Shown here: in pieces, positions 1-64,000 of the stretch
How positions within the stretch are numbered: the stretch's first letter is position 1
Layout: each line of letters starts with the position of its first letter
Origin: Dehalococcoidia bacterium
GTDB lineage: Bacteria > Chloroflexota > Dehalococcoidia > Plut-88900
Assembly (NCBI GenBank): GCA_965197585.1
Contig: OZ240215.1
Location: 288,001-352,000 of the forward strand
Direction of reading: 5' to 3'
Length of the DNA: 64,000 bases
The notes under the pieces: model-generated
The model's database searches: none
What the model saw: the letters and a program-made list of their open reading frames with translations, nothing else
Told to the model about the DNA's origin: nothing
Translations under genes and position numbers: made by a program

Positions 1-719
1 ATCACCGTGGAAGAAGCGAGGGCGATCATAGATGGTGTGGAAGACGAGAAGGTGAAGTCGGAACTCCTCGGGTTCATACTCCATATGTCGGGAATCGAGC
101 GCCAACAATGGGTGCCGAGCCTTTGTGACAAAAGCCTTGTTGAAGTGCGGGCGCTGGCTGGCGATTTCGGTTGGAGCAACCCTCCGCAAGCGGACAAGCC
201 CTTCGCAGACCATGTGGCGGAAATCGTCCCTGATGGCAGCACCATCCAGATAGGAGTCGGAAGTCCGGGCCGGTATCTGGCCCGGCTGGGCGCCTTCGAC
301 TCCAAGAAAGACCTGGGTTGGCACTCGGAGATGGCCACGCCCGGCGTCCTCGATCTCGTGCGGGATGGCATCCTGAACGGCAGCCGAAAGACCATTCACC
401 GGGACAAGCTGGTCGGGACCAGCGTTGACGGCTCCAGCCCAAAGGAGATCGAGTGGGCCCACAACAACCCCCTCATAGAGCTCTACGACGCCGAATACGT
501 GGTGAACATCCGCACCGTGTCCGCCCACGAAAACTACTACGCAATCAACAACGCCATATCCATCGACCTGACCGGTCAGATTAACTCAGAGACCATCGGG
601 ACCCGGATGTGGAACGGGACCGGGGGCCAGACCGAGCTGCACATGGGAGCCGTTCTCTCGAAGGGTGGCATGGCCATCACCCTGCTTCGGTCAACTGCGG
701 CCAGAGGCACGATATCTAG

Positions 720-1914
720 GAAACCTCTGAACAAGTATAGGGGCATAGGTAATAGTAAGATAAGGGGACTAACGCCAAAGCTGGGGAGAGATTTGATGGA
801 GCAGCCCACATTTGCAGACTTGGAATACGAGGGCAAGAAGCGAAAGACCCGCCGGGAGATATTTCTGGAGCGGATGGAGGACCTGGTTCCATGGGGAAAG
901 TTGGAGGAGCGAATCCGGCCCTACTATTCCAGGGCGGGCCGTGGACGGAGGCCCTACGAGTTATCCGTGATGCTGCGGATACACTGCGTGCAGTTGTTCT
1001 ACAACCTGAGCGATCCGGGCATGGAGGACATGCTCTACGAGGTGGAGTCGGTGAGGCGGTTCACAGGTCTGAGGCTGTCCGGCCCCTTGCCTGACGAGAC
1101 TACGATACTGAACTTCCGCCATCTGCTGGAAGAGCAGGAGTTGGGTCGGGGGCTGTTCGAGGAGATCAACCGTCATCTGGAGTCTCGGGGACTGAGGCTC
1201 AGGGAGGGTACGATTGTGGATGCGAGCATCATCGAGGCGCCGGCGTCTACGAAGAACCGTACTGGAGAGCGAGACCCCGATATGCACCAGGTGAAGAAGG
1301 GGAAGGAGTGGCACTTCGGGATGAAAGTGCACATTGGTGCAGACGCTGACACGGGGGTAGTGCACAGTATGAGTACGACAGCTGCGAACGTGCATGACGT
1401 GACGGAGGCGCACCGGCTGCTGCATGGAGGGGAGAGGCGAGTGTGGGGAGATGCGGGATATCAGGGAGTGGAGAAGCGGGCGGAGAATCGGGATATGGAT
1501 GTGGAGTGGCGGGTGGCGATGAGACCCGGACAGCGTCGGAAACTGAGGGCGGGGAGCTGCGAAGCCTTGGCGGAGAAGAGCAAATCATCCATCAGGGCTA
1601 AGGTGGAGCATCCGTTCCTGTACGTGAAACGGCACTTCGGCTACGCCAAGGTCCGCTACAGGGGCCTGTACAAGAACACGCAACGGGTGGCGATGCTGCT
1701 GGGGCTGGCCAACTTGGTAAGGGCCGAGCGCCACTTAGCGGTGTGACGGGGAAGCAGTGTGCCCAAATCCAGGTTGATGGTGACTGGATGCCCTGACAGG
1801 CCAGAACATAGGATGCAAATAAGCCTCCGGGACGCAACATTACGACCCAACCTCTCCTCAAAACTCCATGCAAGACAACTTAAGCTGGTTTACAGTGAGT
1901 TGTTCAGAGGTTCC
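720..1914 (+). mobile_element. IS5-family insertion sequence
   Basis: 15-bp terminal inverted repeats GAAACCTCTGAACAA (720-734) and TTGTTCAGAGGTTCC (1900-1914), one mismatch. CTAG duplicated at 716-719 and 1915-1918. Single transposase ORF. Confidence 0.95.
796..1746 (+). CDS. IS5-family DDE transposase
   Basis: MEQPTFADLEY..KKRKTRREIFL, PDETTILNFRHLLE, GTIVDASII, WHFGMKVHIG, WGDAGYQG, IRAKVEHPF, KVRYRGL motifs. Confidence 0.95.
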   Translation: MEQPTFADLEYEGKKRKTRREIFLERMEDLVPWGKLEERIRPYYSRAGRGRRPYELSVMLRIHCVQLFYNLSDPGMEDMLYEVESVRRFTGLRLSGPLPDETTILNFRHLLEEQELGRGLFEEINRHLESRGLRLREGTIVDASIIEAPASTKNRTGERDPDMHQVKKGKEWHFGMKVHIGADADTGVVHSMSTTAANVHDVTEAHRLLHGGERRVWGDAGYQGVEKRAENRDMDVEWRVAMRPGQRRKLRAGSCEALAEKSKSSIRAKVEHPFLYVKRHFGYAKVRYRGLYKNTQRVAMLLGLANLVRAERHLAV

Positions 1915-2177
1915 CTAGAATCGTCCCTCAACTCCCCGAGGGTGGGGTCGTCACCATACCTCGCACCTTCGCTGACACGATAGTCACTGAGTACGGCGTC
2001 GCCCGACTCCTCGGCAAGTCCCTGAGAGAACGGGCGGAGGAACTCATCTCCGTAGCCCACCCCGACTTCCGAAGCGACCTCCGTAAAGCCGCCCAAAAAC
2101 TCTTCTATCCTTGATATTGCCCCCCACGTATGAGAGACCCTCGGTTAAGCTAGGTCAAGCGAGCCTTTGCACTCCAG

Positions 2178-3011
2178 ATGGAAGGAGAAGCGCCAATGAG
2201 TTCTTCCGAGAAAAGCCTGATAGACGCCAACCCGGAGCCATTCAGAATGAACCTCGAGTTCTACGACGATATCCGAACAAGGGTTTTCGAGCGCAAGCTG
2301 CTGCAAAGATCAATAATTCCACCTGACAATGGGAGAGGATTCAGGGTAGACAAGGGTCAAACTTTTAGAATCATCCAGGAAGAAGGACCACAAGTTGTAG
2401 ACGTATGTCTCTGGAACGCCGACTGTCCTCAGCGGGAGTCGCTAAGCCTGAATCGCACCCTTCTTGCAGATGGGTTGTTCATCACGACCAATGCCAGGCT
2501 TTGGTCCGACCTCCCCATGTATCGACCCATTGCCACCTGTATCGCGGACACAGTGGAAACCGGCCCGGCCGACGAGGGATGGCACGCGCATTTCTCGGGG
2601 AGTCATTGCGCTTCAGAGGTCTGGGAGCTGACGTTCGGCGTGCCCGGTTTAAACGGATGTCACCTCAATCTTTTGCAGGGCGCGGAATCTATGGGCCTTA
2701 CCGAGGAAGACGTAATCGGCGACAACATCAACCTCTTCATGAAGATGCGCATTGATGGTTTGACGGGCCGTCGATACTTCAGCAAGACCGACGCGAAGAA
2801 AGGCGACCACATAGAGTTTTACGCAGAAATCGACCTGCTGATATCCGTCTCAGTCTGCCCCGACGGCGATAGCAGCTTGATCCCCGAAACTTTCCACAAG
2901 CTCCCAATCGCCGTCGAAATCTATGAAACAGGCATTACTCCAAAGGAGTTCGCAAAGTGGACGGATTGGCGCCCCGACTGGAAGGGAAGCTGGGAAGCGT
3001 CCAGAGCATAG
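2178..3011 (+). CDS. DUF1989 / urea-carboxylase-associated family protein
   Basis: GQTFRII..EGPQVVD, HFSGSHC, GCHLNL, DNINLFM, GDHIEFYAEIDLLISVSVCP pattern. Start may be the ATG at 2196. Confidence 0.75.
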   Translation: MEGEAPMSSSEKSLIDANPEPFRMNLEFYDDIRTRVFERKLLQRSIIPPDNGRGFRVDKGQTFRIIQEEGPQVVDVCLWNADCPQRESLSLNRTLLADGLFITTNARLWSDLPMYRPIATCIADTVETGPADEGWHAHFSGSHCASEVWELTFGVPGLNGCHLNLLQGAESMGLTEEDVIGDNINLFMKMRIDGLTGRRYFSKTDAKKGDHIEFYAEIDLLISVSVCPDGDSSLIPETFHKLPIAVEIYETGITPKEFAKWTDWRPDWKGSWEASRA

Positions 3012-4188
3012 TGCTCTTCGGTAGGCCAAGCAACACCGTAGCCGGGACGTTCCGGCGGGTGGTGTCAATTTGGATCATGGTCAGAGGCATAGCCCCTTGA
3101 TCCCTACCCCCGACATCCTCGAAAACCATTTCATCGTAGGGTGAGCCCTCGTCCTTAAGCGCCGTCAGAGAGACTTGTATTCCCCGACCCACGATCTTCG
3201 CCATCATCTCCACGAACCCGAACATCGCCCTGTGTATCTCTACGGATGCCTTCTCCACCTCGAACAGACGCCTGCGGGTTATCCGTAAGATGTGCTTGCC
3301 CGGCGAGGGAGACGTAAGCTCCGCCTCGTCCCCGGCCATGTCCGTGAGATGCTTCATGAAGGTGGCCAGTGCACCGGCATCCGAGCCCTTGATACCCAGC
3401 TCATCTAGCAACCGTCTGCCGTATTGGATGGCAATGCCCCGATAAGATTTCTCTACAATCCCGACAACCGTGGGGGCGTCCAGAACTTCGACGAGGGACA
3501 ATATGCTCACCTCCACGTACCCCCGCCCGAAATTGCGCTTGGACTTGGCTATCCGGTCCGGGGGCCAGACCTCGGGATCGAGCTTCGGTGCAGTCTCGGG
3601 GTCAAACGGCGGCATGGTTTCAGAAGGGTCGAACCTGAAGCGCTCCTCCTCCGTGAGTTCATGGTCGTACTCCAGGAAGTAGCCTTCGGCGTAGGGCTCA
3701 CCGTCCGCGAAACCTCTGCACAGAACGAAGCCCAGGCGGGGTTTGTTAAGCCGGACTCCGTTGTAAGGATGCCAGCCTTCGAACGGCGCCCGACCCACGC
3801 TCGGCGGATTGGCGAGCCACCCCGTCCCGTCAGGCACATAGGGTCCGTTATACCGGATCCACGCCTTCTTGGGAGACTCCACCACCATCTCCAAATCGAT
3901 CCCTCCCAGGCCGTTGGAGAAATAGTGGTATTTCGCCGCAACTACCGCCGCAGGTTCCTTGTCTGGGTCGATTCCCAGCTTCTTCAGCCCGTCGATGAAG
4001 TGGCCTTGGGAATGCCTGTTAAGCATAGTAAAACGCCACTTCACAACCGCCTCTTCTCCATGCTTAAAGAGCGTAACTACCGTCATCCCCCCGACCCAAA
4101 GCCAGTACAGCCGGGAGATAAAGTCACACTGGCCCTCTAATGACCACTTATCGGGGGACATCGTAGCGTCGGCTGCCATCAGTTCCAT
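2935..4188 (-). CDS. Hypothetical protein
   Basis: Long ORF with protein-like composition downstream of the CoA-transferase genes. No family recognised. Confidence 0.6.
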   Translation of the reverse strand: MELMAADATMSPDKWSLEGQCDFISRLYWLWVGGMTVVTLFKHGEEAVVKWRFTMLNRHSQGHFIDGLKKLGIDPDKEPAAVVAAKYHYFSNGLGGIDLEMVVESPKKAWIRYNGPYVPDGTGWLANPPSVGRAPFEGWHPYNGVRLNKPRLGFVLCRGFADGEPYAEGYFLEYDHELTEEERFRFDPSETMPPFDPETAPKLDPEVWPPDRIAKSKRNFGRGYVEVSILSLVEVLDAPTVVGIVEKSYRGIAIQYGRRLLDELGIKGSDAGALATFMKHLTDMAGDEAELTSPSPGKHILRITRRRLFEVEKASVEIHRAMFGFVEMMAKIVGRGIQVSLTALKDEGSPYDEMVFEDVGGRDQGAMPLTMIQIDTTRRNVPATVLLGLPKSTMLWTLPSFPSSRGANPSTLRTPLE

Positions 4189-4312
4189 CTCCTTCGGAGA
4201 ACACTTGCTTTAGTCTGTACGCAGAGGGTGGAGAGAAAAGCCAGATTTCAAGCGCGCTTGTCTCACCTTAACTTTTAGGTGCGGAAGCCTCGCCCCTCTC
4301 GGTGCGGTGCCA

Positions 4313-5599
4313 CTAGACCGGCGGCCTGGTGACCATCAGCCCCGCTTCCGCCAACAGGTCTGCATGTGCCGTCCCCATGCTCAGCAGGTCTGTAACCACA
4401 TACCCGTTGTGCTCGCCCAGCGTGGGTGCAGGCCTGTGCAGCACTATTGGTGTCCTGGAAAGCTGGATTGGGGCCCCTAGAAATTGCATGGTTTCAGCCT
4501 TGGAGAGAGGTACGTCCCATATGTAGCCCCGCTCCCTCAGATGAGGGTCTTCCGCCACGTCCTGGTTCGTAAACACCGCTCCGGCAGCTATCCCCCTCGA
4601 CTGAAGAGAATGCATCACTTCTTTATAGTCCTTGTCGGCTGTCCACAGGGAGATGTTGGCATCCAGCTCCTCCCAGTTGTCCCGACGCCCTTCCTGGTCC
4701 GCAAACTTCTCGCTTCGCGTCCACTCGGGACTGCCTACGACTTCGCAAAATAACGTCCATTCCTCGTCGTTCGCCACCGAGATTGCCACCCACTTGTCGT
4801 CTCCCCTGCACCTGTAGCACCCGTTTGGAGCAAAAACGAGATGCCTGTTTCCCATCCTCTCCGGCTCCTCCCTGTTCATGCTGTAGGCCATTAAGTGCTC
4901 GCCTATCAGCCCTATCATGGATTCGCTTTGAGAGAGGTCTACATATTGCCCTTTGCCTGTACGCCTCCGGTGAAAGAGTGCTGTGACCATGGCCGAAGCC
5001 GCATGTACGCCGGCGCTCGGATCGGCGTACGCCTCGCCATGCCGCATGGGCCCCGTTCCCGCGTACCCCATCAAGTGTGTGATCCCTGCGTTCGGTTCTA
5101 TATCGCTTCCGTAGCTCACGAAGTGCCCCTGGGGCCCATACGTCCCGAAACCCGGCATTGAGACCATGATTATGGATGGGTTCAGTTTCTTGAGGGAGGG
5201 ATAGTCAAATCCGAAGTTCCTCATTACCCTCGCGCTGTAGTTCTCCAGGACCACGTCAGAGATGAGGACCAGGTTGCGGAATATCTCCTTGCACTCCTCC
5301 GAGGTCAGGTCCAGGGTCAGGCTCAGTTTGTTGCGGTGGTATTCGTTGAAGGGCGCATAGCGATTGTAAGGTTCATCGCCGGGGTCGTTGTTGGGATAAG
5401 GGGCATGAACTACCCGCATGTATTTCAAGGGTTGGGGAGGGTCCACGTTGGCCGGCCCCCGACCCGCCGGAGCCTCGATCTTGATTACCTCAGCCCCGAA
5501 GTCTGCCAGGAAACGGCCCCCGATTGGGCCTGCCCAGCCCCGGGTCAGGTCCAGGACCCGCACACCCTTTAGAGACGATTGTTTTGATGCGTCCTTCAT
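4313..5599 (-). CDS. CaiB/BaiF family III CoA-transferase
   Basis: LKGVRVLDLT..WAGP, ADFGAEVIKIE, NKLSLTLDL, DVVLENY, GQYVDLS, PAPTLGEHN. Confidence 0.92.
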   Translation of the reverse strand: MKDASKQSSLKGVRVLDLTRGWAGPIGGRFLADFGAEVIKIEAPAGRGPANVDPPQPLKYMRVVHAPYPNNDPGDEPYNRYAPFNEYHRNKLSLTLDLTSEECKEIFRNLVLISDVVLENYSARVMRNFGFDYPSLKKLNPSIIMVSMPGFGTYGPQGHFVSYGSDIEPNAGITHLMGYAGTGPMRHGEAYADPSAGVHAASAMVTALFHRRRTGKGQYVDLSQSESMIGLIGEHLMAYSMNREEPERMGNRHLVFAPNGCYRCRGDDKWVAISVANDEEWTLFCEVVGSPEWTRSEKFADQEGRRDNWEELDANISLWTADKDYKEVMHSLQSRGIAAGAVFTNQDVAEDPHLRERGYIWDVPLSKAETMQFLGAPIQLSRTPIVLHRPAPTLGEHNGYVVTDLLSMGTAHADLLAEAGLMVTRPPV

Positions 5600-5630
5600 A
5601 TATGGTATGGCTCTTTCCGCCTCTGACGGA

Positions 5631-6842
5631 TTAAATTACTTTCGCTTCCCTCAGTCGAGCCATCTCCTTCGGACTCAAGCCCAGGTTGTTCACGTAGATA
5701 TCCTCATTATGCTCTCCGAGAAGCGGAGCCCGACTCAGTTGAAAGGGCGTATCGGTCATCTTGAACGGAGCGCCGGGATAGGTCTGCCGCCCCGCGTGTG
5801 GATGTTCGACGTCCACCCAGAAGTCCCTTGCGGCCAGCTGGACGTCGCTCATCAGTTGCTCACAGTTGTTGAGCCTCCCTGACGGTATCCTCAACTCTTG
5901 GGCTCGCCTGACTATTTCGTCGGCAGTGTGTTCCATTAACCACGGCAGCAGGATATCGTCAAATTCATCCGCGATGTTCCAGCGGTCGTGACGGTCTGCA
6001 TATCTGGGCTCATCCAGCAGGTCGGGCCTCTCTATCAAGAGCATCAGGTTGTCGTACTGGTCGGGTGTGGCTATGCTGATCGAAACATATCCGTCCATGC
6101 ATGGATACAACGCCAGGGGATGTATCCCGACCGGATGGCGGTTGCCTGCTCTTTCATTCTGAATGCCCACGTGAGTCCAGACCACTATGGCGAATTCATG
6201 GAAATAGGCCATTGCCTCCATCACGGAAACGTCGATGTACTGCCCCTCCCCGCTCTCCTCCCGCCAGTAAAGCGCTGCGGCAATTGCATTGTAAGCTTGC
6301 ACCGCAGTCTCGTATTCCGGGATATGGCCGCTGCCCGTTAACGGTTCCCTGTCGGGCTCGCCGTTCATATACATCAGCCCCGTGACTGCGTAGCTGATCA
6401 TCGAGTTAGCTTTGTAGTCCCGATAAGGGCCCGTCTGCCCGAAACCCGTGATCGAGGTCATCACTAGACCCGGGTTGATGCCTTCCAAGGTGCCATAGCC
6501 CAGCCCCATCTCAGCCATCGACCCGGGCGGTAAGTCCTCCACTACCACGTCCGCCTTTGCAATCAGTTTCTTGAAAGTCTCCACACCCGAGGCGGTTTTG
6601 AGGTCGAGAGTAATGCTCTTCTTGCCCGTGTTCAGGTACAAGAAGGGAGCGCTGGTCTCCTGGTGGGGAACGTGGTCAAGGAAAGGGCCCGTCCTCCTGA
6701 AGCTATCGCCTCCGGAAGGGTTCTCTATCTTGATAACCTCCGCCCCGAATGAGGCCATCATCTTGGTGCAATAGGGAGCGGCCAACCCCTGACCCAGTTC
6801 CAGCACCTTTATCCCGTCCAGCGCCCCTTGAGTACTTGTCAT
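5631..6842 (-). CDS. CaiB/BaiF family III CoA-transferase (possible partner subunit)
   Basis: LDGIKVLELG, FGAEVIKIE, GKKSITLDL, SITGFGQTGPY, RAPLLGEHN. Confidence 0.92.
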   Translation of the reverse strand: MTSTQGALDGIKVLELGQGLAAPYCTKMMASFGAEVIKIENPSGGDSFRRTGPFLDHVPHQETSAPFLYLNTGKKSITLDLKTASGVETFKKLIAKADVVVEDLPPGSMAEMGLGYGTLEGINPGLVMTSITGFGQTGPYRDYKANSMISYAVTGLMYMNGEPDREPLTGSGHIPEYETAVQAYNAIAAALYWREESGEGQYIDVSVMEAMAYFHEFAIVVWTHVGIQNERAGNRHPVGIHPLALYPCMDGYVSISIATPDQYDNLMLLIERPDLLDEPRYADRHDRWNIADEFDDILLPWLMEHTADEIVRRAQELRIPSGRLNNCEQLMSDVQLAARDFWVDVEHPHAGRQTYPGAPFKMTDTPFQLSRAPLLGEHNEDIYVNNLGLSPKEMARLREAKVI

Positions 6843-6849
6843 AATGCCT

Positions 6850-7290
6850 TCAGTTAACGGGGACGCTGGCCTTGCCCACTATCACCTTGTCCCCATCCTG
6901 ATTTTCCAGCCAGATGTCCAAATATACGTGGTCGGCAGCATCCCCTTCCGCCGGGTCTCTGACGACACCCTTGGCCGTTAGCTCATCTCCCCCGCAAACC
7001 CAGTTGATGAAAGTGCAAGATAAGTTGCCGCCTTTGAGCCAACGCTCACCAAATGAATTAAAGAGCATTTCCCAGCCCACCCTCATAGTGTCGACGCCCC
7101 CGGCCACGACATCCCGTGCCCCGAGCGAGTGGGCGGTTTCAGTGTCGTTATGAATGTTCTTTCCCGCGAACGATTGTCCCCACAGCGACTCCCTCCCCCT
7201 GCTGTTGGATATTATGTCCTCGGCTGAAATCTTCCTGGTCAATGAAGGGAGGCTAAACCCCGGTACCAACTCCCCCGCTGCGACTGTCAT
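6850..7290 (-). CDS. MaoC/hotdog-fold dehydratase-like protein
   Basis: NIHND..A...G...VVAGG hydratase-like motif, GDELTAKGVV, ENQDGDKVIVG. Confidence 0.75.
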   Translation of the reverse strand: MTVAAGELVPGFSLPSLTRKISAEDIISNSRGRESLWGQSFAGKNIHNDTETAHSLGARDVVAGGVDTMRVGWEMLFNSFGERWLKGGNLSCTFINWVCGGDELTAKGVVRDPAEGDAADHVYLDIWLENQDGDKVIVGKASVPVN

Positions 7291-7354
7291 ACTTTATCCC
7301 TTTCCTTTCGACGCCCATTCCAATAAGACTAACGCTCACTTTTTGTGGCATGCG

Positions 7355-7756
7355 TCATAGGCTTAAGAGCAGCGTATTCTTGCTTTTGACTATCTCCCGC
7401 CCGTCCTCGTCGCAAGTGGTCGTTTCAAATACCAGGAAGTCCTTGCCCCTCTTGATGAATTTGTCGGAGACCGCTCCGGTTACGATCAGATCCTTGCCGA
7501 TCATGGGTGGGTTGATGTAATGATTTTCGGCCTTGGTGTGGATGGCGTCCCCCACGTTGTATTGGATCATGAATGCTAGGGAATAGTCGTTGTCCGTAAG
7601 GGCGCTCGGTGCGATAGGGCTGTCCCCTGAATACCGAGAACTGCTCAGCATCTCCTTGGAGGCGGCAAACGCCACCATCTCCCGGGTCACCCTGTAACGA
7701 TAGGGCCCTATCGTTTCCCCCACCTGCGCATCTTCCAACTTAAGCTTTTCTGCCAT
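7355..7756 (-). CDS. MaoC/hotdog-fold dehydratase-like protein (partner)
   Basis: AIHTK....INPP.IG..L.VTG.V.DKFIKRGKDFLVFE...DEDG pattern, adjacent to the other hotdog gene. Confidence 0.7.
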   Translation of the reverse strand: MAEKLKLEDAQVGETIGPYRYRVTREMVAFAASKEMLSSSRYSGDSPIAPSALTDNDYSLAFMIQYNVGDAIHTKAENHYINPPMIGKDLIVTGAVSDKFIKRGKDFLVFETTTCDEDGREIVKSKNTLLLSL

Positions 7757-8019
7757 AAAACATCCTTTGCAGCTATCTTGCTCGCCTGATTATCCACTAA
7801 GCGCTCTTACCTGGCATCGGTCGGTCTTGTACGACTCATTTTGTCGTAACTCTACCGTCCAGTCTCCATCCCTGCATACAGGTCTTGTACTGGGTGACAT
7901 CTGCGTTCCCGATGTCGATCAAAGGGCGACGGTACTAGACTCGACACACGGGTCGCTCTCCATCTGGCAAAGTTGACCGAAGTTGGGGCAGGGAATGACC
8001 CTACTTGGCCTTTGCCCCA

Positions 8020-8071
8020 TAAAAAGAAAGCGGTGAGGCCGGGCGACATTCTCATGACACCCGACCTCACC
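8020..8071 (-). terminator. Intrinsic terminator after the solute-binding protein gene
   Basis: Minus-strand stem GGTGAGGTCGGGTGTCAT / ATGTCGCCCGGCCTCACC followed by GCTTTCTTTTT. Confidence 0.65.
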
Positions 8072-8108
8072 AATTCTACTAATGACCTAAGACCAGCTCT
8101 CTACAGCT

Positions 8109-9542
8109 TTAGCTACCCGTAGTTTGCCAGGTGACGTAACGCTCAGTTTGCTCGGCGGTGACGCCGGTCTGCCATACTTCGTCCACTAGCCAGCCGTATT
8201 GGGCGTTAGCGGGTGAGGTGGGCAGGAACTGCCGCGCTTCGTCGAATTCCGGACCGGCAAGAAGCTCCCAGGATGCCTGGTTGATGGGGGAGTACTGGAT
8301 GTAGCGGGAAATCTGGTTGTTTATCTCCGGGAAGGAGAGGTATGCCATGATGAGCTGGGTAAGCTCAAACTTCTCCGGCTCGGCATCTCTCAAGCCGATG
8401 GGAATCACTTGGGCGAATGTGGTCATGAGGTGCCCGGCTTCCCAGGACATCTGCAGAGGATCGCCGTTAAGGATGGCTGCTCCGAAACGGCCATTGCCCG
8501 TGAGGCACATGTCCACCTCGCCTACGATCAGGAAGGTGGGGCAGTCGGAGGATCCGGCGGCATAGACGTTGATATGGGGCTTCAGCTCGTCCAGGTACGT
8601 GTAGGCTTCATCGATCTGTTCGAGGCTAAGGGTGCCGTCGGTTGTGCCTATGTGCTCGGGGTTTTCGCTCCAGTAGGCGGCCGTCACATAGCGCAGCCAC
8701 GTCCATCCACGACTGTCCAGAGCGCGGACGCCGGGGAAGGTCTCCACGTCAAAGAAGTCCTTCATGGACTTGGGCCGAGTCTCTTCGGTGTAAGTGTTCG
8801 TGCTGTATGCCAGCGGTTCGGAGGCTATTCCTCCTACGCCGGCGAAGTAGGCGTGGTCCCTCAGGATACCCGCAAAGCTCCGGTTGTCGACCACGCTCTT
8901 GTCCAGGGGTTCCAGGAGCCCGATCTCACCAAGTTCGGCGAAGACCGGAGTAGTCCCCAGGGCGAAGGTCCAGTCGAAGTTGCCGGTCTCGGCTATCAGT
9001 CGCAGCTTCGTATTCGGGTTGGTAGTCCCGTCCGCAATTACTTCAATGCCAAACTGTTCAGCAATGGGATCGAAATATGCCACTTGCTCTGCGGAAGTAT
9101 AGGCGCCGCCCCAAGTTCCGTAGGTTATGGTCTGGCCTCTGTAATTTTCCAGTTCCGCCTCTATCTCCTCGCGCGTCGCTGGATTTTCTATTGTCCAATC
9201 AGACGGGGGCCTTATAAGGCTCTCAGGCTCGGGCATCGCAGTGGGTTCCGGCATGGCGGTGGGCTCGGGCATTGCCGTGGGAACAGGTGTCGCCGTGGGC
9301 AACGGTGCCTCACCGGCGGCGGGGCCCTGTGGGCCTTGCGGGCCGGCGGGTCCGGCATCGCCTGTGGCGCCGGCTGCGCCGGCAACTCCGGAGGGACCGG
9401 CAGGACCTGGAGGGCCGGCAGGACCTGCACAGGCCGCTGCCACCAGTAGGACTATCAGCAGAATGCCCATAACCCCCAGGATGACGCGGCCCCTTGTCAT
9501 TTTCTTAGCTGTTTTTCCGATCTTGACCATTTTTCCTCCCAT
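8109..9542 (-). CDS. PotD/PotF-like extracellular solute-binding lipoprotein with collagen-like and PTAMPE linker
   Basis: Lipobox LVAAAC, G-X-Y run, PTAMPE x3, then TWGGAY...YFDP and DFFDVETFPGVRAL motifs. Confidence 0.8.
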   Translation of the reverse strand: MGGKMVKIGKTAKKMTRGRVILGVMGILLIVLLVAAACAGPAGPPGPAGPSGVAGAAGATGDAGPAGPQGPQGPAAGEAPLPTATPVPTAMPEPTAMPEPTAMPEPESLIRPPSDWTIENPATREEIEAELENYRGQTITYGTWGGAYTSAEQVAYFDPIAEQFGIEVIADGTTNPNTKLRLIAETGNFDWTFALGTTPVFAELGEIGLLEPLDKSVVDNRSFAGILRDHAYFAGVGGIASEPLAYSTNTYTEETRPKSMKDFFDVETFPGVRALDSRGWTWLRYVTAAYWSENPEHIGTTDGTLSLEQIDEAYTYLDELKPHINVYAAGSSDCPTFLIVGEVDMCLTGNGRFGAAILNGDPLQMSWEAGHLMTTFAQVIPIGLRDAEPEKFELTQLIMAYLSFPEINNQISRYIQYSPINQASWELLAGPEFDEARQFLPTSPANAQYGWLVDEVWQTGVTAEQTERYVTWQTTGS

Positions 9543-9736
9543 ATCCTAAAAAGCGCCTCTTCTGTGGGCGCAAGTTCGAATTCTAGGTGTCCTAGGTTAA
9601 CCCGTCAAGCCTGTCAGAAGCGGGGCGCCACTCTCATCACCTTGGCAATACTGTTGACGCAACTTCCTTTTGACATTACCTTTGTACAATCAAACGGTAT
9701 ACTCCACATTCTTTGGAACAACTCAGGAGATGAATT

Positions 9737-10978
9737 ATGGGCAAGTCTTTTCCAAAAACGGGCTCCAACTGGGACGAGCTAAAAGACCAACTCACCGAGG
9801 CGCGACAAGGAGATATAAACTGGCGCACCGGTAAAATCTCAGGTCTGCTCTATTACGCCGGCGACGATGTTATACAGGTCGCCCACGACGCGTACGCTAT
9901 GTTCTTCAACGAGAACGCAGTCTATCCAAAGGTCTACCCGAGCCTCGCCAAAATGGAGGAAGAGGTTATAGACCTGAGCCTCGGGCTGCTTCACGGCGGA
10001 GAGAACGCTGCCGGCAGCATGACGACGGGAGGCACCGAAAGCATCTTCCTCGCCATAAAGTCCGCCCGAGACTGGGCCCGAGCCAATAGACCTATCGATG
10101 GCGCTCCTGAGATATTGACCTCGCGCACGGCGCATCCTGCGTTTGACCGCGCCGCCGAGCTCCTGGACATGAAAGTCGTAAGGGTAAACCCGGGCCCCGA
10201 CTTCCGCGCTGACGTCGACGCCATGTCCGACGCCATCACCGATAACACCATCATGATGGTCGGCTCAGCCCCGGAGTACCCGCATGGGGTTGTCGACCCC
10301 ATCGGCGACTTGGGAGAACTCGCCCAGTCCAGAGACCTCTGGCTCCACGTGGACTGTTGCATAGGCGGATTTATCGCGCCCTTTGTCAGGAAGCTGGGCT
10401 ATCCCATCCCCGACTTCGATTTCGCCATCCCCGGCGTCAGGTCCATCTCCGCGGATATACACAAGAACGGCTATGCGGCAAAGGGTGCATCCACGGTCCT
10501 CTACAGTGACGCCCAGTACCTGGAATACCAGGGATTCGTCTTCGACCAATGGTCTAAAGGCCTCTACTCGACCCAAACATTCGTCGGCAGCCGACCCGGT
10601 GGGGCCATAGCCTCCGCATGGGCGGTAATGAACTATCTGGGCGAAGAGGGGTATATGCGGATTGCGCAGGAAGTCATCCACATCAGGGAAGCGTTAATGG
10701 ACGGCGTTAATCGCATTGATGGCCTGGAGACATACGGAGACCCGCAGCTGACCATTTTCACCTACGGTTCCAGTGAATTCGATATTTTCGCCGTCGCAGA
10801 CGGCATGTCCGACTCAGGCTGGTACACGAGCCGCATCCAGGAACCCAACGCCATACACATGATGCTGTCCCTAATCCAGAAGCCGGTTGTCGAAGAATAC
10901 ATCAGCGATCTCTCTTACATTGTTAACAAGGTCAAAGAAGGCAAAATCGTGGCGGCTGACACGAAAGTAGCCTACTAG
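9737..10978 (+). CDS. PLP-dependent group II decarboxylase / sphingosine-1-phosphate-lyase-like enzyme
   Basis: TTGGTESI, AHPAF, GSAPEYPHGVVDPI, HVDCCIGGF, SISADIHK (PLP lysine), GSRPGG. Confidence 0.85.
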   Translation: MGKSFPKTGSNWDELKDQLTEARQGDINWRTGKISGLLYYAGDDVIQVAHDAYAMFFNENAVYPKVYPSLAKMEEEVIDLSLGLLHGGENAAGSMTTGGTESIFLAIKSARDWARANRPIDGAPEILTSRTAHPAFDRAAELLDMKVVRVNPGPDFRADVDAMSDAITDNTIMMVGSAPEYPHGVVDPIGDLGELAQSRDLWLHVDCCIGGFIAPFVRKLGYPIPDFDFAIPGVRSISADIHKNGYAAKGASTVLYSDAQYLEYQGFVFDQWSKGLYSTQTFVGSRPGGAIASAWAVMNYLGEEGYMRIAQEVIHIREALMDGVNRIDGLETYGDPQLTIFTYGSSEFDIFAVADGMSDSGWYTSRIQEPNAIHMMLSLIQKPVVEEYISDLSYIVNKVKEGKIVAADTKVAY

Positions 10979-11364
10979 CGCCATCGCCCGTAGATAGGTC
11001 TGGTGCAGAAAAAGTGCCTGAAGCCTAAGCCCTAGCCTAGCTGCACGGCCCTCCGACCCAAATCCCGGCTGCGTACTGAGTTACTTTAGGAAGTCGGGGC
11101 CTGTTTATGGGCCCGCTTTCTCGCTGCCTCTGATACGTTCGCGAAGCGGGCCGGGCCGCCGACACTGCCCGCAAGCATCTCAGCTGCCATCCTCTCTCAG
11201 TTGTTCTTGCCCACTCAAGAGCAGACCAAAATTAACCCCTCACCCGGTCACGAGGTGATGCGTCTCCACTACGCAATGTCTAGCCGCGCGCCCTTATGCC
11301 AAACCAGACATGAGTGCAGGGTAGTCTCGGAAAGGTTGGGCTAGCTTCAATAGGAAGGGGTTCT

Positions 11365-11418
11365 GGTAGACCAAGCGGTACTGTAGACAGAACTTTTCAG
11401 TGGGTAGTGCCACTTTAG
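11365..11418 (+). repeat. Serine-recombinase att-like arm, copy A (reads GRPSGTVDRTFQWVVPL*)
   Basis: GGTAGACC-N7-ACTGTAGACAGAACTTTT; 54 nt ending in a stop, collinear with the copies at 36094, 38706 and 41640. Confidence 0.65.
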
Positions 11419-11452
11419 GAAGTGCAGTCGTAAAGGGCGAGGAAATTTTCAC

Positions 11453-11528
11453 GGTTCAAATCCGGCTAGGTGACCCCGACCGTATAAAAGGCAGAACCTT
11501 TACGATGAATTTTGGATTGGCACTTTGA
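11453..11528 (+). repeat. Serine-recombinase att-like junction, copy E (reads GDPDRIKGRTFTMNFGLAL*)
   Basis: GGTTCAAATCC lies 16 nt before GGTGACCC, the same spacing as GGTTCGAGTCC/GGTGGGCC at 11555/11571; followed by GGCAGAACCTTT. Confidence 0.6.
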
Positions 11529-13156
11529 GGAACAGTGCCAGTAGGTCGCTGCTTGGTTCGAGTCCAGTTAGGTGGGCCTGGCTTGACGGTAGACAGAACT
11601 CCGCCGTTCAGGGCCATGTCCTCGGTTCTCTTCCCCGGTATGGGGCTGTCGTCCGGCATGGGCACCGTATACCGGACGACAGCCTTGCCGGGCATGACGA
11701 CGATCTCCTTGACGAAGGTCTCGATGAAGGCCCTGCGCTCGGTCAGCTCGCTGTCCTTCAGGAACTCGCTCATGTCCTGGGCGTAGGTAGTGATGGTCTC
11801 CACGTCGTCCAGGACCTCCCTGCGCTGGGAGAGAATCGCCCTTGCCTCTTCCGCCGAAGCCTCAAGACGCCGCTGCCGCTCCCGGTGCTCTTTGATGCGG
11901 TCTGAGGCGTCGGCCATGTCGGTGTCGGTGGTCTCCACCAAGTGCCAGATGCGGCCCAGCTTGCGCTTCACGTCCTCAAGCTCATCCTCGATGGTCTCCA
12001 GCCGCTTGCGCTGCTCGGCGGCAACGCCGTCCATCCGTTCGTCCACCACCTTTACCAGGGCGCGGATGTTGCCGTCGGTGAGGATGTTGGAGCGAATGTT
12101 GCCGACGATCATCTCCTCGAATCGCCGGGCGTTGATCCTCGGCGAATCGCAGGCTTCCTTGCCGCGCTTCATGATGGACTGGCAGACGTAGTAGGAGAAC
12201 TGGCCGCTCTTGGCCTCCTGCCCGCTGAACGCCCGGTCGCACTCCTTGCACTTGACCAGACCGCTGAGCAGGTAGGTGCTCCCGACGCGGCGGGGGTGAG
12301 TCCTCTTGGGCGCCCTTGAGCGCATCAGCCGTTTCACGCGGCGGAATTGGGCCTTGGAGACGATGCTGGGGAACGCCTTCTCGACGCGCACCGGGTCGGC
12401 CTTGTCCTTGGCGTTCGTGCCCCAGACCAGAGCGCCTGTGTAGGCTTCGTTTCTGAGTAGGAGATGGACGCCGTTCTTGGACCAGAGCTTTCCTGCGGGG
12501 CTGGCGATGCCCTCGTCGTTGAGGGCGCGGGCGATGTCCAGCATCCCCCTACCGGCCTCGGCCATGTCAAAGGCGCTCTTGACGACACGGGCCGCATCCT
12601 CGTCGGGTTCCAGGGTGGGGCGCTTCTTGGGTCCGTCCTGGACGTAGACCTTGCGGAAGCCGTAGGGCACCCTGCTGGCGACCCAGAAGCCGCGAGACGC
12701 CGCCTCGCGCATCCCCCGCGTGACCTCCTGGGCCAAATTTTCGCTGTAGAATTCGTCCACGCTCTCGATGATGCCCTCAAGCAACCTGCCGGTGGCGGTG
12801 TCCTCGGCTTGCTCGGTTATGGAGACGACGCGGACGCCCTTGCGCCTGAGCATGGACTTGAAGGCGACGGCGTGCTCTCGCTTGCGTGTGAACCGGCTGA
12901 ATTTCCAGACCAAAATCTCCTGAAAGGGAGCATTGGGCTTGGCGGCCTCGTCGATCATCTTGCGGAACTCGGGGCGGTCGGCGATGCGCCCGCTCTCGGC
13001 CTCGTCCACGTACTCGCGGGCGACGATGTAGCCGTTCTTCTCGGCGTAGTCCCTCAGCGCCCTGAGCTGGGCGGAGACGGAGAGGTCCACGTCCTGGCGG
13101 TCGCTGGACACCCTGGCGTAGAGCGCTGCGGGGGTGTAGTCGGTCTTATCATTCAT
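11456..13156 (-). CDS. Large serine recombinase (resolvase + recombinase + zinc-ribbon/coiled-coil domains)
   Basis: ALYARVSSDRQ catalytic motif, EYVDEAESG..DRPEF, SRFTR, PYGF, YLLSGLVKCKEC, YYVC...C. AAGGAGG RBS before ATG 13156. Confidence 0.95.
   Translation of the reverse strand: MNDKTDYTPAALYARVSSDRQDVDLSVSAQLRALRDYAEKNGYIVAREYVDEAESGRIADRPEFRKMIDEAAKPNAPFQEILVWKFSRFTRKREHAVAFKSMLRRKGVRVVSITEQAEDTATGRLLEGIIESVDEFYSENLAQEVTRGMREAASRGFWVASRVPYGFRKVYVQDGPKKRPTLEPDEDAARVVKSAFDMAEAGRGMLDIARALNDEGIASPAGKLWSKNGVHLLLRNEAYTGALVWGTNAKDKADPVRVEKAFPSIVSKAQFRRVKRLMRSRAPKRTHPRRVGSTYLLSGLVKCKECDRAFSGQEAKSGQFSYYVCQSIMKRGKEACDSPRINARRFEEMIVGNIRSNILTDGNIRALVKVVDERMDGVAAEQRKRLETIEDELEDVKRKLGRIWHLVETTDTDMADASDRIKEHRERQRRLEASAEEARAILSQRREVLDDVETITTYAQDMSEFLKDSELTERRAFIETFVKEIVVMPGKAVVRYTVPMPDDSPIPGKRTEDMALNGGVLSTVKPGPPNWTRTKQRPTGTVPQSANPKFIVKVLPFIRSGSPSRI
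11555..11599 (+). repeat. Left att junction of the integrative element, inside the 3' end of the integrase
   Basis: GGTTCGAGTCCAGTTA-GGTGGGCC-TGGCTTGACGGTAGACAGAAC; the right arm is a 17/18 inverted match to 36073-36090. Confidence 0.8.
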
Positions 13157-13173
13157 GGGTGCGTCCTCCTTGC

Positions 13174-13371
13174 TCATTCCTGGTCGTTCCTGCGGGCCTC
13201 GGCCCGTTGGCGGCGCTCCTGCCGCAGCCACTCCCGCTCCTCCATGTACAGCCGGATGGCCTCGCGGAGGAACTCGCTCATGGTGCGGTCATCCTCCTTG
13301 AGCATCTGCTGCACCTGCTCCGCCAACTCCGGGGGCATGGAGAAGCTGATGACCTTCGTGGTCCTGGGCAT
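13174..13371 (-). CDS. CopG/ribbon-helix-helix regulator
   Basis: KVISFSMPPEL...RTMSEFLREAIRLY; immediately upstream of the integrase. Confidence 0.8.
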   Translation of the reverse strand: MPRTTKVISFSMPPELAEQVQQMLKEDDRTMSEFLREAIRLYMEEREWLRQERRQRAEARRNDQE

Positions 13372-13409
13372 ATTTTTTACCCTTTGCAGTAATACCTAGT
13401 CATACTCTT

Positions 13410-13439
13410 ATCATGAACGAACCGGGCCGCCGTTGTCAA
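13410..13439 (-). promoter_or_regulatory. Putative sigma70 promoter for the RHH-integrase operon
   Basis: TTGACA-N18-CATGAT on the minus strand, about 40 nt before the RHH start. Confidence 0.35.
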
Positions 13440-13597
13440 GGGGGGACAGCATGAAGAACGGGGGCAGCTCGGGCGGGAGCTTGGGAGCAGCCTCGGTCGT
13501 TCCGCCAGGTTCCGTGGGGAGTCCGCCCTCCGGCGTCTCCCCTCCGCGTTTCGTGATTCGTTCAAGCAGCTTCTTCAATTCGCTCGTTTCCTTTTCT

Positions 13598-13897
13598 CTA
13601 GGGGGTTGGGAAGTCCACGAGGCCGCTGCTGAGCAGCGCGGCCACGCCCTTGGCCGACAGGGCCAGAACCAGCCCGACCACCGCCATGACGACGGCGGTC
13701 TTGGCCTTGCCCCCGCCCCGCTCCTCGCCCCCCTCGGCCATCAGGATGAAGCCGGCCCAGACGATGGCGAAGAGGCAGAGGCCGGCGGCGGCGTAGACCA
13801 TCGCCGTGAGCACGCGGTCGAACTGGCGGAGCATCTCCTGCTCCTCCGGCGGGGCCGCGCCGGTGGTCGCCAGCGCAGCCCCGGCCAGAATCGTCAT
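13598..13897 (-). CDS. TrbC/VirB2-like pilin
   Basis: C-terminal 99 aa of the 13598..14671 frame: two hydrophobic helices separated by GGEERGGGKAK. Confidence 0.6.
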   Translation of the reverse strand: MTILAGAALATTGAAPPEEQEMLRQFDRVLTAMVYAAAGLCLFAIVWAGFILMAEGGEERGGGKAKTAVVMAVVGLVLALSAKGVAALLSSGLVDFPTP

Positions 13898-13911
13898 TGC
13901 CAATACCCGCC

Positions 13912-15642
13912 TCACCAGGGCCACTCCCATCCCAGCAGGTCGAACCACTGGCGCAGGCCGTCTGCGGGCTCCTGCTCGGCAGGCGGGTCCTCCGGCTCCG
14001 GCTGGGGCAGGACCAGCGCCTCGAAGGGGTCGTCGCTGCCGACGCCGGACGACGCAAGGGCGAGGGACTCGTCCCTGCTCCCCGTGACGGCCGCCCGCTC
14101 CACCACCTCGGCCTTCACGTGCTCGGGGTGGACGATGGTGAGCGTGACCTGCTTGTCGATCGTCCTGGCCGGCACGTATGCGTAGGCGTAGGCGGAGACG
14201 GTGTGTTCCGTCGTGGTGCCGTCGTCGTGGGTGACGGTGATGGTGTCGCTGTCGCTGTCGGAGTCGCTGGCCCCCGGGCGGTACAGGCTCACCGTCTCGG
14301 TGCGCTCCTCCGTCCGCTCCGGGTGGTGGGTGAGCACGGTCAACGGGGGGATGGGTATGCTGAGGCTCGCCTCCAGGCTCACGTCCACGCTCACGGCGTG
14401 AATCGCCTGACCATTCCCGATGGGCAGCCGGAAGCGGGTCTCGCCGTCGGGGATGAAGGCGACGCTTGTGCTCGACGCTCCCGTCGAGGCGGTGACGGTT
14501 CCAGTGACCGCCGTCACCTGGGCGTCCATCAGGGACGTCTGGGTGACGCTCTCGTGCCCGGCCACCGTCTGGAGCTCGACCGGGTGCTCGATGGACGTGA
14601 CGCACTCGGCCGTGATGACGCCGCTGACTGCTCCCGGCGTCCAGCCCAGGGACGAGAGCCTGACGTCGCAAAGCTCCCCGTCGATTTCAGGGAGCGGGTA
14701 CGGGATCTGGTCATGCTCGACGGTCAGCGCCCCGGCCTGGCCGAGGGTGTCCTCCCAGGACACCGTGAAGGACGGCGCGGGTCCGTGCAGGGGGAGGGAG
14801 TAGTCGATGCGCTCCCCCTCGGCGAGCGTTGCCGAGCCCCAGAAGCGCAGCCACGTTCCCTGCGGCCCGCCGAATGCCCGCACCCGGATGTCCAGGGCGG
14901 TGGCGGCCCGAAGGGTGACGGCGGCACGGTCGCCGGAGACGGTGAGCCCCTCGACGAATATCCGGCGTCCCTCCACAGGCTCGGTCAACTCGAAGTCGAT
15001 CTCGTCCCGCCAGGGCTCGTGGTCGTCGGCCAGGGCAGACTCCGGGACGGCCACGACCGCCGCCATGAGGACGGCCAGGGCCACGACCGGAATCCAGCCC
15101 ATGCGGGGCTTCCTGCGTCTGCTCTGCAAGGTCTCGGCTTTATGCCCTTGTCCGCGCCCGTTCCCGGCGTCCTTGTTCCTGCGCTTGCCGAACCAGCGCA
15201 TCCGCCCGTTGCGGCGCTCCTTGTTCTTGCGGGTCTTCCTGTTCTTGCGCAGCCTCGCCAGGGCGCGTCCGGCGCGTTTCGCCATCAGGCTCAGCGGGCA
15301 GGGGCCGCTCCTGACCGGCTGCGGGGGCGCGGGCGGCTCGCTCCTCACCAGCTGGGAGACCGGCCCTGCGTAGAGCCGCGCCCCCAGCCGGTACTTCAGC
15401 AGGTCGGCGGCCACCAACGGCAGCCGCCGACCGCCAATCTTCCCGACGACCATGACGATGCCGACCAGTCCGAAGAGGACGGCCAGGGCCATCCGCACCT
15501 CGGACGGGCCGACCGGGGCGTAGCGGTATGCGCCGTAGGACAGGGCGCACACCGCCGTCACCGCCACGACCTGCGGGAAGGTGAATCCCAGCAGCACCCG
15601 GTCCTCGGCCTGAACGTGAGTCGGTACCTCGTGTTCTCTCAT
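13912..15642 (-). CDS. PrgI-like membrane protein with large extracytoplasmic beta-rich domain
   Basis: N-terminus HEVPTHVQAEDRVLLGFTFPQV followed by two TM segments resembles PrgI; conjugation-gene context. Confidence 0.6.
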   Translation of the reverse strand: MREHEVPTHVQAEDRVLLGFTFPQVVAVTAVCALSYGAYRYAPVGPSEVRMALAVLFGLVGIVMVVGKIGGRRLPLVAADLLKYRLGARLYAGPVSQLVRSEPPAPPQPVRSGPCPLSLMAKRAGRALARLRKNRKTRKNKERRNGRMRWFGKRRNKDAGNGRGQGHKAETLQSRRRKPRMGWIPVVALAVLMAAVVAVPESALADDHEPWRDEIDFELTEPVEGRRIFVEGLTVSGDRAAVTLRAATALDIRVRAFGGPQGTWLRFWGSATLAEGERIDYSLPLHGPAPSFTVSWEDTLGQAGALTVEHDQIPYPLPEIDGELCDVRLSSLGWTPGAVSGVITAECVTSIEHPVELQTVAGHESVTQTSLMDAQVTAVTGTVTASTGASSTSVAFIPDGETRFRLPIGNGQAIHAVSVDVSLEASLSIPIPPLTVLTHHPERTEERTETVSLYRPGASDSDSDSDTITVTHDDGTTTEHTVSAYAYAYVPARTIDKQVTLTIVHPEHVKAEVVERAAVTGSRDESLALASSGVGSDDPFEALVLPQPEPEDPPAEQEPADGLRQWFDLLGWEWPW

Positions 15643-15671
15643 GTCTTTCTTTCCTCCCTTCTCACGCCGGC

Positions 15672-15980
15672 CTAGCCGGTGGGGGTGCTGCTGGTGCCGC
15701 CGCCGGGGGCTTCCGGCTCGGGCAGCACGTCGTCGATGTCGATTCCGGGGTCCACCACGGCGTTCATCACCAGCTCCACGACGCCGTAGGCGACCAGGGC
15801 CAGGACGATGCCCGCCAGGGCGGTCATCATTGCGCTCTTGCCGCGCTCCATCTGGTGGGGCGCTCCGCTGGCCGTCAGGTACAAGTACGCGCCGTAGATG
15901 AAGAATCCGACGCCCACCGCGCCGACGATCCCCAGCAGGATGCCCACCAGGTTCGATATGGTCTGTGTAAGGTCTTCCAT
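15672..15980 (-). CDS. TrbC/VirB2-like pilin
   Basis: MEDLTQTISNL...FFIYGAYLYLTASG..QMERGKSAM..ALAGIVLAL; AGGAG RBS upstream. Confidence 0.75.
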   Translation of the reverse strand: MEDLTQTISNLVGILLGIVGAVGVGFFIYGAYLYLTASGAPHQMERGKSAMMTALAGIVLALVAYGVVELVMNAVVDPGIDIDDVLPEPEAPGGGTSSTPTG

Positions 15981-16129
15981 TCCTTGCTCCTCTCTGTTAT
16001 CGAGCGTTCCGCTCGTCTCTATCGGTCGAAGTCCGTAAGCTCCGTTAGCTGCACATCTCTCCGCCTCCGTCGTGGTATTGGTCGGCGCTCTGTCGTCCGC
16101 GCCTGTGTGATTTCGTTGTCTCGGTCGGG

Positions 16130-17104
16130 CTACTCCCCGCTGCTCCTGGGCGCTCCGCCGCCGTCTCCCCCTGCCGATGGGGTCGCCATCGAGGCCGCCG
16201 AGCTCAGGCCGCTGGCTGCCGCCGACACCCCCGCGCTGGCCGCAATCGCTCCGACGGCCATGCCGCCCGGCCCTCCCGCCGCCCCGCTCATAAGCCCGAT
16301 GGTCCGGGCCGAGCGCATCAGCGACGACGGCAGGTTCATGCCGAAATAGAGCATCGAGAGCCAGGAGTCGAAGGTCCCGGCGTTGCCCATCATTGAGGGC
16401 ACCCGGGTCGCCATGTAGACGAAGGCCAACGACATGAGCAGCTTCCAGATCAGGTCCTGCACCGGCTCGAAGGCGGCGACCGACGCGAACTCGTTGAGGA
16501 AGCCGATTCCCAGGGCCAGGGCGATGAGCTGCACCGCCTGCTGGAACACCGTCGTCATGAACAGCCGCAGCCAGTGCCGTCCCCAGCCCGCCGTGTGGGG
16601 CAATATCCACAGCCCCAGCGCAATCGGGGCCAGGGCCAGCAGGATGTCTATGAGGGCCAGGCGCAGCACCATCTGCACGATCACGTAGAGGACGAAGAAG
16701 CCGTAGACCAGGTAGAGCAGGGCCAGGAGTTGCGCCATGCCCACGCTCCCGGCCTGGACGGCTCTGAGGAACGTGTCGAGGGGAGCCCTGAGCAGGTCTC
16801 CGGGGGTGACGCCCAGGGAGACGGCTATGAAGCCGGACACGGCGTCGGCCACGTCGAGGACCAGGGCGCACCACCACAGGGAAGACGCGGCGGCCACGAG
16901 GCCGAGCACGAGGCGGGGCACCATCTCCCGCCAGCCCGTCTGCTGGCGTCCAAGGTGCTCGCTCACGATGAAGCTCAGGCCCATCCAGCCGAGGATGACC
17001 ACCAGGGCGCCGGTTGTTATGGCCCAGACGACCATCCACGCCTGGCGGACCAGCTCGTGGGCGTAGGTGAGGTCGGGAGGGGTGCCGGTGAGGATGTCGC
17101 TCAT
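16130..17104 (-). CDS. TrbL/VirB6-like conjugal transfer membrane protein
   Basis: Multiple TM helices, LRLALIDILLALAPIAL..WILP.T..W...W motif, Gly/Ala-rich tail. Confidence 0.75.
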   Translation of the reverse strand: MSDILTGTPPDLTYAHELVRQAWMVVWAITTGALVVILGWMGLSFIVSEHLGRQQTGWREMVPRLVLGLVAAASSLWWCALVLDVADAVSGFIAVSLGVTPGDLLRAPLDTFLRAVQAGSVGMAQLLALLYLVYGFFVLYVIVQMVLRLALIDILLALAPIALGLWILPHTAGWGRHWLRLFMTTVFQQAVQLIALALGIGFLNEFASVAAFEPVQDLIWKLLMSLAFVYMATRVPSMMGNAGTFDSWLSMLYFGMNLPSSLMRSARTIGLMSGAAGGPGGMAVGAIAASAGVSAAASGLSSAASMATPSAGGDGGGAPRSSGE

Positions 17105-17107
17105 CGG

Positions 17108-17722
17108 CTACCCGCCCCCGCAGTTGTCGGCGTCCTCGCCGGACGCTCTTTCAACGACGCCGCAGAGGGTGCCGTGGACTCCCTCGACCACCCAGCCGGC
17201 GAAGGCCCTCGCCCAGCGCGCCGGGTTGAGGGCGGAGAGGATCTTGTCCCAGATGCGGCCCGGCTCGTGGAAGGGAATGACGCTGTAGAACTCGCCCCGC
17301 TTGCCGTCCTCGGCGACGGCCAGCATCACCAACAGGTACGCCCTGTCGCGGTCGAGGTCGGGCTGCTCGTCCAGGTCGGGGTACTCCCACGAGTACTCCC
17401 AGCCGTCGCTGCGCTCCTTCTCGCCCCCCTTGACCCGGTACATGGCGCTTATCCAGTCGCCGGTGTCGGCGTCGCGGACGGCGTAGAAGAGGTCCGCGAT
17501 CTCGCGGTCGAAGACGGGCCGGGCGACGAACTCGCCGCCCTTCTTGCGCTCGACGAACTCCCGGTCGGCGTTGACGAGGGTTATCTCGTCGCCGGGCGGG
17601 GTCTGGGCCAGGGCGATGTTGCTTGCGGGGATCGCCAGGAGCGCCGCCAATAGCAGCGCGGATGCCAGGGGAATAAACCGACTGAAAGACCGGAGTTTCG
17701 ATTTCAGCGCCAAGATGTTCAC
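17108..17722 (-). CDS. Secreted hypothetical protein, first gene of the conjugation-like operon
   Basis: Signal-peptide-like N-terminus ending ALAQ; abuts the VirB6-like gene. Confidence 0.6.
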   Translation of the reverse strand: MNILALKSKLRSFSRFIPLASALLLAALLAIPASNIALAQTPPGDEITLVNADREFVERKKGGEFVARPVFDREIADLFYAVRDADTGDWISAMYRVKGGEKERSDGWEYSWEYPDLDEQPDLDRDRAYLLVMLAVAEDGKRGEFYSVIPFHEPGRIWDKILSALNPARWARAFAGWVVEGVHGTLCGVVERASGEDADNCGGG

Positions 17723-18159
17723 CTCCCTGCCTATTGCCGCGAATCAGCGATTCGCCGCTGTCCCGAAAGAGTGTGGACAACCGGGACGCCCTGCATAACT
17801 ACTTGAAGGGGTACTCATATGAGCGCCCCTATAGGCCCTTGGTTTGGACACCCCTTCCGTGATGTCATTGGGGTGTACAGAGAAAGGACTTTGGCGACAA
17901 TTTGTCGTGGGTCGTGGTTTCGTAGCTAAAACAGGGGGAAATCCCCCCCTACAGGACGTAAAAAGTGAACACTTTGTCGTAAGGGCACGTTCCGCCCGCA
18001 GGGTGCAAAACGGGCCATAGTGGTGAACAAATCGCAGCCAGGAAAATCGGCGAAATCGAGCAAAACCACCCACACTGGTTGACAAGACGCAGCCCGTGGA
18101 AATTGGGGCCGGCGTCTGGGGCCGGGCCGGGGTCGAAAGTCTGGAATGGAGGCGTGTCG

Positions 18160-18993
18160 ATGGAAGCGAGGAAGCCGGTCTTCGGCAAGAGCAACAGCGT
18201 GGAGGACATGCAGCACGTGCGGCTCATGGCGCTGCTGCAAGAGCTGGAACGGGAGCACGGGCGCAAGGGAGCGGCGGCGGTCCTGGGGCTCGACCACCGG
18301 ACGCTGGGCGCCAGCCTGGACGAGGGCGTGCTGTCCCGGCGGGTCCGGGGCGCGTTGGAGCGGGCGTTGCAGGAGGGCATCGGCTCCGCCGCCGACCGGC
18401 AGCGGGAGCGCAACGACGGTCTGGAGAAGCGGTTGGAGGAGCTGGAGGGCGTCGTCGAGGCGCAGGGGAAGGAGATGCGGGTGGGACGCAGGGCGTTGGA
18501 GGACGCAATGCGGGCCGGGCGGGAGGAGCAGGCCAGGGCGCTCAGGGAGTTGGAGACAAGGCTGGCGCAGCCCCAGGCCGACGGGTCAGCCCGGGGAGAA
18601 GCGGCGACGCCCAGGCCCGGCCAGCCCAGGGGGAGGGTCACGCTCAGGCGGGAGTTCCCCGATCTCGTGACCCGCGAGCCCGCCGAGGACGACGAGGAGG
18701 TGTTCGCCGACGCCTGGGCGCTGATCGTCGAGTGGCGGGAGCTGAAGGCCGCGCACCCCAGCCGGGGCAGGGGTCCGTCGTGGCTTGCGACCCAGGAGCG
18801 GCTGCTGACGGTGGAGCTGACGCTGCTGGAAGAGCACGGGATGACGCTGCCCCCGGAGACGTACCCGCTGCGGGGCTTCGCACGGGACGGGCAGACCGGC
18901 TGGCGAAGGACCGCGCTCTACGACACGCGTAGAGCGCGGGCAAGGTGGGAGCTTCTCCGGCGCGTGCTCACCCTGTGGCTCTGGCGGAAGTAG
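18160..18993 (+). CDS. Hypothetical protein with N-terminal HTH-like segment and coiled coil
   Basis: GGAGG RBS before ATG 18160; GRKGAAAVLGLDHRTL HTH-like motif; heptad-rich middle. Confidence 0.6.
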   Translation: MEARKPVFGKSNSVEDMQHVRLMALLQELEREHGRKGAAAVLGLDHRTLGASLDEGVLSRRVRGALERALQEGIGSAADRQRERNDGLEKRLEELEGVVEAQGKEMRVGRRALEDAMRAGREEQARALRELETRLAQPQADGSARGEAATPRPGQPRGRVTLRREFPDLVTREPAEDDEEVFADAWALIVEWRELKAAHPSRGRGPSWLATQERLLTVELTLLEEHGMTLPPETYPLRGFARDGQTGWRRTALYDTRRARARWELLRRVLTLWLWRK

Positions 18994-19299
18994 CAGGCTC
19001 CGAGTGCGGGGAGTCGCGGTCAACTTTTGTGAACACTTTGGCCGCAATCTGCGGAAGGGGGCCTGCAGGCCCTCTCATCGCGGTGGCGGGCCGGGTGATA
19101 ATGACTGCGCTGTTTGGCTTTCTCCAAGGTTTCCGACCATAGAAACCTGGGTGCGTGGTCCCTGTTGCACGGGCATGACCGGAGGATGATTCGCTCTCCC
19201 CCGGTCGCCCACGAGGGAATGCTGCCGAAGCGGAGTTGACGCTGGTCCTTCGCAGGCAGCGCGGGCCGAAACGACGGAGTTGGCTTAGCCCTTCGTCCT

Positions 19300-19415
19300 C
19301 GGTCCAGTCCGGCGGTTGGAGTGATAAGCCCTTCGCCCGTTGGACACCCGTCCGGTGGTTGGGAGTTGATCGCTTCCGTCGCTGGACACCGGTCTGGCGT
19401 TGGGAGTCGATCGCT
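19300..19415 (+). repeat. Degenerate ~41-bp tandem repeats
   Basis: CGTTGGACACCCGTCCGGTGGTTGGGAGTTGATCGCT (19338-19374) and CGCTGGACACCGGTCTGGCGTTGGGAGTCGATCGCT (19380-19415), with a weaker copy at 19300-19332. Confidence 0.55.
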
Positions 19416-19748
19416 CTCGCCGTTGGATTGCCGGGACGGAGCGCGCCCCTTGCGCCTCGTCTTCACTTGGTCGGTCGGAGTGCGCCTGCCTGTTGCAGAC
19501 AGGTTTGTCACCCCGGCTGGCTCCTCATGCTCTGCGGCATGGCTGACACGCAGCCGGGCCGCAGCTTCGACATGCGCCGGTCTGCCGATGAAAGCAGGCT
19601 GGCCGCTTCCCGTCTCGCAGCTTCCCCACTGACGGTATCCACCCTGGGCAAGCTGCGCCTTTCTCCCATGCGCTGGCCTCCGATGAAGTCGTAGAACAGC
19701 CGCTTCCCCCATAGCAGTTCCCCCGGAGTCGATTCCCCGACGAATCAC

Positions 19749-19773
19749 CCCCGTATCAAGTACGGGGCAGGCT
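19749..19773. repeat. REP-like palindrome CCCCGTA-TCAAG-TACGGGG-CAGGCT
   Basis: Perfect 7-bp stem with 5-nt loop in a non-coding region. Confidence 0.45.
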
Positions 19774-20084
19774 CTGGGGCGAGCTGCGTTTTCTTCACCC
19801 CCGCTCCGTCTCCCGCGTCCGGCATCCGACCGTGGGCGGAGTGCGTCCAGCGTCAACCCATCACCACCGACTCCCGCCGTGGATGCCGCGCGGGTGTCAA
19901 CAACCGAAAGGAGGCGTCTATGCACGTCAACGAGGTCCATCGCCGCTGACGGCGGGGCCTCCGGCTCTCACCACACATCCCCATCCACAAGGGTCGTCTC
20001 GTTCGTTCGAGGCGGCCCTTCTTCTTTGCCCGCAGGCGGGCGCAGGCCAAAGGCAACACAACACAACAGAAGGAGGACGGACCG

Positions 20085-21212
20085 ATGACGACGGCAACAC
20101 AGACGACTGGCACTCGGACGACGGAGACGACGACGAGGACGGCGGAGAGCGAGCTGCGGGCGGCTGCGAGGCGGCGGGGGGTCACCATGAAGGAACTCGC
20201 GGCCATGATGGGCGTGAGTGCGGGCTACCTGTCGCAGTTTGCGAACGGGCGCAGGCCGTGGACGCCGAAGATGCGCCAGAAGGTTATGGCGGTCCTGGGA
20301 GAGGTTCCCGGCCAGGGGACCGTCTACCGACAGGGCGGCGTGGTGACCGGCGAGAGCAGCTTCATCCGGGAGCGCGCCCGCGAGATGGGATTGACCATGC
20401 GGGACCTGGCCGACCGCGCCGGGGTGTCCTACGGATACATGACCCACGTCGCCCGCGGCCACGGCAACATGGGCGTCAAGGTCCAGACCCGGATCGAGTC
20501 GGCGCTCAAGGCCCCGGCGAAGGTTGCCCCGGCGCAGTGCGCCAACCGCCCGGCGAGCGTGGTGAGCGGGCAGAGCAGCTACGTCCGGGAGCGCGCCCGC
20601 GCCCTGGGCATGACCATGCGGGAGCTGGCCGAGCGGGTCGGCGTGTCCGCCAGCTACATGTCAATGGTGTCCCGGGGCCGCAGCAACATGGGCGTGAGGG
20701 TCCAGGCGCTGGTCGAGGCGGCGCTGGAGGCCGAGGCGACGGTCGCGTCAGCGCAGCTTGCCTGCGTCGACGCGAAGGCCGTGTGGGACCGCATGGACGC
20801 TCACGGGTTCAGCCAGAACGAGGTCGCCCGGCGCGCCGGCATCAGCTCCTCGTACCTCTCCCTCATCATGAACGGCAAGTCCACTCCGTCGGCGGGCGTC
20901 CTGAAGAGGCTGCACGCCGTGCTGTTCAAGCACACGAAGTCGGAGGAGCAGGTCATGCCCGCCGAGGTGAAGGTGCTGGGCTGGCGGAAGGGCGAGCGGA
21001 GCGGCATGGTGGTGCACGGCGCGGGTGGGCCGGGGCGCAGCGGCAGGCTCGGCGGTCCCGCCGTCCGGGTCGGCGGCCGGGTGCCCTGGGGCGCGAAGGC
21101 GGAGTACGCCTACCGCGCCGGGTACGACGGCGCGGGCCGGGTGTCGATGACGCCCGTCCTGATGCCGGGCTACTCCGCCATGCTCAAGCAGCCGGAGCCG
21201 GCAGCGGCCTAG
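20085..21212 (+). CDS. Multi-HTH (four XRE-like domains) DNA-binding protein
   Basis: Repeated GxTMxELA..GVS..Y.S....G units, the fourth being GFSQNEVARRAGISSSYLS; AGGAGG RBS. Confidence 0.8.
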   Translation: MTTATQTTGTRTTETTTRTAESELRAAARRRGVTMKELAAMMGVSAGYLSQFANGRRPWTPKMRQKVMAVLGEVPGQGTVYRQGGVVTGESSFIRERAREMGLTMRDLADRAGVSYGYMTHVARGHGNMGVKVQTRIESALKAPAKVAPAQCANRPASVVSGQSSYVRERARALGMTMRELAERVGVSASYMSMVSRGRSNMGVRVQALVEAALEAEATVASAQLACVDAKAVWDRMDAHGFSQNEVARRAGISSSYLSLIMNGKSTPSAGVLKRLHAVLFKHTKSEEQVMPAEVKVLGWRKGERSGMVVHGAGGPGRSGRLGGPAVRVGGRVPWGAKAEYAYRAGYDGAGRVSMTPVLMPGYSAMLKQPEPAAA

Positions 21213-21219
21213 AGACCTA

Positions 21220-21256
21220 CGGGGGAAGGACACCGAATTGCGGTGTCCTTCCCCCG
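21220..21256. terminator. Hairpin between convergent genes
   Basis: CGGGGGAAGGACACCG / CGGTGTCCTTCCCCCG perfect stem. Confidence 0.7.
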
Positions 21257-21288
21257 GCACGCCAATGTATGCTGCCTTTTTTTGCGTT

Positions 21289-21687
21289 TCAGCCCCTGCG
21301 GTCGCGGCCGCCCCGCCGATGCGCCGCCTTTCGCTCTGGGCTCTTGCATCGCGGCGGCGCCGCCGGTCTGAGGACCCTGGCGGAACTGCGCTCGCCCCCG
21401 GCGGAGCCGGGCGTCCCATTCCCCGTTTCCCGCCGGATGCTCCAGTCGGTGAACAGATGGCCCAGGCCCAGGTCGTCGGCCAGGTCCAGCAGCGCCATCT
21501 GGTGCCGGAAATGGGGCCGCACCCCCTCCTTCCACCACCGCTTCACGGTGTGGGGATAGGTCCCGAGACGGCGGGCGATCTCCGCCCACGGCAGGTCCGA
21601 CTCCTCCTTGAAGCGCACCAGGCGCTGCGGGAAGTCGTCGGGGAAGACGTAGGTCCTTCTGCTGTGATGTGTCCGCTGTCTCGGCAT
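21289..21687 (-). CDS. XRE-family HTH protein (paralog of 62289..62534, C-terminally extended)
   Basis: FPDDFPQRLVRFKEESDLPWAEIARRLGTYPHTVKRW aligns by eye with the 62289 copy. Confidence 0.75.
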   Translation of the reverse strand: MPRQRTHHSRRTYVFPDDFPQRLVRFKEESDLPWAEIARRLGTYPHTVKRWWKEGVRPHFRHQMALLDLADDLGLGHLFTDWSIRRETGNGTPGSAGGERSSARVLRPAAPPRCKSPERKAAHRRGGRDRRG

Positions 21688-21852
21688 GGACGCCGGTCCT
21701 TCCGCAGGAACCCCATCGGGGTCCTTTCCGGCGGGAGCGCCCATGCCGTCCCGTATCCGGTCCGCGGGGCGGAACGAGAATCGCACGCTTCCGCCGCCTG
21801 TCTGCCCCCGATACCTGGGACAATCCGTTGCGAGCGGTACACTGCCCCGGCC

Positions 21853-24800
21853 CTAAGGCGTCGGGTTGACGTAGTTGGACCAGCCGCTCAGGCCCGCCGC
21901 ATTGATGGCCTTCACCCGGTACACGTGCTTGACCCCCGCGGTGACGCCGGTGTCGGTGAAGGTCGTCGCCGTGCTCTCGGTGTCCGCCACGTACACCAGC
22001 AGGGCGCTCTCGCCCTCACTGGGGCGACGCCGCAGGACCTGGTAGCCCGTGATCGAGTCGTCATTGGGGGCCGTCCAGCTCAGCACGATGTGCCCGTCCG
22101 CGTTGACCGTCGCCGTCAGGCTCGTGGGCGCGGGCGGAGGGCTTTCGGGCGTCTGCTGGTCGTCTCCGGCCTCTTCCTGCTCCTCTTCCTCCGGCCCGGG
22201 GAGGGTGACCTGCACCCCTCCGGACAGCGTTGTCCCGCCCTCCGTGCAGATTCCGCCCGAACCGCACGCCTGGCCGGTCACGAGGCTGAACACGATGTCG
22301 TCGGAGCCGTCGGGGTCCAGGAAGAAGATCCAGGCGTTCTCCAGCCCGTCCTCCTCGTGCTGTCTCACGCTCCTCACCGCGGCGCCGGTCAACGACAGCG
22401 AGGGCGTCGTCTTCTCGAACGATGCCACCGCCATGCTGAAGGTGACTATCACCTGGGGCCGGTCGTCTGCGCCATTGTGGCGAGCCGATTGGAACCGGCT
22501 GTCCGGCCGTGATGCCGTGAGCGGCACCGGCGCCGCCGTCACCTCGGCAGTCGCCGCGCTGGTCAGGGTCTCCTCGTTATCGGCGTCGTCGGTGAAGGTG
22601 ACCCGCACCTGGATGGTCTTTCCCTGCTCGCTGGCGGTCAGGGTGTAGGTGGAGCCGGTGGCCCCGCCGATGTCCGACCCCCCTGCGATCCACTGGTAGC
22701 TGTAGGAGACGCTAGTCAGTCCGTCCTGGTCGGCAATGTTCGACGTATCCACCGTAAGGGTCTCTTCCACCTGGGGCGTCCCGCCGATGGTGGGCTTGCC
22801 CGTGGCCTCTCGGTTGGGCGCCGCCGTAACGGCCACGGTAGCCGCACTGGTCAGGGTCTCCTCGTTATCGGCGTCGTCGGTGAAGGTCACCCGTACCTGG
22901 ATGGTCTGTCCCTGCTCGCTGGCGGTGAGCGTGTAAGTCGAGCCGGTGGCCCCCGCGATGTCCGACCCTCCGGCCAACCACTGGTAGCTGTAGGAAACGT
23001 TGGTCAGGCCGTCCTCGTCTGTGATCGAGGACGTGTCCGCGGTGAGGGTCTGCTCAACCTGGGGAGTGCCGCTGATCGTGGGCGCGCCTGCGGCTGACGT
23101 GTTGGTGGGCGGCGCCTCGGCGGGCCCCGTTACGGTCGCAGTGGGACTGTTGGTCAGCTGCCGCGGGCTGTCTTCCCTGGTGCAGATTGCTCCTGTGGTG
23201 GTGCAGGACCGGTTGGCGGGGAGGGTGATGCCAACGTCGCTATTGTCGTCGGGTTCGACGGTGATCTCCCAAAGGTCGTTGCGTCCGTCGACTCTGCGTG
23301 CCCCGGTGACGTCGCCTTCAGAGAGGCTGAAAGCATCGTCGCGCATGTTCACGTAGCTGACGCCGACATCTTCACTGAAGAGGACGCGGAAGGTGAAGGC
23401 TGTGGAGCCGTCGTGGCTGTCGGGCAGGCCCTGGAATGCGGCCGTGAGGAGCGCCTGAGCCGCCGCCGCCACCGCCTCAGTGGCCTCGCTGGTCAGGGAT
23501 TCCTGGTTGTCCGCATCGTCGGTGAAGCTCACCTGCACCTGGAAGGTGTAGCCCTCGTCCGTCGGGGCGAGTGTGTAGGTCGAGCTCGTCTCTCCCAGTA
23601 ATACAAGGATGACGCCCGACTTGCTGGCTAACCACTGGTATCTGAAGACGGCGTTCTCCAGCCCGTCCTCGTCGTCAATGGCCGACGTGTCCGCCGTCAG
23701 CGTCTGGCCCACCTGCGGCGTGCCCGTGATGGCGGGCAGGCCCGTCGGCTCGGAATTCGGCCTGGCCGCCACGATCACCGTACTGCGGCTGGTCAGGGAC
23801 TCGGTGGTACCGCGGTCGTCGGTGAAGGAGACCCTGACCGCGAAGGTCCGTCCCTTGTCGGCTGGGGCCAGTGTGTAGGTCGAGCCGGTCTCTCCCGGCA
23901 TTTCGACGTTGATGTAGTAGCTGGTCCCGGTGTTTGCGTCGACGACCGACTGGTTGTGGAGCCACTGGTACTCGAAGGTTGCGTTGGTCAGCCCGTCGGC
24001 GTCATCGATGGCCGACGTGTCCGCCGTCAGCGTCTCGCCGACCTGGGGCGTCCCCGTGACGGCCGGAAGGCCCGTCGGCTCGGTGTTCGGCGGGGGCGCC
24101 ACGGCCACCGTGGCCTCGCTGGTCAATGTCTGCTCGTAGTCGGCGTCGTCGGTGAAAGTCACCCTGACCTGGAAGGTGGAGCCCTCGTCATCTGGGATAA
24201 GCGTGTAGGTCTGGCCCGTCTCTCCCGGTATTTCAATGCTGAGGATGTTGCTGGTTCCGGTTACGTCGTCGATGACCGTCTGGCTGGAAATCCACTGGTA
24301 GCGGTAGGCCACGCTGGTCAGCCCGTCGGGGTCGTCAATCGCCGAGGTGTCCGCCGTGAGCGTCTCGCCGACCCGGGGCGTGCCGTTGACGGAGGGAAGG
24401 CCCGTGGGCTCGGAATTCGGGGCGGCGGCCGCCACCGCCTCCGTGGCCGGGCTGGTCAGCGTCTCGCTGTACCCGCGGTCGTCGGTGAAGGAGACCTCCA
24501 CGTGGAAGGTGTGGCCCTCGTCCGCCGGGACAAGCTTGTAGGTCGAGTCCGTCTCTCCCGCATATTCATACGTGGTGGACGACTTCGTGGCGAACCACTG
24601 GTACCTGAAGACGGCGTTCTCCATCCCGTCGGCGTCCTCGATGGCCGAGGCGTCCACGGTCAGCGTCCGGCGCACCTGGGGCGTCCCGCCGATGGTGGGC
24701 TCCCCGGTTGCCAAGGTGTTTGGCGGGGGCGCCACCGCCTCCGTCGGCGCGCTGGTGCGGCTCTCCTGGTTGTGCGCATCGTCGGTGAAGGAGACCTTGA

Positions 24801-27800
24801 TCTTTATGGTCTTGCCTTCGTCCGCGAGACCCAGGGTGTACGTGGAGTCCGTCTGGTCCGCTATCTTGGAGTTATTCCGGATCCACTGGTACAGGTAGGT
24901 GTAGGACGCGTGGGTCAACCCGTCGGCGTCGGAGATACCCGACGTGTCAACGGTCAGGGTCTGGCCCACCTGGGGCGTCCCGCCGATGGTGGGACTGCCG
25001 GTGGCCCTGGTGTTGGCCGGGGTGGTCCTCACGTTGTAGGTGTCGCGCAGGATCAGCCATGCGGCGGCGGATGCGCCGTAGTCGTCGCCCGTGGCGACGT
25101 GCCGGAGGAGCACCCAGCGGTCGACGTAGTTGGCGTCCTCCGTGCTGGTGATCGTCACCGTCTGGGGCGTGTTCCAGTTGTCTGCGGTGAAGGTCAGGCT
25201 GGCGGGACTCACCGTCGCCCGGCCCGTCGGACGTTGGCCGATGGCCACGGTGACGTCGTCCGCCGGCTGGGACGCCAGCGCCACGGTGTATGTGCCGCTC
25301 TCGCCTTCATCGATCTTAAGGTCGGTCCGGCTCAGGGCCAGCCCCCCGTCGGGGCGGTCCACGTCGGCAAGGGTGGACCCGTTGGTCGCCGGCTGCCCGG
25401 TGAACGTGAGCAGATTATTGCCATATAGGTCCTCTAAGATGGACTCACCCGTCTCGACGAAGAGGTTGTCGTAGGACACGGCCACCGTCTGCCCCTGGGT
25501 GACCGGCTCCGCCATCGTCAAGGTGACCGTGTCTCCGGACACCGCGGCGTCGCTGCGCGCCGCCACTTCCCCGTCCACCCGGACGTCCAGCGCCAGGCTC
25601 TGGAGGAGGCTGGTCTGCACGCCGAAGGCTCTCAGGATGGCCGGGGACTTGATGCTCTCGTTGAAGGTGACCGCCACCTGCGCGCCGTCGGTCGAGACCT
25701 GGGCGCTGGCGAACTCGGGGCTGACCGCGTCCACCCGGTGGGCGGTGCTGCCGAGCCCAATGTGGTCCAGCACGGCGTCCCGACCCTCGGAGTCCCGTAT
25801 CCAGCTGTCCCGTACCCAGTTCTTGGTCCCGGTCTGGGTCTCGGTGACCTTTACATCCAACCTCAGGCTGCTGGGCGGGAGCAGCAGCGCGAAGGTTTCT
25901 TCGTCGCCCGGCACCACCGTGTATTCGAGGATGACCTTGTTGCCGTCGGTCCTCGCGTAGTGGGCCGTCCTGGTCTGGCCGCCCAGCTCCAGGTCCACCT
26001 CGGCGGCGTGCTTCTTTGAACTGTTGTAACTGACCGTCACGTCGTCGCTGAAGGCGACGGTCACCTGGATGGTGTCGCCAAGGCCGTAGACCCGGTCGGT
26101 GCCCGGGTTGGAGGTGAAATCGACGGACGTAACGGTGGTCGGAACGTATTGCCTCTGGCGAGTATCTCCGTCACCGCCTTCCCCGCCGGCCCTCGCCGTG
26201 GCGGGCTGTGGCGGGGCCAGCATGTGCGCGCTCATGGCGGCGTGGTTTGCCAGGTCCAGGTGTTTTCGTTGAAATTCCTTGTACGTGCGCTCCCATGTGA
26301 AGGTGACGTCGCGGCCTGATTGGGAGCGCGCGATGCCGTTGGCCGCTCTGAGCGGGAGCGTGTAGGTGGCTTCGCCCTTTCCTTTGCCGTCAACGTTGTA
26401 GATCCACCTGAGGAACAGCGTGTGGAAATCGTCGAACTGCCCTTCCCAATAGCCCTGCCAGGCCCGGGCGGCGGCCCCGGAGCCGTGGGTTCTGAATGTG
26501 GCCGTGATCCAGACCGGGTCCGTGTCTCCGGTCTTATCGGTCGTTACGTTCAGACGCCGCAGCTCCCACCCGTCTGCTGGGCCGAACTTGTCGGGTTCGT
26601 GGTCGTAGCTAAAGTGGGTCTTCCCGTAGACGATGTTGCCGTTATCATCTACTGAGGTGTATCTTCTTGATTTGAATTTCACCTCGCCTGCCCGCTCCTC
26701 TTCCCCAGCGGTCTGGCCAACCCGGTTCTGCACCTCGTCGTTGCGGATGGAGACCAATACCTGGTCCCCGGCGCTCCAGCCCGGAGCGTGGGTAAATTGC
26801 CATACCCACGGAGTAGTAGCATGCGCAAGCTGCGCGTCCGCGAAGGGCAGCTCCACACCACCGCCAAGCGTCAGCGTCCATCCGGCAACCTCGTCAGCGC
26901 TGGGGTAGGCATTTCGATCAAATGATATTTGCGTTTGGGTGGTAATGTCAGAGATCTGCTCAATCTCATACCCGATCCAGGGGTACCGGGGCTGGCCTGG
27001 AGTCCCGATTGTTACAGTTTCATCCCGCCCGGTCACGATCAGGTTGTTGGTTAAATCGCCGGCATGGCTCGCAGTAGCACGGTTGTATCCGACAAAAGCA
27101 GTGCTTCCTATTGTGTCCGTCGTCATCAGCGCCGTCCAGATGGTCCGGTAGCCGTAAGCGTTCGGCAGTGGGGGGCCGACGAGTTTCACTGAGACGGAGT
27201 CGTCCTCCGCCCAGGTCAGCCCGTGGTTGCTCCATGAGGAACGGGTGACGTTCCTGAAGAGGTCTATGCTTTGGTTGGCCTCGCTGAGGAGGAATCTCTG
27301 CCCACCGAGTTCCAGTGCGAGGTCTGGCTCGAATGTGGTTGGGAATAGCGGGGCAATTGTGAAGTTGAGGGAATCGATTGTGAGCGAGCCGGTGTCAATC
27401 TGTGCCCTGGCGAGGTTGACTACCGAGTACCTTGTTCCACGGTAAGTAAATTCGTTTGACCCAAGAGTTCCCGTGTCGGGATTGAAGCCGATTATTGTTA
27501 CGGTATTTCCCGAAACGGTCACTTGGGACCTACCCACCGTCATGGTCGTTGACAGGAAGGAGCGATCCCCGCCGGCGATGGTGTCGTACGTTGGGCAGTG
27601 TTCGGCCGGCGGGGCGGAGCACGTGACGGTGTAGCCGTCGCCGAACGTGAAGGGCACGAAGGGGCCCTCCGTCTCCGGCTCCGTGTCGTCGGTCGCAAAG
27701 GGCGACTTCGTGTTGGTCTCGGTGTACACCGCGATCTCCAGCGAGTTGCCTGTGATGATGTCATTCGTGTGCGGGGACAGGCTATCCAGGTCGGCTCCCA

Positions 27801-30327
27801 GGTAGAACACGTCCCCGATGCTGGAGCCCGTAGCCGCGCCCGAGTCCTCGCCGTTGCTCGCGGTCCGCTGCAATCGGTGGGTCGTGCCTCTCACGTATCT
27901 CCAGACCATCACGTAGTTGGTTTCCGGCGCCAGGTGCGTTCCCGGCGGCGCCTCAAAGAAGTTGTGGCCCGGCGCGAAATCGGTGGGGCTGACCAGGTCG
28001 AACAGCTTCCTGCCCGGCCGGGAACGGGCGTCCTCGTGCACGGCCACCGACACGGAGGCCGGATTGTCGGGATAGTCGCCGTGGCCGCCTTCGATGTTGA
28101 CGCCGATGCCCTGCAGGCGGTAGCCGAAATCGTTGGAGCCGGTCGTGAACTCCTGCGACACCACCCTGTTGGTGGCGCCGACGGAGACGGAGCCGTTGTC
28201 GGTCTGCCCAAGGTTCTGCACCATCGCGTTGAGTGGCTCGCCGAGCACGGCCATGTACGGATAGTTCAGAGCTACATCCCCCTTTGCGCCGGTGAAGCTC
28301 ACGCCCGCCGCCGCCGGGTCGTCAACGCCATCGACAAAGGCGCCTGCAACGCGTTCTAAGGTGGCCTCTCGTCTCCGTGTCCTTTCGGGGCCAGTATCTT
28401 GGCCAACAGGATGGTCGAAGACGTATTCCTGGCCGCCTGAGGCTCCTGTCACGGTTGCGCCTTGCGGGGCCGTCCATACCGGCAGGCCGGGCGCCTTACG
28501 TGTATTGGTCAGGCTGAACTGCTTGGTCCCCGTCCGGGAACCCGAGCGCAGGTCGAAGGGGTTGGTAAATCCGCTGCCGCTTGGGTTTGTGTCGTCCATG
28601 TTGAAAGAAACACCGCGGATGAGGTAGCGGTCCGCTGCTCCGAGTTCGATCCCGAAACCAATTTCGTCGCCGACCGATATGATCTCTTGAGGAGGACCCG
28701 CGACGTCGTCAGAAGTGTCTTCAGTGCCCTTATCATTGATGGGGCTTTGCGTGTAGTTTGAAGCCAGGATGCCGCGAACTCGCTTCGAGCCCTCGACGGC
28801 CAGGCGCAGCACGTTGGCGCGGTCGTCGGAAATCACCCAGTGTCCAGTGTCGCTCAACGCCCGGACGGCCGCGTCGTCGTAGATGACGGCCCCCGTCTCG
28901 CCGCCCGCATCCTCGTTGTTTGAGGTCGTCTCCTTGATCGACAGCGTGGAGCCGAAACCCGACAGCACGACGAAATAGTTGACGTTCGGGTACGCGAACG
29001 CGCCCGCCGGGGCCATGAACTTGTTCAGGCCGGCCGTGAAGGAGCGCGGGTTCTCAAAGTCGAATAGCTTGTACGCGCTATTGGGTTGAAAGCCCCCTTC
29101 AACGCCGCCGCTCCACAGGGAGACGGTCAGGCGGGACGGGGCCGCGGCGAGGTCGATGGAGACGCTGGAGATTTCGTAGCCCTGGCCGTGATCCCCCAGC
29201 CTGAAGCCCAGGGCGTACCGCTTGGTGATGTTCGCCGTGGTCGACGACTGGCCCGTGTTGCTGACCAGCGTCGACGCGGGCAGCGGGTCCGGTTCGACGA
29301 TCGGGCCGAAGGGCAGGCTGTTCACGGTCTCCGAGAAGTTGCCCCTGTCCGTGTACGAGACTCTCACCATGATCCGCTTGCCGACATCGGCGGCGACAGG
29401 CTGGTAACTGGCCGAGTTGCCGCCCACGTTGGTCCTGGTGTTGCCGTCGACCCGGACCCACTGGTAGGTCCAGGTGAAGAAGACCCAAGTATTGCTCGTG
29501 TCAATGGGGAGCCCGTTAGCGTCGGCGATGTTCTCAGTGTCGGCGAACAGGATGCCGGCGCCCTCCGCGGAAGCCAGGACCACCGGCCGGCCGGTGGCGC
29601 GAGTGTTCGCCGTCGTTTCATAGCCATTGACGGTGATCTGGATGGCCTCGTTGCTCCCGCTCTTGTGCTCCCAGTCGCCGCTGACCTTGACATCGTACTT
29701 GTTCTTGATGCTCCACCCCGTTAGGCCGGTGGAATCCTCTCTTCCGGAGGTGGTCGAGTCGAGCGTGACGTACTGGGAGCCGATCTGCTTGATTACTACG
29801 GTGTAGTCGGTGTTCGCCTCGAGGAAAAGGCCGGGGTGCGTGAACTTCAGGTTCCCGGCCGTGAAGCTCCCCGGCCGCGTAAGGGCCGTGCAGCGCGAGG
29901 TTGGAAACCCGCTGGAAGACACCTCGCAGATGTCGACATCGAAGTCGTCGCCCTGGGTGTCCTCTGAGACCACGATCACGCTGGTCAGCGTGTAGCCGTG
30001 CGTGGCGCCGGCCGTGTGGAAGAGCTGCGCATGGGCGTTGCCGCTGGTGCTGACGCTATCATCGGCGCCTCGCCCGACGTTGCTCACGAGGATGCGCGTC
30101 GTGGTTTGCGCCTCCGTAGGCGCTGACCAGAGGAGCACGCCGCCCAGCGCCAGCAGGGCGATGAGCAGCAGCGTGAGCGGCGCAAAGCGACGGGGGGTGG
30201 TGAGGACTAGGGGAGAGGAAGGGAGGGACTTACCGGACGGGGAGAACCGGCTGGACGTGAGCCGCCGGGTCGTGCGCAGAAGAGACGCCAGCAGTGGAAG
30301 CGCCGTAAGACGCCGGTAGGCGGTCAT
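21853..30327 (-). CDS. Giant secreted surface protein/adhesin (2824 aa)
   Basis: Signal peptide ..LLWSAPTEAQ; three LVSNxG/MVQNLG-type domains; seven tandem TGxPxIxGTPQVxxTLTxDTS..D.DGL Ig-like repeats; SwmB-like segment; C-terminal fibronectin type III. Confidence 0.9.
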   Translation of the reverse strand: MTAYRRLTALPLLASLLRTTRRLTSSRFSPSGKSLPSSPLVLTTPRRFAPLTLLLIALLALGGVLLWSAPTEAQTTTRILVSNVGRGADDSVSTSGNAHAQLFHTAGATHGYTLTSVIVVSEDTQGDDFDVDICEVSSSGFPTSRCTALTRPGSFTAGNLKFTHPGLFLEANTDYTVVIKQIGSQYVTLDSTTSGREDSTGLTGWSIKNKYDVKVSGDWEHKSGSNEAIQITVNGYETTANTRATGRPVVLASAEGAGILFADTENIADANGLPIDTSNTWVFFTWTYQWVRVDGNTRTNVGGNSASYQPVAADVGKRIMVRVSYTDRGNFSETVNSLPFGPIVEPDPLPASTLVSNTGQSSTTANITKRYALGFRLGDHGQGYEISSVSIDLAAAPSRLTVSLWSGGVEGGFQPNSAYKLFDFENPRSFTAGLNKFMAPAGAFAYPNVNYFVVLSGFGSTLSIKETTSNNEDAGGETGAVIYDDAAVRALSDTGHWVISDDRANVLRLAVEGSKRVRGILASNYTQSPINDKGTEDTSDDVAGPPQEIISVGDEIGFGIELGAADRYLIRGVSFNMDDTNPSGSGFTNPFDLRSGSRTGTKQFSLTNTRKAPGLPVWTAPQGATVTGASGGQEYVFDHPVGQDTGPERTRRREATLERVAGAFVDGVDDPAAAGVSFTGAKGDVALNYPYMAVLGEPLNAMVQNLGQTDNGSVSVGATNRVVSQEFTTGSNDFGYRLQGIGVNIEGGHGDYPDNPASVSVAVHEDARSRPGRKLFDLVSPTDFAPGHNFFEAPPGTHLAPETNYVMVWRYVRGTTHRLQRTASNGEDSGAATGSSIGDVFYLGADLDSLSPHTNDIITGNSLEIAVYTETNTKSPFATDDTEPETEGPFVPFTFGDGYTVTCSAPPAEHCPTYDTIAGGDRSFLSTTMTVGRSQVTVSGNTVTIIGFNPDTGTLGSNEFTYRGTRYSVVNLARAQIDTGSLTIDSLNFTIAPLFPTTFEPDLALELGGQRFLLSEANQSIDLFRNVTRSSWSNHGLTWAEDDSVSVKLVGPPLPNAYGYRTIWTALMTTDTIGSTAFVGYNRATASHAGDLTNNLIVTGRDETVTIGTPGQPRYPWIGYEIEQISDITTQTQISFDRNAYPSADEVAGWTLTLGGGVELPFADAQLAHATTPWVWQFTHAPGWSAGDQVLVSIRNDEVQNRVGQTAGEEERAGEVKFKSRRYTSVDDNGNIVYGKTHFSYDHEPDKFGPADGWELRRLNVTTDKTGDTDPVWITATFRTHGSGAAARAWQGYWEGQFDDFHTLFLRWIYNVDGKGKGEATYTLPLRAANGIARSQSGRDVTFTWERTYKEFQRKHLDLANHAAMSAHMLAPPQPATARAGGEGGDGDTRQRQYVPTTVTSVDFTSNPGTDRVYGLGDTIQVTVAFSDDVTVSYNSSKKHAAEVDLELGGQTRTAHYARTDGNKVILEYTVVPGDEETFALLLPPSSLRLDVKVTETQTGTKNWVRDSWIRDSEGRDAVLDHIGLGSTAHRVDAVSPEFASAQVSTDGAQVAVTFNESIKSPAILRAFGVQTSLLQSLALDVRVDGEVAARSDAAVSGDTVTLTMAEPVTQGQTVAVSYDNLFVETGESILEDLYGNNLLTFTGQPATNGSTLADVDRPDGGLALSRTDLKIDEGESGTYTVALASQPADDVTVAIGQRPTGRATVSPASLTFTADNWNTPQTVTITSTEDANYVDRWVLLRHVATGDDYGASAAAWLILRDTYNVRTTPANTRATGSPTIGGTPQVGQTLTVDTSGISDADGLTHASYTYLYQWIRNNSKIADQTDSTYTLGLADEGKTIKIKVSFTDDAHNQESRTSAPTEAVAPPPNTLATGEPTIGGTPQVRRTLTVDASAIEDADGMENAVFRYQWFATKSSTTYEYAGETDSTYKLVPADEGHTFHVEVSFTDDRGYSETLTSPATEAVAAAAPNSEPTGLPSVNGTPRVGETLTADTSAIDDPDGLTSVAYRYQWISSQTVIDDVTGTSNILSIEIPGETGQTYTLIPDDEGSTFQVRVTFTDDADYEQTLTSEATVAVAPPPNTEPTGLPAVTGTPQVGETLTADTSAIDDADGLTNATFEYQWLHNQSVVDANTGTSYYINVEMPGETGSTYTLAPADKGRTFAVRVSFTDDRGTTESLTSRSTVIVAARPNSEPTGLPAITGTPQVGQTLTADTSAIDDEDGLENAVFRYQWLASKSGVILVLLGETSSTYTLAPTDEGYTFQVQVSFTDDADNQESLTSEATEAVAAAAQALLTAAFQGLPDSHDGSTAFTFRVLFSEDVGVSYVNMRDDAFSLSEGDVTGARRVDGRNDLWEITVEPDDNSDVGITLPANRSCTTTGAICTREDSPRQLTNSPTATVTGPAEAPPTNTSAAGAPTISGTPQVEQTLTADTSSITDEDGLTNVSYSYQWLAGGSDIAGATGSTYTLTASEQGQTIQVRVTFTDDADNEETLTSAATVAVTAAPNREATGKPTIGGTPQVEETLTVDTSNIADQDGLTSVSYSYQWIAGGSDIGGATGSTYTLTASEQGKTIQVRVTFTDDADNEETLTSAATAEVTAAPVPLTASRPDSRFQSARHNGADDRPQVIVTFSMAVASFEKTTPSLSLTGAAVRSVRQHEEDGLENAWIFFLDPDGSDDIVFSLVTGQACGSGGICTEGGTTLSGGVQVTLPGPEEEEQEEAGDDQQTPESPPPAPTSLTATVNADGHIVLSWTAPNDDSITGYQVLRRRPSEGESALLVYVADTESTATTFTDTGVTAGVKHVYRVKAINAAGLSGWSNYVNPTP

Positions 30328-30490
30328 GACCTACCCCCGGCCAGCCGAGTCCAAAAATCGGGGGGGGGGGGGTGAACATTTGAGCTACGCCGCTATGGGC
30401 GGCGAAGCCCGAGGCGAGCGGCGCAGCGACGGCAGGGGCCGTCATGCTGCACGCCGCCTCACGTGCCTGGACCGGTCTGTCGAACGCCAT
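30230..30490 (-). CDS. Leader ORF containing a C13 tract, upstream of and overlapping the giant adhesin
   Basis: AGGGAGG RBS before ATG 30490; MAFDRPVQ...QMFTPPPPIF; tract is G13 at 30360-30372 on +. Confidence 0.45.
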   Translation of the reverse strand: MAFDRPVQAREAACSMTAPAVAAPLASGFAAHSGVAQMFTPPPPIFGLGWPGVGHDRLPASYGASTAGVSSAHDPAAHVQPVLPVR

Positions 30491-30815
30491 GTGAATGCCT
30501 CCCTCGCAACGTTTCGGATAAGAGGGACCTACGACCCTCCTCGGCTGTCCGGGCGTAGCGTGGAAGCCTGTGATTCCACCTACCTTGTCACTCTTCTTAC
30601 GCACATTCCCATGAAAACGGTAGCGGCTCTCTATCGGTTTGGTAAGTGCCTAATCACACTTTCTCGGCAGCAATTTTGTTAGCTTTTAGAGAGTGTGTTT
30701 TTGCAACTTTTTTGCTCTTTAGGCGACCGTGTGTTTGCTCTGAAAGGAATTGCACACTCTTGCGGCGACAATGTGGTTGCTCTAAGGGGGGGTGTCTCTG
30801 CAATAGGAGGAACAA

Positions 30816-30931
30816 GGCCACGGCTTCGCAAGCATGTGGGCGTACGCCGAGCGGCTGGGTGGACGCCTCATCGTCGAGCCTACGGGACCGGTCGGGGGCG
30901 CCAGCGTGACCGGAGCGGCCCGGCTACCTTC
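30816..30931 (+). pseudogene. C-terminal remnant of a sensor histidine kinase
   Basis: GHGFASMWAYAERLGGRLIVE aligns with GQGFRNMREEAERMGGRLVVE of the kinase at 53083..54300. Confidence 0.6.
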
Positions 30932-30936
30932 AGAAG

Positions 30937-31257
30937 GTGGCCGGGATGGACCAGGTCCTGGGCATGATGAAGAGCGCGGCTGCGGGCGAGATGCGTCTGC
31001 CGACAGAGGTGGTAAGGCGGGTCTTCGACAGGATTCGGAGCGGGGCGAGAGCGAAGGACGTCAACCTGACCCAGAGGGAGAGGGAGATACTCGTGTCGTT
31101 CTGCCGGGGCATGTCATACGTTGCGATCGCGGCGGCAAGGGGAGTCAAGGTGGTCACCATCCGAAACGCCATCTACACCATCCAGGTCAAGCTGGGCGTC
31201 GACTCGAAGCAGGAGATCGTGGTGTGGGCTGCGCAGAACGGGCTGCTGGATGACTGA
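30937..31257 (+). CDS. LuxR/NarL-type HTH, receiver domain largely missing (possible pseudogene)
   Basis: LTQREREIL...GMSY..IA..RG....TIRN.I..IQ.KLGVDSKQEIVVWA..NGL. Confidence 0.7.
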   Translation: MAGMDQVLGMMKSAAAGEMRLPTEVVRRVFDRIRSGARAKDVNLTQREREILVSFCRGMSYVAIAAARGVKVVTIRNAIYTIQVKLGVDSKQEIVVWAAQNGLLDD

Positions 31258-31490
31258 GGCGGCGGGCGGCTTGCGAGGGAGCGGAGCGGGGCCAGAGCGC
31301 GCCACGTCTAGTCCCAACGGCCATACATTTTTCTACCCAGTTGAGACTGAATTCATAGCTGTTGGGCCTAGCAAGGGTTGTCCTGCTGGGCGGAGGCTTG
31401 CCGTGAGGGCCGCCGAGCATGTGTTGGCTCTCGGAGTCGCTCGTGGGGTATCGGGTATCACTAACCCTTACCCAAGGACAGTAATCGCTC

Positions 31491-31865
31491 GTGAGATGCC
31501 GCAACCCCAAGGGGTGCATTGGGTGGGAATTGGTGAATCAGGACAGATCGGAGATATTAAGCTCGATGGAGCGGCACGGCGCGGAACGGGTGCTGAATCA
31601 AGAAATAGTCGAAAGATCAATGGTAATCTGGCGAATCAGGCCCCACGAAGAGATTTCGGAGACCTACGTTCGATTGGAGGAGTTTACGGCTAGCTCAGCG
31701 CGCTATGCACGGAGCGCCCTCAGGGTCATAGATCGCATTAGGAATCTTGGCAATGGGGACGACCAAGACCTTATTGCAGCGTTGAAGAAGTATGTGGAGG
31801 TTTCCGTGGTACAGATGAAGAAGGCTGATATGCACCAACTTGTCATGTTCCTAGGATCGCTATGA
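31491..31865 (+). CDS. Hypothetical protein (start uncertain, possibly a fragment)
   Basis: ORF with a plausible helical C-terminal half. Confidence 0.35.
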   Translation: MRCRNPKGCIGWELVNQDRSEILSSMERHGAERVLNQEIVERSMVIWRIRPHEEISETYVRLEEFTASSARYARSALRVIDRIRNLGNGDDQDLIAALKKYVEVSVVQMKKADMHQLVMFLGSL

Positions 31866-31898
31866 CGGTCACAGCGATAACCTCAGTGCGGATGACAT

Positions 31899-32282
31899 TC
31901 AGCCGGCGTCCTCTGGAGGATGAGTGTGAAGCTTTAGGTCCAGATGAACGCCTGGAAGTTCCTCGTTCTGGGCTACTGCATTACCACGCCACCTTTCGGT
32001 AACGGTCTGCACGAAATGGAAGGCTGATCCCCAGCCAGTGGTTGCGGCCATGGTGAGCACTCTCATCAGCTCCTCGACGGTCATGGTTACAGTGTAGGAG
32101 TCGAGTGGTGAGTCTGGGTCGATCACATCAGATGGCCCTATCGATATGTCTACCTCGACGTTGTTGTCTAGTCCTGGTTCTGGGATACCCATTGTGAGAC
32201 GTATAGTTGTGTTGGGCTCTAGCATGGCCCCCCCTTTGTGGCAAGGTTTCGTCACGTTACCATTGGAGTAGTGGGTTGACAA
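31899..32282 (-). CDS. Hypothetical protein
   Basis: ORF co-oriented with the excisionase-like gene; true start may be the ATG at about 32225. Confidence 0.45.
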   Translation of the reverse strand: MSTHYSNGNVTKPCHKGGAMLEPNTTIRLTMGIPEPGLDNNVEVDISIGPSDVIDPDSPLDSYTVTMTVEELMRVLTMAATTGWGSAFHFVQTVTERWRGNAVAQNEELPGVHLDLKLHTHPPEDAG

Positions 32283-32402
32283 GTGTTCGCTATTCTGTGA
32301 GGTGGACCCGGAATTTCGGACAGATAGGCAAGTGAGAGGACAGCTCCTATAGGAGCGATGTCCGGCAAGCCCAAAAGAGTACTCATACCAAACTAGAGGC
32401 GT

Positions 32403-32600
32403 TCACAAAACTCTTCTCGCCCTTCCTCGCCTTCCGTCGTAGGTGTTGGCAAACACTTGGAGCCGGTCAATCTCCATGACCCATTTGTTTCCGAACTTCG
32501 TGGCAGTTAGCTTGCCCTCTCGTATCAGGCGTTTCACCGTCTCTGGGTGAACATCCAGAATCTTGGAAGCCTCAATGACGTCGATGTAGTTCTCAAGCAT
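32403..32600 (-). CDS. Excisionase-like (HTH_17/MerR-type) DNA-binding protein
   Basis: IDVIEASKILDVHPETVKRLIREGKLTATKFGNKW pattern. Confidence 0.8.
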   Translation of the reverse strand: MLENYIDVIEASKILDVHPETVKRLIREGKLTATKFGNKWVMEIDRLQVFANTYDGRRGRARRVL

Positions 32601-32734
32601 CGGCCCAGCCTAGTATAATTGTTGTACTACGACATTATCATACCATGACGTGGCGACTACACATACTGGGAGCGCGACGGCGGCTCTGGCGATGGGAAGA
32701 CCGTGAATAGGGCGAACGAGAGCTAGAGGCACTC

Positions 32735-33316
32735 ATGCCAATGTCCAAACGGCGGTTGCGACGGGAGCACCGTGCAATGCAGCGTCATCTGGCCCTGCTG
32801 CGCGGGCTGATATTACTGACCGAACTTCGGCTCAGCGAGCATGATGCGGTGAAGAAGGAACTCGGCATTACGACGGTTGAGGGTAGAGAGCCGCTCCATG
32901 CCCTCCGAACCTTGCTACAGACCAAGTACATGCCAGGAGACGCGAAGGCTCGAATGCTCTTCGATGAGTTTCAGGAAATTGACCTGTACGTCACCGGTCC
33001 TCTCGAACTGTACTATTGCCTGGCGCAAGCGATGGTCGAGAGGTACCGATATCTGACGGCGGATGATCCGACTCTGTGTCATCCTGACCTCGACAGCTAT
33101 CTCATCGCAAATGCACCGGCGTTCGACGCCGTGGTGAACTTGCGCGACTGGGTACTGCATCCTGGTTACTCACGCCAGTCGGATAAGGCCGTATCGATGC
33201 TCTGGGGTGAAAACGGTGAGCCCGTGGGGGATCACCCGTATACGATGGTCGCTCGCCTATTCCAGATGTTCAGCGAGTTTATGGAGAATCTCGATGAGTT
33301 CGCTCGACGAGCTTAA
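32735..33316 (+). CDS. Hypothetical protein with HEPN-like RxxxxH motif
   Basis: All-helical-looking sequence with NLRDWVLHP. Confidence 0.55.
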   Translation: MPMSKRRLRREHRAMQRHLALLRGLILLTELRLSEHDAVKKELGITTVEGREPLHALRTLLQTKYMPGDAKARMLFDEFQEIDLYVTGPLELYYCLAQAMVERYRYLTADDPTLCHPDLDSYLIANAPAFDAVVNLRDWVLHPGYSRQSDKAVSMLWGENGEPVGDHPYTMVARLFQMFSEFMENLDEFARRA

Positions 33317-33902
33317 GGCCGTAAACCGGTCTTTGGACTCATTCAAGGCGTTGCGCGACGGAATAGGGTACTTGCGCTCCATTAGCGTCTGTTTTGAGCC
33401 GGATGAGGAATCTCAGTCTAGACTTTCCAGTCTAATGGCTGCACATGCCATGGCTGCTGACGGCACGTTCGACGCTGGTGAGGCTGATAAGTTGTCGCGC
33501 TCCTATTTTCGGATGATCGTGGCGTTACTTTACGGTCTCTTGTACGCCGCGCTTGAACACTATGAAGACTTAATTCAAACCAATTCCCAACTTAAGCACG
33601 AAGAGTTGGAGGCAACTCTGCATGATATGCATGAATGCGGTCTATTTGAAGCCCTGAGACGGGTGCGGAACGCTGTCTTCCACGTCAAGCCTAACGAGAG
33701 CATTGACAATCTCGTCGAAGAAGTGCGGAGGCTCTCTACTGAGCACCAGATCGTGATACGTAAGGTCGAGGACTTGCTCTACGAGAGCACGGAGCAAGTT
33801 TTCCGCGGAACAGAAATCTACCGCCAACCGCGCGAGACCTTGGAGCAGGCGTATGAAGAAGCACTTGCTTACTATCGAGAACATCTGGCCGATGAGGACT
33901 GA
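33294..33902 (+). CDS. Hypothetical protein with HEPN-like RxxxxH motif
   Basis: LRRVRNAVFHV; start overlaps the upstream gene. Confidence 0.6.
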   Translation: MSSLDELKAVNRSLDSFKALRDGIGYLRSISVCFEPDEESQSRLSSLMAAHAMAADGTFDAGEADKLSRSYFRMIVALLYGLLYAALEHYEDLIQTNSQLKHEELEATLHDMHECGLFEALRRVRNAVFHVKPNESIDNLVEEVRRLSTEHQIVIRKVEDLLYESTEQVFRGTEIYRQPRETLEQAYEEALAYYREHLADED

Positions 33903-34444
33903 CTCGGTCAGTCATGCGACTGCAAGTGTCTGGTTCAACCCCGGCTACGGAATCTCAGAACTCTGGAAAGCCACTCAGCGAATGGCGAGTAGGCCAGACT
34001 TCGAAGAACTGATCGACTGCCCATTGACGACATCGCACGCATCCGCGAGCATGATCTATCACGAGGTCGAGGAAACCGATGGCAACTCACCTGGCGACCG
34101 AGAAACACGTTACCATCCAGATCGACGGCGTGCGTGCTGGCAATCCGGGCTCTGGGCGGCTTGAAGGGGGCTGATACTCGGGGAGCATCGCCGCAGGCTC
34201 TGCGTTAGCTACCGTCGCACGACCAACAACCCCATGGTGAAGGCTTGGTCTACGACAGCCTCTCCCCCCCAGATCGGGCAGTAACAGACCTTGGTGGTCT
34301 CATAGGGTGCTTCTGCGGGTAGGTGAACGGCAGGTATACTGATGGTTGACTCTGCGGTACAACATTGCGTCGAGAGGAGGGACGGCATTGGCATGAGACA
34401 GCACCCTTCTGTCCGCATACGGCGTTTCTGGGGGCTACGTTTAC

Positions 34445-35260
34445 ATGGCAGCGGCTAGCAGAGTGGGGCGCTATCGCACCGGCATAGCGAACCTACTTTC
34501 AAAGTTGGTAGCGGTGGTGGGTGAGTCTGAACGGCGCCTGGATGTCACTATTGAAGGAGACGAGGCTTCTGCACGAGCAGTTCTTGAAGACGATCCGACC
34601 AATGCTATTCGCATCATGTGCGGCCTGTTGCTCCGCAAATCAAGACTGCACATGATGGCAATGCTCCGTGCCAACGAAACCGGCAACGTGCATTCGCTGG
34701 CTGTTCAGATGCGTCCCGTTCTCGAGTGCGCTGGACAGGTTGTACTCATCTTCCATAATCTGATAATCGATCCGGAACGAGGTGCGAGTGTAGTCAGTGG
34801 CTACATAAACGCAGACTACTACAGAACGGTCAAGAGGCTCACGAGGGGTGACCTCAGCCACAAAGAGCTACTCACTAGGATCTCGGAGGCAAGCGGGATG
34901 TCGGAAGAGGAGTTAGTCAAGGGCAGAGGTCTTAAGCAAGCGGATAAAGTAGCACCGCTGGAGGGGGGCGAGGGCTGGTATGGATACCTGAGCGAGCGCT
35001 TCTGTCACGGGAGGGCGAACTGGAAAGGACATTCGTGGCAGGGAGGCGTCAGTACGATGAACAGGGTTCAGGACGAGTATACCTTTGCTGGTTTGATGGA
35101 CTACTTGGTGAACCAAGTAGCAGTCATGAATGCGCACGCGGCGCTGTGCCCTGTGACAGGAGAGGTGGCACAAGAGCGCGTAGAATCCGCCCTGGCTGAA
35201 TTGAGGGAGGTGCGTGCCGCGACTAAGGCGTTGCGGGACGGTGCGGGCGGGGCTGAATGA
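34445..35260 (+). CDS. DUF5677-like / HEPN-related hypothetical protein
   Basis: MRPVLEC and WYGYLSERFCHG fit the R...E and Y..LS...H pattern. Confidence 0.5.
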   Translation: MAAASRVGRYRTGIANLLSKLVAVVGESERRLDVTIEGDEASARAVLEDDPTNAIRIMCGLLLRKSRLHMMAMLRANETGNVHSLAVQMRPVLECAGQVVLIFHNLIIDPERGASVVSGYINADYYRTVKRLTRGDLSHKELLTRISEASGMSEEELVKGRGLKQADKVAPLEGGEGWYGYLSERFCHGRANWKGHSWQGGVSTMNRVQDEYTFAGLMDYLVNQVAVMNAHAALCPVTGEVAQERVESALAELREVRAATKALRDGAGGAE

Positions 35261-35290
35261 TCTCGGGAGGGAGGAAAAGGCAAGGAAGAT

Positions 35291-35845
35291 ATGACGACTA
35301 GGGAGAGCGATCAGCGCACGCGGTGCGAACGGTATCGCGACCTACTCGGTGAGCTCGCTCGTATCCACCTGGAGATTGACGAGCCGACCCGCAAGATGCA
35401 GGAAAATGAACCTGATTGGATCGGCCGCCTACGAAAGATTTGCCTTCATGTGAGGGCGATCAATGGCTGGGAAATCGGGCCCGACGTTGAGCACGTGATG
35501 GCCACAGAGATTCGGGCAGCGTACGAACAAATGGATGTCGTATGGAAGCGCTTGCCCACCACGGTCCGGCTAGACGAGATAGACGACGACTGGTGGGCCA
35601 GGGAGGCTAGCAGCGGGATGCTCGCTACGTACGATCATCCAACGCCGCAGAGCTTGATGCTTACGGCTGGGCGTGGCGGTTTCCGCAATGACGACAGCAA
35701 CATTAAACATATACAGCTTGCCTTGTGGCTAGGCCAACTCGGTCTGGGGTATGGGCTTGCTCTCGTTCACCTATCGCAGGTGCTGGGCGGCGAAGGGGAC
35801 ATCATGGCTCGCGTGACCGCCGTGGCGAGCAAGTTTGCGGGGTAA
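35291..35845 (+). CDS. Hypothetical protein
   Basis: AAGGAAG RBS; LATYDHPT weakly resembles a HEPN-related His motif. Confidence 0.5.
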   Translation: MTTRESDQRTRCERYRDLLGELARIHLEIDEPTRKMQENEPDWIGRLRKICLHVRAINGWEIGPDVEHVMATEIRAAYEQMDVVWKRLPTTVRLDEIDDDWWAREASSGMLATYDHPTPQSLMLTAGRGGFRNDDSNIKHIQLALWLGQLGLGYGLALVHLSQVLGGEGDIMARVTAVASKFAG

Positions 35846-36072
35846 CCGTATTGGCGGTACGTACGGCGATTAGTGACAAGACTCCTTGCCTACTAATTCG
35901 ATCTCTAAGGGGAGCCAAGCTGAAACTACACCGAATCTGGCGCCACTATCGCTAAGGAGGCCAGAGCGGAGTCGGTTTCATGGGCATGAGTAGCGGCGAT
36001 GGTAGTTCTCGTTATGCTCGCGGAAGCCCAGCCCTTGGTCAGACTGTCAAGCTGAACCACATCTCGAAGATG

Positions 36073-36147
36073 GTTCTGTCTATCGTCAAGTTTGGTGGGC
36101 CGGGTAAGACTGAATTGCGAACTTTTCGGTGCGAGGTTTCTATCTGA
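36073..36147 (+). repeat. Right att junction of the integrative element fused to att arm B (reads GGPGKTELRTFRCEVSI*)
   Basis: GTTCTGTCTATCGTCAAG-TTT-GGTGGGCC-GGGTAAG-ACTGAATTGCGAACTTTT. Confidence 0.8.
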
Positions 36148-36280
36148 GGACCGCCAATCCCAGCCCAACTGAGGGAGCTCCGCGTAGGTGTGGCCCCGGA
36201 GCGTGTACAGCAGGGTCCAGTCAGTCGGATCTGCAAATGACTTTCCGAACGTCGACTGCGCTTTCCGGCAGTGTGCAGAG

Positions 36281-37366
36281 CTACCGAAATTCCTCCCTGA
36301 GCATCTCAGCCGCCAGGGACTCATTCCTGAGCTTCAAGTACGCCTCGTCGAGCGGGATATCGGCAGCGCTTCCCGGCGCGAAACCGCAGTCGGGGTGCAG
36401 CAGTACCCGCTCAGGCGCGACGTATTGGACGGCCCGCCTGACGCGGGCGGCAATCTCGTCTGGCGTGTCTATGTGGCTGCTGCGGCAGTCGACGCATCCC
36501 AGACCGATATCGAAGCGTTCTGGTATGTCGCGCAATACGGCGAAGTCGCCCGCCGCCGGTATCGCAAACTCCAACATGAGAATATTGACCTTGAGACCGG
36601 CCAAGGCTTGGAGAATCGGCTCGTATCCGCCTTCGCCGACCCATCCTGCGCGACCCTTATTGCGCCGGCACAGGTGGACCGCCAACCGGACTCCGTCTAC
36701 TCCCTTGACGACGCGGTTCAGTAAGTCGACGCAGTACGCCATCTCGGCCTGCGGGTCGTCGTAGTCCGCCCGCACCTTCGGGTCCACGAACAGGCACAGG
36801 TGAGGGTCGTCAATTTGCGCCACCGCTACCCCTTCGTCGCCTAGGGCTTTGAGCTCTTGCCGAAGCACGGGCACGAGCGCCTCTGTGAAGTCACGTCGAG
36901 TGGGATACGCGGCTATTGACAGTTCGGGGTCCCACATCCGCTCACCTATCAGGTATGGCGATGGTATGGCGACCTTGACATCGCGTCCTGTATGCAGTTT
37001 GAGGAACCCTGCCTCCCTCGCTAGCAGGCCGGGGTTTGCGACTTCGATTTTCGAAGTGACGACGTGCCACGTCTGGCGCTGTCCGAGGACTTCCTTGATG
37101 GATAGATCGAACCCGCTGCAGATATCGGCTATCACCCCAACATATGACTTTCTGCGCCATTCCCCGTCGGATATGATGTCGATGCCGGCAAGCTCCTGCA
37201 TCTGCGCGACGTATGGTATGGCGGAGTCCATCATCCGCCGAAAGTCGCCCGAAGAGCCGCCCCCTTCGACCTGTGATTCAATCAGGTCTCGCACGTATCG
37301 AGGGCGCGGCATGGAGCCGATGACGGTGGTTGGGAACAGGTCTCTTTCCATTTGGCTTTCAGGCAA
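36281..37366 (-). CDS. Cobalamin-independent methionine synthase II family (single-barrel MetE-like)
   Basis: TTVIGSMPRP, DIISDGEWRR, QIDDP, zinc ligands HLC, LEFA, PDCGF. Confidence 0.88.
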   Translation of the reverse strand: MPESQMERDLFPTTVIGSMPRPRYVRDLIESQVEGGGSSGDFRRMMDSAIPYVAQMQELAGIDIISDGEWRRKSYVGVIADICSGFDLSIKEVLGQRQTWHVVTSKIEVANPGLLAREAGFLKLHTGRDVKVAIPSPYLIGERMWDPELSIAAYPTRRDFTEALVPVLRQELKALGDEGVAVAQIDDPHLCLFVDPKVRADYDDPQAEMAYCVDLLNRVVKGVDGVRLAVHLCRRNKGRAGWVGEGGYEPILQALAGLKVNILMLEFAIPAAGDFAVLRDIPERFDIGLGCVDCRSSHIDTPDEIAARVRRAVQYVAPERVLLHPDCGFAPGSAADIPLDEAYLKLRNESLAAEMLREEFR

Positions 37367-37415
37367 GATGTCGTGCGGTTTCTCTGCTCTTGGTCGGACG
37401 TGGCTCAGGAACAGG

Positions 37416-38180
37416 TTAGATCGCGAACCGCATCCAGTCGGCGGTGGCTAGATGGTAGTCCTGGATGGTGTCGACCTCATGGTAGTCACCGGGTACTGCG
37501 ACGCAGTGTACCGGAATCCCATCTCGGATCATCCGGTCGAGTAGATGAATCACATACGCCATGCGGAAGGGTCTGCCATCTGCGATGACTTGCTCATCGC
37601 CGAGTTCGGCGTGGAGTTCGTCGTAGAATTGCAGGAACTGAGAAGCGCCCTCGGCCGTCATCTTGATCACGCCCGAATACTCTCCGGATGCCTCGTGCGG
37701 CTTGATCGTCCGTGAGACCTCCACCACGCGGACGCCGTCCACGAGAATCTTCTCGGCGTCCGACTCCGGGTGCATACTCCGAAACACATACCTTTCACGC
37801 CAACGAGTGTCCATGACGAGCGTGATGTCGTGTGGCGAATCCTGAAGCGCCTTCACTGCGTCGCCGAGGTACAGCGTGTCGGTGTATGTCGCATAGAAGC
37901 CGCGAGCCATGTGTTCACGGGCACAGACCAGGGAAGCGAGGATGTTGGTCGTGGGCCAAGTGGGATTTTCCACATAGGAGAGATTTGGGTAGGCGTCCTG
38001 AACCACGTCCATGAGATACCCGCCTACGAAGACAAACCGATCCAGACCATTCTGTCGAAACGCACTTAGCGTCCAATCGAGAATTCTGGCGCCCGCTACT
38101 TCAGTAAAGCACTTTGGTTGCGACGCGGTGAAGGGCATAAGGCGTTTGCCCCGTCCGGCCCCGAGGAGGATGACGTTCAT
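37416..38180 (-). CDS. Nucleotidyltransferase (LicC/phosphocholine or phosphonate cytidylyltransferase-like)
   Basis: ILLGAGRGKRL..T...PKC, TNILASL, GEYSG, EVDTIQD. Confidence 0.85.
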   Translation of the reverse strand: MNVILLGAGRGKRLMPFTASQPKCFTEVAGARILDWTLSAFRQNGLDRFVFVGGYLMDVVQDAYPNLSYVENPTWPTTNILASLVCAREHMARGFYATYTDTLYLGDAVKALQDSPHDITLVMDTRWRERYVFRSMHPESDAEKILVDGVRVVEVSRTIKPHEASGEYSGVIKMTAEGASQFLQFYDELHAELGDEQVIADGRPFRMAYVIHLLDRMIRDGIPVHCVAVPGDYHEVDTIQDYHLATADWMRFAI

Positions 38181-38705
38181 GCCTTTGTGTCGCTCCGTAC
38201 CGCTAGTTCCCGCTCAGACTACCGAGAAATCGAGGCGGGCGCAAATCGGACCGTCACGGGGTCGAGCGTCCGCTTCTCAGACGGGCTGATGCCGAAGGAC
38301 GGCGCAGCCTGCACCGTCCGCTCAGGACGGGGTAGCGATGCCCGCTTTCGACTCGTCGACTCCGTGCGTGGCGCTCCGTCGGGGCTGCCTTGAGAGCTCA
38401 CGGTCTCCAGCGAGCGGTACGAGAGTTCGAACACCCACGTCGGTTCACACCAGAGGCGAAGGTCCCTGCTTGCGAGCGGGCCCTGGACTCCACGGCGACA
38501 GAGCGGTCGCTGAGATTCCGTTCAACGCAGAACCTCCCCGTCCGAACAGCTCCCAGACGCTGGAGGTGAGGATCAGAACGGTGTCAGGACGACGCCTGTA
38601 GTCATACTCCGCTATGGGCTCTCAGCCGGTTCGTAGAGTGACCGGCGCCGTCGGGCCAGACCTTGGCGGACCACGCCGAACCTGCGACCGTCGTGGAGGG
38701 GTGAT

Positions 38706-38759
38706 GGTGGGCCTAAGAAGACTGAATTGCGAATTTTTCGGTGGGAGGTCCTCATATAA
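38706..38759 (+). repeat. att-like arm C (reads GGPKKTELRIFRWEVLI*)
   Basis: GGTGGGCC-TAAGAAG-ACTGAATTGCGAATTTTTCGGTGGGAGGT, collinear with 36094-36147. Confidence 0.75.
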
Positions 38760-38854
38760 GAGTCGGTCAGCCGACTCCAGATAAGTCCCCACGAGCCTCT
38801 GCTGGCGCAGGGCTGGACCGCGACTGCAGTGGGTGAGGCCCTGAGCAAGCATGC

Positions 38855-41323
38855 TCATCCCGTTGGCTGGTGGGCCACTGATTCGTTGAGGTCAGCGTTC
38901 CGGTCAACGCGCCACTTAATGTTTTCTATTTCGTAAGACAACATCGAACTCATAGGTAACCAATTGAAACCGTCTGAGGCGCTCTCCAAGTTGACCCATT
39001 GTGAATCTAAGTACTGGCGGAATGCTTCCGCCCTCGCCAATCGGTCATTTATATAGGCCACATCCGAAATTTTATCCCGCCATTCCCTTGCAACGATAGG
39101 TGTGTCTACCACTACCGCGTCAACATAAGTAAATTTGCCAATAAGTTTTTGGTAGTAATAGGAGCCTATTGTAGTGATCCTGTAGCGGCGCGGTTGAAAG
39201 TCGAACCGTTCCCCGACAACGTCCTTGGTTTCTGTTTCTACCAATTTCTGAGCGAGCAATTTTTCTAGTACGCCTGCTATTTGGATAGGTTGAAAACCGA
39301 GGGATTGGGCATACGCGTAGATCTCCTCAGCGTCGACGTATCCGCTGTTAGCCGGTGGCCTTGCTTCCGATCCGATGAACGCCAAAGCGATCGGTCCCAA
39401 GAAATGTTCCCTACCGTCCGGAGACCGTATGTCGAACAAATTCGCGATTTCGGATGCCCTTGGATCGTAATCTCGTTGATCACCATAGATCACTGCCCGC
39501 AAAAATTCATGCAAGGGTACTGTGTACGAGCCAGAATCGCGGTAAATTTCCAATATCTTACCCGTGTCGACGTTTCCACTGCCCACAAACACCCGGATGA
39601 AATCTAACGCCAGCCGGATGTTGCCTCCGCAAACGTTATCTACGAATTCGATCAATTCGACATTCTTGTCAAATGACAATTTAGTAACGCTCAGAAAATC
39701 CGATAAATCGTCGAGATTGACCGACATGCCCACGCCTTCAATCGATTGTCCGATCTGTCCAAGTGCCAAGAGATTGATTGCATATTGCAATCTTTTCTGT
39801 ATCACTCTATCGACCCTAGGTGGACTAATCGTAAACGCTTTGACATGGTACGCACTCAACGCCCCTCCAGCTTTTGATTTGTGAAAGGTTTCGGGGCGCA
39901 AAGAAACAAACACCATGGCTGGCCAAAGTTCGGCCATACTTTGACCGATCAAAAACGCTTTCTGCTGAAAATCGTCAGTGCGTTGGTCGACGTTGTCCAG
40001 AAATATCACGATCTGCTGTTTTCGCCCTTTGTGGATGTGTTCCAGGCACCGCTTAAGGTGTTCCTGCGTGTTGCTTATCTTGGATTCTAGAAGCGCAATT
40101 CTTTTCAGCTCGTATTCTGGTCGATTCAACTCGCGAAGGGACCCGTAGATGCCTTTATCAAACGATTGTAGATCGACGTTGTAGACGCCATGGACAAAAT
40201 TGCGGTCAGTAATGTCGATGGAGTACAACTCGTCTAACTGCCGCGAAATTTCTTCTTGGAGATAATGGTCTAACTCCGCTTCTAACGTTGGTTTGACACC
40301 CAAGTCTAGATACAGAATGATTGCGTCTTTGAGTATGTCCGCGGCCTCCACGTTGATGAAGTAGCGAACGAACATGGTCTTACCGACACCAACGTCACCG
40401 ATCAGTAATACAGGCCGACGAGTGGCACTCTGGGCCAACATCTCTGCAGTAATGACGGACTTCCCGCCTTTCTCTGTCGCCGGAGACAGCGATGGACCAG
40501 ATAAAGACTCTTGGAATGCTACAGAATATCTGGTTTGGAGAATGGATTTGCTGATCAGTGCGTATTGCGAAAGGGCACCGCTGTCGGCATAACAAGCGGT
40601 CAAAAACTCTTTCTCGTTCGGTGGAAGTTTACCCACGTCTTCGATGATCAGATCGCCAAAAATCTGTAGGTTTGATTGAAGTTCGTTGCGGACCTGATGT
40701 CTGGGGTAGTTATGTACTCGAACTGATAGCTTGTCCGGCGGAGGTCGATCGCCAGTGTTCTGGAGACGTGAGGCTAAGCCTCTAGCGGATACACCGTGAT
40801 GAGACAAGCAATCCCACAAGTCTCGGAATCCGTCGCGCATGTGGACCAGAGACGGTAACACCAAAGCTTGGCCTTTCATTGGTGCGATGCTGTCGGTGCG
40901 GCTCGCCAAGAACCCAACTATTTGATGACCATTGCAAACTGCACCGAAAGGAACTCCCCTTGTTTGACAATATGCCATCGCTTGCTCGACAGCTTTGAAT
41001 ACGTCGGGCGCTTCTCTCCGGAATCTTTCGAGCGGGTAGAAAAGGCCGTCAAACCCGGCAGGGATCGAAAAGTATACGTCCTCTTTCTTGGCTTCAACGA
41101 TAAGGGTTACGGAAGGTTTTCCGAGAGAGTAATCGGTATATGTGCCTTCGTGATTGTCCTCATTGGCGCAGTCCCATTTGTCCCACCCGAGGCACTCAAA
41201 CAGTAAGCGATCAATAAACTGAAGCCTCGTCGTCGCCTCATTCCTGTACGCTTCGTCAACCTCGGCAACTTCTGTAATGAGGTTGTCGAGGTTTTTTAGT
41301 GATTCCAAGTAATCAACTGCCAT
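38855..41323 (-). CDS. HsdR-N-type PD-(D/E)XK nuclease fused to a P-loop ATPase; candidate defence protein
   Basis: NEATTR..TDY..IVEAKK..QAMAY nuclease motifs; Walker A GDVGVGKT; Walker B IVIFLDNVD. Confidence 0.75.
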   Translation of the reverse strand: MAVDYLESLKNLDNLITEVAEVDEAYRNEATTRLQFIDRLLFECLGWDKWDCANEDNHEGTYTDYSLGKPSVTLIVEAKKEDVYFSIPAGFDGLFYPLERFRREAPDVFKAVEQAMAYCQTRGVPFGAVCNGHQIVGFLASRTDSIAPMKGQALVLPSLVHMRDGFRDLWDCLSHHGVSARGLASRLQNTGDRPPPDKLSVRVHNYPRHQVRNELQSNLQIFGDLIIEDVGKLPPNEKEFLTACYADSGALSQYALISKSILQTRYSVAFQESLSGPSLSPATEKGGKSVITAEMLAQSATRRPVLLIGDVGVGKTMFVRYFINVEAADILKDAIILYLDLGVKPTLEAELDHYLQEEISRQLDELYSIDITDRNFVHGVYNVDLQSFDKGIYGSLRELNRPEYELKRIALLESKISNTQEHLKRCLEHIHKGRKQQIVIFLDNVDQRTDDFQQKAFLIGQSMAELWPAMVFVSLRPETFHKSKAGGALSAYHVKAFTISPPRVDRVIQKRLQYAINLLALGQIGQSIEGVGMSVNLDDLSDFLSVTKLSFDKNVELIEFVDNVCGGNIRLALDFIRVFVGSGNVDTGKILEIYRDSGSYTVPLHEFLRAVIYGDQRDYDPRASEIANLFDIRSPDGREHFLGPIALAFIGSEARPPANSGYVDAEEIYAYAQSLGFQPIQIAGVLEKLLAQKLVETETKDVVGERFDFQPRRYRITTIGSYYYQKLIGKFTYVDAVVVDTPIVAREWRDKISDVAYINDRLARAEAFRQYLDSQWVNLESASDGFNWLPMSSMLSYEIENIKWRVDRNADLNESVAHQPTG

Positions 41324-41639
41324 TGTTGGCCCCTCGATTTGTAGGTTCTACGCCGCTCCCGCGAGCCAAACCCTTAGAATATGCTGCCCAGAGGTAAGGC
41401 ACAATCCACGATACATCGCACGCGCATCTAGGTCAACGAAACTGATTGTACCGGCCTCTTCCCGGCTTTGATCGCTATTCCAATTCCAAGCTGAACGGCG
41501 AATCGAACGGTGACGCGGTAGCGGCTGCTGCCCAAGGCAGACCATTGGCTTCATTGGAACATCGGATATCAACTCTGCCCAATAGAACAGAGACTTCGCG
41601 GTCGGCGGGTTATGAATTCAGTCTTGTTAGGTCGAAGAA

Positions 41640-41693
41640 AGTGGGCTAGAGGGGACTGTACTGCGAACTTTTTGTTGGGAAGTGTCGCTGTAG
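41640..41693 (+). repeat. att-like arm D (reads SGLEGTVLRTFCWEVSL*)
   Basis: AGTGGGCT-AGAGGGG-ACTGTACTGCGAACTTTTTGTTGGGAAGT; 54 nt to the stop, as in A, B and C. Confidence 0.7.
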
Positions 41694-41953
41694 GGAAGCG
41701 GAGTTGGTCAAGCGAGACTCTTCCAGGAGAAGGGCCGGTAGGCCTGCGGGGCCTGCGATGCCCACCTTGAGACGGGCTCCCGGGCATTCACCCTCCAGGA
41801 CTTTGCCGGCCAGTATGTCGGCTATGTCTGTCCGCCGTGCCATCCCAACCGCAAGTGGATGAACACCCTGTGGCGCAGCGTCCTCGGAGATGACTGGGCC
41901 ATCCAGCAGAGTCAGCAGACCCTGTCCGTCAACATTTTGACGCGCACAGTCCA

Positions 41954-42925
41954 TTAGATGATCTGGTCGACCTGCTCGTCAGAGAGGAAGTCCAGCGCAG
42001 CTTGCAGGTCTGATTTCTCCTGTCCGGGCGGCTGGGAGGGCAGCATCTCAAACCATGGCTCAGCAAGGTCATCGCGCACCCGCAAGAGGGGGGACCTCAG
42101 GAGGCTCAGAGTCGAAGAGGGCTGGAGCAGGCGGCCACCAGGGGTCATCTCGTAGGCGAAATGCAGCATAGGAGTGCCTCTCCAGCCGGGATAGGTCACG
42201 GTCGGCTTGGGTGTCACTCTGACACCGGAACTAGAAGCAGCTCGACCAATAATGTAGCTTAGAGTTCCATGAACAAGTCGTGCTGCTTCCTCATTGGCGT
42301 TCGTGCTATCGCCTAATAGACAGTCAATGACCTCTCTGGTCTCTCCGCTCACCTCTTTCCTCTCTTCAGACAGGAACTGTCGCATCTCATGCTTGTCTCT
42401 TCGGCCGTAACGCGACTCGACCGTAAGGATGAGAAGCCACGGCTGGTGCGCATCCAAGCGGTCATCGTTAAATAGGCGGTACAGAGCGTTGGCCCTATTC
42501 CGCACTACTCGGCCGCCCCTCTCGTAGGGTAGAAACTTCCCAAAGTAGTCCAAATAGACGACATCAAAATCCCAGATGTACCCCACACCGCGTTGATAGC
42601 TGTTCGAAACATGCCTCGGTGAGGGCCCCTTGCCCTTGTTCGTTAGTATGACGCGGTCGACGTCCCCTAGATGGGCTCTGGGCCGTAGGTGCCCATACTC
42701 AGTGCTAAGGACATGTTGCAGTCTCCTAAAGTTCCCGTGGCAAAACTCGACGGCGGCTACATACTCGCAAAGGTCACCCCAACTCTTTAGGTCTAGTGCC
42801 TGTACTCCGGGCAGCCCGAAGTACCGGATCGGGCCTCTCTTTCGGCGATGGGCGGCTTGGACTAATGGAAGGTCGTACTTTTCTCGAACTAGGTCCTTGG
42901 CTCTGCTGGACTGATAGCGCCCCAT
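41954..42925 (-). CDS. Hypothetical protein, possible Rossmann/SAM-methyltransferase-like fold
   Basis: IRYFGLPG..ALD, VAAVE, GDVD and FDVVYLDYFG are spaced like MTase motifs I, II, III and IV; assignment tentative. Confidence 0.5.
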   Translation of the reverse strand: MGRYQSSRAKDLVREKYDLPLVQAAHRRKRGPIRYFGLPGVQALDLKSWGDLCEYVAAVEFCHGNFRRLQHVLSTEYGHLRPRAHLGDVDRVILTNKGKGPSPRHVSNSYQRGVGYIWDFDVVYLDYFGKFLPYERGGRVVRNRANALYRLFNDDRLDAHQPWLLILTVESRYGRRDKHEMRQFLSEERKEVSGETREVIDCLLGDSTNANEEAARLVHGTLSYIIGRAASSSGVRVTPKPTVTYPGWRGTPMLHFAYEMTPGGRLLQPSSTLSLLRSPLLRVRDDLAEPWFEMLPSQPPGQEKSDLQAALDFLSDEQVDQII

Positions 42926-42935
42926 CGGCCGTACT

Positions 42936-44798
42936 TTAGATCTCTCTTTCTTCAGCTACAGAGTCGGCAATGGCACGCAGGACCGCCTCATACGCTTCGC
43001 CTCTTCCTCCAAGTCCTGCAACCAGCCCCCGATCAATTGCCCTGACAAGGCTCTCCTCATCAGCCTCCAAGTTGACTCCCTGCTGCACAAGGGCCTCCTC
43101 CAGCGAAACCGGTGCCTCCGCGGACCATCCCACAGCAACCCTCAGCTCCTTCCGGCAGGTTTCCACATCAGAATCCAGTTCGATACCGTCCGCCTTCAGC
43201 TCATCGAGAACGCCGACAGCCCGAGCCATCGCAACTGACTTCACGTGTGGCTGCAGCTCTGCCACCGCTCCCTTGAGTCGAGGCTCGCCAGAGTCCTCTG
43301 ATAGCGCCTCAACCGCCTCTAGAGTCCTGCGGAGTAGATCAGATTGGGGCGGGGGCTGCTTTGTCTGCTGCTTCTGCTTCTCGGTTCTCTGGTGCGCAGA
43401 CCTCTTCACCTGATTCAGCTGCGCCATCCAACCTTCTAGCCCCTTGAGAGCGTCCTCCAGTGCCTCCTGTTGGGCTACATCGAACCTCGGCTTCGGGCGA
43501 CCCCTGGTCGCCCTCATATGCCTCTCAATCTCTGCGTGTACATTTTCTAGTCCGCCGTGATGGGTTACAGCTTTCCTGTACACTTCAAAGGGGTCTGCGT
43601 CTGGAGCATCCTTCTCGATTCTCAGCTGCGCAACTATCCCTTCCATGTTGTCCAGGAGGCGCTCAGCACGTGCGCTTGCCTGCATGGCTCGTGCCTTACG
43701 GCTCATGGGATAGAAGAAGTCAGAGAGCTGTTTCTCGAAGAGTTGTTTACCGGGGTTGCTTTCCAAGTCGTCTCGAGCCGCGTTGGGATAGAGCCTTCCT
43801 GAGTCCAGAAGATGGACCTCGCCTGTATAGTGATGGTATAGGCTTCGTCCTCCAGTGGCAGGCCAGAGCGGCTTGAGCAGGTCTCGTCTACCCAAGGTGA
43901 ACCCTTTCATCTTCAGAAGGAATCCGCTTACCATAGCCCCTTCGTCCTGAGAAGGGATCTGTCGCCCGTTTGTGGATAGGGCATACCAGACAAACGCCAT
44001 CGGAGTACCATCTGGATGGTTGATCCAACCAATCTCGGGGCGGTAGACAGCTGCAGCCACGGGCGGCAAGACGTTTATCTCAACCTCTTCTGCGATTCTC
44101 AGGGTGACCCGGACCGGATTCAACTCCACATGGTCGACGAGCCATCCGTTGACCGTGCCTCCATAGCCCTCTGTACCAAACGCAACAGGGACCGTATTCA
44201 GCAGGTAATTGTTTACCTCTGAAGCATCATTCAGCTGAGCACGATACTCTTCATCGATCCCTTCAAGCTCCACAACAGTGAAATGGTCGTCAGGGCTACC
44301 TCTGTAGGGCTCCTCAAATAGTTCTGTGTATTCAAGCATGAGACCCGGCAGTCCAATCCCCTGCCTGATATCAAAGCTCTTGTCGGATTCAAGCAGGCGG
44401 CGCATCTCACCAAACCGAAATCTCCAGCCGACCAGGCCGGACATGCCCTCCTGGCGGCTTGAAATGGTCATCTCATCGCAGATACCGAATGCCGAGTAGA
44501 TTCCTATACCGCGAAACCCTACCGCCTGCATAGGGCTCTTGGCAGATAACCCAAATCTTCGCGCGTCTCGCATCTCATTGAGGTCCATCCCCGTCCCATC
44601 ATCTCTGATGACCGCCCGAGAGCCATCCACAGTGATAATGATGTTCCGAGCCTTGGCATCCACGCCATTCTGAACATACTCTCTCAGCGCGTCCTTCGCG
44701 TCGGAGTACAGGCCGCGAGACAGAATGTCGAGCAGCTCACCTCCAACCTCCCAGCTTTGAAACTGGACAGTCTGAGTCTTACGCTCACTTTGGGTCAT
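42936..44798 (-). CDS. GHKL (Hsp90/MORC-like) ATPase
   Basis: ALREYVQNGVDA, IRDDGTGM, GFRGIGIYS, PNAARD; coiled-coil C-terminus. Confidence 0.85.
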   Translation of the reverse strand: MTQSERKTQTVQFQSWEVGGELLDILSRGLYSDAKDALREYVQNGVDAKARNIIITVDGSRAVIRDDGTGMDLNEMRDARRFGLSAKSPMQAVGFRGIGIYSAFGICDEMTISSRQEGMSGLVGWRFRFGEMRRLLESDKSFDIRQGIGLPGLMLEYTELFEEPYRGSPDDHFTVVELEGIDEEYRAQLNDASEVNNYLLNTVPVAFGTEGYGGTVNGWLVDHVELNPVRVTLRIAEEVEINVLPPVAAAVYRPEIGWINHPDGTPMAFVWYALSTNGRQIPSQDEGAMVSGFLLKMKGFTLGRRDLLKPLWPATGGRSLYHHYTGEVHLLDSGRLYPNAARDDLESNPGKQLFEKQLSDFFYPMSRKARAMQASARAERLLDNMEGIVAQLRIEKDAPDADPFEVYRKAVTHHGGLENVHAEIERHMRATRGRPKPRFDVAQQEALEDALKGLEGWMAQLNQVKRSAHQRTEKQKQQTKQPPPQSDLLRRTLEAVEALSEDSGEPRLKGAVAELQPHVKSVAMARAVGVLDELKADGIELDSDVETCRKELRVAVGWSAEAPVSLEEALVQQGVNLEADEESLVRAIDRGLVAGLGGRGEAYEAVLRAIADSVAEEREI

Positions 44799-45133
44799 GG
44801 ATTGTACCTCCGTGTCCACATCACACCTACGGTGCGCCGATCGTCTGCTCGCGTTCGACCCTGGCCACCGCACTCCTCAACCGATAGTTGTCTTACGCCG
44901 CCCACAGAAATCAGATAGTTCGCCTCTCGATGACTGTCTTCACACATGCCATGGGCTATTGCGGTGGAGGGCGACGTCAGCAACACGCTTCGTGATCCTG
45001 GGAGGATAGTCCGCTGGGGCACGCTCGTCAAGGTTGACGAATGCAAGCGACGGTTTGTACAGATAAGTGCATTGTCAACACGGAGAATGAGGCTCAAAGC
45101 CCCGGTTCATGGCAGCCCCTCAATTAACCGCAT

Positions 45134-46141
45134 CTACCGTCCACGCTGCCTGTTAATGCGTTCAATGGACTGCTGGATCTTTCCAACCTCGTATAGGCAC
45201 TTGTCCTGCTGCTCAGGGGACATTCGCTCCAGGTCGGCCATGAACTCAGAGACCTGCAGTTCGCCTCTGAATCGCTTGAACCGGCGCAGCCAAATGTTTT
45301 TGACGCCACGGTCTTGAGCACTCTCGAATGCCCTATCAAATGTCTTGTCGCCGGACAGGAGGATCTTGGTAGGCTCTGACCCCACTTTTGCCACGTCGAG
45401 GAGTTTGACCAGCTTGTTTCTGACATCCACAGCGGCTGGAATTTCCCTGTGCTTAATCTTTACAACAACAATGTCATCAAGCGCCGGGTTTTCCCGACGA
45501 GCCTTTCTCACTATGTTGGACTTCAAGTACTCATCGTAGTAACTCCACCGTGTAACGCTGGTCTCATCGTGTTCAACCATGAACTTGTATGTGCTGATTA
45601 GGTGGTTCACCGTTCTCACCGGTATTCCCATCTCGCTTGCCATACTCTCGGCACTGACCCCATGGGTGACATTCCTGCGGTATAGGTACCCCGCCTGTTC
45701 GTAGGGAGCCCAGTCCTTTCTGCCGATGATATGGTATTCACCGAGCAGCGCAAACACGAGCTTCTCGCTGATGTCAGAAGGCAGCAATCGAACTTTGGCC
45801 TTGCCCCAGTTTATGGCGTCGTTTCTAGCAAGCTCGCGGTACGCGGCAAGCCGGCTGTTTCCTTCAAGCACTACGAGGTCGCCATCCTTCACAAGCATGG
45901 GGTCGGTCAGTCCTCCGTTTGCCCTGATCGACTGAATTAGTTGCTTGACGTGGTCCAACCCCTTCAGACGATTGAATATCTCATCCTGGGACGGTTCAAC
46001 ACCCGGCCTTTGGATTAGCGAATAAATCCTTGGGTTCTCTGAATAAAAGCTGAGGTCGTGGACTGGAAGATACCCGCTCCGAACCGGTATCTCCTGACCA
46101 CCAAGTGTAAGGGTGTCGTTTACCCACGTAGAATCAGCCAT
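45134..46141 (-). CDS. ParB/Srx-like domain protein
   Basis: ENPR, SIRANGGLTDP, LVVLEGNSRLAA, W.PYEQA, then an HTH-like segment. Confidence 0.75.
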   Translation of the reverse strand: MADSTWVNDTLTLGGQEIPVRSGYLPVHDLSFYSENPRIYSLIQRPGVEPSQDEIFNRLKGLDHVKQLIQSIRANGGLTDPMLVKDGDLVVLEGNSRLAAYRELARNDAINWGKAKVRLLPSDISEKLVFALLGEYHIIGRKDWAPYEQAGYLYRRNVTHGVSAESMASEMGIPVRTVNHLISTYKFMVEHDETSVTRWSYYDEYLKSNIVRKARRENPALDDIVVVKIKHREIPAAVDVRNKLVKLLDVAKVGSEPTKILLSGDKTFDRAFESAQDRGVKNIWLRRFKRFRGELQVSEFMADLERMSPEQQDKCLYEVGKIQQSIERINRQRGR

Positions 46142-46162
46142 TATCCGTGTCTCCCGATTGGT

Positions 46163-47632
46163 CTATGCATCCAATATGGCTCGCAGGATGCCCCCAAATT
46201 CGTAGGACATCTCCTTTTGATAAGTCTCCCTGTCGATGTCTCCCTGTGCGAGCTGTGCTGCGACCCGTTTGGAGTGAAGCAGCGCCTCAACCCATTCGTC
46301 TATCGAATCGCGCATAATCAGGTTGTGAACGTGGCAGACCCTGTCCTGGGATATCCGATGTATCCTGTCCTGCGCCTGCAGATAGTCGTCCAGACTGAAC
46401 AGCCGGTCGTAGAAGATAACGTGGTTCGCTACGGTAAGTGTCAGACCTTCCTTGGCGGAGCCTGGAGTCGCAATGAACACCTTGGCACTCGGATCATCGA
46501 GAAATGTGCGAATCGCAACGGTCTGGTCCCTTGTGCTCAACATGCCGTGGACCAGCTGAGGATTGTGCCTGCGCAGAATTCTTGCCAGCCACTCAACGTT
46601 GTCAACGAACGACGTCCAGACTATGCACTTTTCCCCATTTCCGACTATCGATGAGACGAGCTCAAGCAGGGTCTCCAGCTTCCCGGGCTCGACCTGGTAG
46701 CTTGAGTCAATGAGGTTGGGATTCGACGTAATCTGTACCAGCCTGAGCAGGCGTTTCAACACCACGTCCGACTCATCGGCCATGAGCTGCCCGTCTTGGA
46801 AGATGATAGCCCGCAGAGATTCCCTGACCTGCCTGTACAGGTCCTGCTGACGAGGTTCCCATTCGGTCACCACGGAGTGAACAACCTTGTCAGGAAGGCT
46901 TATCTCGGCGCTTGCCTTGGTCTCCCTTACGGCAAACCCCGATATGGATTGGAAGATGCGCCGTAGCTGAATCTCCAGGGCCTTCTGCCGGCTTTCAACA
47001 CCCGCCATGTCATTCGACAGGTCCACTGATCGTTTAAATGCCCCAAAATCATTTCCAAGCGACGACCCGCCGTCGAGGAACTTGATCTGCGACCAGATGT
47101 CATGTGGTCGATTGGAAACTGGAGTCCCGGACATAATCACTCGCCTAGTGAATAGAGGAGCGAGATCAAAGAATGTCTTGGTGAGAGCCGTGTCGGGGTT
47201 CTTGATCTTAGTTGACTCGTCGAGAATCACCCCGACATTTCTAGTCCTTAGAAATAGATGCATTCGCTCCTTCTCGGCCCTCACGGCCTCGTAGTGAGCG
47301 AGCATAATCCGGGCGGGGCTGTTGAAGACGTAGAAGTTTCCCCCACGGTTATTGGTCAGGACACGAGGAGTGAGTCGAGAGTGGGAAGAAAGTTCCCTCT
47401 GCCAGTTGTCAAGGAGTCCCTTCTTGACAACGATCAAAGCGGTGTCCAATAGCCGATTAGACAACCAGTAGACAATGAGGTCTATAGCAACCTTCGTCTT
47501 TCCCAACCCCTGTTCATGGAATATGGCGGCATACCTGAGGTCCTTGACCGCATTGACAGCTTCCAGTTGGTATGCGAAAGCCTCGTGCTTCAGGGTGAGG
47601 TCTGGCTCTCTCTTTAGTGTCAGCTTTTGCAA
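46163..47632 (-). CDS. SNF2-family helicase/translocase
   Basis: EQGLGKT, ILDES, SGTP, EGLTL, QAQDRIHRISQ. Confidence 0.9.
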   Translation of the reverse strand: MQKLTLKREPDLTLKHEAFAYQLEAVNAVKDLRYAAIFHEQGLGKTKVAIDLIVYWLSNRLLDTALIVVKKGLLDNWQRELSSHSRLTPRVLTNNRGGNFYVFNSPARIMLAHYEAVRAEKERMHLFLRTRNVGVILDESTKIKNPDTALTKTFFDLAPLFTRRVIMSGTPVSNRPHDIWSQIKFLDGGSSLGNDFGAFKRSVDLSNDMAGVESRQKALEIQLRRIFQSISGFAVRETKASAEISLPDKVVHSVVTEWEPRQQDLYRQVRESLRAIIFQDGQLMADESDVVLKRLLRLVQITSNPNLIDSSYQVEPGKLETLLELVSSIVGNGEKCIVWTSFVDNVEWLARILRRHNPQLVHGMLSTRDQTVAIRTFLDDPSAKVFIATPGSAKEGLTLTVANHVIFYDRLFSLDDYLQAQDRIHRISQDRVCHVHNLIMRDSIDEWVEALLHSKRVAAQLAQGDIDRETYQKEMSYEFGGILRAILDA

Positions 47633-48096
47633 TGGGTCGACCTTCCTGACGTGGTCACCGTACCGGTCCGATTTGCCTCCGAAAGAACTACGGTTTCAGC
47701 GTGAGGCAATCCCTCTCTGACCTGGAGATTCGTTAGTAATGCCCTGGCCAGTCTCTCAATAGGCCATGGAACCGCCAGTATGAGGGCCGAGCCTTCCACC
47801 ATCCCGCATCTTCTCAGGAATGCCGTGACCTGAGATTCTGTATGCGAGTTCTCCAGATCCCTCATGCTCTTGGCTTCGCCTATGACTACTCTTCCCTGTT
47901 GGTTGAGCATGACATAGGCGTCCGGCACGTACCCTTCAATAGATGGTGGGCGAGTACGCGATTCACTGCTGACGGAGTCGGTAAAGACGCGTTCCCGTTG
48001 ACCCTCGCAGAATCTATCCGCGATGTAGCTGTGGAGTATGGCAACCAAATTTGAGTGTTCCTCTGACTCAGGCACCAGTAGGAGAGGGTGAGGCAA
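47620..48096 (-). CDS. Small PD-(D/E)XK-like protein
   Basis: ESEEH...GYVPDAYV...IGEAKS; overlaps both neighbours. Confidence 0.6.
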   Translation of the reverse strand: MPHPLLLVPESEEHSNLVAILHSYIADRFCEGQRERVFTDSVSSESRTRPPSIEGYVPDAYVMLNQQGRVVIGEAKSMRDLENSHTESQVTAFLRRCGMVEGSALILAVPWPIERLARALLTNLQVREGLPHAETVVLSEANRTGTVTTSGRSTHCKS

Positions 48097-49135
48097 TGTC
48101 CCTGCAGAGTTCAGCCAACTGATCCCTGGCCTCTGTTAGGGTATGATTTTCCGGAGTGTCTAGGTCTTCACGAAGACGACGCAGGTCGGTGTAGCTCATT
48201 TTGTCTATGCGGTCCAGGAGCGCATTGGCGAGCTGGGCAAGTGTGGCGTCCTCCAGTGCCTCTACCGTAGAGGGACTGTCAAGAACCTTTTCCGCCTCGC
48301 GAGCTCCATGTGACAGAAATACTTTTCTGGACTCCGGATTTGCGAGGATAGGCGGGAGCCTTCTGACTCGGTCGGATGGATACATAAGCTGGTTGTTGAC
48401 CCAACTGGCGAAATCTGTCTTAGTGTAACCCGAGGTTACGAGAGCTTCCTGCACCCGCGGTGCTTGCATTTCGAGGAAAGCGCTGAACCGCGTTTGGTCA
48501 AACTGGTCATCACTAGTAAGGAGTGGGCGGTAATGATCCTCCATGTCGTTGTAAGCGTCGATGAATCGGTGCACCTCCGTCCTCTGCCCGCCGCAGAAAT
48601 CGATGATCTGATCAGTTGTCAGGTGCTCCGAGTTGCTTAGATAGTCCAGGTACTTGGCCTTCGAGTAAGGGTCCCATTGTCTTGGGCCGACCAGGTGAGC
48701 CTGTAGCCGAATGGCATCGATTTCCTTTTCGTCGAGTTGGTCGTACACGATTGCGGGAATTTCGTCCCATCTGCCACTATCATCGTCACTCCTGAACTGG
48801 CGGTAGATAAGGGCACGGGTATTTCCCTCAATGACGACAAGCCTGTTTTGATTCTCCCTGTTGACCAAGATGGGATGGATAAGACCTCCATGAGTCCTTA
48901 TCGATGCCCTCAGACTCTGGAAAGTGGTTGTGTTCTCACCTTGCTGGTAGTTGGCGGCGCCGAGAGCCAGGCTCATCTGGTCATCGGTTACATCGCCGCC
49001 GTACATCTCAATATAACGCGCCACCCGGGGATTGGACGTATCGAGCACTAGCGTCTCGACCGGAAGCATCGCGAATTGACCGTTTTTTGCAACCATACTG
49101 TTTCTCTCCAGCGGCACATCAACCGAGCGTGTCAC
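48068..49135 (-). CDS. ParB/Srx-like domain protein
   Basis: SNPR, SIRTHGGLIHPI, LVVIEGNTR, WDPYSKA; paralog-like to 45134..46141. Confidence 0.75.
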   Translation of the reverse strand: MTRSVDVPLERNSMVAKNGQFAMLPVETLVLDTSNPRVARYIEMYGGDVTDDQMSLALGAANYQQGENTTTFQSLRASIRTHGGLIHPILVNRENQNRLVVIEGNTRALIYRQFRSDDDSGRWDEIPAIVYDQLDEKEIDAIRLQAHLVGPRQWDPYSKAKYLDYLSNSEHLTTDQIIDFCGGQRTEVHRFIDAYNDMEDHYRPLLTSDDQFDQTRFSAFLEMQAPRVQEALVTSGYTKTDFASWVNNQLMYPSDRVRRLPPILANPESRKVFLSHGAREAEKVLDSPSTVEALEDATLAQLANALLDRIDKMSYTDLRRLREDLDTPENHTLTEARDQLAELCRDIASPSPTGA

Positions 49136-50736
49136 TACCTCGTCATTAGTGTCCCTGTATCATCCAGAGCCAGCCGGGCCTGGGAGTAATTTCCGATCCT
49201 TCTGTCTGGGTTTATGTCGGAGCTGTTTTGCCCGACCCTGGACGCTTCTGCGAACACCATTTCAATCAACTCTCTAGCGGTGCCCGGTGAGTGCGCGAGA
49301 GTCGCCAAAGCACCAAACACCCTCTGGTAGACGACAACCTCCGAGGAAGGTATGTCGCCGAGCCACTGCAGCTCCGTCTCAACTGAAAAGTTGTTCAATT
49401 TGCCTTCCGCATTATCGAGCCTCTCAAGAGTGTGCTTATCGATATTGTCATTACCGATGCTCTCGCGAACCTCCTCGACCTCCCGCAGCGCCTCCTGAAC
49501 CAGGTCGGCCGAGTCCTCTGCAGTTAGGTAACCGGACGTTGCCAGGGCATAGAGGTCCTCGATATTGCACAGTACCGTGAGAGCCTTCCTTGCATGGTTT
49601 CGAGCCGCGGACTCTCGCCTACACCGCGTGCTTAAGTTGCGTATCACGGGGGTCAGCTGGTTTTCGAGGTTTCGCAGGTGGGGTCCAGGTTCAAAGTAAT
49701 CACGCCTGGCGTTGGGAATGATTCGTGAGTCCAGGATATTCAGCTCCCCCACACACCATCGGTTGAAGCGTTCTTCTGTAAAGAGGTCGTCGAATACCGC
49801 CTCGCCACCAATCTGTATATTACCCATCCTGGCCCTGATGCCACGCACCCGCTGCTCTTTTGGGATCGCGCCCAGGTAGGACGAGTGCGCGATCCAACCA
49901 AGGACCGCCTCGCCGTTTCCGTCGACGCTCGGCATGCGGACCACCTCGAACTCCGTGAATTCGGCCTCCTTGTTTGCCGAGACTCGGATTGATGCCCCGT
50001 AAGGTCTTTCTACCGGTTTTGGATCTCCTTCCAGCAGAACTTCCAATGTTAGCGGCGCCTCAATGCCATAGAACAGTCCCTCGACTTTCTCGGCAAAGGG
50101 AAACTCTGAACTCATAGGCACTGGGCACACTTCGCCAACATAGTCGCGGACCGCGTCACGATTCAGTAGCAGTCCTGCGGAGTGACGCGCCACGTCTCCG
50201 ACTTCGACTTCGAAGAAATGATCAGGATGATCAGAATCTGGCAGGGCCTCCACATCGACGCGGTCAAGAATGGCCTCCTCAAGCTCCGACTCCGTGGAGG
50301 CCAGCTCGGTAAGCCGGTCGCTATGCCATGTGATTCGGGTTACCGCCTGATCCTCGTCGGCACGTGTGGTGAATGAGACTGTCTTTGCAAAGGCAAGTCC
50401 GGCGAGCCGTCCGACGCCACGGAAGCCCCTATCGATTCCCAGTGCCTTGTCACTGCGGCCAATGGGCAGTAGCCGTTCAAGTGCTTCCTTGCGGGACAGT
50501 CCAGGGCCGTAGTCTCGAATCCTGACTCGGCGTTCACTAACATCAATCGCGATATCTACCCTTGCTTTTCCAGGAAACCCGCTTCTCGTAACCGCGTCAG
50601 CTGCATTCTGTATGTACTCCCGGTATATGGACAGCGGGTTGCCGTACATCCCTGTTGTTACTAGCCCGAGAAGTCCCGCACCCGAGAGCCCCGGTGTCTC
50701 GTGACGGTCTAGCATACTATTCATATCGGCACTCAA
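49135..50736 (-). CDS. GHKL (Hsp90/MORC-like) ATPase
   Basis: IYREYIQNAADA, IRDYGPGL, GFRGVGRLAG, IPNARRDYF. Confidence 0.85.
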   Translation of the reverse strand: MSADMNSMLDRHETPGLSGAGLLGLVTTGMYGNPLSIYREYIQNAADAVTRSGFPGKARVDIAIDVSERRVRIRDYGPGLSRKEALERLLPIGRSDKALGIDRGFRGVGRLAGLAFAKTVSFTTRADEDQAVTRITWHSDRLTELASTESELEEAILDRVDVEALPDSDHPDHFFEVEVGDVARHSAGLLLNRDAVRDYVGEVCPVPMSSEFPFAEKVEGLFYGIEAPLTLEVLLEGDPKPVERPYGASIRVSANKEAEFTEFEVVRMPSVDGNGEAVLGWIAHSSYLGAIPKEQRVRGIRARMGNIQIGGEAVFDDLFTEERFNRWCVGELNILDSRIIPNARRDYFEPGPHLRNLENQLTPVIRNLSTRCRRESAARNHARKALTVLCNIEDLYALATSGYLTAEDSADLVQEALREVEEVRESIGNDNIDKHTLERLDNAEGKLNNFSVETELQWLGDIPSSEVVVYQRVFGALATLAHSPGTARELIEMVFAEASRVGQNSSDINPDRRIGNYSQARLALDDTGTLMTR

Positions 50737-52355
50737 ACGAGCTGCGTACCCTTGATTGCGAGTGCTTCATCATGGTCGAAGAGACCGGCATCTTCAACAA
50801 TTTCGTCCTCTTCTAGGTAAGGACCATTAGCAGTCATTTCCGACATGAGCCCAGAACCGTGCGCCTTAGCGTCTTCCCTGGTGTCCAGCCCGTGGAATAT
50901 CATCAGCTGTCGGATTTTCTGGTCGACCGTTTGGTCACCCGCCAACTCCCGGAAATGGTTCGGCCCCATTCCATTCCCGTTAGATGGAGTAGCCAGCAGA
51001 TACATTAGTTCATTCTCCTGGGACTCTGAAAGGCTTCTACGAAGGGATTCGTACTCCTCCCTGTGGGCTCGCCCCTCTCCATCCTCAAAATGCTCACGAT
51101 GGAATATGAAGGCATGCGGTAGCCTAAGCAGCCGCTCGAACTCCTCAGCATTTTCGCCATAGGCTCTAAGGAAGAATGACGGACTGCCGCTCACAACTCC
51201 CTTGGTTGCCTGGAGCATGAGTTGGAATGAACGGAGGTAGTAGCGATTCCAATTCTTCCCCACGTGCGACCGGTCCTTCAATGTCACGGGCTGGTAACGC
51301 ATTGGGAAGGACCAGATACGGATCCCCAGCTCTTCATTGAGGTCGATGTTGAGCCGCATTCGCTGGTAGAGGTCTTTTGGAGTGTCCTTAAAGTTGTACA
51401 GCATGTAATTTGACAGGGATGTGATCTGGTTGTCAGCCGCCATACGAATAGACTGCTCGTAGACTTTTCTAACGCCGATGTGATCGAAGGCAATTCGCAG
51501 CGGGCTGATGCAGATGGTGGACATTTCCCGTAGGAACATCTCTGACTTGGCGAGGATTCGTGCATCCACCCCCTGGTTGAAGTCCACCCGTCGCTTGACT
51601 GGCCTGTTACCATCCCGTGTCAGTTTCGCCCCAGGCGTGAAGCCCAGATCACGTATCTCGGCAATCACCTCCTTGTAGCGGGCTGATGCGGTTATATTAT
51701 TGTCCATAAGCACGAGGTCCTTCTTCTCCCCGTGCCTTTCTGTCACCCCTTCAACAAGATTGGTAAGAGGAGGCATTTCGCGTTGCGCACCCTCCAGCTT
51801 TGGTACGCCACAGAATGAGCACTTCCTCACGCATCCACGAGACGCGTAGCCGAAGTACGCATCATTGACCGGGTAGCTGTAGTCGATATGGTCGAGGATG
51901 TCATAGTTAGGGACTAATTCCTCAATAGGTATGCCGGTCAGGTCGTCAGAACCAAACTCATAGTTCTCCGCCGACAGTGCTAGAGCCGCTGCCGGGGGGC
52001 CATCCAACAACCCTTTGATAAAACGAACGCCTGCCCATCTGGGCTCGTTCAAAAAGGCTTCGTGCATGAGAGAGACTGCAATGCCGCCGGCAAACACGCG
52101 CTCCGGCTGATTGCCTGCCGCGCGTATAGCGAAATCGATAGCAGATGCCGTGCGCTTCCACTCGAAACTGAATAACGTGGTGACATACACCCTGTCCCAC
52201 GCTCGATTCAACACTTCCTTGTCTTCGCCTTTTATAAATGTGACACGGTCTCCTCGACCAAAGGAGCCGTGATAAGTGGCAAGTTTCATCAGGCCCAGCG
52301 GCGGATACTTGTTTGGGTAGCCGGGCTCAATAAGAAGAATATCCCTCGACGGCAT
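50733..52355 (-). CDS. Radical SAM protein with N-terminal B12-binding-like domain
   Basis: GCVRKCSFC (CxxxCxxC), ASRGC, DNN, DFNQGVD; N-terminal LLIEP...YPPLGLMKL. Confidence 0.88.
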   Translation of the reverse strand: MPSRDILLIEPGYPNKYPPLGLMKLATYHGSFGRGDRVTFIKGEDKEVLNRAWDRVYVTTLFSFEWKRTASAIDFAIRAAGNQPERVFAGGIAVSLMHEAFLNEPRWAGVRFIKGLLDGPPAAALALSAENYEFGSDDLTGIPIEELVPNYDILDHIDYSYPVNDAYFGYASRGCVRKCSFCGVPKLEGAQREMPPLTNLVEGVTERHGEKKDLVLMDNNITASARYKEVIAEIRDLGFTPGAKLTRDGNRPVKRRVDFNQGVDARILAKSEMFLREMSTICISPLRIAFDHIGVRKVYEQSIRMAADNQITSLSNYMLYNFKDTPKDLYQRMRLNIDLNEELGIRIWSFPMRYQPVTLKDRSHVGKNWNRYYLRSFQLMLQATKGVVSGSPSFFLRAYGENAEEFERLLRLPHAFIFHREHFEDGEGRAHREEYESLRRSLSESQENELMYLLATPSNGNGMGPNHFRELAGDQTVDQKIRQLMIFHGLDTREDAKAHGSGLMSEMTANGPYLEEDEIVEDAGLFDHDEALAIKGTQLV

Positions 52356-52604
52356 CAGGACCTCCTAGGAAGCGACCGTGCATTAGATTCGGAGGCTATT
52401 CTATGCCAATAACAGGTTGGTTGCATTCCTTTGTGTAAATTGGCTCGCACCGAATGTGCGATTGCACTTTTGAATGCTTTCAAGGGCAGAAAAATACTTT
52501 GGCTCGATTTATTGATGTATCGATACTTCCATGATTTACGGTCTTCAAGATCGAAAGTCGCGTCTGAATTCTGCTCAGTCTTGATGAAGCTCTGAATCTT
52601 CCTC

Positions 52605-52850
52605 GCCTTTCACCATGCGGTATCCGACGCGGCGCTCGGTGAAAATGTAGGCGGGATGGTCAGGGTCGTAGCTCAGCTTGCGCCGGAGCTGCTTCGCCGC
52701 AGTGCGGACCCGCTGCAAGTCGCCGAAGCAGTCCGTTCCGCACCGCCCAGACCACCACCGCCGCCTCCCCGTCCCTGGCGTGCCCGGCCACCTCGAACTC
52801 CCCGTACCCCTCCAGTATGAGCCACAGACTGCCCCTCATGACAGGGCAAG
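52605..52850 (-). pseudogene. Chimeric response-regulator debris (NarL N- and C-termini joined, plus OmpR-type wHTH tail)
   Basis: GEFEVAGHARDGEAA joined directly to VVVWAVRNGL; another frame reads KQLRRKL..DPDHPAYIFTERRVGYRM. Confidence 0.6.
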
Positions 52851-53082
52851 GCATAGACAAATGCCTATAAGCAGTATGGTTCATACCCCCTTGATGCCTT
52901 CAGTTCCTTGGACTAAAGTTCAGGAAATAAATGAATGCTGGACGGGTATTTCCACCTGGCCGGTTTGCCTACTTAGACCCCCTCATTTCGAGGCTGAGCC
53001 CACCGCACCAGGTAGAGGGACATATCGCATTCCAGCCGGAATCTGACGGAATCCAGTCCGATGGAGACGAGTCCTGAATCCA

Positions 53083-54300
53083 GTGACCACAGTGGCCAGC
53101 GGGTTCCCCGCCTTCCTGCGGAGCTTCGACCTGCCGGAGCCGGGGGAACTGCGCCGCGTGGCCAGGGTCTATGTATGGGGACGCTGGTTCGTCCTGTCTA
53201 TTGCCGCGTTCGCCTGGCTGTATCCGCTCAACGTCGACGAGGTGGTGTATGGGCCGAACGTCGCCCTTGCCATAGTGCTGTTCGCCTCCAACGGATATCT
53301 GCACTACCGGCTCGTCACGGAAAGGAGCGTGTCCTGGAGATGGATGCTTACGCTGAGCGCACTGGACCTGGCGATGCTGAGCGGAGGGGTTGCGGCGCAC
53401 CGCGAGTTCGAGTCACCCTTCTTCGTGGGGTACTACCCATCCCTCGCCCTGTTCGCGGTGGTCTTCGGATCGGTCAGGCTCACCCTCGTCTGGGTGACGA
53501 TGGCGGCGGCCGTCTACGCGGCGCTCTGTCTCGCAGTCGAGCCCGGGGTGGACTTCTCGGCGAATGATGAGGAGATACTGCTTATAAGGATAGCCGGGAT
53601 GTACACGGTGGTGGTTGTGGTCAACCTGATCTCCAGGGTGGAGCGGATCAGGCGGATGGAGGCGGTGGAGAGGGAGCGGGCGCTTCAGCGGGAGCGCATC
53701 GAGCTCTCCCACGCCATCCACAACACGATGGCCCAGTCCGCCTACATGATCGGGATGGGCATCGAGCGGGCGAAGGGGCTTGCCGACCGGTCGAACGAGG
53801 ACCTGATGTCCACGCTCGACGAGACCTCGGCCATGTCGCGGTCGGCGATGTGGGAGATGAGGCACCCGATGGAGATCGGGGAGATCTTCGAGGGGATGGA
53901 GCTTGGCGGGGTGCTGGAGTCGCTGGCGGCGACCTTCTCGACCATCTCCTCCATACCCGCCGACCTGGTGCAGACAGGCGTGGAGCCGCCCCTGCCAATC
54001 GCAACGAGGGGAGCGCTGTTCTCCATCGCCTTCAACGCCCTGACCAATGCTCTCCGACACTCCAATGCGAGTCACGTCCGCGTCGGCCTCGACTTCGAGG
54101 GGGACGGGCTGCGGATGTCGATTGCCGACGACGGGACCGGTCTCCCCGACGACTACGCGACGCGGGGCCAGGGCTTCAGGAACATGAGGGAGGAGGCCGA
54201 ACGCATGGGCGGCAGGCTCGTCGTGGAGACGAGCGGGTCCCAATGGAGGACCGCGGTGACCTGCGTGCTTCCCTATAGGCATATGAGAGGAGGGAGCTGA
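53083..54300 (+). CDS. Membrane sensor histidine kinase (HisKA_3/NarX-type)
   Basis: Several TM helices, ERIELSHAIHNTMAQ, NALTNALRHS, IADDGTGL, GQGFRNM. Confidence 0.88.
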   Translation: MTTVASGFPAFLRSFDLPEPGELRRVARVYVWGRWFVLSIAAFAWLYPLNVDEVVYGPNVALAIVLFASNGYLHYRLVTERSVSWRWMLTLSALDLAMLSGGVAAHREFESPFFVGYYPSLALFAVVFGSVRLTLVWVTMAAAVYAALCLAVEPGVDFSANDEEILLIRIAGMYTVVVVVNLISRVERIRRMEAVERERALQRERIELSHAIHNTMAQSAYMIGMGIERAKGLADRSNEDLMSTLDETSAMSRSAMWEMRHPMEIGEIFEGMELGGVLESLAATFSTISSIPADLVQTGVEPPLPIATRGALFSIAFNALTNALRHSNASHVRVGLDFEGDGLRMSIADDGTGLPDDYATRGQGFRNMREEAERMGGRLVVETSGSQWRTAVTCVLPYRHMRGGS

Positions 54301-54301
54301 A

Positions 54302-54766
54302 ATGGCTTCAACCCCGGTCAGAGTCTTGCTGGTGGATGATCACCCGGTGATGCGCGACGGTCTCCAGCAGCTGCTGGAGCGGACCGGCGAGTTCGAGGTG
54401 GTGGGACACGCGGGCGACGGCGAGGAGGCGGAGCGGGTGGCGAAGGAGATGGTCCCGGACCTGGTCATCATGGACGTCGCCGGAGGGGAATACCGGATGC
54501 CCCGGGACGTGATGAGACGGGTGTTCAGGCGGCTGCGCCACATGCCGGAGGAGATCGATTCGCCACGGCGGAAGGAGCTGACATCGAGGGAGAAGGAGAT
54601 ACTCACCCAGTTCGCGCAGGGGATGTCGTACGCCGCCATCGCCGAGACCAGGGGCAACCGCTCATCGACAGTCCGCAACACCATCTCCCACATACAGGAC
54701 AAGCTGGGCTTCGGCAGCAAGCAGGAGGTCGTCGTCTGGGCCGTGCGAAACGGACTGGTGGACTGA
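54302..54766 (+). CDS. NarL-family response regulator with an internal deletion in the receiver domain
   Basis: VLLVDDHPV..PDLVIMDV joined directly to AGGEYRMP; LuxR HTH intact; only 154 aa. Confidence 0.75.
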   Translation: MASTPVRVLLVDDHPVMRDGLQQLLERTGEFEVVGHAGDGEEAERVAKEMVPDLVIMDVAGGEYRMPRDVMRRVFRRLRHMPEEIDSPRRKELTSREKEILTQFAQGMSYAAIAETRGNRSSTVRNTISHIQDKLGFGSKQEVVVWAVRNGLVD

Positions 54767-55112
54767 AATCCGAGTCAGTCACCATCTCAGACTCGGCCCA
54801 AGATCATCATTCGTAGGGAAATTCTGGTCCCCCACGACCCTGTGCCTCTGCTCTCAATCAGGACTCGGTCAGGCGCTGAGGATGTCATTCAAGCTCAGCT
54901 GAATTTCTTCCACACTGATCCCCTAAAGACTCGATAATCCCCAGCGTCCCACGGTAAGGCAGACCTCCAACCTGCGCGTGCGAACGACGCCATCCGACTC
55001 GGTTAGGACGCAGTCTCGCAGCATTTGCTCCGCAAGCCTCCTGCCTTGCCTCGCTGGCGATCCGCCAGGAAACGACGAAGCAGGCCGACAGGTAACGGAG
55101 CGAGCAGCGACG

Positions 55113-55150
55113 AGGCCCCTGCTGTAACGGCGGGGGCCTTTGGCTTGTTT
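55113..55150 (+). terminator. Putative intrinsic terminator
   Basis: AGGCCCCTGC / GCGGGGGCCT stem followed by TTGGCTTGTTT. Confidence 0.45.
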
Positions 55151-55201
55151 TAGGCCGCTGCAGCGTTTCCGACTCTCACGGCTACGCTCCGCCCGCTCCC
55201 C

Positions 55202-55527
55202 GCCATTCCCCGACCGTTACCGATGGGAGTCCCGTTGAGCGTCCACGTCGCTTCCTGAGCACGCTGGGCTGAGACCTGCCGCGATATGGGCATAGGCCAC
55301 TAGTAGTCATTTGCCCACGCGACCTTTGTAGACAAATGCCTAATGCAAATTAGGCGTCTGATCCTTATATCCGGCTTGGAAGCTCACTACGATTTACGTC
55401 GGCGAGGGCTGCTTTACAGGCAGCCAGACGTGCTGTGGGCGGCGATAAGCCCAGGCAATCATACGACGTTCGGGAAGAGGAGCGATGACCCGCACTGGTG
55501 GACGAAGAATCCCAATCCTCGACGGAG
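55202..55527 (+). repeat. ~325-bp upstream module, copy 1 (copy 2 at 57082-57407)
   Basis: Collinear at offset 1880; shared blocks CCCGTTGAGCGTCCACG, GCTGGGCTGAGACCTGCCGCGATA, GGCGAGGGCTGC, CCAGGCAATCAT, AGGAGCGATGACC, CCAATCCTCGACGGAG. Confidence 0.85.
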
Positions 55528-55652
55528 ACAACCGCCGCGGCGACTGTCTGCACCACCGCGACGACCGCCTTCGAGGCCGTCCTCCACACGACGGGCACAT
55601 CTGGCCTGTGACAGGTCGAGGGATGCCCTGCTGACAAGTTTAAGGAAAGGAC

Positions 55653-56711
55653 ATGAAAGCAATGTCGAAGTCCATCAGACTGCTGGTAAGCGCCGCAGTA
55701 CTCGCCGTACTGCTAACCGGGTGTTCTGATGAGCCAGATCCCATTCCTTCAAACGGGACCGATTCCAGTCCTACTACCTCATCAGAGCAGGGGGTCAATC
55801 CGGAACCAACACATGCTCCCACATCGGCTCTGACAAACACCGCGGTGCCGGAAGCTGCAACGCCCACGCCTACCGCTCTCCCGACCCCCACACCCACGGC
55901 GACCGCAGCGGCGACTCTCACGCCGACTCCTACCGCCACGCCTGATCTTACCCAAGGGATTGCGCCGCCTGAACATATTGCATTTATCTGGTGGGCGTGG
56001 AACCCAGGCGAACGTGAGAGAGGATTCAAGGAACTCGAAGTCGCGTTCACGATTCACATCGACCCAGTGGGTCTGCCAGACGGAAACGGGTTCTACTTCA
56101 TGGTCTGCTACGGCAAAATAGCCGAAATCGCGTTCTACTTCGGTTTGCAGACAGATGAACGCGGGAAGCGGGCGATATTCTCCCGGTGGGGTGAACGGGA
56201 TCTGAGTCGTGCGCGAGTTTCTACACAGGACGGGTGGACCCAATCATCGGGTCACGAAGGGGACTTCATCGGGGTGCGGCGCCATTTGGCTTGGGGGGCC
56301 GGGGACTACATCGCCCGGCTGGCCCCAGACGGCGCTGACGAAGAAGGTGAGTGGTACGGGGTGTGGATCACCGACGTTGGCACCAAGGTCACGACATGGA
56401 TAGGGTCTCTGTGGTTCCCCAACAAGGATGGTTCGGTCAGAATCGAAGGTTCGGTGTACTCGACCCTAGAGATCTACGGCTTCCCAGCGATTCGACCCAT
56501 AGACATCCCTGAGTGGCACGTGACTGTCGGACGCCCGGCTGGCGACGGGCAGCCAGCGCACTGGGGAAACGCTGGATACTCAGGGTTCGGCTACCAGTAC
56601 ATCCCCAACTCCAATATCCGCTACGACCGCGGACTGGACGCGGTGGATATCAGTGTGGGCGGGCTCACTGAAGGCACGACAGCGGCTTGGGACATGTGGT
56701 TCGACCGATGA
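55653..56711 (+). CDS. Lipoprotein with PT-rich linker and beta-rich (DUF3472-like) domain
   Basis: Lipobox LLTGC, PTPT repeats, FYFGLQTD..AIFSRW..GHEGDFIGVR. Confidence 0.7.
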   Translation: MKAMSKSIRLLVSAAVLAVLLTGCSDEPDPIPSNGTDSSPTTSSEQGVNPEPTHAPTSALTNTAVPEAATPTPTALPTPTPTATAAATLTPTPTATPDLTQGIAPPEHIAFIWWAWNPGERERGFKELEVAFTIHIDPVGLPDGNGFYFMVCYGKIAEIAFYFGLQTDERGKRAIFSRWGERDLSRARVSTQDGWTQSSGHEGDFIGVRRHLAWGAGDYIARLAPDGADEEGEWYGVWITDVGTKVTTWIGSLWFPNKDGSVRIEGSVYSTLEIYGFPAIRPIDIPEWHVTVGRPAGDGQPAHWGNAGYSGFGYQYIPNSNIRYDRGLDAVDISVGGLTEGTTAAWDMWFDR

Positions 56712-56716
56712 AGGAG

Positions 56717-56748
56717 AAAAAGGACGCCTTTGGGCGGGTGCCTTTTTT
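56717..56748 (+). terminator. Intrinsic terminator after the lipoprotein gene
   Basis: Imperfect GC stem flanked by an A run and a T6 run. Confidence 0.55.
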
Positions 56749-56797
56749 GTGCAGCCGCCCAACTTATTGTGTAGAACCGAATTAGTGTGCAAAGCCG

Positions 56798-56983
56798 TTA
56801 CGACTCGTTGACCACCTTGAAGGTGCCCGATTCCGTGGTTATTCGGAACGCGCCCTTGAGCTGGATTTCCCTATCGAAGTAGGCATGCAGCTTAACGGCT
56901 TCCTCATCGGATAGGTGCGTATAGGACATCACATATTCAACCAGTGGCGCTACCTCGGTCATGAACACCTCGGCGCGGCCGAG
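56798..56983 (-). pseudogene. C-terminal fragment resembling a class I SAM methyltransferase
   Basis: ..TEVAPLVEYVMS...FDREIQLKGAFRITTESGTF..*, cut upstream by a stop. Confidence 0.3.
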
Positions 56984-57081
56984 CTACTTGCTCACCACGA
57001 CGATGTTCTGTCCGGGTTGGAGGGCAGCGCCGGCTTGGAAGTCCCGCAGGCTGGGCACCGGCATGCCCTGATGGCCCAGCA

Positions 57082-57407
57082 GCCATTCCCCGGCCGTCAG
57101 CCGATGGTGGTCCCGTTGAGCGTCCACGCCGCTTCCTGAACACGCTGGGCTGAGACCTGCCGCGATAAGAGCGTAGGCATTAAATAGGTACCCAGTACCT
57201 ATGCGTCTATACAACCCCATAGCTATATGCCTAGTACAAAACTCTATCATCCGGCCTGGAGGCTCACTACTATTTACGTTGGCGAGGGCTGCTATACGGG
57301 CGGCAAGTCTTGTCATGGGCAACGAAAAGTCCAGGCAATCATCCGGCGTTAGGCGATAGGAGCGATGACCAGTACCGGTAGACGAGGAATACCAATCCTC
57401 GACGGAG
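57082..57407 (+). repeat. ~325-bp upstream module, copy 2
   Basis: See 55202-55527. Confidence 0.85.
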
Positions 57408-57787
57408 CAGCGACAGAGGTCGCAGCGGCCCGTGTTAACGTGGTCTCCGCGACCCGGTCCGTCCTCCGTCGCGGTCTAGCACAGACGTTCACCCCCCCCC
57501 CCCGATTTTCCCTCCGCTCTGGCCCCCTCGCCGCCTCCGGCTCATACCGGCAGGCCCGATCCTCTCCCATCGCCGCTCTCTCTGAGCGCGCGCCCGAAGC
57601 AACCGGAGTCCCCGAAAGACGCCTTGCGGCGGGCTTCGCACGTCCCGCACTCACCCGAAACAGCCTTCGACCATGCAACGCCCGACGCCCGCGTCCTCCG
57701 CGTCCGCTGACGCCTGGGGACGGGACGGGCTGCGTCCCGTATCCCCGCACAAGCACAAGGAGGAGCCATGATGACTCGCACCGATAG
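57365..57787 (+). CDS. Leader ORF containing a C12 tract, overlapping the start of the second adhesin
   Basis: AGGAG RBS; ..QTFTPPPRF..; tract 57492-57503; stop codon lies about 20 nt into the adhesin ORF. Confidence 0.45.
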   Translation: MTSTGRRGIPILDGAATEVAAARVNVVSATRSVLRRGLAQTFTPPPRFSLRSGPLAASGSYRQARSSPIAALSERAPEATGVPERRLAAGFARPALTRNSLRPCNARRPRPPRPLTPGDGTGCVPYPRTSTRRSHDDSHR

Positions 57788-60700
57788 ACGACGATTCCCC
57801 ATCCTGATTGCCGCCATAGCGGCGCTGGCCCTGGCGATGACCCTGCTGTTCTCTCCGGTCCAGGCCCAGGAGGGCTCGGCGCCCGACAAGCCCACGGGCC
57901 TCTCCGCCACGGCGACCCACGACCAGGTGGTCCTCACCTGGGACGACCCGGGCGACGCCAGCATCACCGGCTACGTCATCCTGCGGCGCGTGCGCGTGAA
58001 CAATACCGGGGGCGAGTTCAGTGAGCTCGTGGCGGACACGGGGACGGCGGCGACCACCTACACCGACGCTACCGTAAAGGCCAATACTACCTACACCTAC
58101 CGCATCAAGGCGACCAACGAGCACGGTGTGAGCGAGCGTTCCCGCTGGTTCCACATCAACGTCCCGGCAGCCCCTGAGCCGGAGGAGGAGCAGGCCCCCG
58201 AACCGCCCGACCAGCCCACGGGCCTCGATGCCACGGCGACCCACGACTCGGTGACCCTCACCTGGGACGACCCCAATGACGACTCAATAACCGGCTACGT
58301 GATCCTGCGCCGCATTCCCGGGGTCGACCCGGAGGGCCAGTTCAGTGAGCTGGTCTCGAACACGGGAACGGACGCGACCACCTACACCGACGACACTGTG
58401 GCGGCTGAGACTCGCTACACCTACCGCATCAAGGCGATCAACGAGCACGGTGTGAGCGAGCGTTCCCGCTGGTTCCACATCAACGTCCCGGCAGCCCCTG
58501 AGCCGGAGGAGGAGCAGGCCCCCGAACCGCCCGACCAGCCCACGGGCCTCGATGCCACGGCGACCCACGACTCGGTGACCCTCACCTGGGACGACCCGGG
58601 CGACGACACCATCACCGGATACGTCATCCTCAGGCGCGTCCGCGTGAACAATACCGGGGGCGAGTTCAGTGAGCTCGTGGCGGACACGGGCACAGCGGCG
58701 ACCACCTATACCGACGACAGCGTACAGGCCAATACTACCTACACCTACCGCATCAAGGCGACCAACGAGCACGGTGTGAGCGAGCGTTCCCGCTGGTTCC
58801 ACATCGACACGCCGGCCGCTCCCGAGGCCGTCGAAGGCGACGACCTGGACGGGGAGGACGACGACGGCGCGCCCGGCGGTCCCGGCAAGCGGGCCAACGT
58901 CTCCGAGCCCGATGGAGGCGACTGTCCCGGCCTCAACACCACCACTTGCGAGGTGGACGTGGGCGGCTCGGTCACGGGCGACATCGAAACCGGGACGGAC
59001 CGGGACTATTTCCGCGTCGTCCTGGAGGCGGGCACGAGATACCAGATCGATCTTGAAGGTGCGGATACCAGCCGCGGTACCCTACCGGACCCGAGGATGG
59101 GTCTCTACGATGGTAGCAACACACTTGTCGGTTCTTTGAGCAACGACGAGGGCGTGGGCAATAACAGCCGGCGGATTTACACGCCGACCGCGGCCGGCGC
59201 CTACTACGTGCGGGCACAGAATGCCAATGGGTCAGATACCGGCACCTACACGCTGTCGGTTATCCTGCTGGGCGCGAACGGCGCCTCGGAGGCCGACACG
59301 GACTTTTCCGGCACCAACATTAGCACTGTCGACGTCGGGGCCTCGGTCACGGGGACGATCAGCACCCCAAACGATACGGACTGGTTCGATGTCGCTCTGG
59401 AGGTGGGCAAGATCTACCAGTTCGACCTGGAAGGATCGCATAACGGCCGCGGCACCCTGGAGGATCCGTACCTCAAACTCTACCGATTCGCAACGGTCCT
59501 GGAGGTCAACGGCGACATCAACTCCACGAACAAAAACAGTCAGATAGTCTACACGCCGACCACGACCGGCACCCACTCCTTGGAAGCGACTACGATAGGT
59601 ACCGCTACAGGCACCTACACGCTGTCGGTGCGTGACATCTCGCCGTGCACGCTGAACACCGGCGACATCTGGTGCGGCGTGGTGACGGTGGCAGAGATCA
59701 AGACCAGCCCCGGCGACGCGCTTGTCGGACACGGTTTTGCTGATGGAGCCGGCCTCAGCGCGGGCAGCCTTGCCGGCAACCCGGACGACACGATGTTCTC
59801 GGTCGGGGACAACGACTACATGATCGGGGCCGCTTATATCCAAGTCCCAACTGGGTCCACCGTCACGGGCACCCTGTACGTCTTGCTCAGCGCCGATCTC
59901 ACCGAGGATGACAAGGCGGGCCTGGTGCTCACGGTCGACGACACCAACCTCACGTTCGCGTTCAGCGGCGCCACGAAAGGCACCACCGGCCTCTATTCTT
60001 GGGGTCTGTCGGGCCTGACCTGGTCTGCGGGGGACACGGTTACGGTTCGTCTGCCGGGGCCGCCGACGTCCGACGACTTTCCCGCCGACGCCACCACCAC
60101 CGGCAAGGTCGACGTCGGCGGCTCGGCCACGGGCAACATCGAGTCCGTCGGCGACGCGGACTGGTTCCTCGTCGAGCTGGAGGCGGACACGAGATACCAG
60201 TTCGACGTGGAGGGTGCGCCTACCGTCCGCGGCACAGTATCGGACCCGACTATCAACGCAGTGCGTGATGCGGGGGGCAATACGATCACGGGCACGCAGA
60301 ACGATGACAGCGGCGTGGGGAACAACGCCCGGACGATCTTCACGGCGACCGCGAGCGGCGCTCACTACGTAGTCGCCGCCGCGTACCAATCGACGGGCAC
60401 CTACACGCTGTCGGTGATCGTGCTGGGCGCGAACGGCGCCTCGGAGGCCCACGCGGACTTTCCCGACACGACCTCCACCTCTGGCCGGGTCGACGTCGGG
60501 GCCTCGGTCACGGGCAACATCGCCAGCGCAGGGGACATAGATTTGTTCGCCGTCAGATTGGTGGTGGGCAGGACCTACCAGTTCGACCTGGAAGGATCGC
60601 ATAACGGCCGCGGCACCCTGGAAGACCCGTACTTGACGCTCTCAGACGGATCCCTCGCCTTCATTGCGGAAAACGGCGACATCAACGCCACGAACCTCAA

Positions 60701-62009
60701 CAGCCAGTTCATCTACACGGCGACCGCGGCCGGCACCTACTATTTAGAGGCTGTAGAGCTTAGTGGTAACTCTACGGGCACCTACACGCTGTCGGTGCGC
60801 GACATCACGCCGCCGCCCGACGATTCCGCCGACCCGCCAGCCGATTCCACCAACGTCTCGGAGCCCGACGGCGAAGACCTGCCCGAAGGCATCACCACCA
60901 CCGGTAGAGTTGAGGTCGGCGGTTCGGTCACGGGCGAAATCGCCCCAGCTCTCGACGTCGACTGGTTCGCGGTCGAGCTGAAGAAGGGCAAGCGATACCA
61001 GTTCGACGTGGAGGGGGCGGATACCGGCCGAGGCAACTTGGCGGATCCGCATCTTTGGGGGTTGCAGGATGCGGGAGGACAGGCGGTCTCCGGTGCGAGG
61101 AGTAACGACGGCGGTGTGGGGAAGAACGGCCGGGTCATCAACACGCCCGACGCGGAAGGCACCTACTACATAGCTGTGGCCGGCGCAGACAGCACGACGG
61201 GCACCTACACGCTGTCGGTGATCGTGCTGGGCGCGAACGGCGTCTCGGAGGCCGACACGGACTTTCCCAGAGACACCACCACCACCGGCCGGGTCGAGGT
61301 CGGGGCCTCGGCCACGGGCAACATCGACCCTGGCGAGGATTTGGACGGGTTCCGTGTCGATCTGGAGGCGGGCAAGCGATACCGGTTCGACCTGGAGGGC
61401 GCGGACACCGGCCGCGGCTCCCAGGCGGACCCGATCCTGGCGCTCTACGGCGACTCCTTCAACGTCTCCCACTACATTGATGAGGACGACGACGGCGGCG
61501 AGGGACTTAACAGCCGACTGACCTACACGGCGACCGCGACCGGCATCTACCACCTGGAAGTAGCGGGCTTGGACCCAGGCACCTACACGCTGTCGGTGCG
61601 TGAAATTTTGCTGGCAGTTGCCGTTCCGCCCGGTGGTCTGGGCCCCTCGGAGATCCCGGGCGCGGTCCGCAATGTGGAGGTGTCCTACTCGGGCATCGGC
61701 AGCATTGGGCAAATCGTGTGGTGGGACGCGCCGGACGAGACCGGAACCGGCGCGCAATGGATCACGGAGTTCCGCATCTACGGCTCAGCCAGCGAGGGCT
61801 GCGGCGGCTACCTGCTGGACGAATACGAGGTGGAGCACCCTGGATCCACCACGCCACCAGAGCACCCCGACGGCGTCCCGACGGGTTTCAAATACTTCAA
61901 GATCGTCTATGTGGGACCCGTCACATTCGGTGTGGCGGCGGTCAACGAACTCGGTGAGGGGCCATGCGAGGAAGGGCCCGATCCTCCGCCGGATACGGAT
62001 AATTCCTGA
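57768..62009 (+). CDS. Secreted surface protein: 3 FN3 repeats + 6 PPC-like domains + divergent C-terminal FN3-like domain
   Basis: Signal peptide ..SPVQAQ; three ~100-aa PDxPTGL..YTYRIKA repeats; six D.DWF...GTYTLSV repeats; AAGGAGG RBS. Confidence 0.9.
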   Translation: MMTRTDRRRFPILIAAIAALALAMTLLFSPVQAQEGSAPDKPTGLSATATHDQVVLTWDDPGDASITGYVILRRVRVNNTGGEFSELVADTGTAATTYTDATVKANTTYTYRIKATNEHGVSERSRWFHINVPAAPEPEEEQAPEPPDQPTGLDATATHDSVTLTWDDPNDDSITGYVILRRIPGVDPEGQFSELVSNTGTDATTYTDDTVAAETRYTYRIKAINEHGVSERSRWFHINVPAAPEPEEEQAPEPPDQPTGLDATATHDSVTLTWDDPGDDTITGYVILRRVRVNNTGGEFSELVADTGTAATTYTDDSVQANTTYTYRIKATNEHGVSERSRWFHIDTPAAPEAVEGDDLDGEDDDGAPGGPGKRANVSEPDGGDCPGLNTTTCEVDVGGSVTGDIETGTDRDYFRVVLEAGTRYQIDLEGADTSRGTLPDPRMGLYDGSNTLVGSLSNDEGVGNNSRRIYTPTAAGAYYVRAQNANGSDTGTYTLSVILLGANGASEADTDFSGTNISTVDVGASVTGTISTPNDTDWFDVALEVGKIYQFDLEGSHNGRGTLEDPYLKLYRFATVLEVNGDINSTNKNSQIVYTPTTTGTHSLEATTIGTATGTYTLSVRDISPCTLNTGDIWCGVVTVAEIKTSPGDALVGHGFADGAGLSAGSLAGNPDDTMFSVGDNDYMIGAAYIQVPTGSTVTGTLYVLLSADLTEDDKAGLVLTVDDTNLTFAFSGATKGTTGLYSWGLSGLTWSAGDTVTVRLPGPPTSDDFPADATTTGKVDVGGSATGNIESVGDADWFLVELEADTRYQFDVEGAPTVRGTVSDPTINAVRDAGGNTITGTQNDDSGVGNNARTIFTATASGAHYVVAAAYQSTGTYTLSVIVLGANGASEAHADFPDTTSTSGRVDVGASVTGNIASAGDIDLFAVRLVVGRTYQFDLEGSHNGRGTLEDPYLTLSDGSLAFIAENGDINATNLNSQFIYTATAAGTYYLEAVELSGNSTGTYTLSVRDITPPPDDSADPPADSTNVSEPDGEDLPEGITTTGRVEVGGSVTGEIAPALDVDWFAVELKKGKRYQFDVEGADTGRGNLADPHLWGLQDAGGQAVSGARSNDGGVGKNGRVINTPDAEGTYYIAVAGADSTTGTYTLSVIVLGANGVSEADTDFPRDTTTTGRVEVGASATGNIDPGEDLDGFRVDLEAGKRYRFDLEGADTGRGSQADPILALYGDSFNVSHYIDEDDDGGEGLNSRLTYTATATGIYHLEVAGLDPGTYTLSVREILLAVAVPPGGLGPSEIPGAVRNVEVSYSGIGSIGQIVWWDAPDETGTGAQWITEFRIYGSASEGCGGYLLDEYEVEHPGSTTPPEHPDGVPTGFKYFKIVYVGPVTFGVAAVNELGEGPCEEGPDPPPDTDNS

Positions 62010-62288
62010 TGGCATGTGGCGTCGGGAGGAGAGGAAGGTCCGCGCGGGTGTACGCGTACCCGCGCGGACCCCGCCCGCAGGAAGGGCAACGAAAAAAGCC
62101 CGCACACATGGATGAAGCTGGGGGAGGCCGCCCCAGCCCTTCGGCAAGCAGAGCAGCGGCCTCCCCCAGGACTCCGGGACGGGCTGACCGCGTGAACTTG
62201 CGTTCCGCATACCGTCCTGGCTGGGGATATCGGACGGCCCCGGACATCCCCGTAGGAGGGAGCTTGCAGCCGTCTTCCGGAAGGACCG

Positions 62289-62534
62289 ATGCCGAGACAG
62301 CGCATTCATCACAGCAGAAGACCCCCTGGCTTCCCAGCCGACTTTCCTGAGCGGCTGGTGCGGTTCAAGGTGGAGTCGGGCCTGTCGTGGTCGGAGATCG
62401 CCCGACGGCTGGGGACGTATCGCCACACCGTATGGCGCTGGGCTGAAGGCAAGGTCCGGCCCAACTATCAGCACCGCAGGGCGCTCATGGCGTTGGCCGA
62501 CAGCATGGGACTCGGCCACCTGTTCACGGAATAA
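62289..62534 (+). CDS. XRE-family HTH protein
   Basis: FPERLVRFKVESGLSWSEIARRLGTYRHTVWRW.EG...P. Confidence 0.8.
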   Translation: MPRQRIHHSRRPPGFPADFPERLVRFKVESGLSWSEIARRLGTYRHTVWRWAEGKVRPNYQHRRALMALADSMGLGHLFTE

Positions 62535-62574
62535 GACGGCCGAAAACGCAAAAATAGCCACACACATGGCTGTG

Positions 62575-62609
62575 CGGGGGAAGCCGTCGCCTTGCGACGG
62601 CTTCCCCCG
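62575..62609. terminator. Hairpin between convergent genes
   Basis: CGGGGGAAGCCGTCGC / GCGACGGCTTCCCCCG perfect stem. Confidence 0.7.
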
Positions 62610-62661
62610 TAACTCTGCGCTCTCGCGTCCCTCAGCGACCTGCTCCCGTATCCGCCGGCCC

Positions 62662-63189
62662 TTAGAACAACCTCAGCGTCTCGGGTTGCTGCTGCTCCGT
62701 CTCACCCTCGGTGGCCTCAGCCTGCGCCGTCCCCTGCCCGCTGCGGTTCCGACGCCTGGCCGGGGGAGCGGGTCTGACGTGAGCCGGGTACTTGGGTTCG
62801 TCCTCCCACCTGGCCTTGGCCCTTTCGATCACAGCCGAGACCTCCTGCGTCAGCCCGGACTCGTCCAGGTCATCGAACGACTCGATGTGCGGGTCCGACG
62901 AGGTCCGCTGCACCCCGATGGTGGCCCGGCCGCCCTTGATGGTCAAGACGACCTTCAGGTCCTCTGCCGCAACGGTCTCCTCTCCGGCGGCCTGCTCCCC
63001 GGCGTCATCGGAGCCCTGGCCGTCCTGCGCGGCCTCCTTGCCGGTGTCCTGCGCATCCGGGACCGCATCGTTGGGGTCTTCCTCTTGGACAACCGGGGCA
63101 GCCTTGTCGCCCGCCGCGTCGCCGAAGAGACTCTCGTCTGCGCTCGGAGCGTCCGAGCGTGTTGCTTCCGTTCCAACTTCGTGAGGCAT
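62662..63189 (-). CDS. Acidic hypothetical protein (mobile-element type)
   Basis: AAGGAG RBS; ends QPETLRLF. Confidence 0.6.
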   Translation of the reverse strand: MPHEVGTEATRSDAPSADESLFGDAAGDKAAPVVQEEDPNDAVPDAQDTGKEAAQDGQGSDDAGEQAAGEETVAAEDLKVVLTIKGGRATIGVQRTSSDPHIESFDDLDESGLTQEVSAVIERAKARWEDEPKYPAHVRPAPPARRRNRSGQGTAQAEATEGETEQQQPETLRLF

Positions 63190-63239
63190 GGTATCTCCTT
63201 CCTCTATTCCTTCTCTGGTTGCCTCGATGACCGCTATCG

Positions 63240-63626
63240 CTAGGCCGCGATCCCCGACGACTCTCTCCTGATCTCGCCGATGGTCATCGGCTCCCAGTAC
63301 AGGTCGCGCTCCACGGCGGGGACGCCGCCGAAAACGGTGACTTCCGAGAGTTCCGTGAGATCAAAGTATCCAAGCTCGGTCTCGAACCCCTCGACGAGGC
63401 CGAAGCACAATCCGGTCTCCGAGTCCCACTCCGTGATGTACCAGCGCCAGCCGTTGTAGGGGCTGAAAAGTTTCACCCTGGCGACGACGGCGTCGGAGTC
63501 CTCCGCGCCGTCATTCGCGTACAGGGGCGGGATGGTGTCGGCGAGCTCCTTCGTCATGAGCTTGTGCCTGCGGAGCCCGCTGTGGTTGTCCTGCCAGATC
63601 GTGGCGTTTGCCTTTTGGTCAAGCAT
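63240..63626 (-). CDS. DUF2958 family protein
   Basis: VKLFSPY..WRWYITE.D....CFGLV.GFETELGYFDL.EL...VERDLYW. Confidence 0.85.
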   Translation of the reverse strand: MLDQKANATIWQDNHSGLRRHKLMTKELADTIPPLYANDGAEDSDAVVARVKLFSPYNGWRWYITEWDSETGLCFGLVEGFETELGYFDLTELSEVTVFGGVPAVERDLYWEPMTIGEIRRESSGIAA

Positions 63627-63678
63627 TGGTTTCTCCTCTCCTTGTTTCTTCTCTAGGTACGTTAATGAGCGCTGATCG

Positions 63679-64000
63679 CTAGGCGGCTATCTCCAGCTCG
63701 GAGTCGGGCCCCACCACCCGCTCCACCGCCTCCGGTGTGACGTAGCTCGGCGTTACGGTGCCCTGCTCCATGTCGAGGTAGAGGCCCATGAAGGGGCAGG
63801 TGCCCGCTACCATGCGGCGGACCACTTGTAGCACCAGCGACGCCATCATCTGGTTGATGGTGGGGTCCTGATCGGTGAGGTCGAGGGCAGCAGCGCAGTC
63901 CACGTCCGGCGGCCTTGTAGACACCGCCGTCAGCAGGTCGGGGCGCTGGAGCGTGGGCGCGGGCAGCAGGTGGCAGGTCTCGCCGACGAAGGCGGGTTCG
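63679..64000 (-). CDS. Hypothetical protein, 5' end beyond the window
   Basis: Frame appears open to the window edge; DQDPTINQMMAS C-terminus. Confidence 0.5.
   Translation of the reverse strand, partial: EPAFVGETCHLLPAPTLQRPDLLTAVSTRPPDVDCAAALDLTDQDPTINQMMASLVLQVVRRMVAGTCPFMGLYLDMEQGTVTPSYVTPEAVERVVGPDSELEIAA

Follow-up and report, generated by a model that had tools for sequence, protein, structure and literature searches.

Probable attachment half-sites of a large serine recombinase family, lying within the recombinase gene, at a hotspot of a Dehalococcoidia genome

A 64,000-nucleotide stretch of a Dehalococcoidia genome (hereafter the window) carries co-oriented copies of a short arm sequence. 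These arms are probably attachment (att) half-sites of a family of large serine recombinases (LSRs) that cross over inside their own gene, and the locus is probably an accretion hotspot at which islands have piled up and decayed. In this LSR family, found in genomes titled Dehalococcoidia, the att site would fall within the 3'-terminal part of the recombinase ORF; each recombination would therefore swap everything after VLSTVKNGG, or after VKxGPP if the core is reversed. The tRNA targets would have GAAC 15 nt from the core (attB-type spacing), as against 21 nt in the 54-nt module that the arms form in the window.

The order of events that we infer at the hotspot has several layers. Two units of about 100 bp (J0 and J1) would be followed by one intact 24.5-kb element, with its own LSR of the reverse-core class, which would have landed with a T-arm-like half-site on one side and a module on the other and so produced attL (11556-11599) and attR (36073-36122). 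Three orphan modules (J3 to J5) would be the ends of earlier elements, the contents of which decayed to remnants of 2.6 kb and 2.9 kb.

Anatomy of the modules in the window

In order, the module comprised the crossover core GGTGGGCC, 8 bp long with GG at its centre, an attP-type half-site of 21 nt with a T-loop-like GAAC at its end, and about eight last LSR codons plus a stop codon. The following copies were present.

11365-11418, plus strand: module J0, with core GGTAGACC, a 21-nt arm to GAAC and the tail GRPSGTVDRTFQWVVPL before the stop
11469-11528, plus strand: variant module J1, with core GGTGACCC, an arm to GAAC and the tail GDPDRIKGRTFTMNFGLAL before the stop
36094-36147, plus strand: module J3, with the tail GGPGKTELRTFRCEVSI before the stop; its core is shared with attR
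38706-38759, plus strand: module J4, with the tail GGPKKTELRIFRWEVLI before the stop
41609-41629: inverted copy of the type-1 arm, GTTATGAATTCAGTCTTGTTA, 10 nt off the J5 core
41640-41693, plus strand: module J5, with core AGTGGGCT and the tail SGLEGTVLRTFCWEVSL before the stop

The GGTGGRCC-type pattern on which the preliminary description was based was recovered at four window sites, 11365, 36094, 38706 and 41640, with 1, 0, 0 and 2 mismatches, respectively; 0.02 sites are expected in shuffled sequence, and none of 100 shuffles contained four or more. A repeat search united the same four sites as one family (D10). The looser fifth arm at 11469 was also found as described; it has kin of its own (G000, positions 191882 and 2215688) and belongs to a second module family. 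Translation returned exactly the five arm peptides that had been listed, the four other arms being 54 nt long and that at 11469 being 60 nt. A sixth, half site had been overlooked. It comprises a core at 11571-11578 and an arm at 11579-11599, and its likeness to the modules ends at GAAC because the recombinase gene comes next.

The cores at 11365 and 11469 are 104 nt apart and the next core follows after a further 102 nt; a tRNA-T-arm-like half-site (11453-11468) lies directly before J1. Among 40 module copies, sorted by crude regular expressions, a T-arm-like site and core recurred at +89 to +91 in eight and a B-type half-site stood directly before the module in ten, and the sequences 3' of the module stop codon showed no relation between copies. 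The left flanks of J0, J4 and J5 were neither clean P arms nor recombinase ends; these flanks and the conserved unit length of about 104 nt weigh against the accretion reading given above. The inverted arm copy beside J5 was interpreted as the relic of a P arm. J4 is followed on its 3' side by a short hairpin-like inverted repeat. Three module copies form the end of a non-coding repeat of about 290 nt close to P4-like tyrosine integrase ORFs, and an nhmmer search with this repeat gave a partial match at J0 (model positions 191-290 only, E 7e-4).

The resident element and its recombinase

The intact element and its ends had the following features.

11556-11599: J2, the attL of the 24.5-kb element, with a B-type T-arm-like half-site (11556-11570), core GGTGGGCC (11571-11578) and P' arm (11579-11599)
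11456-13231, minus strand: large serine recombinase of 591 aa, the sole LSR of the window
11600-36072: element body, between attL and attR
13598-14671 and 15672-17039, minus strand: ORFs with T4SS pilin domains, inside the element
21853-30327, minus strand: 2824-aa repeat protein, inside the element
36073-36122: attR, with P arm (36073-36093), core (36094-36101) and type-1 arm (36102-36122)

Inverted half-sites around a short core, as in LSR att sites, were present at both element ends. The P' arm at 11579-11599 and the arm at 36073-36093 form an inverted repeat (17/21), and each touches an identical core, GGTGGGCC. The GC content of the element was 0.53-0.71 per kb interval (about 0.60-0.71 across 12-31 kb), and that of the left flank (1-11 kb) was 0.53-0.59.

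The product of 11456-13231 contained the resolvase catalytic, recombinase and zinc beta-ribbon domains of an LSR (Pfam: PF00239 Resolvase, 1.9e-32; PF07508 Recombinase, 2.2e-20; PF13408 Zn_ribbon_recom, 2.4e-12), and weakly matched the integrase chains of SPbeta (YokA) and TP901-1. Its closest kin were all in MAGs titled Dehalococcoidia or Chloroflexota. A search of viral contigs returned a single locus at 25% identity. The genes beside the LSR had T4SS pilin matches or nothing among the ORFs scanned with Pfam, with no DsiA, ParB or Mom.

The ORF of this LSR, which is of the reverse-core class, runs across the core at 11571-11578. Residues 545-554 (VLSTVKPGPP) correspond to the P' arm and core, and the last 37 residues come from flanking DNA, being the antisense of the T-arm-like site and J1. 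The same element end adjoins a module in three relatives (L039, L022 and L038).

The module tail as the native C-terminus of the integrase

The plus strand reading of the arms had been proposed to encode integrase C-termini, and 16 of 120 close homologues of the LSR did finish in the module tail. The further proposal that the arms supply alternative tails was revised, since they are rather copies of one conserved native tail, with that at 11469 coming from the second family. Nor are they tails of a resident integrase: no LSR of the window reads into the arms, 11456-13231 crosses the sixth site only and, as it lies on the minus strand, the plus strand peptides are not its tails here.

The 120 homologues (66-98% identical) were common up to VLSTVKNGG or VKSGPP and divergent beyond, which would place the att site within the LSR ORF, at its 3' end. 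By regular expression their ends were classed as module tail (16), antisense LSR (22), antisense-tRNA-like (at least 33), type-2 tail (3), other (45) and no anchor (1); these classes are crude, the 'other' bins hold more tRNA-like tails by eye, and the recount of partners at 71 junctions given below is preferred.

The tail also carried a coding signature. Codon 18 was the first in-frame stop in 34 of 40 distinct module copies, no copy having an earlier one, and stop codon usage at 30 loci was TAG 11, TAA 10 and TGA 4. Information content at the three codon positions was 1.39/1.50/0.75 in the tail and 1.33/1.26/1.34 in the arm; third positions were thus freer in the tail. Judged by these patterns, the tail apparently is or was translated. 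A structure model of P0025, a homologue with the native tail (62 in the alignment), had a mean pLDDT of 60 and a pTM of 0.29, and with a pLDDT below 50 at residues 505-550 it was uninformative on the role of the tail.

Junction partners and tRNA targets

Of 80 LSR loci, eight had no recognisable arm and one was a mis-hit, leaving 71 junctions. The core GGTGG was invariant in all 61 forward-core loci, with core positions 6-8 variable; the other ten loci were reverse-core. The junction partners were tRNA-like sequences (32), antisense LSR genes (21), modules (7) and others (11). GAAC ended at +15 in 30 of the 32 tRNA partners, and at +21 in 17 of the 21 LSR partners and six of the seven module partners. 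The distal motif is therefore nearer the centre in the attB-type than in the attP-type half-sites, as in LSR att sites.

Searches of the genome (tblastn with the window LSR) located only four LSR loci, at 299459, 381989, 495096 and 2665810, and no forward-core LSR able to read the modules, a point against the accretion reading. Two paralogous LSRs of the genome run in antisense into tRNA-Glu genes, again in a 15+8+21 arrangement, and an LSR remnant lies at tRNA-Ala. The far ends of both tRNA-Glu elements were not found by core or arm searches. On the evidence of these junctions, the natural targets appear to be the 3' ends of tRNA genes.

Junctions of an LSR with a module sat in megabase contigs, several of 1.7-4.5 Mb. 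On that ground the module may belong to the target side of a dedicated site and not to the element side. A second reading overlaps in part with the preferred one: a module with its left T-arm-like half-site would be a self-renewing target, and an element landing there would keep a native full-length integrase and remake the module at its other end, with arrays and the units of about 100 bp as by-products. The native tail in 7/71 chromosomal LSR junctions and 16/120 proteins, the B-type half-site before ten of the 40 copies, the use of such a site by the window element and by the elements of the three relatives, and the unrelated sequences 3' of the stop codon are all consistent with it. However, the right half has attP-type spacing, which is unexpected for an attB under the LI integrase model, a same-locus pair of unoccupied and occupied sites was not found among same-genus relatives, and no function of the tail was evident from the structure model. 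We regard this reading as doubtful, if possible.

In an extended form, which we consider unlikely, the 54-nt module would be both a self-renewing landing pad and a donor of the native integrase C-terminus, and the crossover within the ORF would act as a sensor of the excised or integrated state and of the type of site. An element beside a module would then have a full-length native integrase, and one in a tRNA gene would receive a junk tail. The crossover could influence how stable the integrase is or in which direction it acts, and the arrays and units of about 104 nt would record the repeated use of such pads.

Segments between the modules

Under the preferred reading, accretion and decay of islands at half-sites, the two segments between J3 and J5 would be remnants. 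They had the following contents.

36148-38705: segment 1, with a Meth_synt_2-like ORF (36281-37366, minus strand) and a nucleotidyltransferase-like ORF (37416-38180, minus strand)
38252-38698, minus strand: gene fragment that keeps residues 193-341 of 372 and is truncated 8 nt from J4
38855-41323, minus strand: 822-aa STAND-like ATPase of segment 2, with NACHT/AAA matches below the Pfam cut-offs

Full-length members of the fragment's family occurred at five other loci of the genome, and three of these loci lie 5-10 kb upstream of a recombinase gene. The truncation of an element gene at the end of segment 1 was counted as a sign of decay. Segment 2 (GC about 0.48-0.49) had been called a nuclease cassette, a label that was not borne out, as Pfam gave only the sub-threshold ATPase matches and no nuclease domain. 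PADLOC returned no match to the segment genes. Right of J5, where a radical SAM cluster had been suggested, ORFs at 41.9-46.1 kb had HATPase_c_3 and weak partial PADLOC matches.

The preliminary description had the arms bounding integron-like cassettes that have no integrase and are moved in trans by an LSR. The segments are indeed free of LSRs, none of the four LSR loci of the genome falling at 36.1-41.7 kb (tblastn with the LSR), and they are flanked by co-oriented arms; moreover, half of the attB that the resident LSR used was a module. Mobilisation in cis by accretion has been proposed for ssrA islands that lack integration modules (PMC3146451), and the concept of the CIME exists (PMC5704250). 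However, J3, J4 and J5 all present a P'-type right half, one at each segment boundary, with left halves that are broken or displaced, and not the pairing of B-type and P-type halves seen in attL and attR; LSRs reportedly do not recombine other pairings of sites (PMC3783163). As the segments have no recognisable attL/attR pairs, integron-like mobilisation in trans was unsupported. Segment 1 closes in the gene fragment cut at J4, the cargo is multi-gene and entirely on the minus strand with all arms on the plus strand, and an array in a relative (G005) contained LSR fragments only, a sign of decay.

Circle and empty-site joints were sought in assembled Logan contigs from four runs, and no recombination product was seen in them. 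A single contig (X19, one run) links 36102 to 41641, with 20 letters on its short side, as movement of cassettes might produce. In 'go-back' records, 41628 is followed by 13 further letters and then by 38707; these letters closely match the flank of J5 itself and so come from homologous junctions elsewhere. Summed depth in the module bins was far above that of neighbouring bins, which shows only that those runs contain very many copies of the module. Because the contig joints fall inside this highly repeated module, they are no evidence of excision. Mobilisation of cassettes in trans is improbable. The two segments look like decayed leftovers of tandem accretion, and we infer that they are no longer mobile.

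An origin of the arms from a tRNA or other RNA gene, as 3' pieces that tyrosine-integrase islands displaced and left behind, is very improbable: T-arm-like sequence lies beside some arms and three copies end the 290-nt repeat near P4-like integrase ORFs, but the window contained no tRNA or tmRNA (ARAGORN) and no Rfam family at gathering score, four other loci (E up to 1) yielded one partial tRNA only, downstream of one copy, the implied acceptor stem would start CCACC, and the arm has a coding signature and the LSR reading frame.

Distribution in relatives

Of the 11 other family genomes, ten contained the module, and none of 20 genomes from other families did; there were 60 matches in all, against none for a control pattern. 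Co-oriented arrays also occurred in relatives, and the tandem accumulation at one hotspot suggested earlier agrees with what was found. Synteny with all eight same-genus genomes stopped at window position 10985 and was not regained by 64000; cassette boundaries are therefore not comparable there.

Comparison with known systems

The closest precedent would be the ssrA islands of Dehalococcoides, in which dsiB overlaps attL, and the window may be seen as a variant of this known theme. Those islands are described as lying in tandem downstream of a tRNA-like 3' end, with DsiB, a protein of about 540 aa, encoded beside attL on the reverse strand by an ORF that always extends over attL and with a C-terminus that differs between copies; about half of the islands have no integration module (PMC3146451). 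Set beside this description of DsiB, the window LSR likewise lies beside attL, on the reverse strand, with its ORF across attL. In contrast to the ssrA islands, with their target at the 3' end of ssrA and 20-bp direct repeat, the tmRNA gene here (1082944-1083296) has no LSR near it, and the targets are many tRNA genes, the 3' ends of other recombinase genes and the module itself. The genes described for the ssrA integration module (small recombinase DsiA, RecF-like, ParB and Mom) were absent beside the window LSR among the ORFs scanned. The conserved native tail, the P-type versus B-type spacing and the two core orientations do not figure in the parts of that account compared here (PMC3146451).

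Accretion of ICEs and IMEs, and the CIMEs that result, are described mostly for tyrosine integrases and long direct repeats of a gene end (PMC5704250). As in CIMEs, a resident appears to have decayed to an integrase-less remnant between att sites (PMC5704250). CIMEs keep functional attL and attR. The remnants here have no recognisable attL/attR pairs, and what is repeated is a serine-recombinase half-site in which the integrase tail is encoded as well.

The att sites of LI integrase (A118 family) are described as inverted half-sites around a central dinucleotide, with the zinc-ribbon motif nearer the centre in attB by a 5-bp shift, which the 6-bp offset of GAAC here (+15 versus +21) parallels (PMC3783163). 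Unlike for LI integrase, the distal motif here mimics the tRNA T-loop and the predicted site lies inside the integrase ORF.

The locus resembles an integron in that co-oriented recombination sites part unrelated cargo. It differs in having a serine recombinase rather than the tyrosine recombinase IntI, no apparent attI, attC or Pc architecture and, instead of single promoterless co-oriented ORFs, multi-gene cargo on the opposite strand with one boundary that cuts a gene. In mycobacteriophages with attP inside the repressor gene, integration by a tyrosine integrase swaps the 3' end of that gene and yields an altered protein. Here too integration would alter a C-terminus; however, the protein altered is the integrase itself, whereas in the phages it is a repressor with a shown regulatory role.

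Significance

Term searches of the open-access literature found no description of a conserved native tail encoded by an attP half-site, or of T-loop-like half-sites, for serine integrases. What is new here is the conserved, apparently translated native tail, the T-loop-like half-sites at attB versus attP spacing and the two orientation classes. The LSR family offers hundreds of natural junctions, with tRNA genes of many isoacceptors, with other recombinase genes and with its own native half-site, in which the crossover and the attB- or attP-type spacing are legible straight from sequence; it provides ready material for work on how serine integrases function and perhaps on directing them to conserved tRNA ends.

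For annotation, the finding accounts for a frequent repeat and for many odd-length 'recombinase' ORFs in Dehalococcoidia assemblies. The authors of the ssrA-island account had asked if dsiB is complete only on the circle or beside another island (PMC3146451). The question, dating from 2011, of a regulatory role for the variable integrase C-terminus that arises from an att site within the gene is now testable.

Repeated arms of the window

Five co-oriented arms, starting at 11365 (J0), 11469 (J1, a variant), 36094 (J3), 38706 (J4) and 41640 (J5), had been listed in a preliminary description, and all five were found with the peptides given there; every plus-strand translation was identical, running 54 nt to the stop in four arms and 60 nt in one. 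The arm pattern of that description matched the window at 11365, 36094, 38706 and 41640, with 0.02 matches expected in shuffled windows and none of 100 shuffles containing four. A repeat search of the window grouped the same four positions as one family (D10), and the looser arm at 11469 was also present. The 21-nt spacing was kept in all five arms. The list was correct as far as it went but had left out a sixth site (J2). Likewise, the peptides do read on the plus strand, but the sole recombinase of the locus, on the minus strand, had been overlooked.

11571-11578: sixth site, core GGTGGGCC, followed by a 21-nt arm at 11579-11599; likeness to the other sites ends at GAAC
11456-13231, minus: large serine recombinase (LSR), 591 aa, with Resolvase, Recombinase and zinc-ribbon domains; the only recombinase here

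J0 and J1 were 104 nt apart, and J1 and J2 102 nt. Units of about 104 nt, in which a T-arm-like site plus core lay at a conserved distance of +89 to +91 from the start of the 54-nt module (core, arm, and tail codons with stop), were seen at 8 of 40 module copies and also at about 191,800 in the source genome (G000). A second tail family (GDPDRIKGRTF...), with core and 21-nt geometry identical to those of the module, occurred at 11469-11528 in the window and at 191882 (minus) and 2215688 (minus) in G000; a different LSR lineage probably has it as its native tail. Contig depth, summed per bin in four metagenome runs, was several-fold to more than 100-fold higher at the module (bins 35968-36201, 38542-38775 and 41584-41817) than in neighbouring bins, the excess being smallest at 41584-41817. 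In those communities the module and arms are highly repeated.

The 24.5-kb element and its recombinase

The element was bounded by inverted repeats (11579-11599 and 36073-36093, 17 of 21 positions matching), both of which adjoined the identical core GGTGGGCC. Inverted arms that each abut the same core are the form that a serine-integrase attP split by integration would take.

11556-11599: predicted attL, comprising a tRNA-T-arm-like half-site (11556-11570), core and P' arm
36073-36122: predicted attR, comprising P arm, core and the J3 arm (copy starting at 36094)
21853-30327, minus: 2824-aa ORF whose internal repeat units are about 290-330 nt long; matches to fn3 and SWM_repeat

GC content per kb was about 0.60-0.71 at 12-31 kb, compared to 0.53-0.59 in the left flank. 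In addition to the 2824-aa repeat protein, the cargo included ORFs with type IV secretion system (T4SS) pilin domains. The LSR gene runs leftwards and leaves the element: the P' arm and core encode its residues 545-554 (VLSTVKPGPP), and DNA flanking the element encodes its final 37. On the predicted circle, the end of the ORF would be GPPNLTIDRTIFEMWFSLTV and a stop instead. In three other genomes (loci L039, L022 and L038), the non-recombinase end of elements of this type adjoined a module.

Tails and junctions of homologous recombinases

The best 120 homologues (66-98% identical to the window LSR) shared a common sequence that ended at ...ALNGSVLSTVKNGG and diverged beyond it; in the window LSR's own subgroup the shared sequence ended at ...VKSGPP. 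Tails were classed by regular expression.

Tail classes among the 120 homologues
GGPxxT[EV]LRTFRWEVx[IL] and stop, the peptide of the preliminary description: 16
Antisense of another LSR 3' end: 22
Antisense-tRNA peptides: at least 33, further ones being visible by eye among "other"
LT[IV]DRT[IV]FEM (type-2): 3
Other: 45
No anchor for classing: 1

At the DNA level, 80 LSR loci were examined, all from metagenome-assembled genomes titled Dehalococcoidia or Chloroflexota, and 71 junctions were kept after exclusion of eight loci without a recognisable arm and one regular-expression mis-hit. The core was in the forward sense at 61 of the 71, with GGTGG invariant and positions 6-8 variable, and reversed (GGCCCAC) at the other 10.

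Partner beyond the core at 71 junctions
tRNA-like: 32, GAAC ending at +15 in 30
Antisense LSR: 21, GAAC ending at +21 in 17
Module: 7, GAAC ending at +21 in 6
Other: 11, GAAC end positions mixed

From core conservation and the partner classes, crossover is predicted to occur within the core, at its central GG. By the same sequence comparison, the recombinase's putative distal motif lies 6 bp farther from the core in half-sites of element type than in those of tRNA targets, a shift paralleled by the 5 bp described between attP and attB for the zinc-ribbon-domain motif of LI integrase (PMC3783163).

Coding signature of the module

Forty distinct module copies from G000 and ten relatives were compared. 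The first in-frame stop was codon 18 in 34 copies and came earlier in none, and no comparable stop peak was present in the other two frames. Stop codon use at 30 loci was TAG 11, TAA 10 and TGA 4. Information content per codon position was 1.39/1.50/0.75 in tail codons 11-17 and 1.33/1.26/1.34 in arm codons 3-10, freedom at third positions thus being confined to the tail. Conservation stopped at the stop codon, LSR-linked copies being unrelated downstream, with the exception of one short hairpin common to J4 and one locus. In the reading adopted here, the module is the 3' end that the recombinase gene natively has when in attP configuration, and this native tail is apparently translated; a structure model was too poor to be informative on the tail. 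LSR-plus-module junctions were located in megabase contigs, and so the module may instead be one half of a dedicated landing pad, on the target side, and not the half contributed by the element.

Distribution of modules and recombinases

The module was present in all eight same-genus genomes and in two of three other genera of the family, and was found in none of 20 genomes of other families in the class; in total there were 60 matches, compared to none for a control pattern. In six relatives (G001, G003, G005, G006, G008 and G011), two or three co-oriented copies lay grouped within 2-50 kb. Five relatives had 5 to 41 LSR matches per genome. The source genome had four LSR loci, and an LSR remnant at tRNA-Ala. 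At two of the four, the LSR frame continues into a tRNA-Glu gene in antisense, the 15+8+21 geometry being kept.

Convergent LSR gene pairs whose ORFs overlapped at their 3' ends were seen at L052, L053, L054 and L055 (in G006, G001 and G011) and elsewhere, at least 11 across four relatives and none in the source genome. Their homology matches overlapped by about 40-105 nt with a predicted shared att site in between; one gene was 70-79% and its partner 54-73% (54-58% in most pairs) identical to the window LSR.

A repeat of about 290 nt, with stops in all frames, terminated in a T-arm-like site plus module and adjoined P4-like tyrosine integrase ORFs. An Rfam search with it gave no match at E up to 1, and the sole module copy of relative G002 lay within one.

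G000 154747-155036 (plus), 428504-428793 (plus), 499689-499976 (minus): full copies
G000 3384187-3384468 (minus), 762172-762363 (plus): partial copies

Segments between J3, J4 and J5

36148-38705 (segment 1, J3 to J4): two minus-strand ORFs, Meth_synt_2-like and nucleotidyltransferase-like
Right end of segment 1: fragment covering residues 193-341 of a 372-residue protein, truncated 8 nt from J4
J4 to J5 (segment 2): STAND-like ATPase with sub-threshold Pfam matches; low GC

Five other source-genome loci had full-length copies of the fragment's family, and at three of these an LSR gene lay 5-10 kb downstream. An inverted type-1 (module) arm lay left of J5, displaced by 10 nt. The right halves of J3, J4 and J5 were of the same P' type, and no attL/attR pair existed among them. 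The corresponding array in G005 had LSR fragments only and no tRNA. For the segments, tandem accretion with subsequent decay, a course reviewed for ICEs and IMEs (PMC5704250), is a better fit than the integron-like cassette array originally proposed, given the truncated gene at J4 and the lack of attL/attR pairs; mobilisation of the small segments in trans by the recombinase may occur, but is unsupported.

All five same-genus genomes examined differed as soon as the stop codon of the PLP-dependent decarboxylase gene (9737-10978) was passed. Synteny with them was lost from 10985 and not regained anywhere up to 64000, which makes the variable region much larger than the arm array. Two ORFs right of the last arm may be defence cargo.

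42936-44873, minus: HATPase_c_3 protein with weak partial PADLOC matches (type II REase, MzaB and TmtA models)
45134-46141, minus: 335-aa ORF with weak PDC-M38A and PD-Lambda-5 matches

Relation to Dehalococcoides islands

McMurdie et al. 2011 (PMC3146451) described Dehalococcoides islands arrayed in tandem downstream of ssrA, with a 540-aa serine recombinase, DsiB, adjoining attL on the reverse strand. As reported there, dsiB always overlaps attL and so has a variable stop codon and C-terminus; it was suggested that only the circle, or a position next to another island, might give a complete gene, and that islands without integration modules might be cis-mobilisable. Compared with DsiB by that description, the window is a variant of the Dehalococcoides ssrA-island kind. 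It differs in that integration is targeted to tRNA ends, the ends of other recombinases and the module itself, rather than to ssrA; in having two core orientations; in that half-site spacing, element-type or target-type, is directly readable; and in having a conserved, apparently translated native tail.

Follow-up and report, generated by a model that had tools for sequence, protein, structure and literature searches.

Can a radical SAM enzyme hold the position that a DNA methylase holds in a restriction-modification-like locus? The question is raised by a gene cluster in a 64,000-nucleotide stretch of a Dehalococcoidia genome (GCA_965197585.1, contig OZ240215.1, positions 288,001 to 352,000; hereafter the window). 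We found that the cluster combines two separately inherited modules, a radical SAM-GHKL core and a ParB-nuclease-SNF2-ParB cassette, and that this two-module locus is likely an unnamed immune system.

Gene Organization of the Locus

Six ORFs, g1 to g6, were confirmed on the minus strand with the coordinates originally predicted and without internal stops. The core is formed by g1 (50733..52355, 540 aa), a radical SAM enzyme with an N-terminal B12-binding-type Rossmann domain and the proposed DNA writer, and by g2 (49135..50736, 533 aa), an Hsp90-like GHKL ATPase. The cassette consists of g3 (48068..49135, 355 aa) with a ParB/Srx nucleotide-binding domain and a helical region, the small PD-(D/E)XK nuclease-like protein g4 (47620..48096, 158 aa), the minimal SWI2/SNF2 ATPase g5 (46163..47632, 489 aa) and a second ParB-fold protein, the g3 paralogue g6 (45134..46141, 335 aa). 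Consecutive genes overlap by 4, 1, 29, and 13 nt, and a 21-nt gap precedes g6, in agreement with the tight coupling that had been claimed. The motifs reported before were all present in these genes and conserved in the homologue alignments.

Two further genes follow on the same strand. A second GHKL ATPase, the distant g2 paralogue g7 (42936..44798, 620 aa from an ATG with a ribosome-binding site), starts 335 nt after g6, and g8 (41954..42925, 323 aa) encodes a PP_RS20740-family protein (NF047698 E 2e-9, below cut-off). The local unit probably comprises all eight genes. It is closed downstream by an att-like degenerate repeat at 41639..41683 (family D16, no strand assigned), with contig joints and loose ends at 41628-41680. 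The predicted att-like site is present as a repeat; it belongs to a degenerate family with window copies at 11364, 36093 (36093..36137), 38705 (38705..38749), and 41639 and with copies elsewhere in the genome, and its att function is only putative. Many loose ends were seen at 36055-36093 in four runs.

A nuclease-NACHT/STAND-like ATPase gene had been taken for a direct neighbour of the operon. It lies on the minus strand at 38855..41323, with the co-oriented g7 and g8 intervening; its NACHT/AAA matches are below cut-off, its GC content is 0.487, and no relative of it was found in 63 related loci. Located between two repeat copies, it is separate cargo outside the system.

The Radical SAM Enzyme

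The CxxxCxxC motif of g1 (C175/C179/C182) was found in 151 of 153 homologues, with each cysteine at 99%. The predicted model (pLDDT 84.7) places this motif on a partial TIM barrel, in accordance with the class-B radical SAM architecture. The best Foldseek match was the protein methylase MgmA (E 5.8e-11), with TsrM among the best folds, while AprD4 was the top row in the VIA structure comparison (Z 16.9) and OxsB was also near. The eight best VIA rows were class-B and methylthiotransferase enzymes (Z 12-17), and the full-length rows were class-B enzymes. The two-domain architecture is common to g1 and MgmA, TsrM, TokK, CysS, OxsB, and AprD4 (Z 12-17 over 317-383 residues), whereas the identity is 10-18% and g1 has its own C-terminal helical region. 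The substrates of these enzymes are proteins or small molecules. No close relative of g1 was found among solved structures, and no DNA-binding domain was identified in it.

AprD4 and OxsB share the class-B fold and are not known as methylases; AprD4 is a dehydratase by its entry title and is not known to contain cobalamin. With AprD4 heading the structural rows and OxsB among the close folds, methylation by g1 does not follow from the fold. Cobalamin use by g1 is predicted. In the model, residues 1-140 align with the cobalamin domains of methionine synthase and AerR (Z 8-9), tied with receiver domains. The Pfam B12-binding profile had no match in g1 itself, exceeded the cut-off only in the homologue from L169 and remained below it in three others. 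The host genome encodes two other B12-binding proteins over cut-off.

An identity as MiaB/RimO methylthiotransferase was rejected: the three extra conserved cysteines that would hold an auxiliary Fe-S cluster are absent, with only three Cys columns above 50% and the next at 45% (153 homologues), and the scores are 15-18 bits against cut-offs of 251-357. Prokaryotic viperin was rejected as well, with no PADLOC or viperin NCBIfam match at E 0.05 and the viperin fold at rank 22 (Z 8.5).

The GHKL ATPases and g8

The GHKL boxes of g2 read REYIQNAAD, DYGPG, and GFRGVG. HATPase_c_3 matched over cut-off, and residues E40, N44, D75, G77, and G104-R110 are invariant in the homologue alignment. The comparison with MORC-type ATPases in the original prediction had to be revised, as among solved structures g2 is closer to Hsp90/HtpG than to MORC. 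The four GHKL ATP-binding motifs of the MORC/paraMORC restriction-modification operons are also present in g2, whereas the MORC S5 motif GhXhhpXXRhl (PMC2292703) is absent by eye, the alignment reading RGxRARxGNxQxG.

One alternative is that g1 modifies a protein, as MgmA and RimO do; the substrate might be the GHKL ATPase itself, an effector or a protein of a phage. The Hsp90-like ATPase would then present the client, and the modification would restrain the nuclease modules by a guard or antitoxin logic. The match to MgmA, the HtpG/Hsp90 N-domains as the nearest solved relatives of g2 and the tight co-inheritance of g1 and g2 (below) all agree with this. However, the Hsp90 likeness covers only residues 18-143 of g2, the relatives in L184-L187, L166, and L197 have no adjacent GHKL gene, and unrelated modules would need one common protein substrate. 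We therefore regard protein modification as improbable.

For g7 the HATPase_c_3 match has E 1.7e-14 and the identity to g2 is 23%. Homologues of g8 carry PF28273, its Atlas neighbours are PF28273 and Methyltransf_35 at 0.93, and a g8-type gene stands beside the radical SAM gene in 10 of 63 loci. As a lead only, g8 probably has a SAM-methyltransferase fold, and g7-g8 are likely an optional second ATPase and SAM-enzyme pair serving further modification or backup.

The ParB-Nuclease-SNF2-ParB Cassette

ParB_N matched g3 with E 1e-4, and the predicted g3 model matched ParB, Noc, and KorB (E 9e-7, Z 10-11); the homologues of g3 mostly start near 49096. The identity of g6 to g3 is 28% over 201 aa. 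NPR and EGNxR motifs occur in both proteins, with NPR and GNxR invariant in the homologues of each. The g4 motif consists of PD58-59 and EAK74-76, and among 20 homologues P58, D59, K76, D80, and Q89 are invariant and E74 nearly so. Because g4 had no library match in the profile searches (Pfam, PADLOC, NCBIfam), its assignment to the PD-(D/E)XK fold rests on the motif. SNF2 motifs of g5 are GLGKT, DEST, and QAQDRIHR (SNF2-rel_dom E 1.6e-27, Helicase_C E 5e-14).

Inheritance and Distribution of the Two Modules

Inheritance was assessed by comparing supported splits in the trees of 42 dereplicated loci. The radical SAM and GHKL trees had 20 supported splits in common (of 28 and 25) and the cassette genes had 10-11 in common among themselves (of 18-21), whereas 4-5 were common across the modules and 14-21 were in conflict. 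Between L017 and L001-type loci, the radical SAM enzymes are ~86% identical and the SNF2 proteins 48%. Cross-module correlation in the ParB-seeded subset was not zero (rho 0.17-0.63), which counts against a clean separation. The core g1-g2 and the cassette g3-g6 are nevertheless two separately inherited modules. Instead of the fixed six-gene system first proposed, we found a two-gene core with one of many swappable modules, and the gene order seen here is a minority (15 of 69).

The grouping of the genes is not chance, as 42 of the 63 radical-SAM-seeded genome loci contain all four cassette genes and 59 have a GHKL gene adjoining the radical SAM gene. The cassette depends on the radical SAM enzyme. 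ParB-seeded metagenome loci had a radical SAM gene in 21 of 21 cases with 2 kb on both sides and in 38 of 40 with 1 kb downstream, and all plasmids with a g3 relative (7/7) also had a full radical SAM gene within ~6 kb. The enzyme was found without the cassette in 21 of 63 loci. Methylases likewise occur without endonucleases in restriction-modification, and this finding counts for g1 as a writer.

Radical SAM enzyme and cassette recur together across many bacterial phyla, and the co-occurrence on which the original prediction depended is thus conserved. When genomes were sampled evenly, just 2 of the 27 loci had the cassette. The radical SAM family was found in ~1-3% of the sampled genomes (10/301, 12/401, and 4/401 in three groups, seed genomes included), and the system in none of the eight same-genus genomes searched, in keeping with a patchy, mobile distribution. 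Intact versions are carried by plasmids pR132505 (Rhizobium leguminosarum) and pNL1 (Novosphingobium), both from non-pathogens that can be cultured.

The cluster is carried on plasmids, in prophages and in islands, with recombinases and transposases as neighbours, and att-like repeats bound it. Together with the ParB folds, this would also suit a module for selfish addiction or for the maintenance of mobile elements, or a part in element biology such as partition or repair, with little anti-phage role. Such a module has little likelihood in our judgement, as no ParA partner was found in related loci and the genes it pairs with belong time and again to known defence systems. Addiction and defence roles are not mutually exclusive.

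Comparison with Named Systems

The system is not named by any model of PADLOC or NCBIfam, consistent with the claim that it fully matches none, and no published description was found in an incomplete coverage of the literature. DNA methylase models had no match in ten locus proteins or in 133 flanking ORFs of related loci.

DISARM, which comprises DrmA, DrmB, DrmC and a DNA methylase, was rejected, since the sole matches were partial ones between g5 and DrmD (25-31 bits, cut-offs 610-950), as was BREX, with no match for PglZ, BrxC, or PglX-type genes and only a partial BrxHI helicase match. Type I Zorya, with its ZorAB membrane motor and full-length ZorD, was rejected too: the 489-aa g5 reached 90.8 bits against a cut-off of 1500, without ZorA/B/C matches. 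So was Mza, in which the MzaB ATPase accompanies other Mza genes, as g7 reached 22 bits against 850, without any other Mza match. As for Dpd, the 7-deazaguanine system, g5 resembles DpdE over the motor domain (E 4e-34), and ParB-superfamily DpdB-like genes flank the radical SAM gene in relatives. However, Dpd was rejected, as its scores were far below cut-offs, the DpdA transglycosylase and DpdC had no match in ten scanned genes and the window has no DGQHR gene. PD-Lambda-5_A has a weak similarity to the ParB domains at the N-termini of g3 and g6 (E 2e-5 to 1e-3), but over the N-terminal 80-90 residues only; the B gene had no match and the other genes are unrelated. PD-lambda-5 itself is compact and includes a classical methyltransferase (PMC9519451), unlike the locus studied here.

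MORC/paraMORC operons (PMC2292703) likewise combine a GHKL ATPase, a SWI2/SNF2 helicase and a restriction-fold nuclease, but they carry DNA methylases; the words "radical" and "ParB" do not occur in the main text of that paper. A bioRxiv report (10.64898/2026.10.19.760177) mentions in one clause a PAACC-HSP90-radical SAM three-gene neighbourhood and gives the radical SAM protein no function. L171, L189, and L192, with radical SAM, GHKL and putative cyclase genes, probably represent this neighbourhood, whereas the window has no cyclase.

Dnd/Pbe has a modular logic in common with our locus, a DNA-scanning or nuclease core with an exchangeable modifier, and relatives of g1 stand directly beside PbeA-PbeC and beside DndB-like DGQHR genes. 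Dnd/Ssp/Pbe identity was rejected, as the locus has no DndC/SspD-type enzyme, DndD-E or PbeA-C, the nearest being g5, whose motor weakly resembles that of PbeA (E 2e-6); the proposed writer here is the radical SAM-GHKL pair. DndC was not found in the host genome by a profile search without a positive control over cut-off.

Partner Modules and Proposed Function

The radical SAM gene also pairs with HerA-NurA, PbeA/PbeC, DrmAB, DGQHR-HEPN, and others. In an even sample of one phylum, 4 of 12 loci have PbeA, PbeC, a small gene and the radical SAM gene in this order (PbeA E <= 5e-218). CxC/Pbe cores, built from a CxC ABC ATPase and DndE, are accompanied by either phosphorothioate genes or cytosine methylases; they are also found away from Dnd and may act through cell suicide (PMC10853773). 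No C5 methylase was found on the same contig as the Pbe/radical SAM loci, and no DndC in the four genomes, which may be incomplete, by a search with no positive control over cut-off (0/14 control genomes). In prophage locus L166, a single case, a full PD-Lambda-5_A gene (E 8e-72) is directly followed by the radical SAM gene, with no methylase ORF. The order DrmA-DrmB-NERD-radical SAM-GHKL was found in L160, L199, and L201, where DISARM methylases could lie outside the stretches examined. Of the 63 loci, 10 have a short and 9 a long DpdB-like DGQHR gene near the radical SAM gene. The Pbe, PD-lambda-5, and DrmAB neighbourhoods lend contextual support to the predicted placement of a radical SAM enzyme in the modifier slot. 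Near-identical g1-g2 cores are combined with distant cassettes and with nuclease modules of an altogether different kind; hence the modules are more likely linked by a common product, the mark, than by a fixed protein interface.

We consider it reasonably probable that g1 is a DNA writer with swappable restriction modules, in a modification-dependent anti-invader system. With cobalamin, g1 would put a radical-derived chemical mark on host DNA, most likely a carbon-linked methyl; g2 would be its ATP-driven clamp or maturation partner; and the cassette would be loaded onto DNA, translocate along it and cleave any that lacks the mark. We infer the DNA substrate, methylation, cobalamin binding, the role of g2, the order of cassette action and the defence role alike.

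A common small molecule would suit the free reassortment of modules as well as a common mark does. Infection might induce the radical SAM enzyme to make a diffusible modified nucleotide, viperin- or OxsB-like, that is sensed by ParB/DGQHR domains and unleashes interchangeable suicide effectors as in CBASS, with the GHKL ATPase as infection switch. Several partner modules (DGQHR-HEPN, PIN, and putative cyclase and membrane proteins) resemble such effectors rather than restriction enzymes, ParB/Srx and DGQHR domains are nucleotide binders by the fold rows, OxsB is among the close folds of g1, and the cyclase-HSP90-radical SAM context has been read as toxin-antitoxin-like (bioRxiv 10.64898/2026.10.19.760177). 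The partners in evenly drawn genomes are, however, mostly DNA motor-nuclease sets (HerA-NurA, PbeA/C, DrmAB, SNF2 cassette), relatives of the radical SAM enzyme take the places of methylases or DndC and occur by themselves in replication regions of phages, and viperin is more distant in fold than the class-B enzymes. A nucleotide signal is thus unlikely, though less so than protein modification or addiction.

If g1 is a DNA writer, bacterial immunity would gain a further chemistry of DNA modification, with radical methylation at positions beyond ordinary methylases. Loci of the Pbe, DISARM-like, and PD-lambda-5-like kinds that have no modifier would thereby be explained, and unrecognised marks would be expected in long-read data. 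A broader reading, to which we give somewhat less than even chances, is that g1 is the first member of a widespread family of radical SAM enzymes that use cobalamin to write a new base or sugar, carbon-methylated or otherwise radical-derived, into DNA. Paired with the Hsp90-like ATPase, it would be a portable writer, on a par with methylases, phosphorothioation and 7-deazaguanine, for five or more unrelated restriction modules (ParB-SNF2 cassette, HerA-NurA, Pbe, DrmAB, PD-lambda-5A), carried alone by phages as anti-restriction.

Two of the four phage regions read, phiCT453B and vir215, have no annotated methylase nearby. In LoVEphage, a radical SAM relative lies two genes before Dam, and phage DNA in L172 has one within a ParB-Dcm module (single locus). 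An association of the radical SAM gene with type IV CRISPR was likewise seen in a single locus. In L114, a short phage-type relative stands directly before the same cassette as in the window.

The six-gene locus

The locus is real, intact, mobile and unnamed. The six ORFs, the gene overlaps and the motifs described in the original prediction were all borne out when the window sequence was read again. The genes run on the minus strand from 52355, with a core of a radical SAM gene (g1) and an Hsp90-like GHKL ATPase gene (g2) followed by a cassette encoding a ParB fold (g3), a small PD-(D/E)XK nuclease-like protein (g4), a SWI2/SNF2 ATPase (g5) and a second ParB fold (g6). In Pfam, g2 matched HATPase_c_3 and g5 matched SNF2 and Helicase_C; Radical_SAM for g1 and ParB_N for g3 were below cut-off, and g4 and g6 had no match. 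PADLOC gave nothing for g1, g2 and g4, weak ParB-domain matches for g3 and g6 (PDC-M38A, PD-Lambda-5_A) and motor-domain matches for g5 (ZorD, DpdE, DrmD), and every NCBIfam score of the locus proteins was far under cut-off. With matches of g3, g5 and g6 at the domain level only, neither database placed the locus in a named system, in line with the original prediction. Each of the six genes is present once in the genome, their GC content is 0.541 compared to 0.593 for the genome, and their nearest relatives were found in genomes titled Dehalococcoidia. Promoter and terminator scans were at chance level (7 observed and 6.0 expected, and 6 observed and 9.5 expected, respectively).

Our literature search, of partial coverage, returned no paper describing the system, so an earlier computational mention is possible. 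There may be a preprint on "CmoX", reportedly a cobalamin-dependent DNA-modifying enzyme, a term that the search did not find. Operons of GHKL, SNF2, nuclease and methylase genes have been described (PMC2292703); in the part of that paper available they are without radical SAM and ParB genes, unlike the locus in the window. In the portion seen of a 2026 preprint (bioRxiv 10.64898/2026.10.19.760177, section 32), one clause names a cyclase-HSP90-radical SAM neighborhood, which is probably a sister variant. The accessible text of the Tiamat preprint has "radical SAM" in a reference only, and that of PMC13612085 added nothing on the system.

Conservation across genomes

When the genome collection was scanned with g1, 6868 of 8000 protein candidates scored. 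The 63 loci obtained carry record titles from Chloroflexota, Pseudomonadota, Acidobacteriota, Spirochaetia, Nitrospira, Bacillota and further groups. The GHKL gene adjoined the radical SAM gene in 59 of these and the four-gene cassette was present in 42, which supports the conserved co-occurrence that the original prediction required. Searching in the other direction, with an alignment of g3, we kept the top 80 of the 577 metagenome loci. Among these, all 21 loci that extend 2 kb to either side contain radical SAM, as do 38 of the 40 that reach 1 kb past g6. The two exceptions were a transposon-broken locus with a short flank (L087) and a contig starting within the GHKL gene (L097). Twelve of 19 matching plasmid records carried the full enzyme, including all seven with a g3 relative. 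Among the natural carriers are Rhizobium leguminosarum WSM1325 (pR132505) and Novosphingobium aromaticivorans (pNL1).

A fixed six-gene order was ruled out, since the 69 loci with all six genes fell into four arrangements: cassette first (37), window order (15), convergent (14) and divergent (3). The window order was found chiefly within a single clade of closely related loci. L034 carried a variant cassette with three ParB-fold genes (5616-8801), and both this locus and L151 have a different gene order. The distribution of the system is patchy, with g1 found in none of eight same-genus genomes searched. PADLOC matched 23 of 133 flanking ORFs (from 188 filtered cluster representatives) at E 1e-8, some of them spuriously; this count is not taken as a sign of defense-island enrichment.

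Inheritance of core and cassette

Median pairwise identity was 0.56 for radical SAM, 0.51 for SNF2, 0.43 and 0.38 for the ParB proteins, 0.33 for GHKL and 0.29 for the nuclease. In 42 dereplicated loci, whose pairs are not independent, the identity correlation was 0.80 between radical SAM and GHKL, 0.63-0.82 inside the cassette and 0.06-0.31 between the modules. FastTree trees had 20 supported splits in common for the two core genes, 10-11 for genes of the cassette and 4-5 between modules. Because between-module correlations were as high as 0.17-0.63 in 24 ParB-seeded loci, reassortment of the modules is frequent but not complete.

Partner modules

The six-gene form is one variant within a larger radical SAM-centered family. 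Among all 27 new loci found in evenly drawn genome samples (12 in the class, 12 in the phylum to which a Butyricicoccus genome belongs and three in that of a Nitratireductor genome), the ParB cassette was present in two. Other partners were NurA-HerA-GHKL (six), PbeA-PbeC (four), and DrmA-DrmB-NERD, BrxD-like sets, DGQHR-HEPN, GHKL with a putative cyclase, and the g7-g8 accessory pair (two each), with five other or cut contexts; the NurA, HerA, HEPN and cyclase labels come from weak matches, the annotation of a phage, or motifs recognized by eye.

Several settings can be given locus by locus. The viral contig L169 (5076-10606) has type IV CRISPR cas8, cas7 and cas5, directly followed by a g1-family and a second radical SAM gene. 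L185 (1701-10044) and L187 (8277-16336) have in common an unnamed gene set: a pair of BrxD-like ATPases, a small PLD-like protein, one HerA-like ATPase, two unknown genes and, last, radical SAM. A triad of radical SAM, GHKL and a putative nucleotide cyclase in L171 (1737-6091), L189 (8400-12583) and L192 (7961-12173) is probably the PAACC neighborhood of the 2026 preprint. A PIN-domain protein with a third GHKL type forms another accessory pair in L064 (5135-8643), L065 (13218-16734) and L026 (13165-16618). GHKL paralogues appear to be adaptors that work with several kinds of partner. A single subfamily of short radical SAM proteins (L114 293-1396, L179 4732-8745, L180 4998-6089) was seen in three settings. 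It precedes the ParB cassette, stands directly ahead of PbeA in a longer version (L179), and is found by itself in the replication region of a phage.

Fold of g1 and the proposed DNA mark

The predicted g1 model (pLDDT 84.7) matched the class-B radical SAM enzyme fold. Structure search gave MgmA (E 5.8e-11) and TsrM (1.9e-10), and the model aligned to AprD4 with Z 16.9 (rmsd 3.6, 361 aligned), followed by MgmA (15.7), TsrM (15.3), RimO (14.4), MiaB (14.2), TokK (13.6) and OxsB (12.9). PDB sequence search gave weak RimO and MgmA matches at the cluster motif only. The conserved cysteines of the family are the three cluster cysteines; because there are no others, and hence no auxiliary ones, methylthiotransferase chemistry of the two-cluster type was excluded for g1. 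The g3 model matched nucleotide-binding domains of ParB, Noc, KorB and sulfiredoxin. Complex prediction for g1 (1-492) with g2 (15-500) scored 0.00, weighing neither for nor against an interaction.

The context for DNA modification was strongest in four loci with the gene order PbeA, PbeC, small gene, radical SAM, which occupy at least three places of the radical SAM tree. Two of the small genes matched the Dnd-associated model TIGR04062 below cut-off; DndC was not found in the genomes of these four loci. L179, with a short g1 relative directly ahead of PbeA, is a fifth case. According to the available part of Rakesh et al. (PMC10853773), such cores pair with phosphorothioate genes or cytosine methylases, are also found independently of Dnd, and may be lethal to the cell. 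In L166 radical SAM follows PD-Lambda-5_A, in place of the methylase; PD-lambda-5 is, in the part seen of Vassallo et al. (PMC9519451), a compact RM and Abi system with a methyltransferase hit. A search for more such loci returned the same contig and two partial plasmid matches. In L163 and L167, g1 relatives stand alone in phage replication regions and resemble orphan methylases.

The modules are freely exchanged, and therefore a common product is favored over a dedicated protein interface. We consider it fairly probable that this product is a mark, which g1 with g2 would place constitutively on host DNA, and that the two ParB proteins, together with the SNF2 motor and the nuclease g4, would act on DNA lacking it. 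A diffusible nucleotide signal would account equally well for the free exchange and also for the RNase-like and cyclase partners; we nevertheless hold it to be rather unlikely. Modification of a protein by the radical SAM enzyme was graded less likely and seems improbable, as does, with equally little weight, a pure addiction module. With a DNA mark, the system would by analogy work like modification-dependent restriction, yet it lies outside every family tested, and what is new is probably the proposed writer chemistry.

Extent of the unit and neighboring sequences

Downstream of the six genes, and in the same orientation, follow a second GHKL gene (g7) and a PP_RS20740-family gene (g8), which ends at 41954. 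These come first downstream, and the nuclease-ATPase gene is not the direct neighbor that it was originally taken for. The g7-g8 pair was near radical SAM in 10 of the 63 loci. It also stood beside it without the ParB cassette in L008, L057, L182 and L193, and it occurred at several separate places of the radical SAM tree. In a phylum sample of 401 genomes, both strong g8 matches outside the genome of the window were at most 8 kb from radical SAM, and two weak ones were in genomes where no radical SAM was found. A contig from another study (record 21) bridges g6, g7 and g8. PDB sequence search with g8 gave nothing meaningful, and no g8 relatives were found on plasmids.

A degenerate 45-nt repeat (41639-41683) marks the downstream end of the unit. 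Other copies lie at 11364-11408, directly after a gene read from sequence as serine-recombinase-like, at 36093-36137 and at 38705-38749, with about ten weaker ones elsewhere in the genome. The copies part unrelated cargo blocks from one another. Contig joints and loose ends gather at them, and joints connect copies in several metagenomes, which is consistent with, though not proof of, recombination sites; the family may form a cassette-like array of sites for a serine recombinase. One weak joint skips 36099-52730 (side of 28 letters), for which repeats or other organisms may be the cause. No tRNA, and hence no tRNA anchor of an island, was found inside the window; the nearest tRNA genes lie about 24 kb ahead of the window and 31 kb beyond it.

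The nuclease-ATPase gene (38855-41323, 822 aa, GC 0.487) was rejected as a system member, with a relative in none of the 63 loci. It has an N-terminal restriction-like nuclease motif and a NACHT/STAND-like ATPase, its best PADLOC match was no better than E 0.036, and, flanked by two repeat copies, it is a candidate stand-alone defense gene. From gene labels likewise read from sequence, 11456-30327 reads as an integrative element with serine-recombinase-like, VirB4-like and conjugation-type membrane genes, an HTH-repeat protein and a repetitive surface protein of 2824 aa; a 1413-aa protein at 57768-62009 resembles the latter. Upstream of g1, 52600-54766 holds two-component-like sensor and response-regulator genes, and a 96-nt inverted repeat within this region (52751-52846 and 54343-54438) suggests a decayed duplicate regulator.
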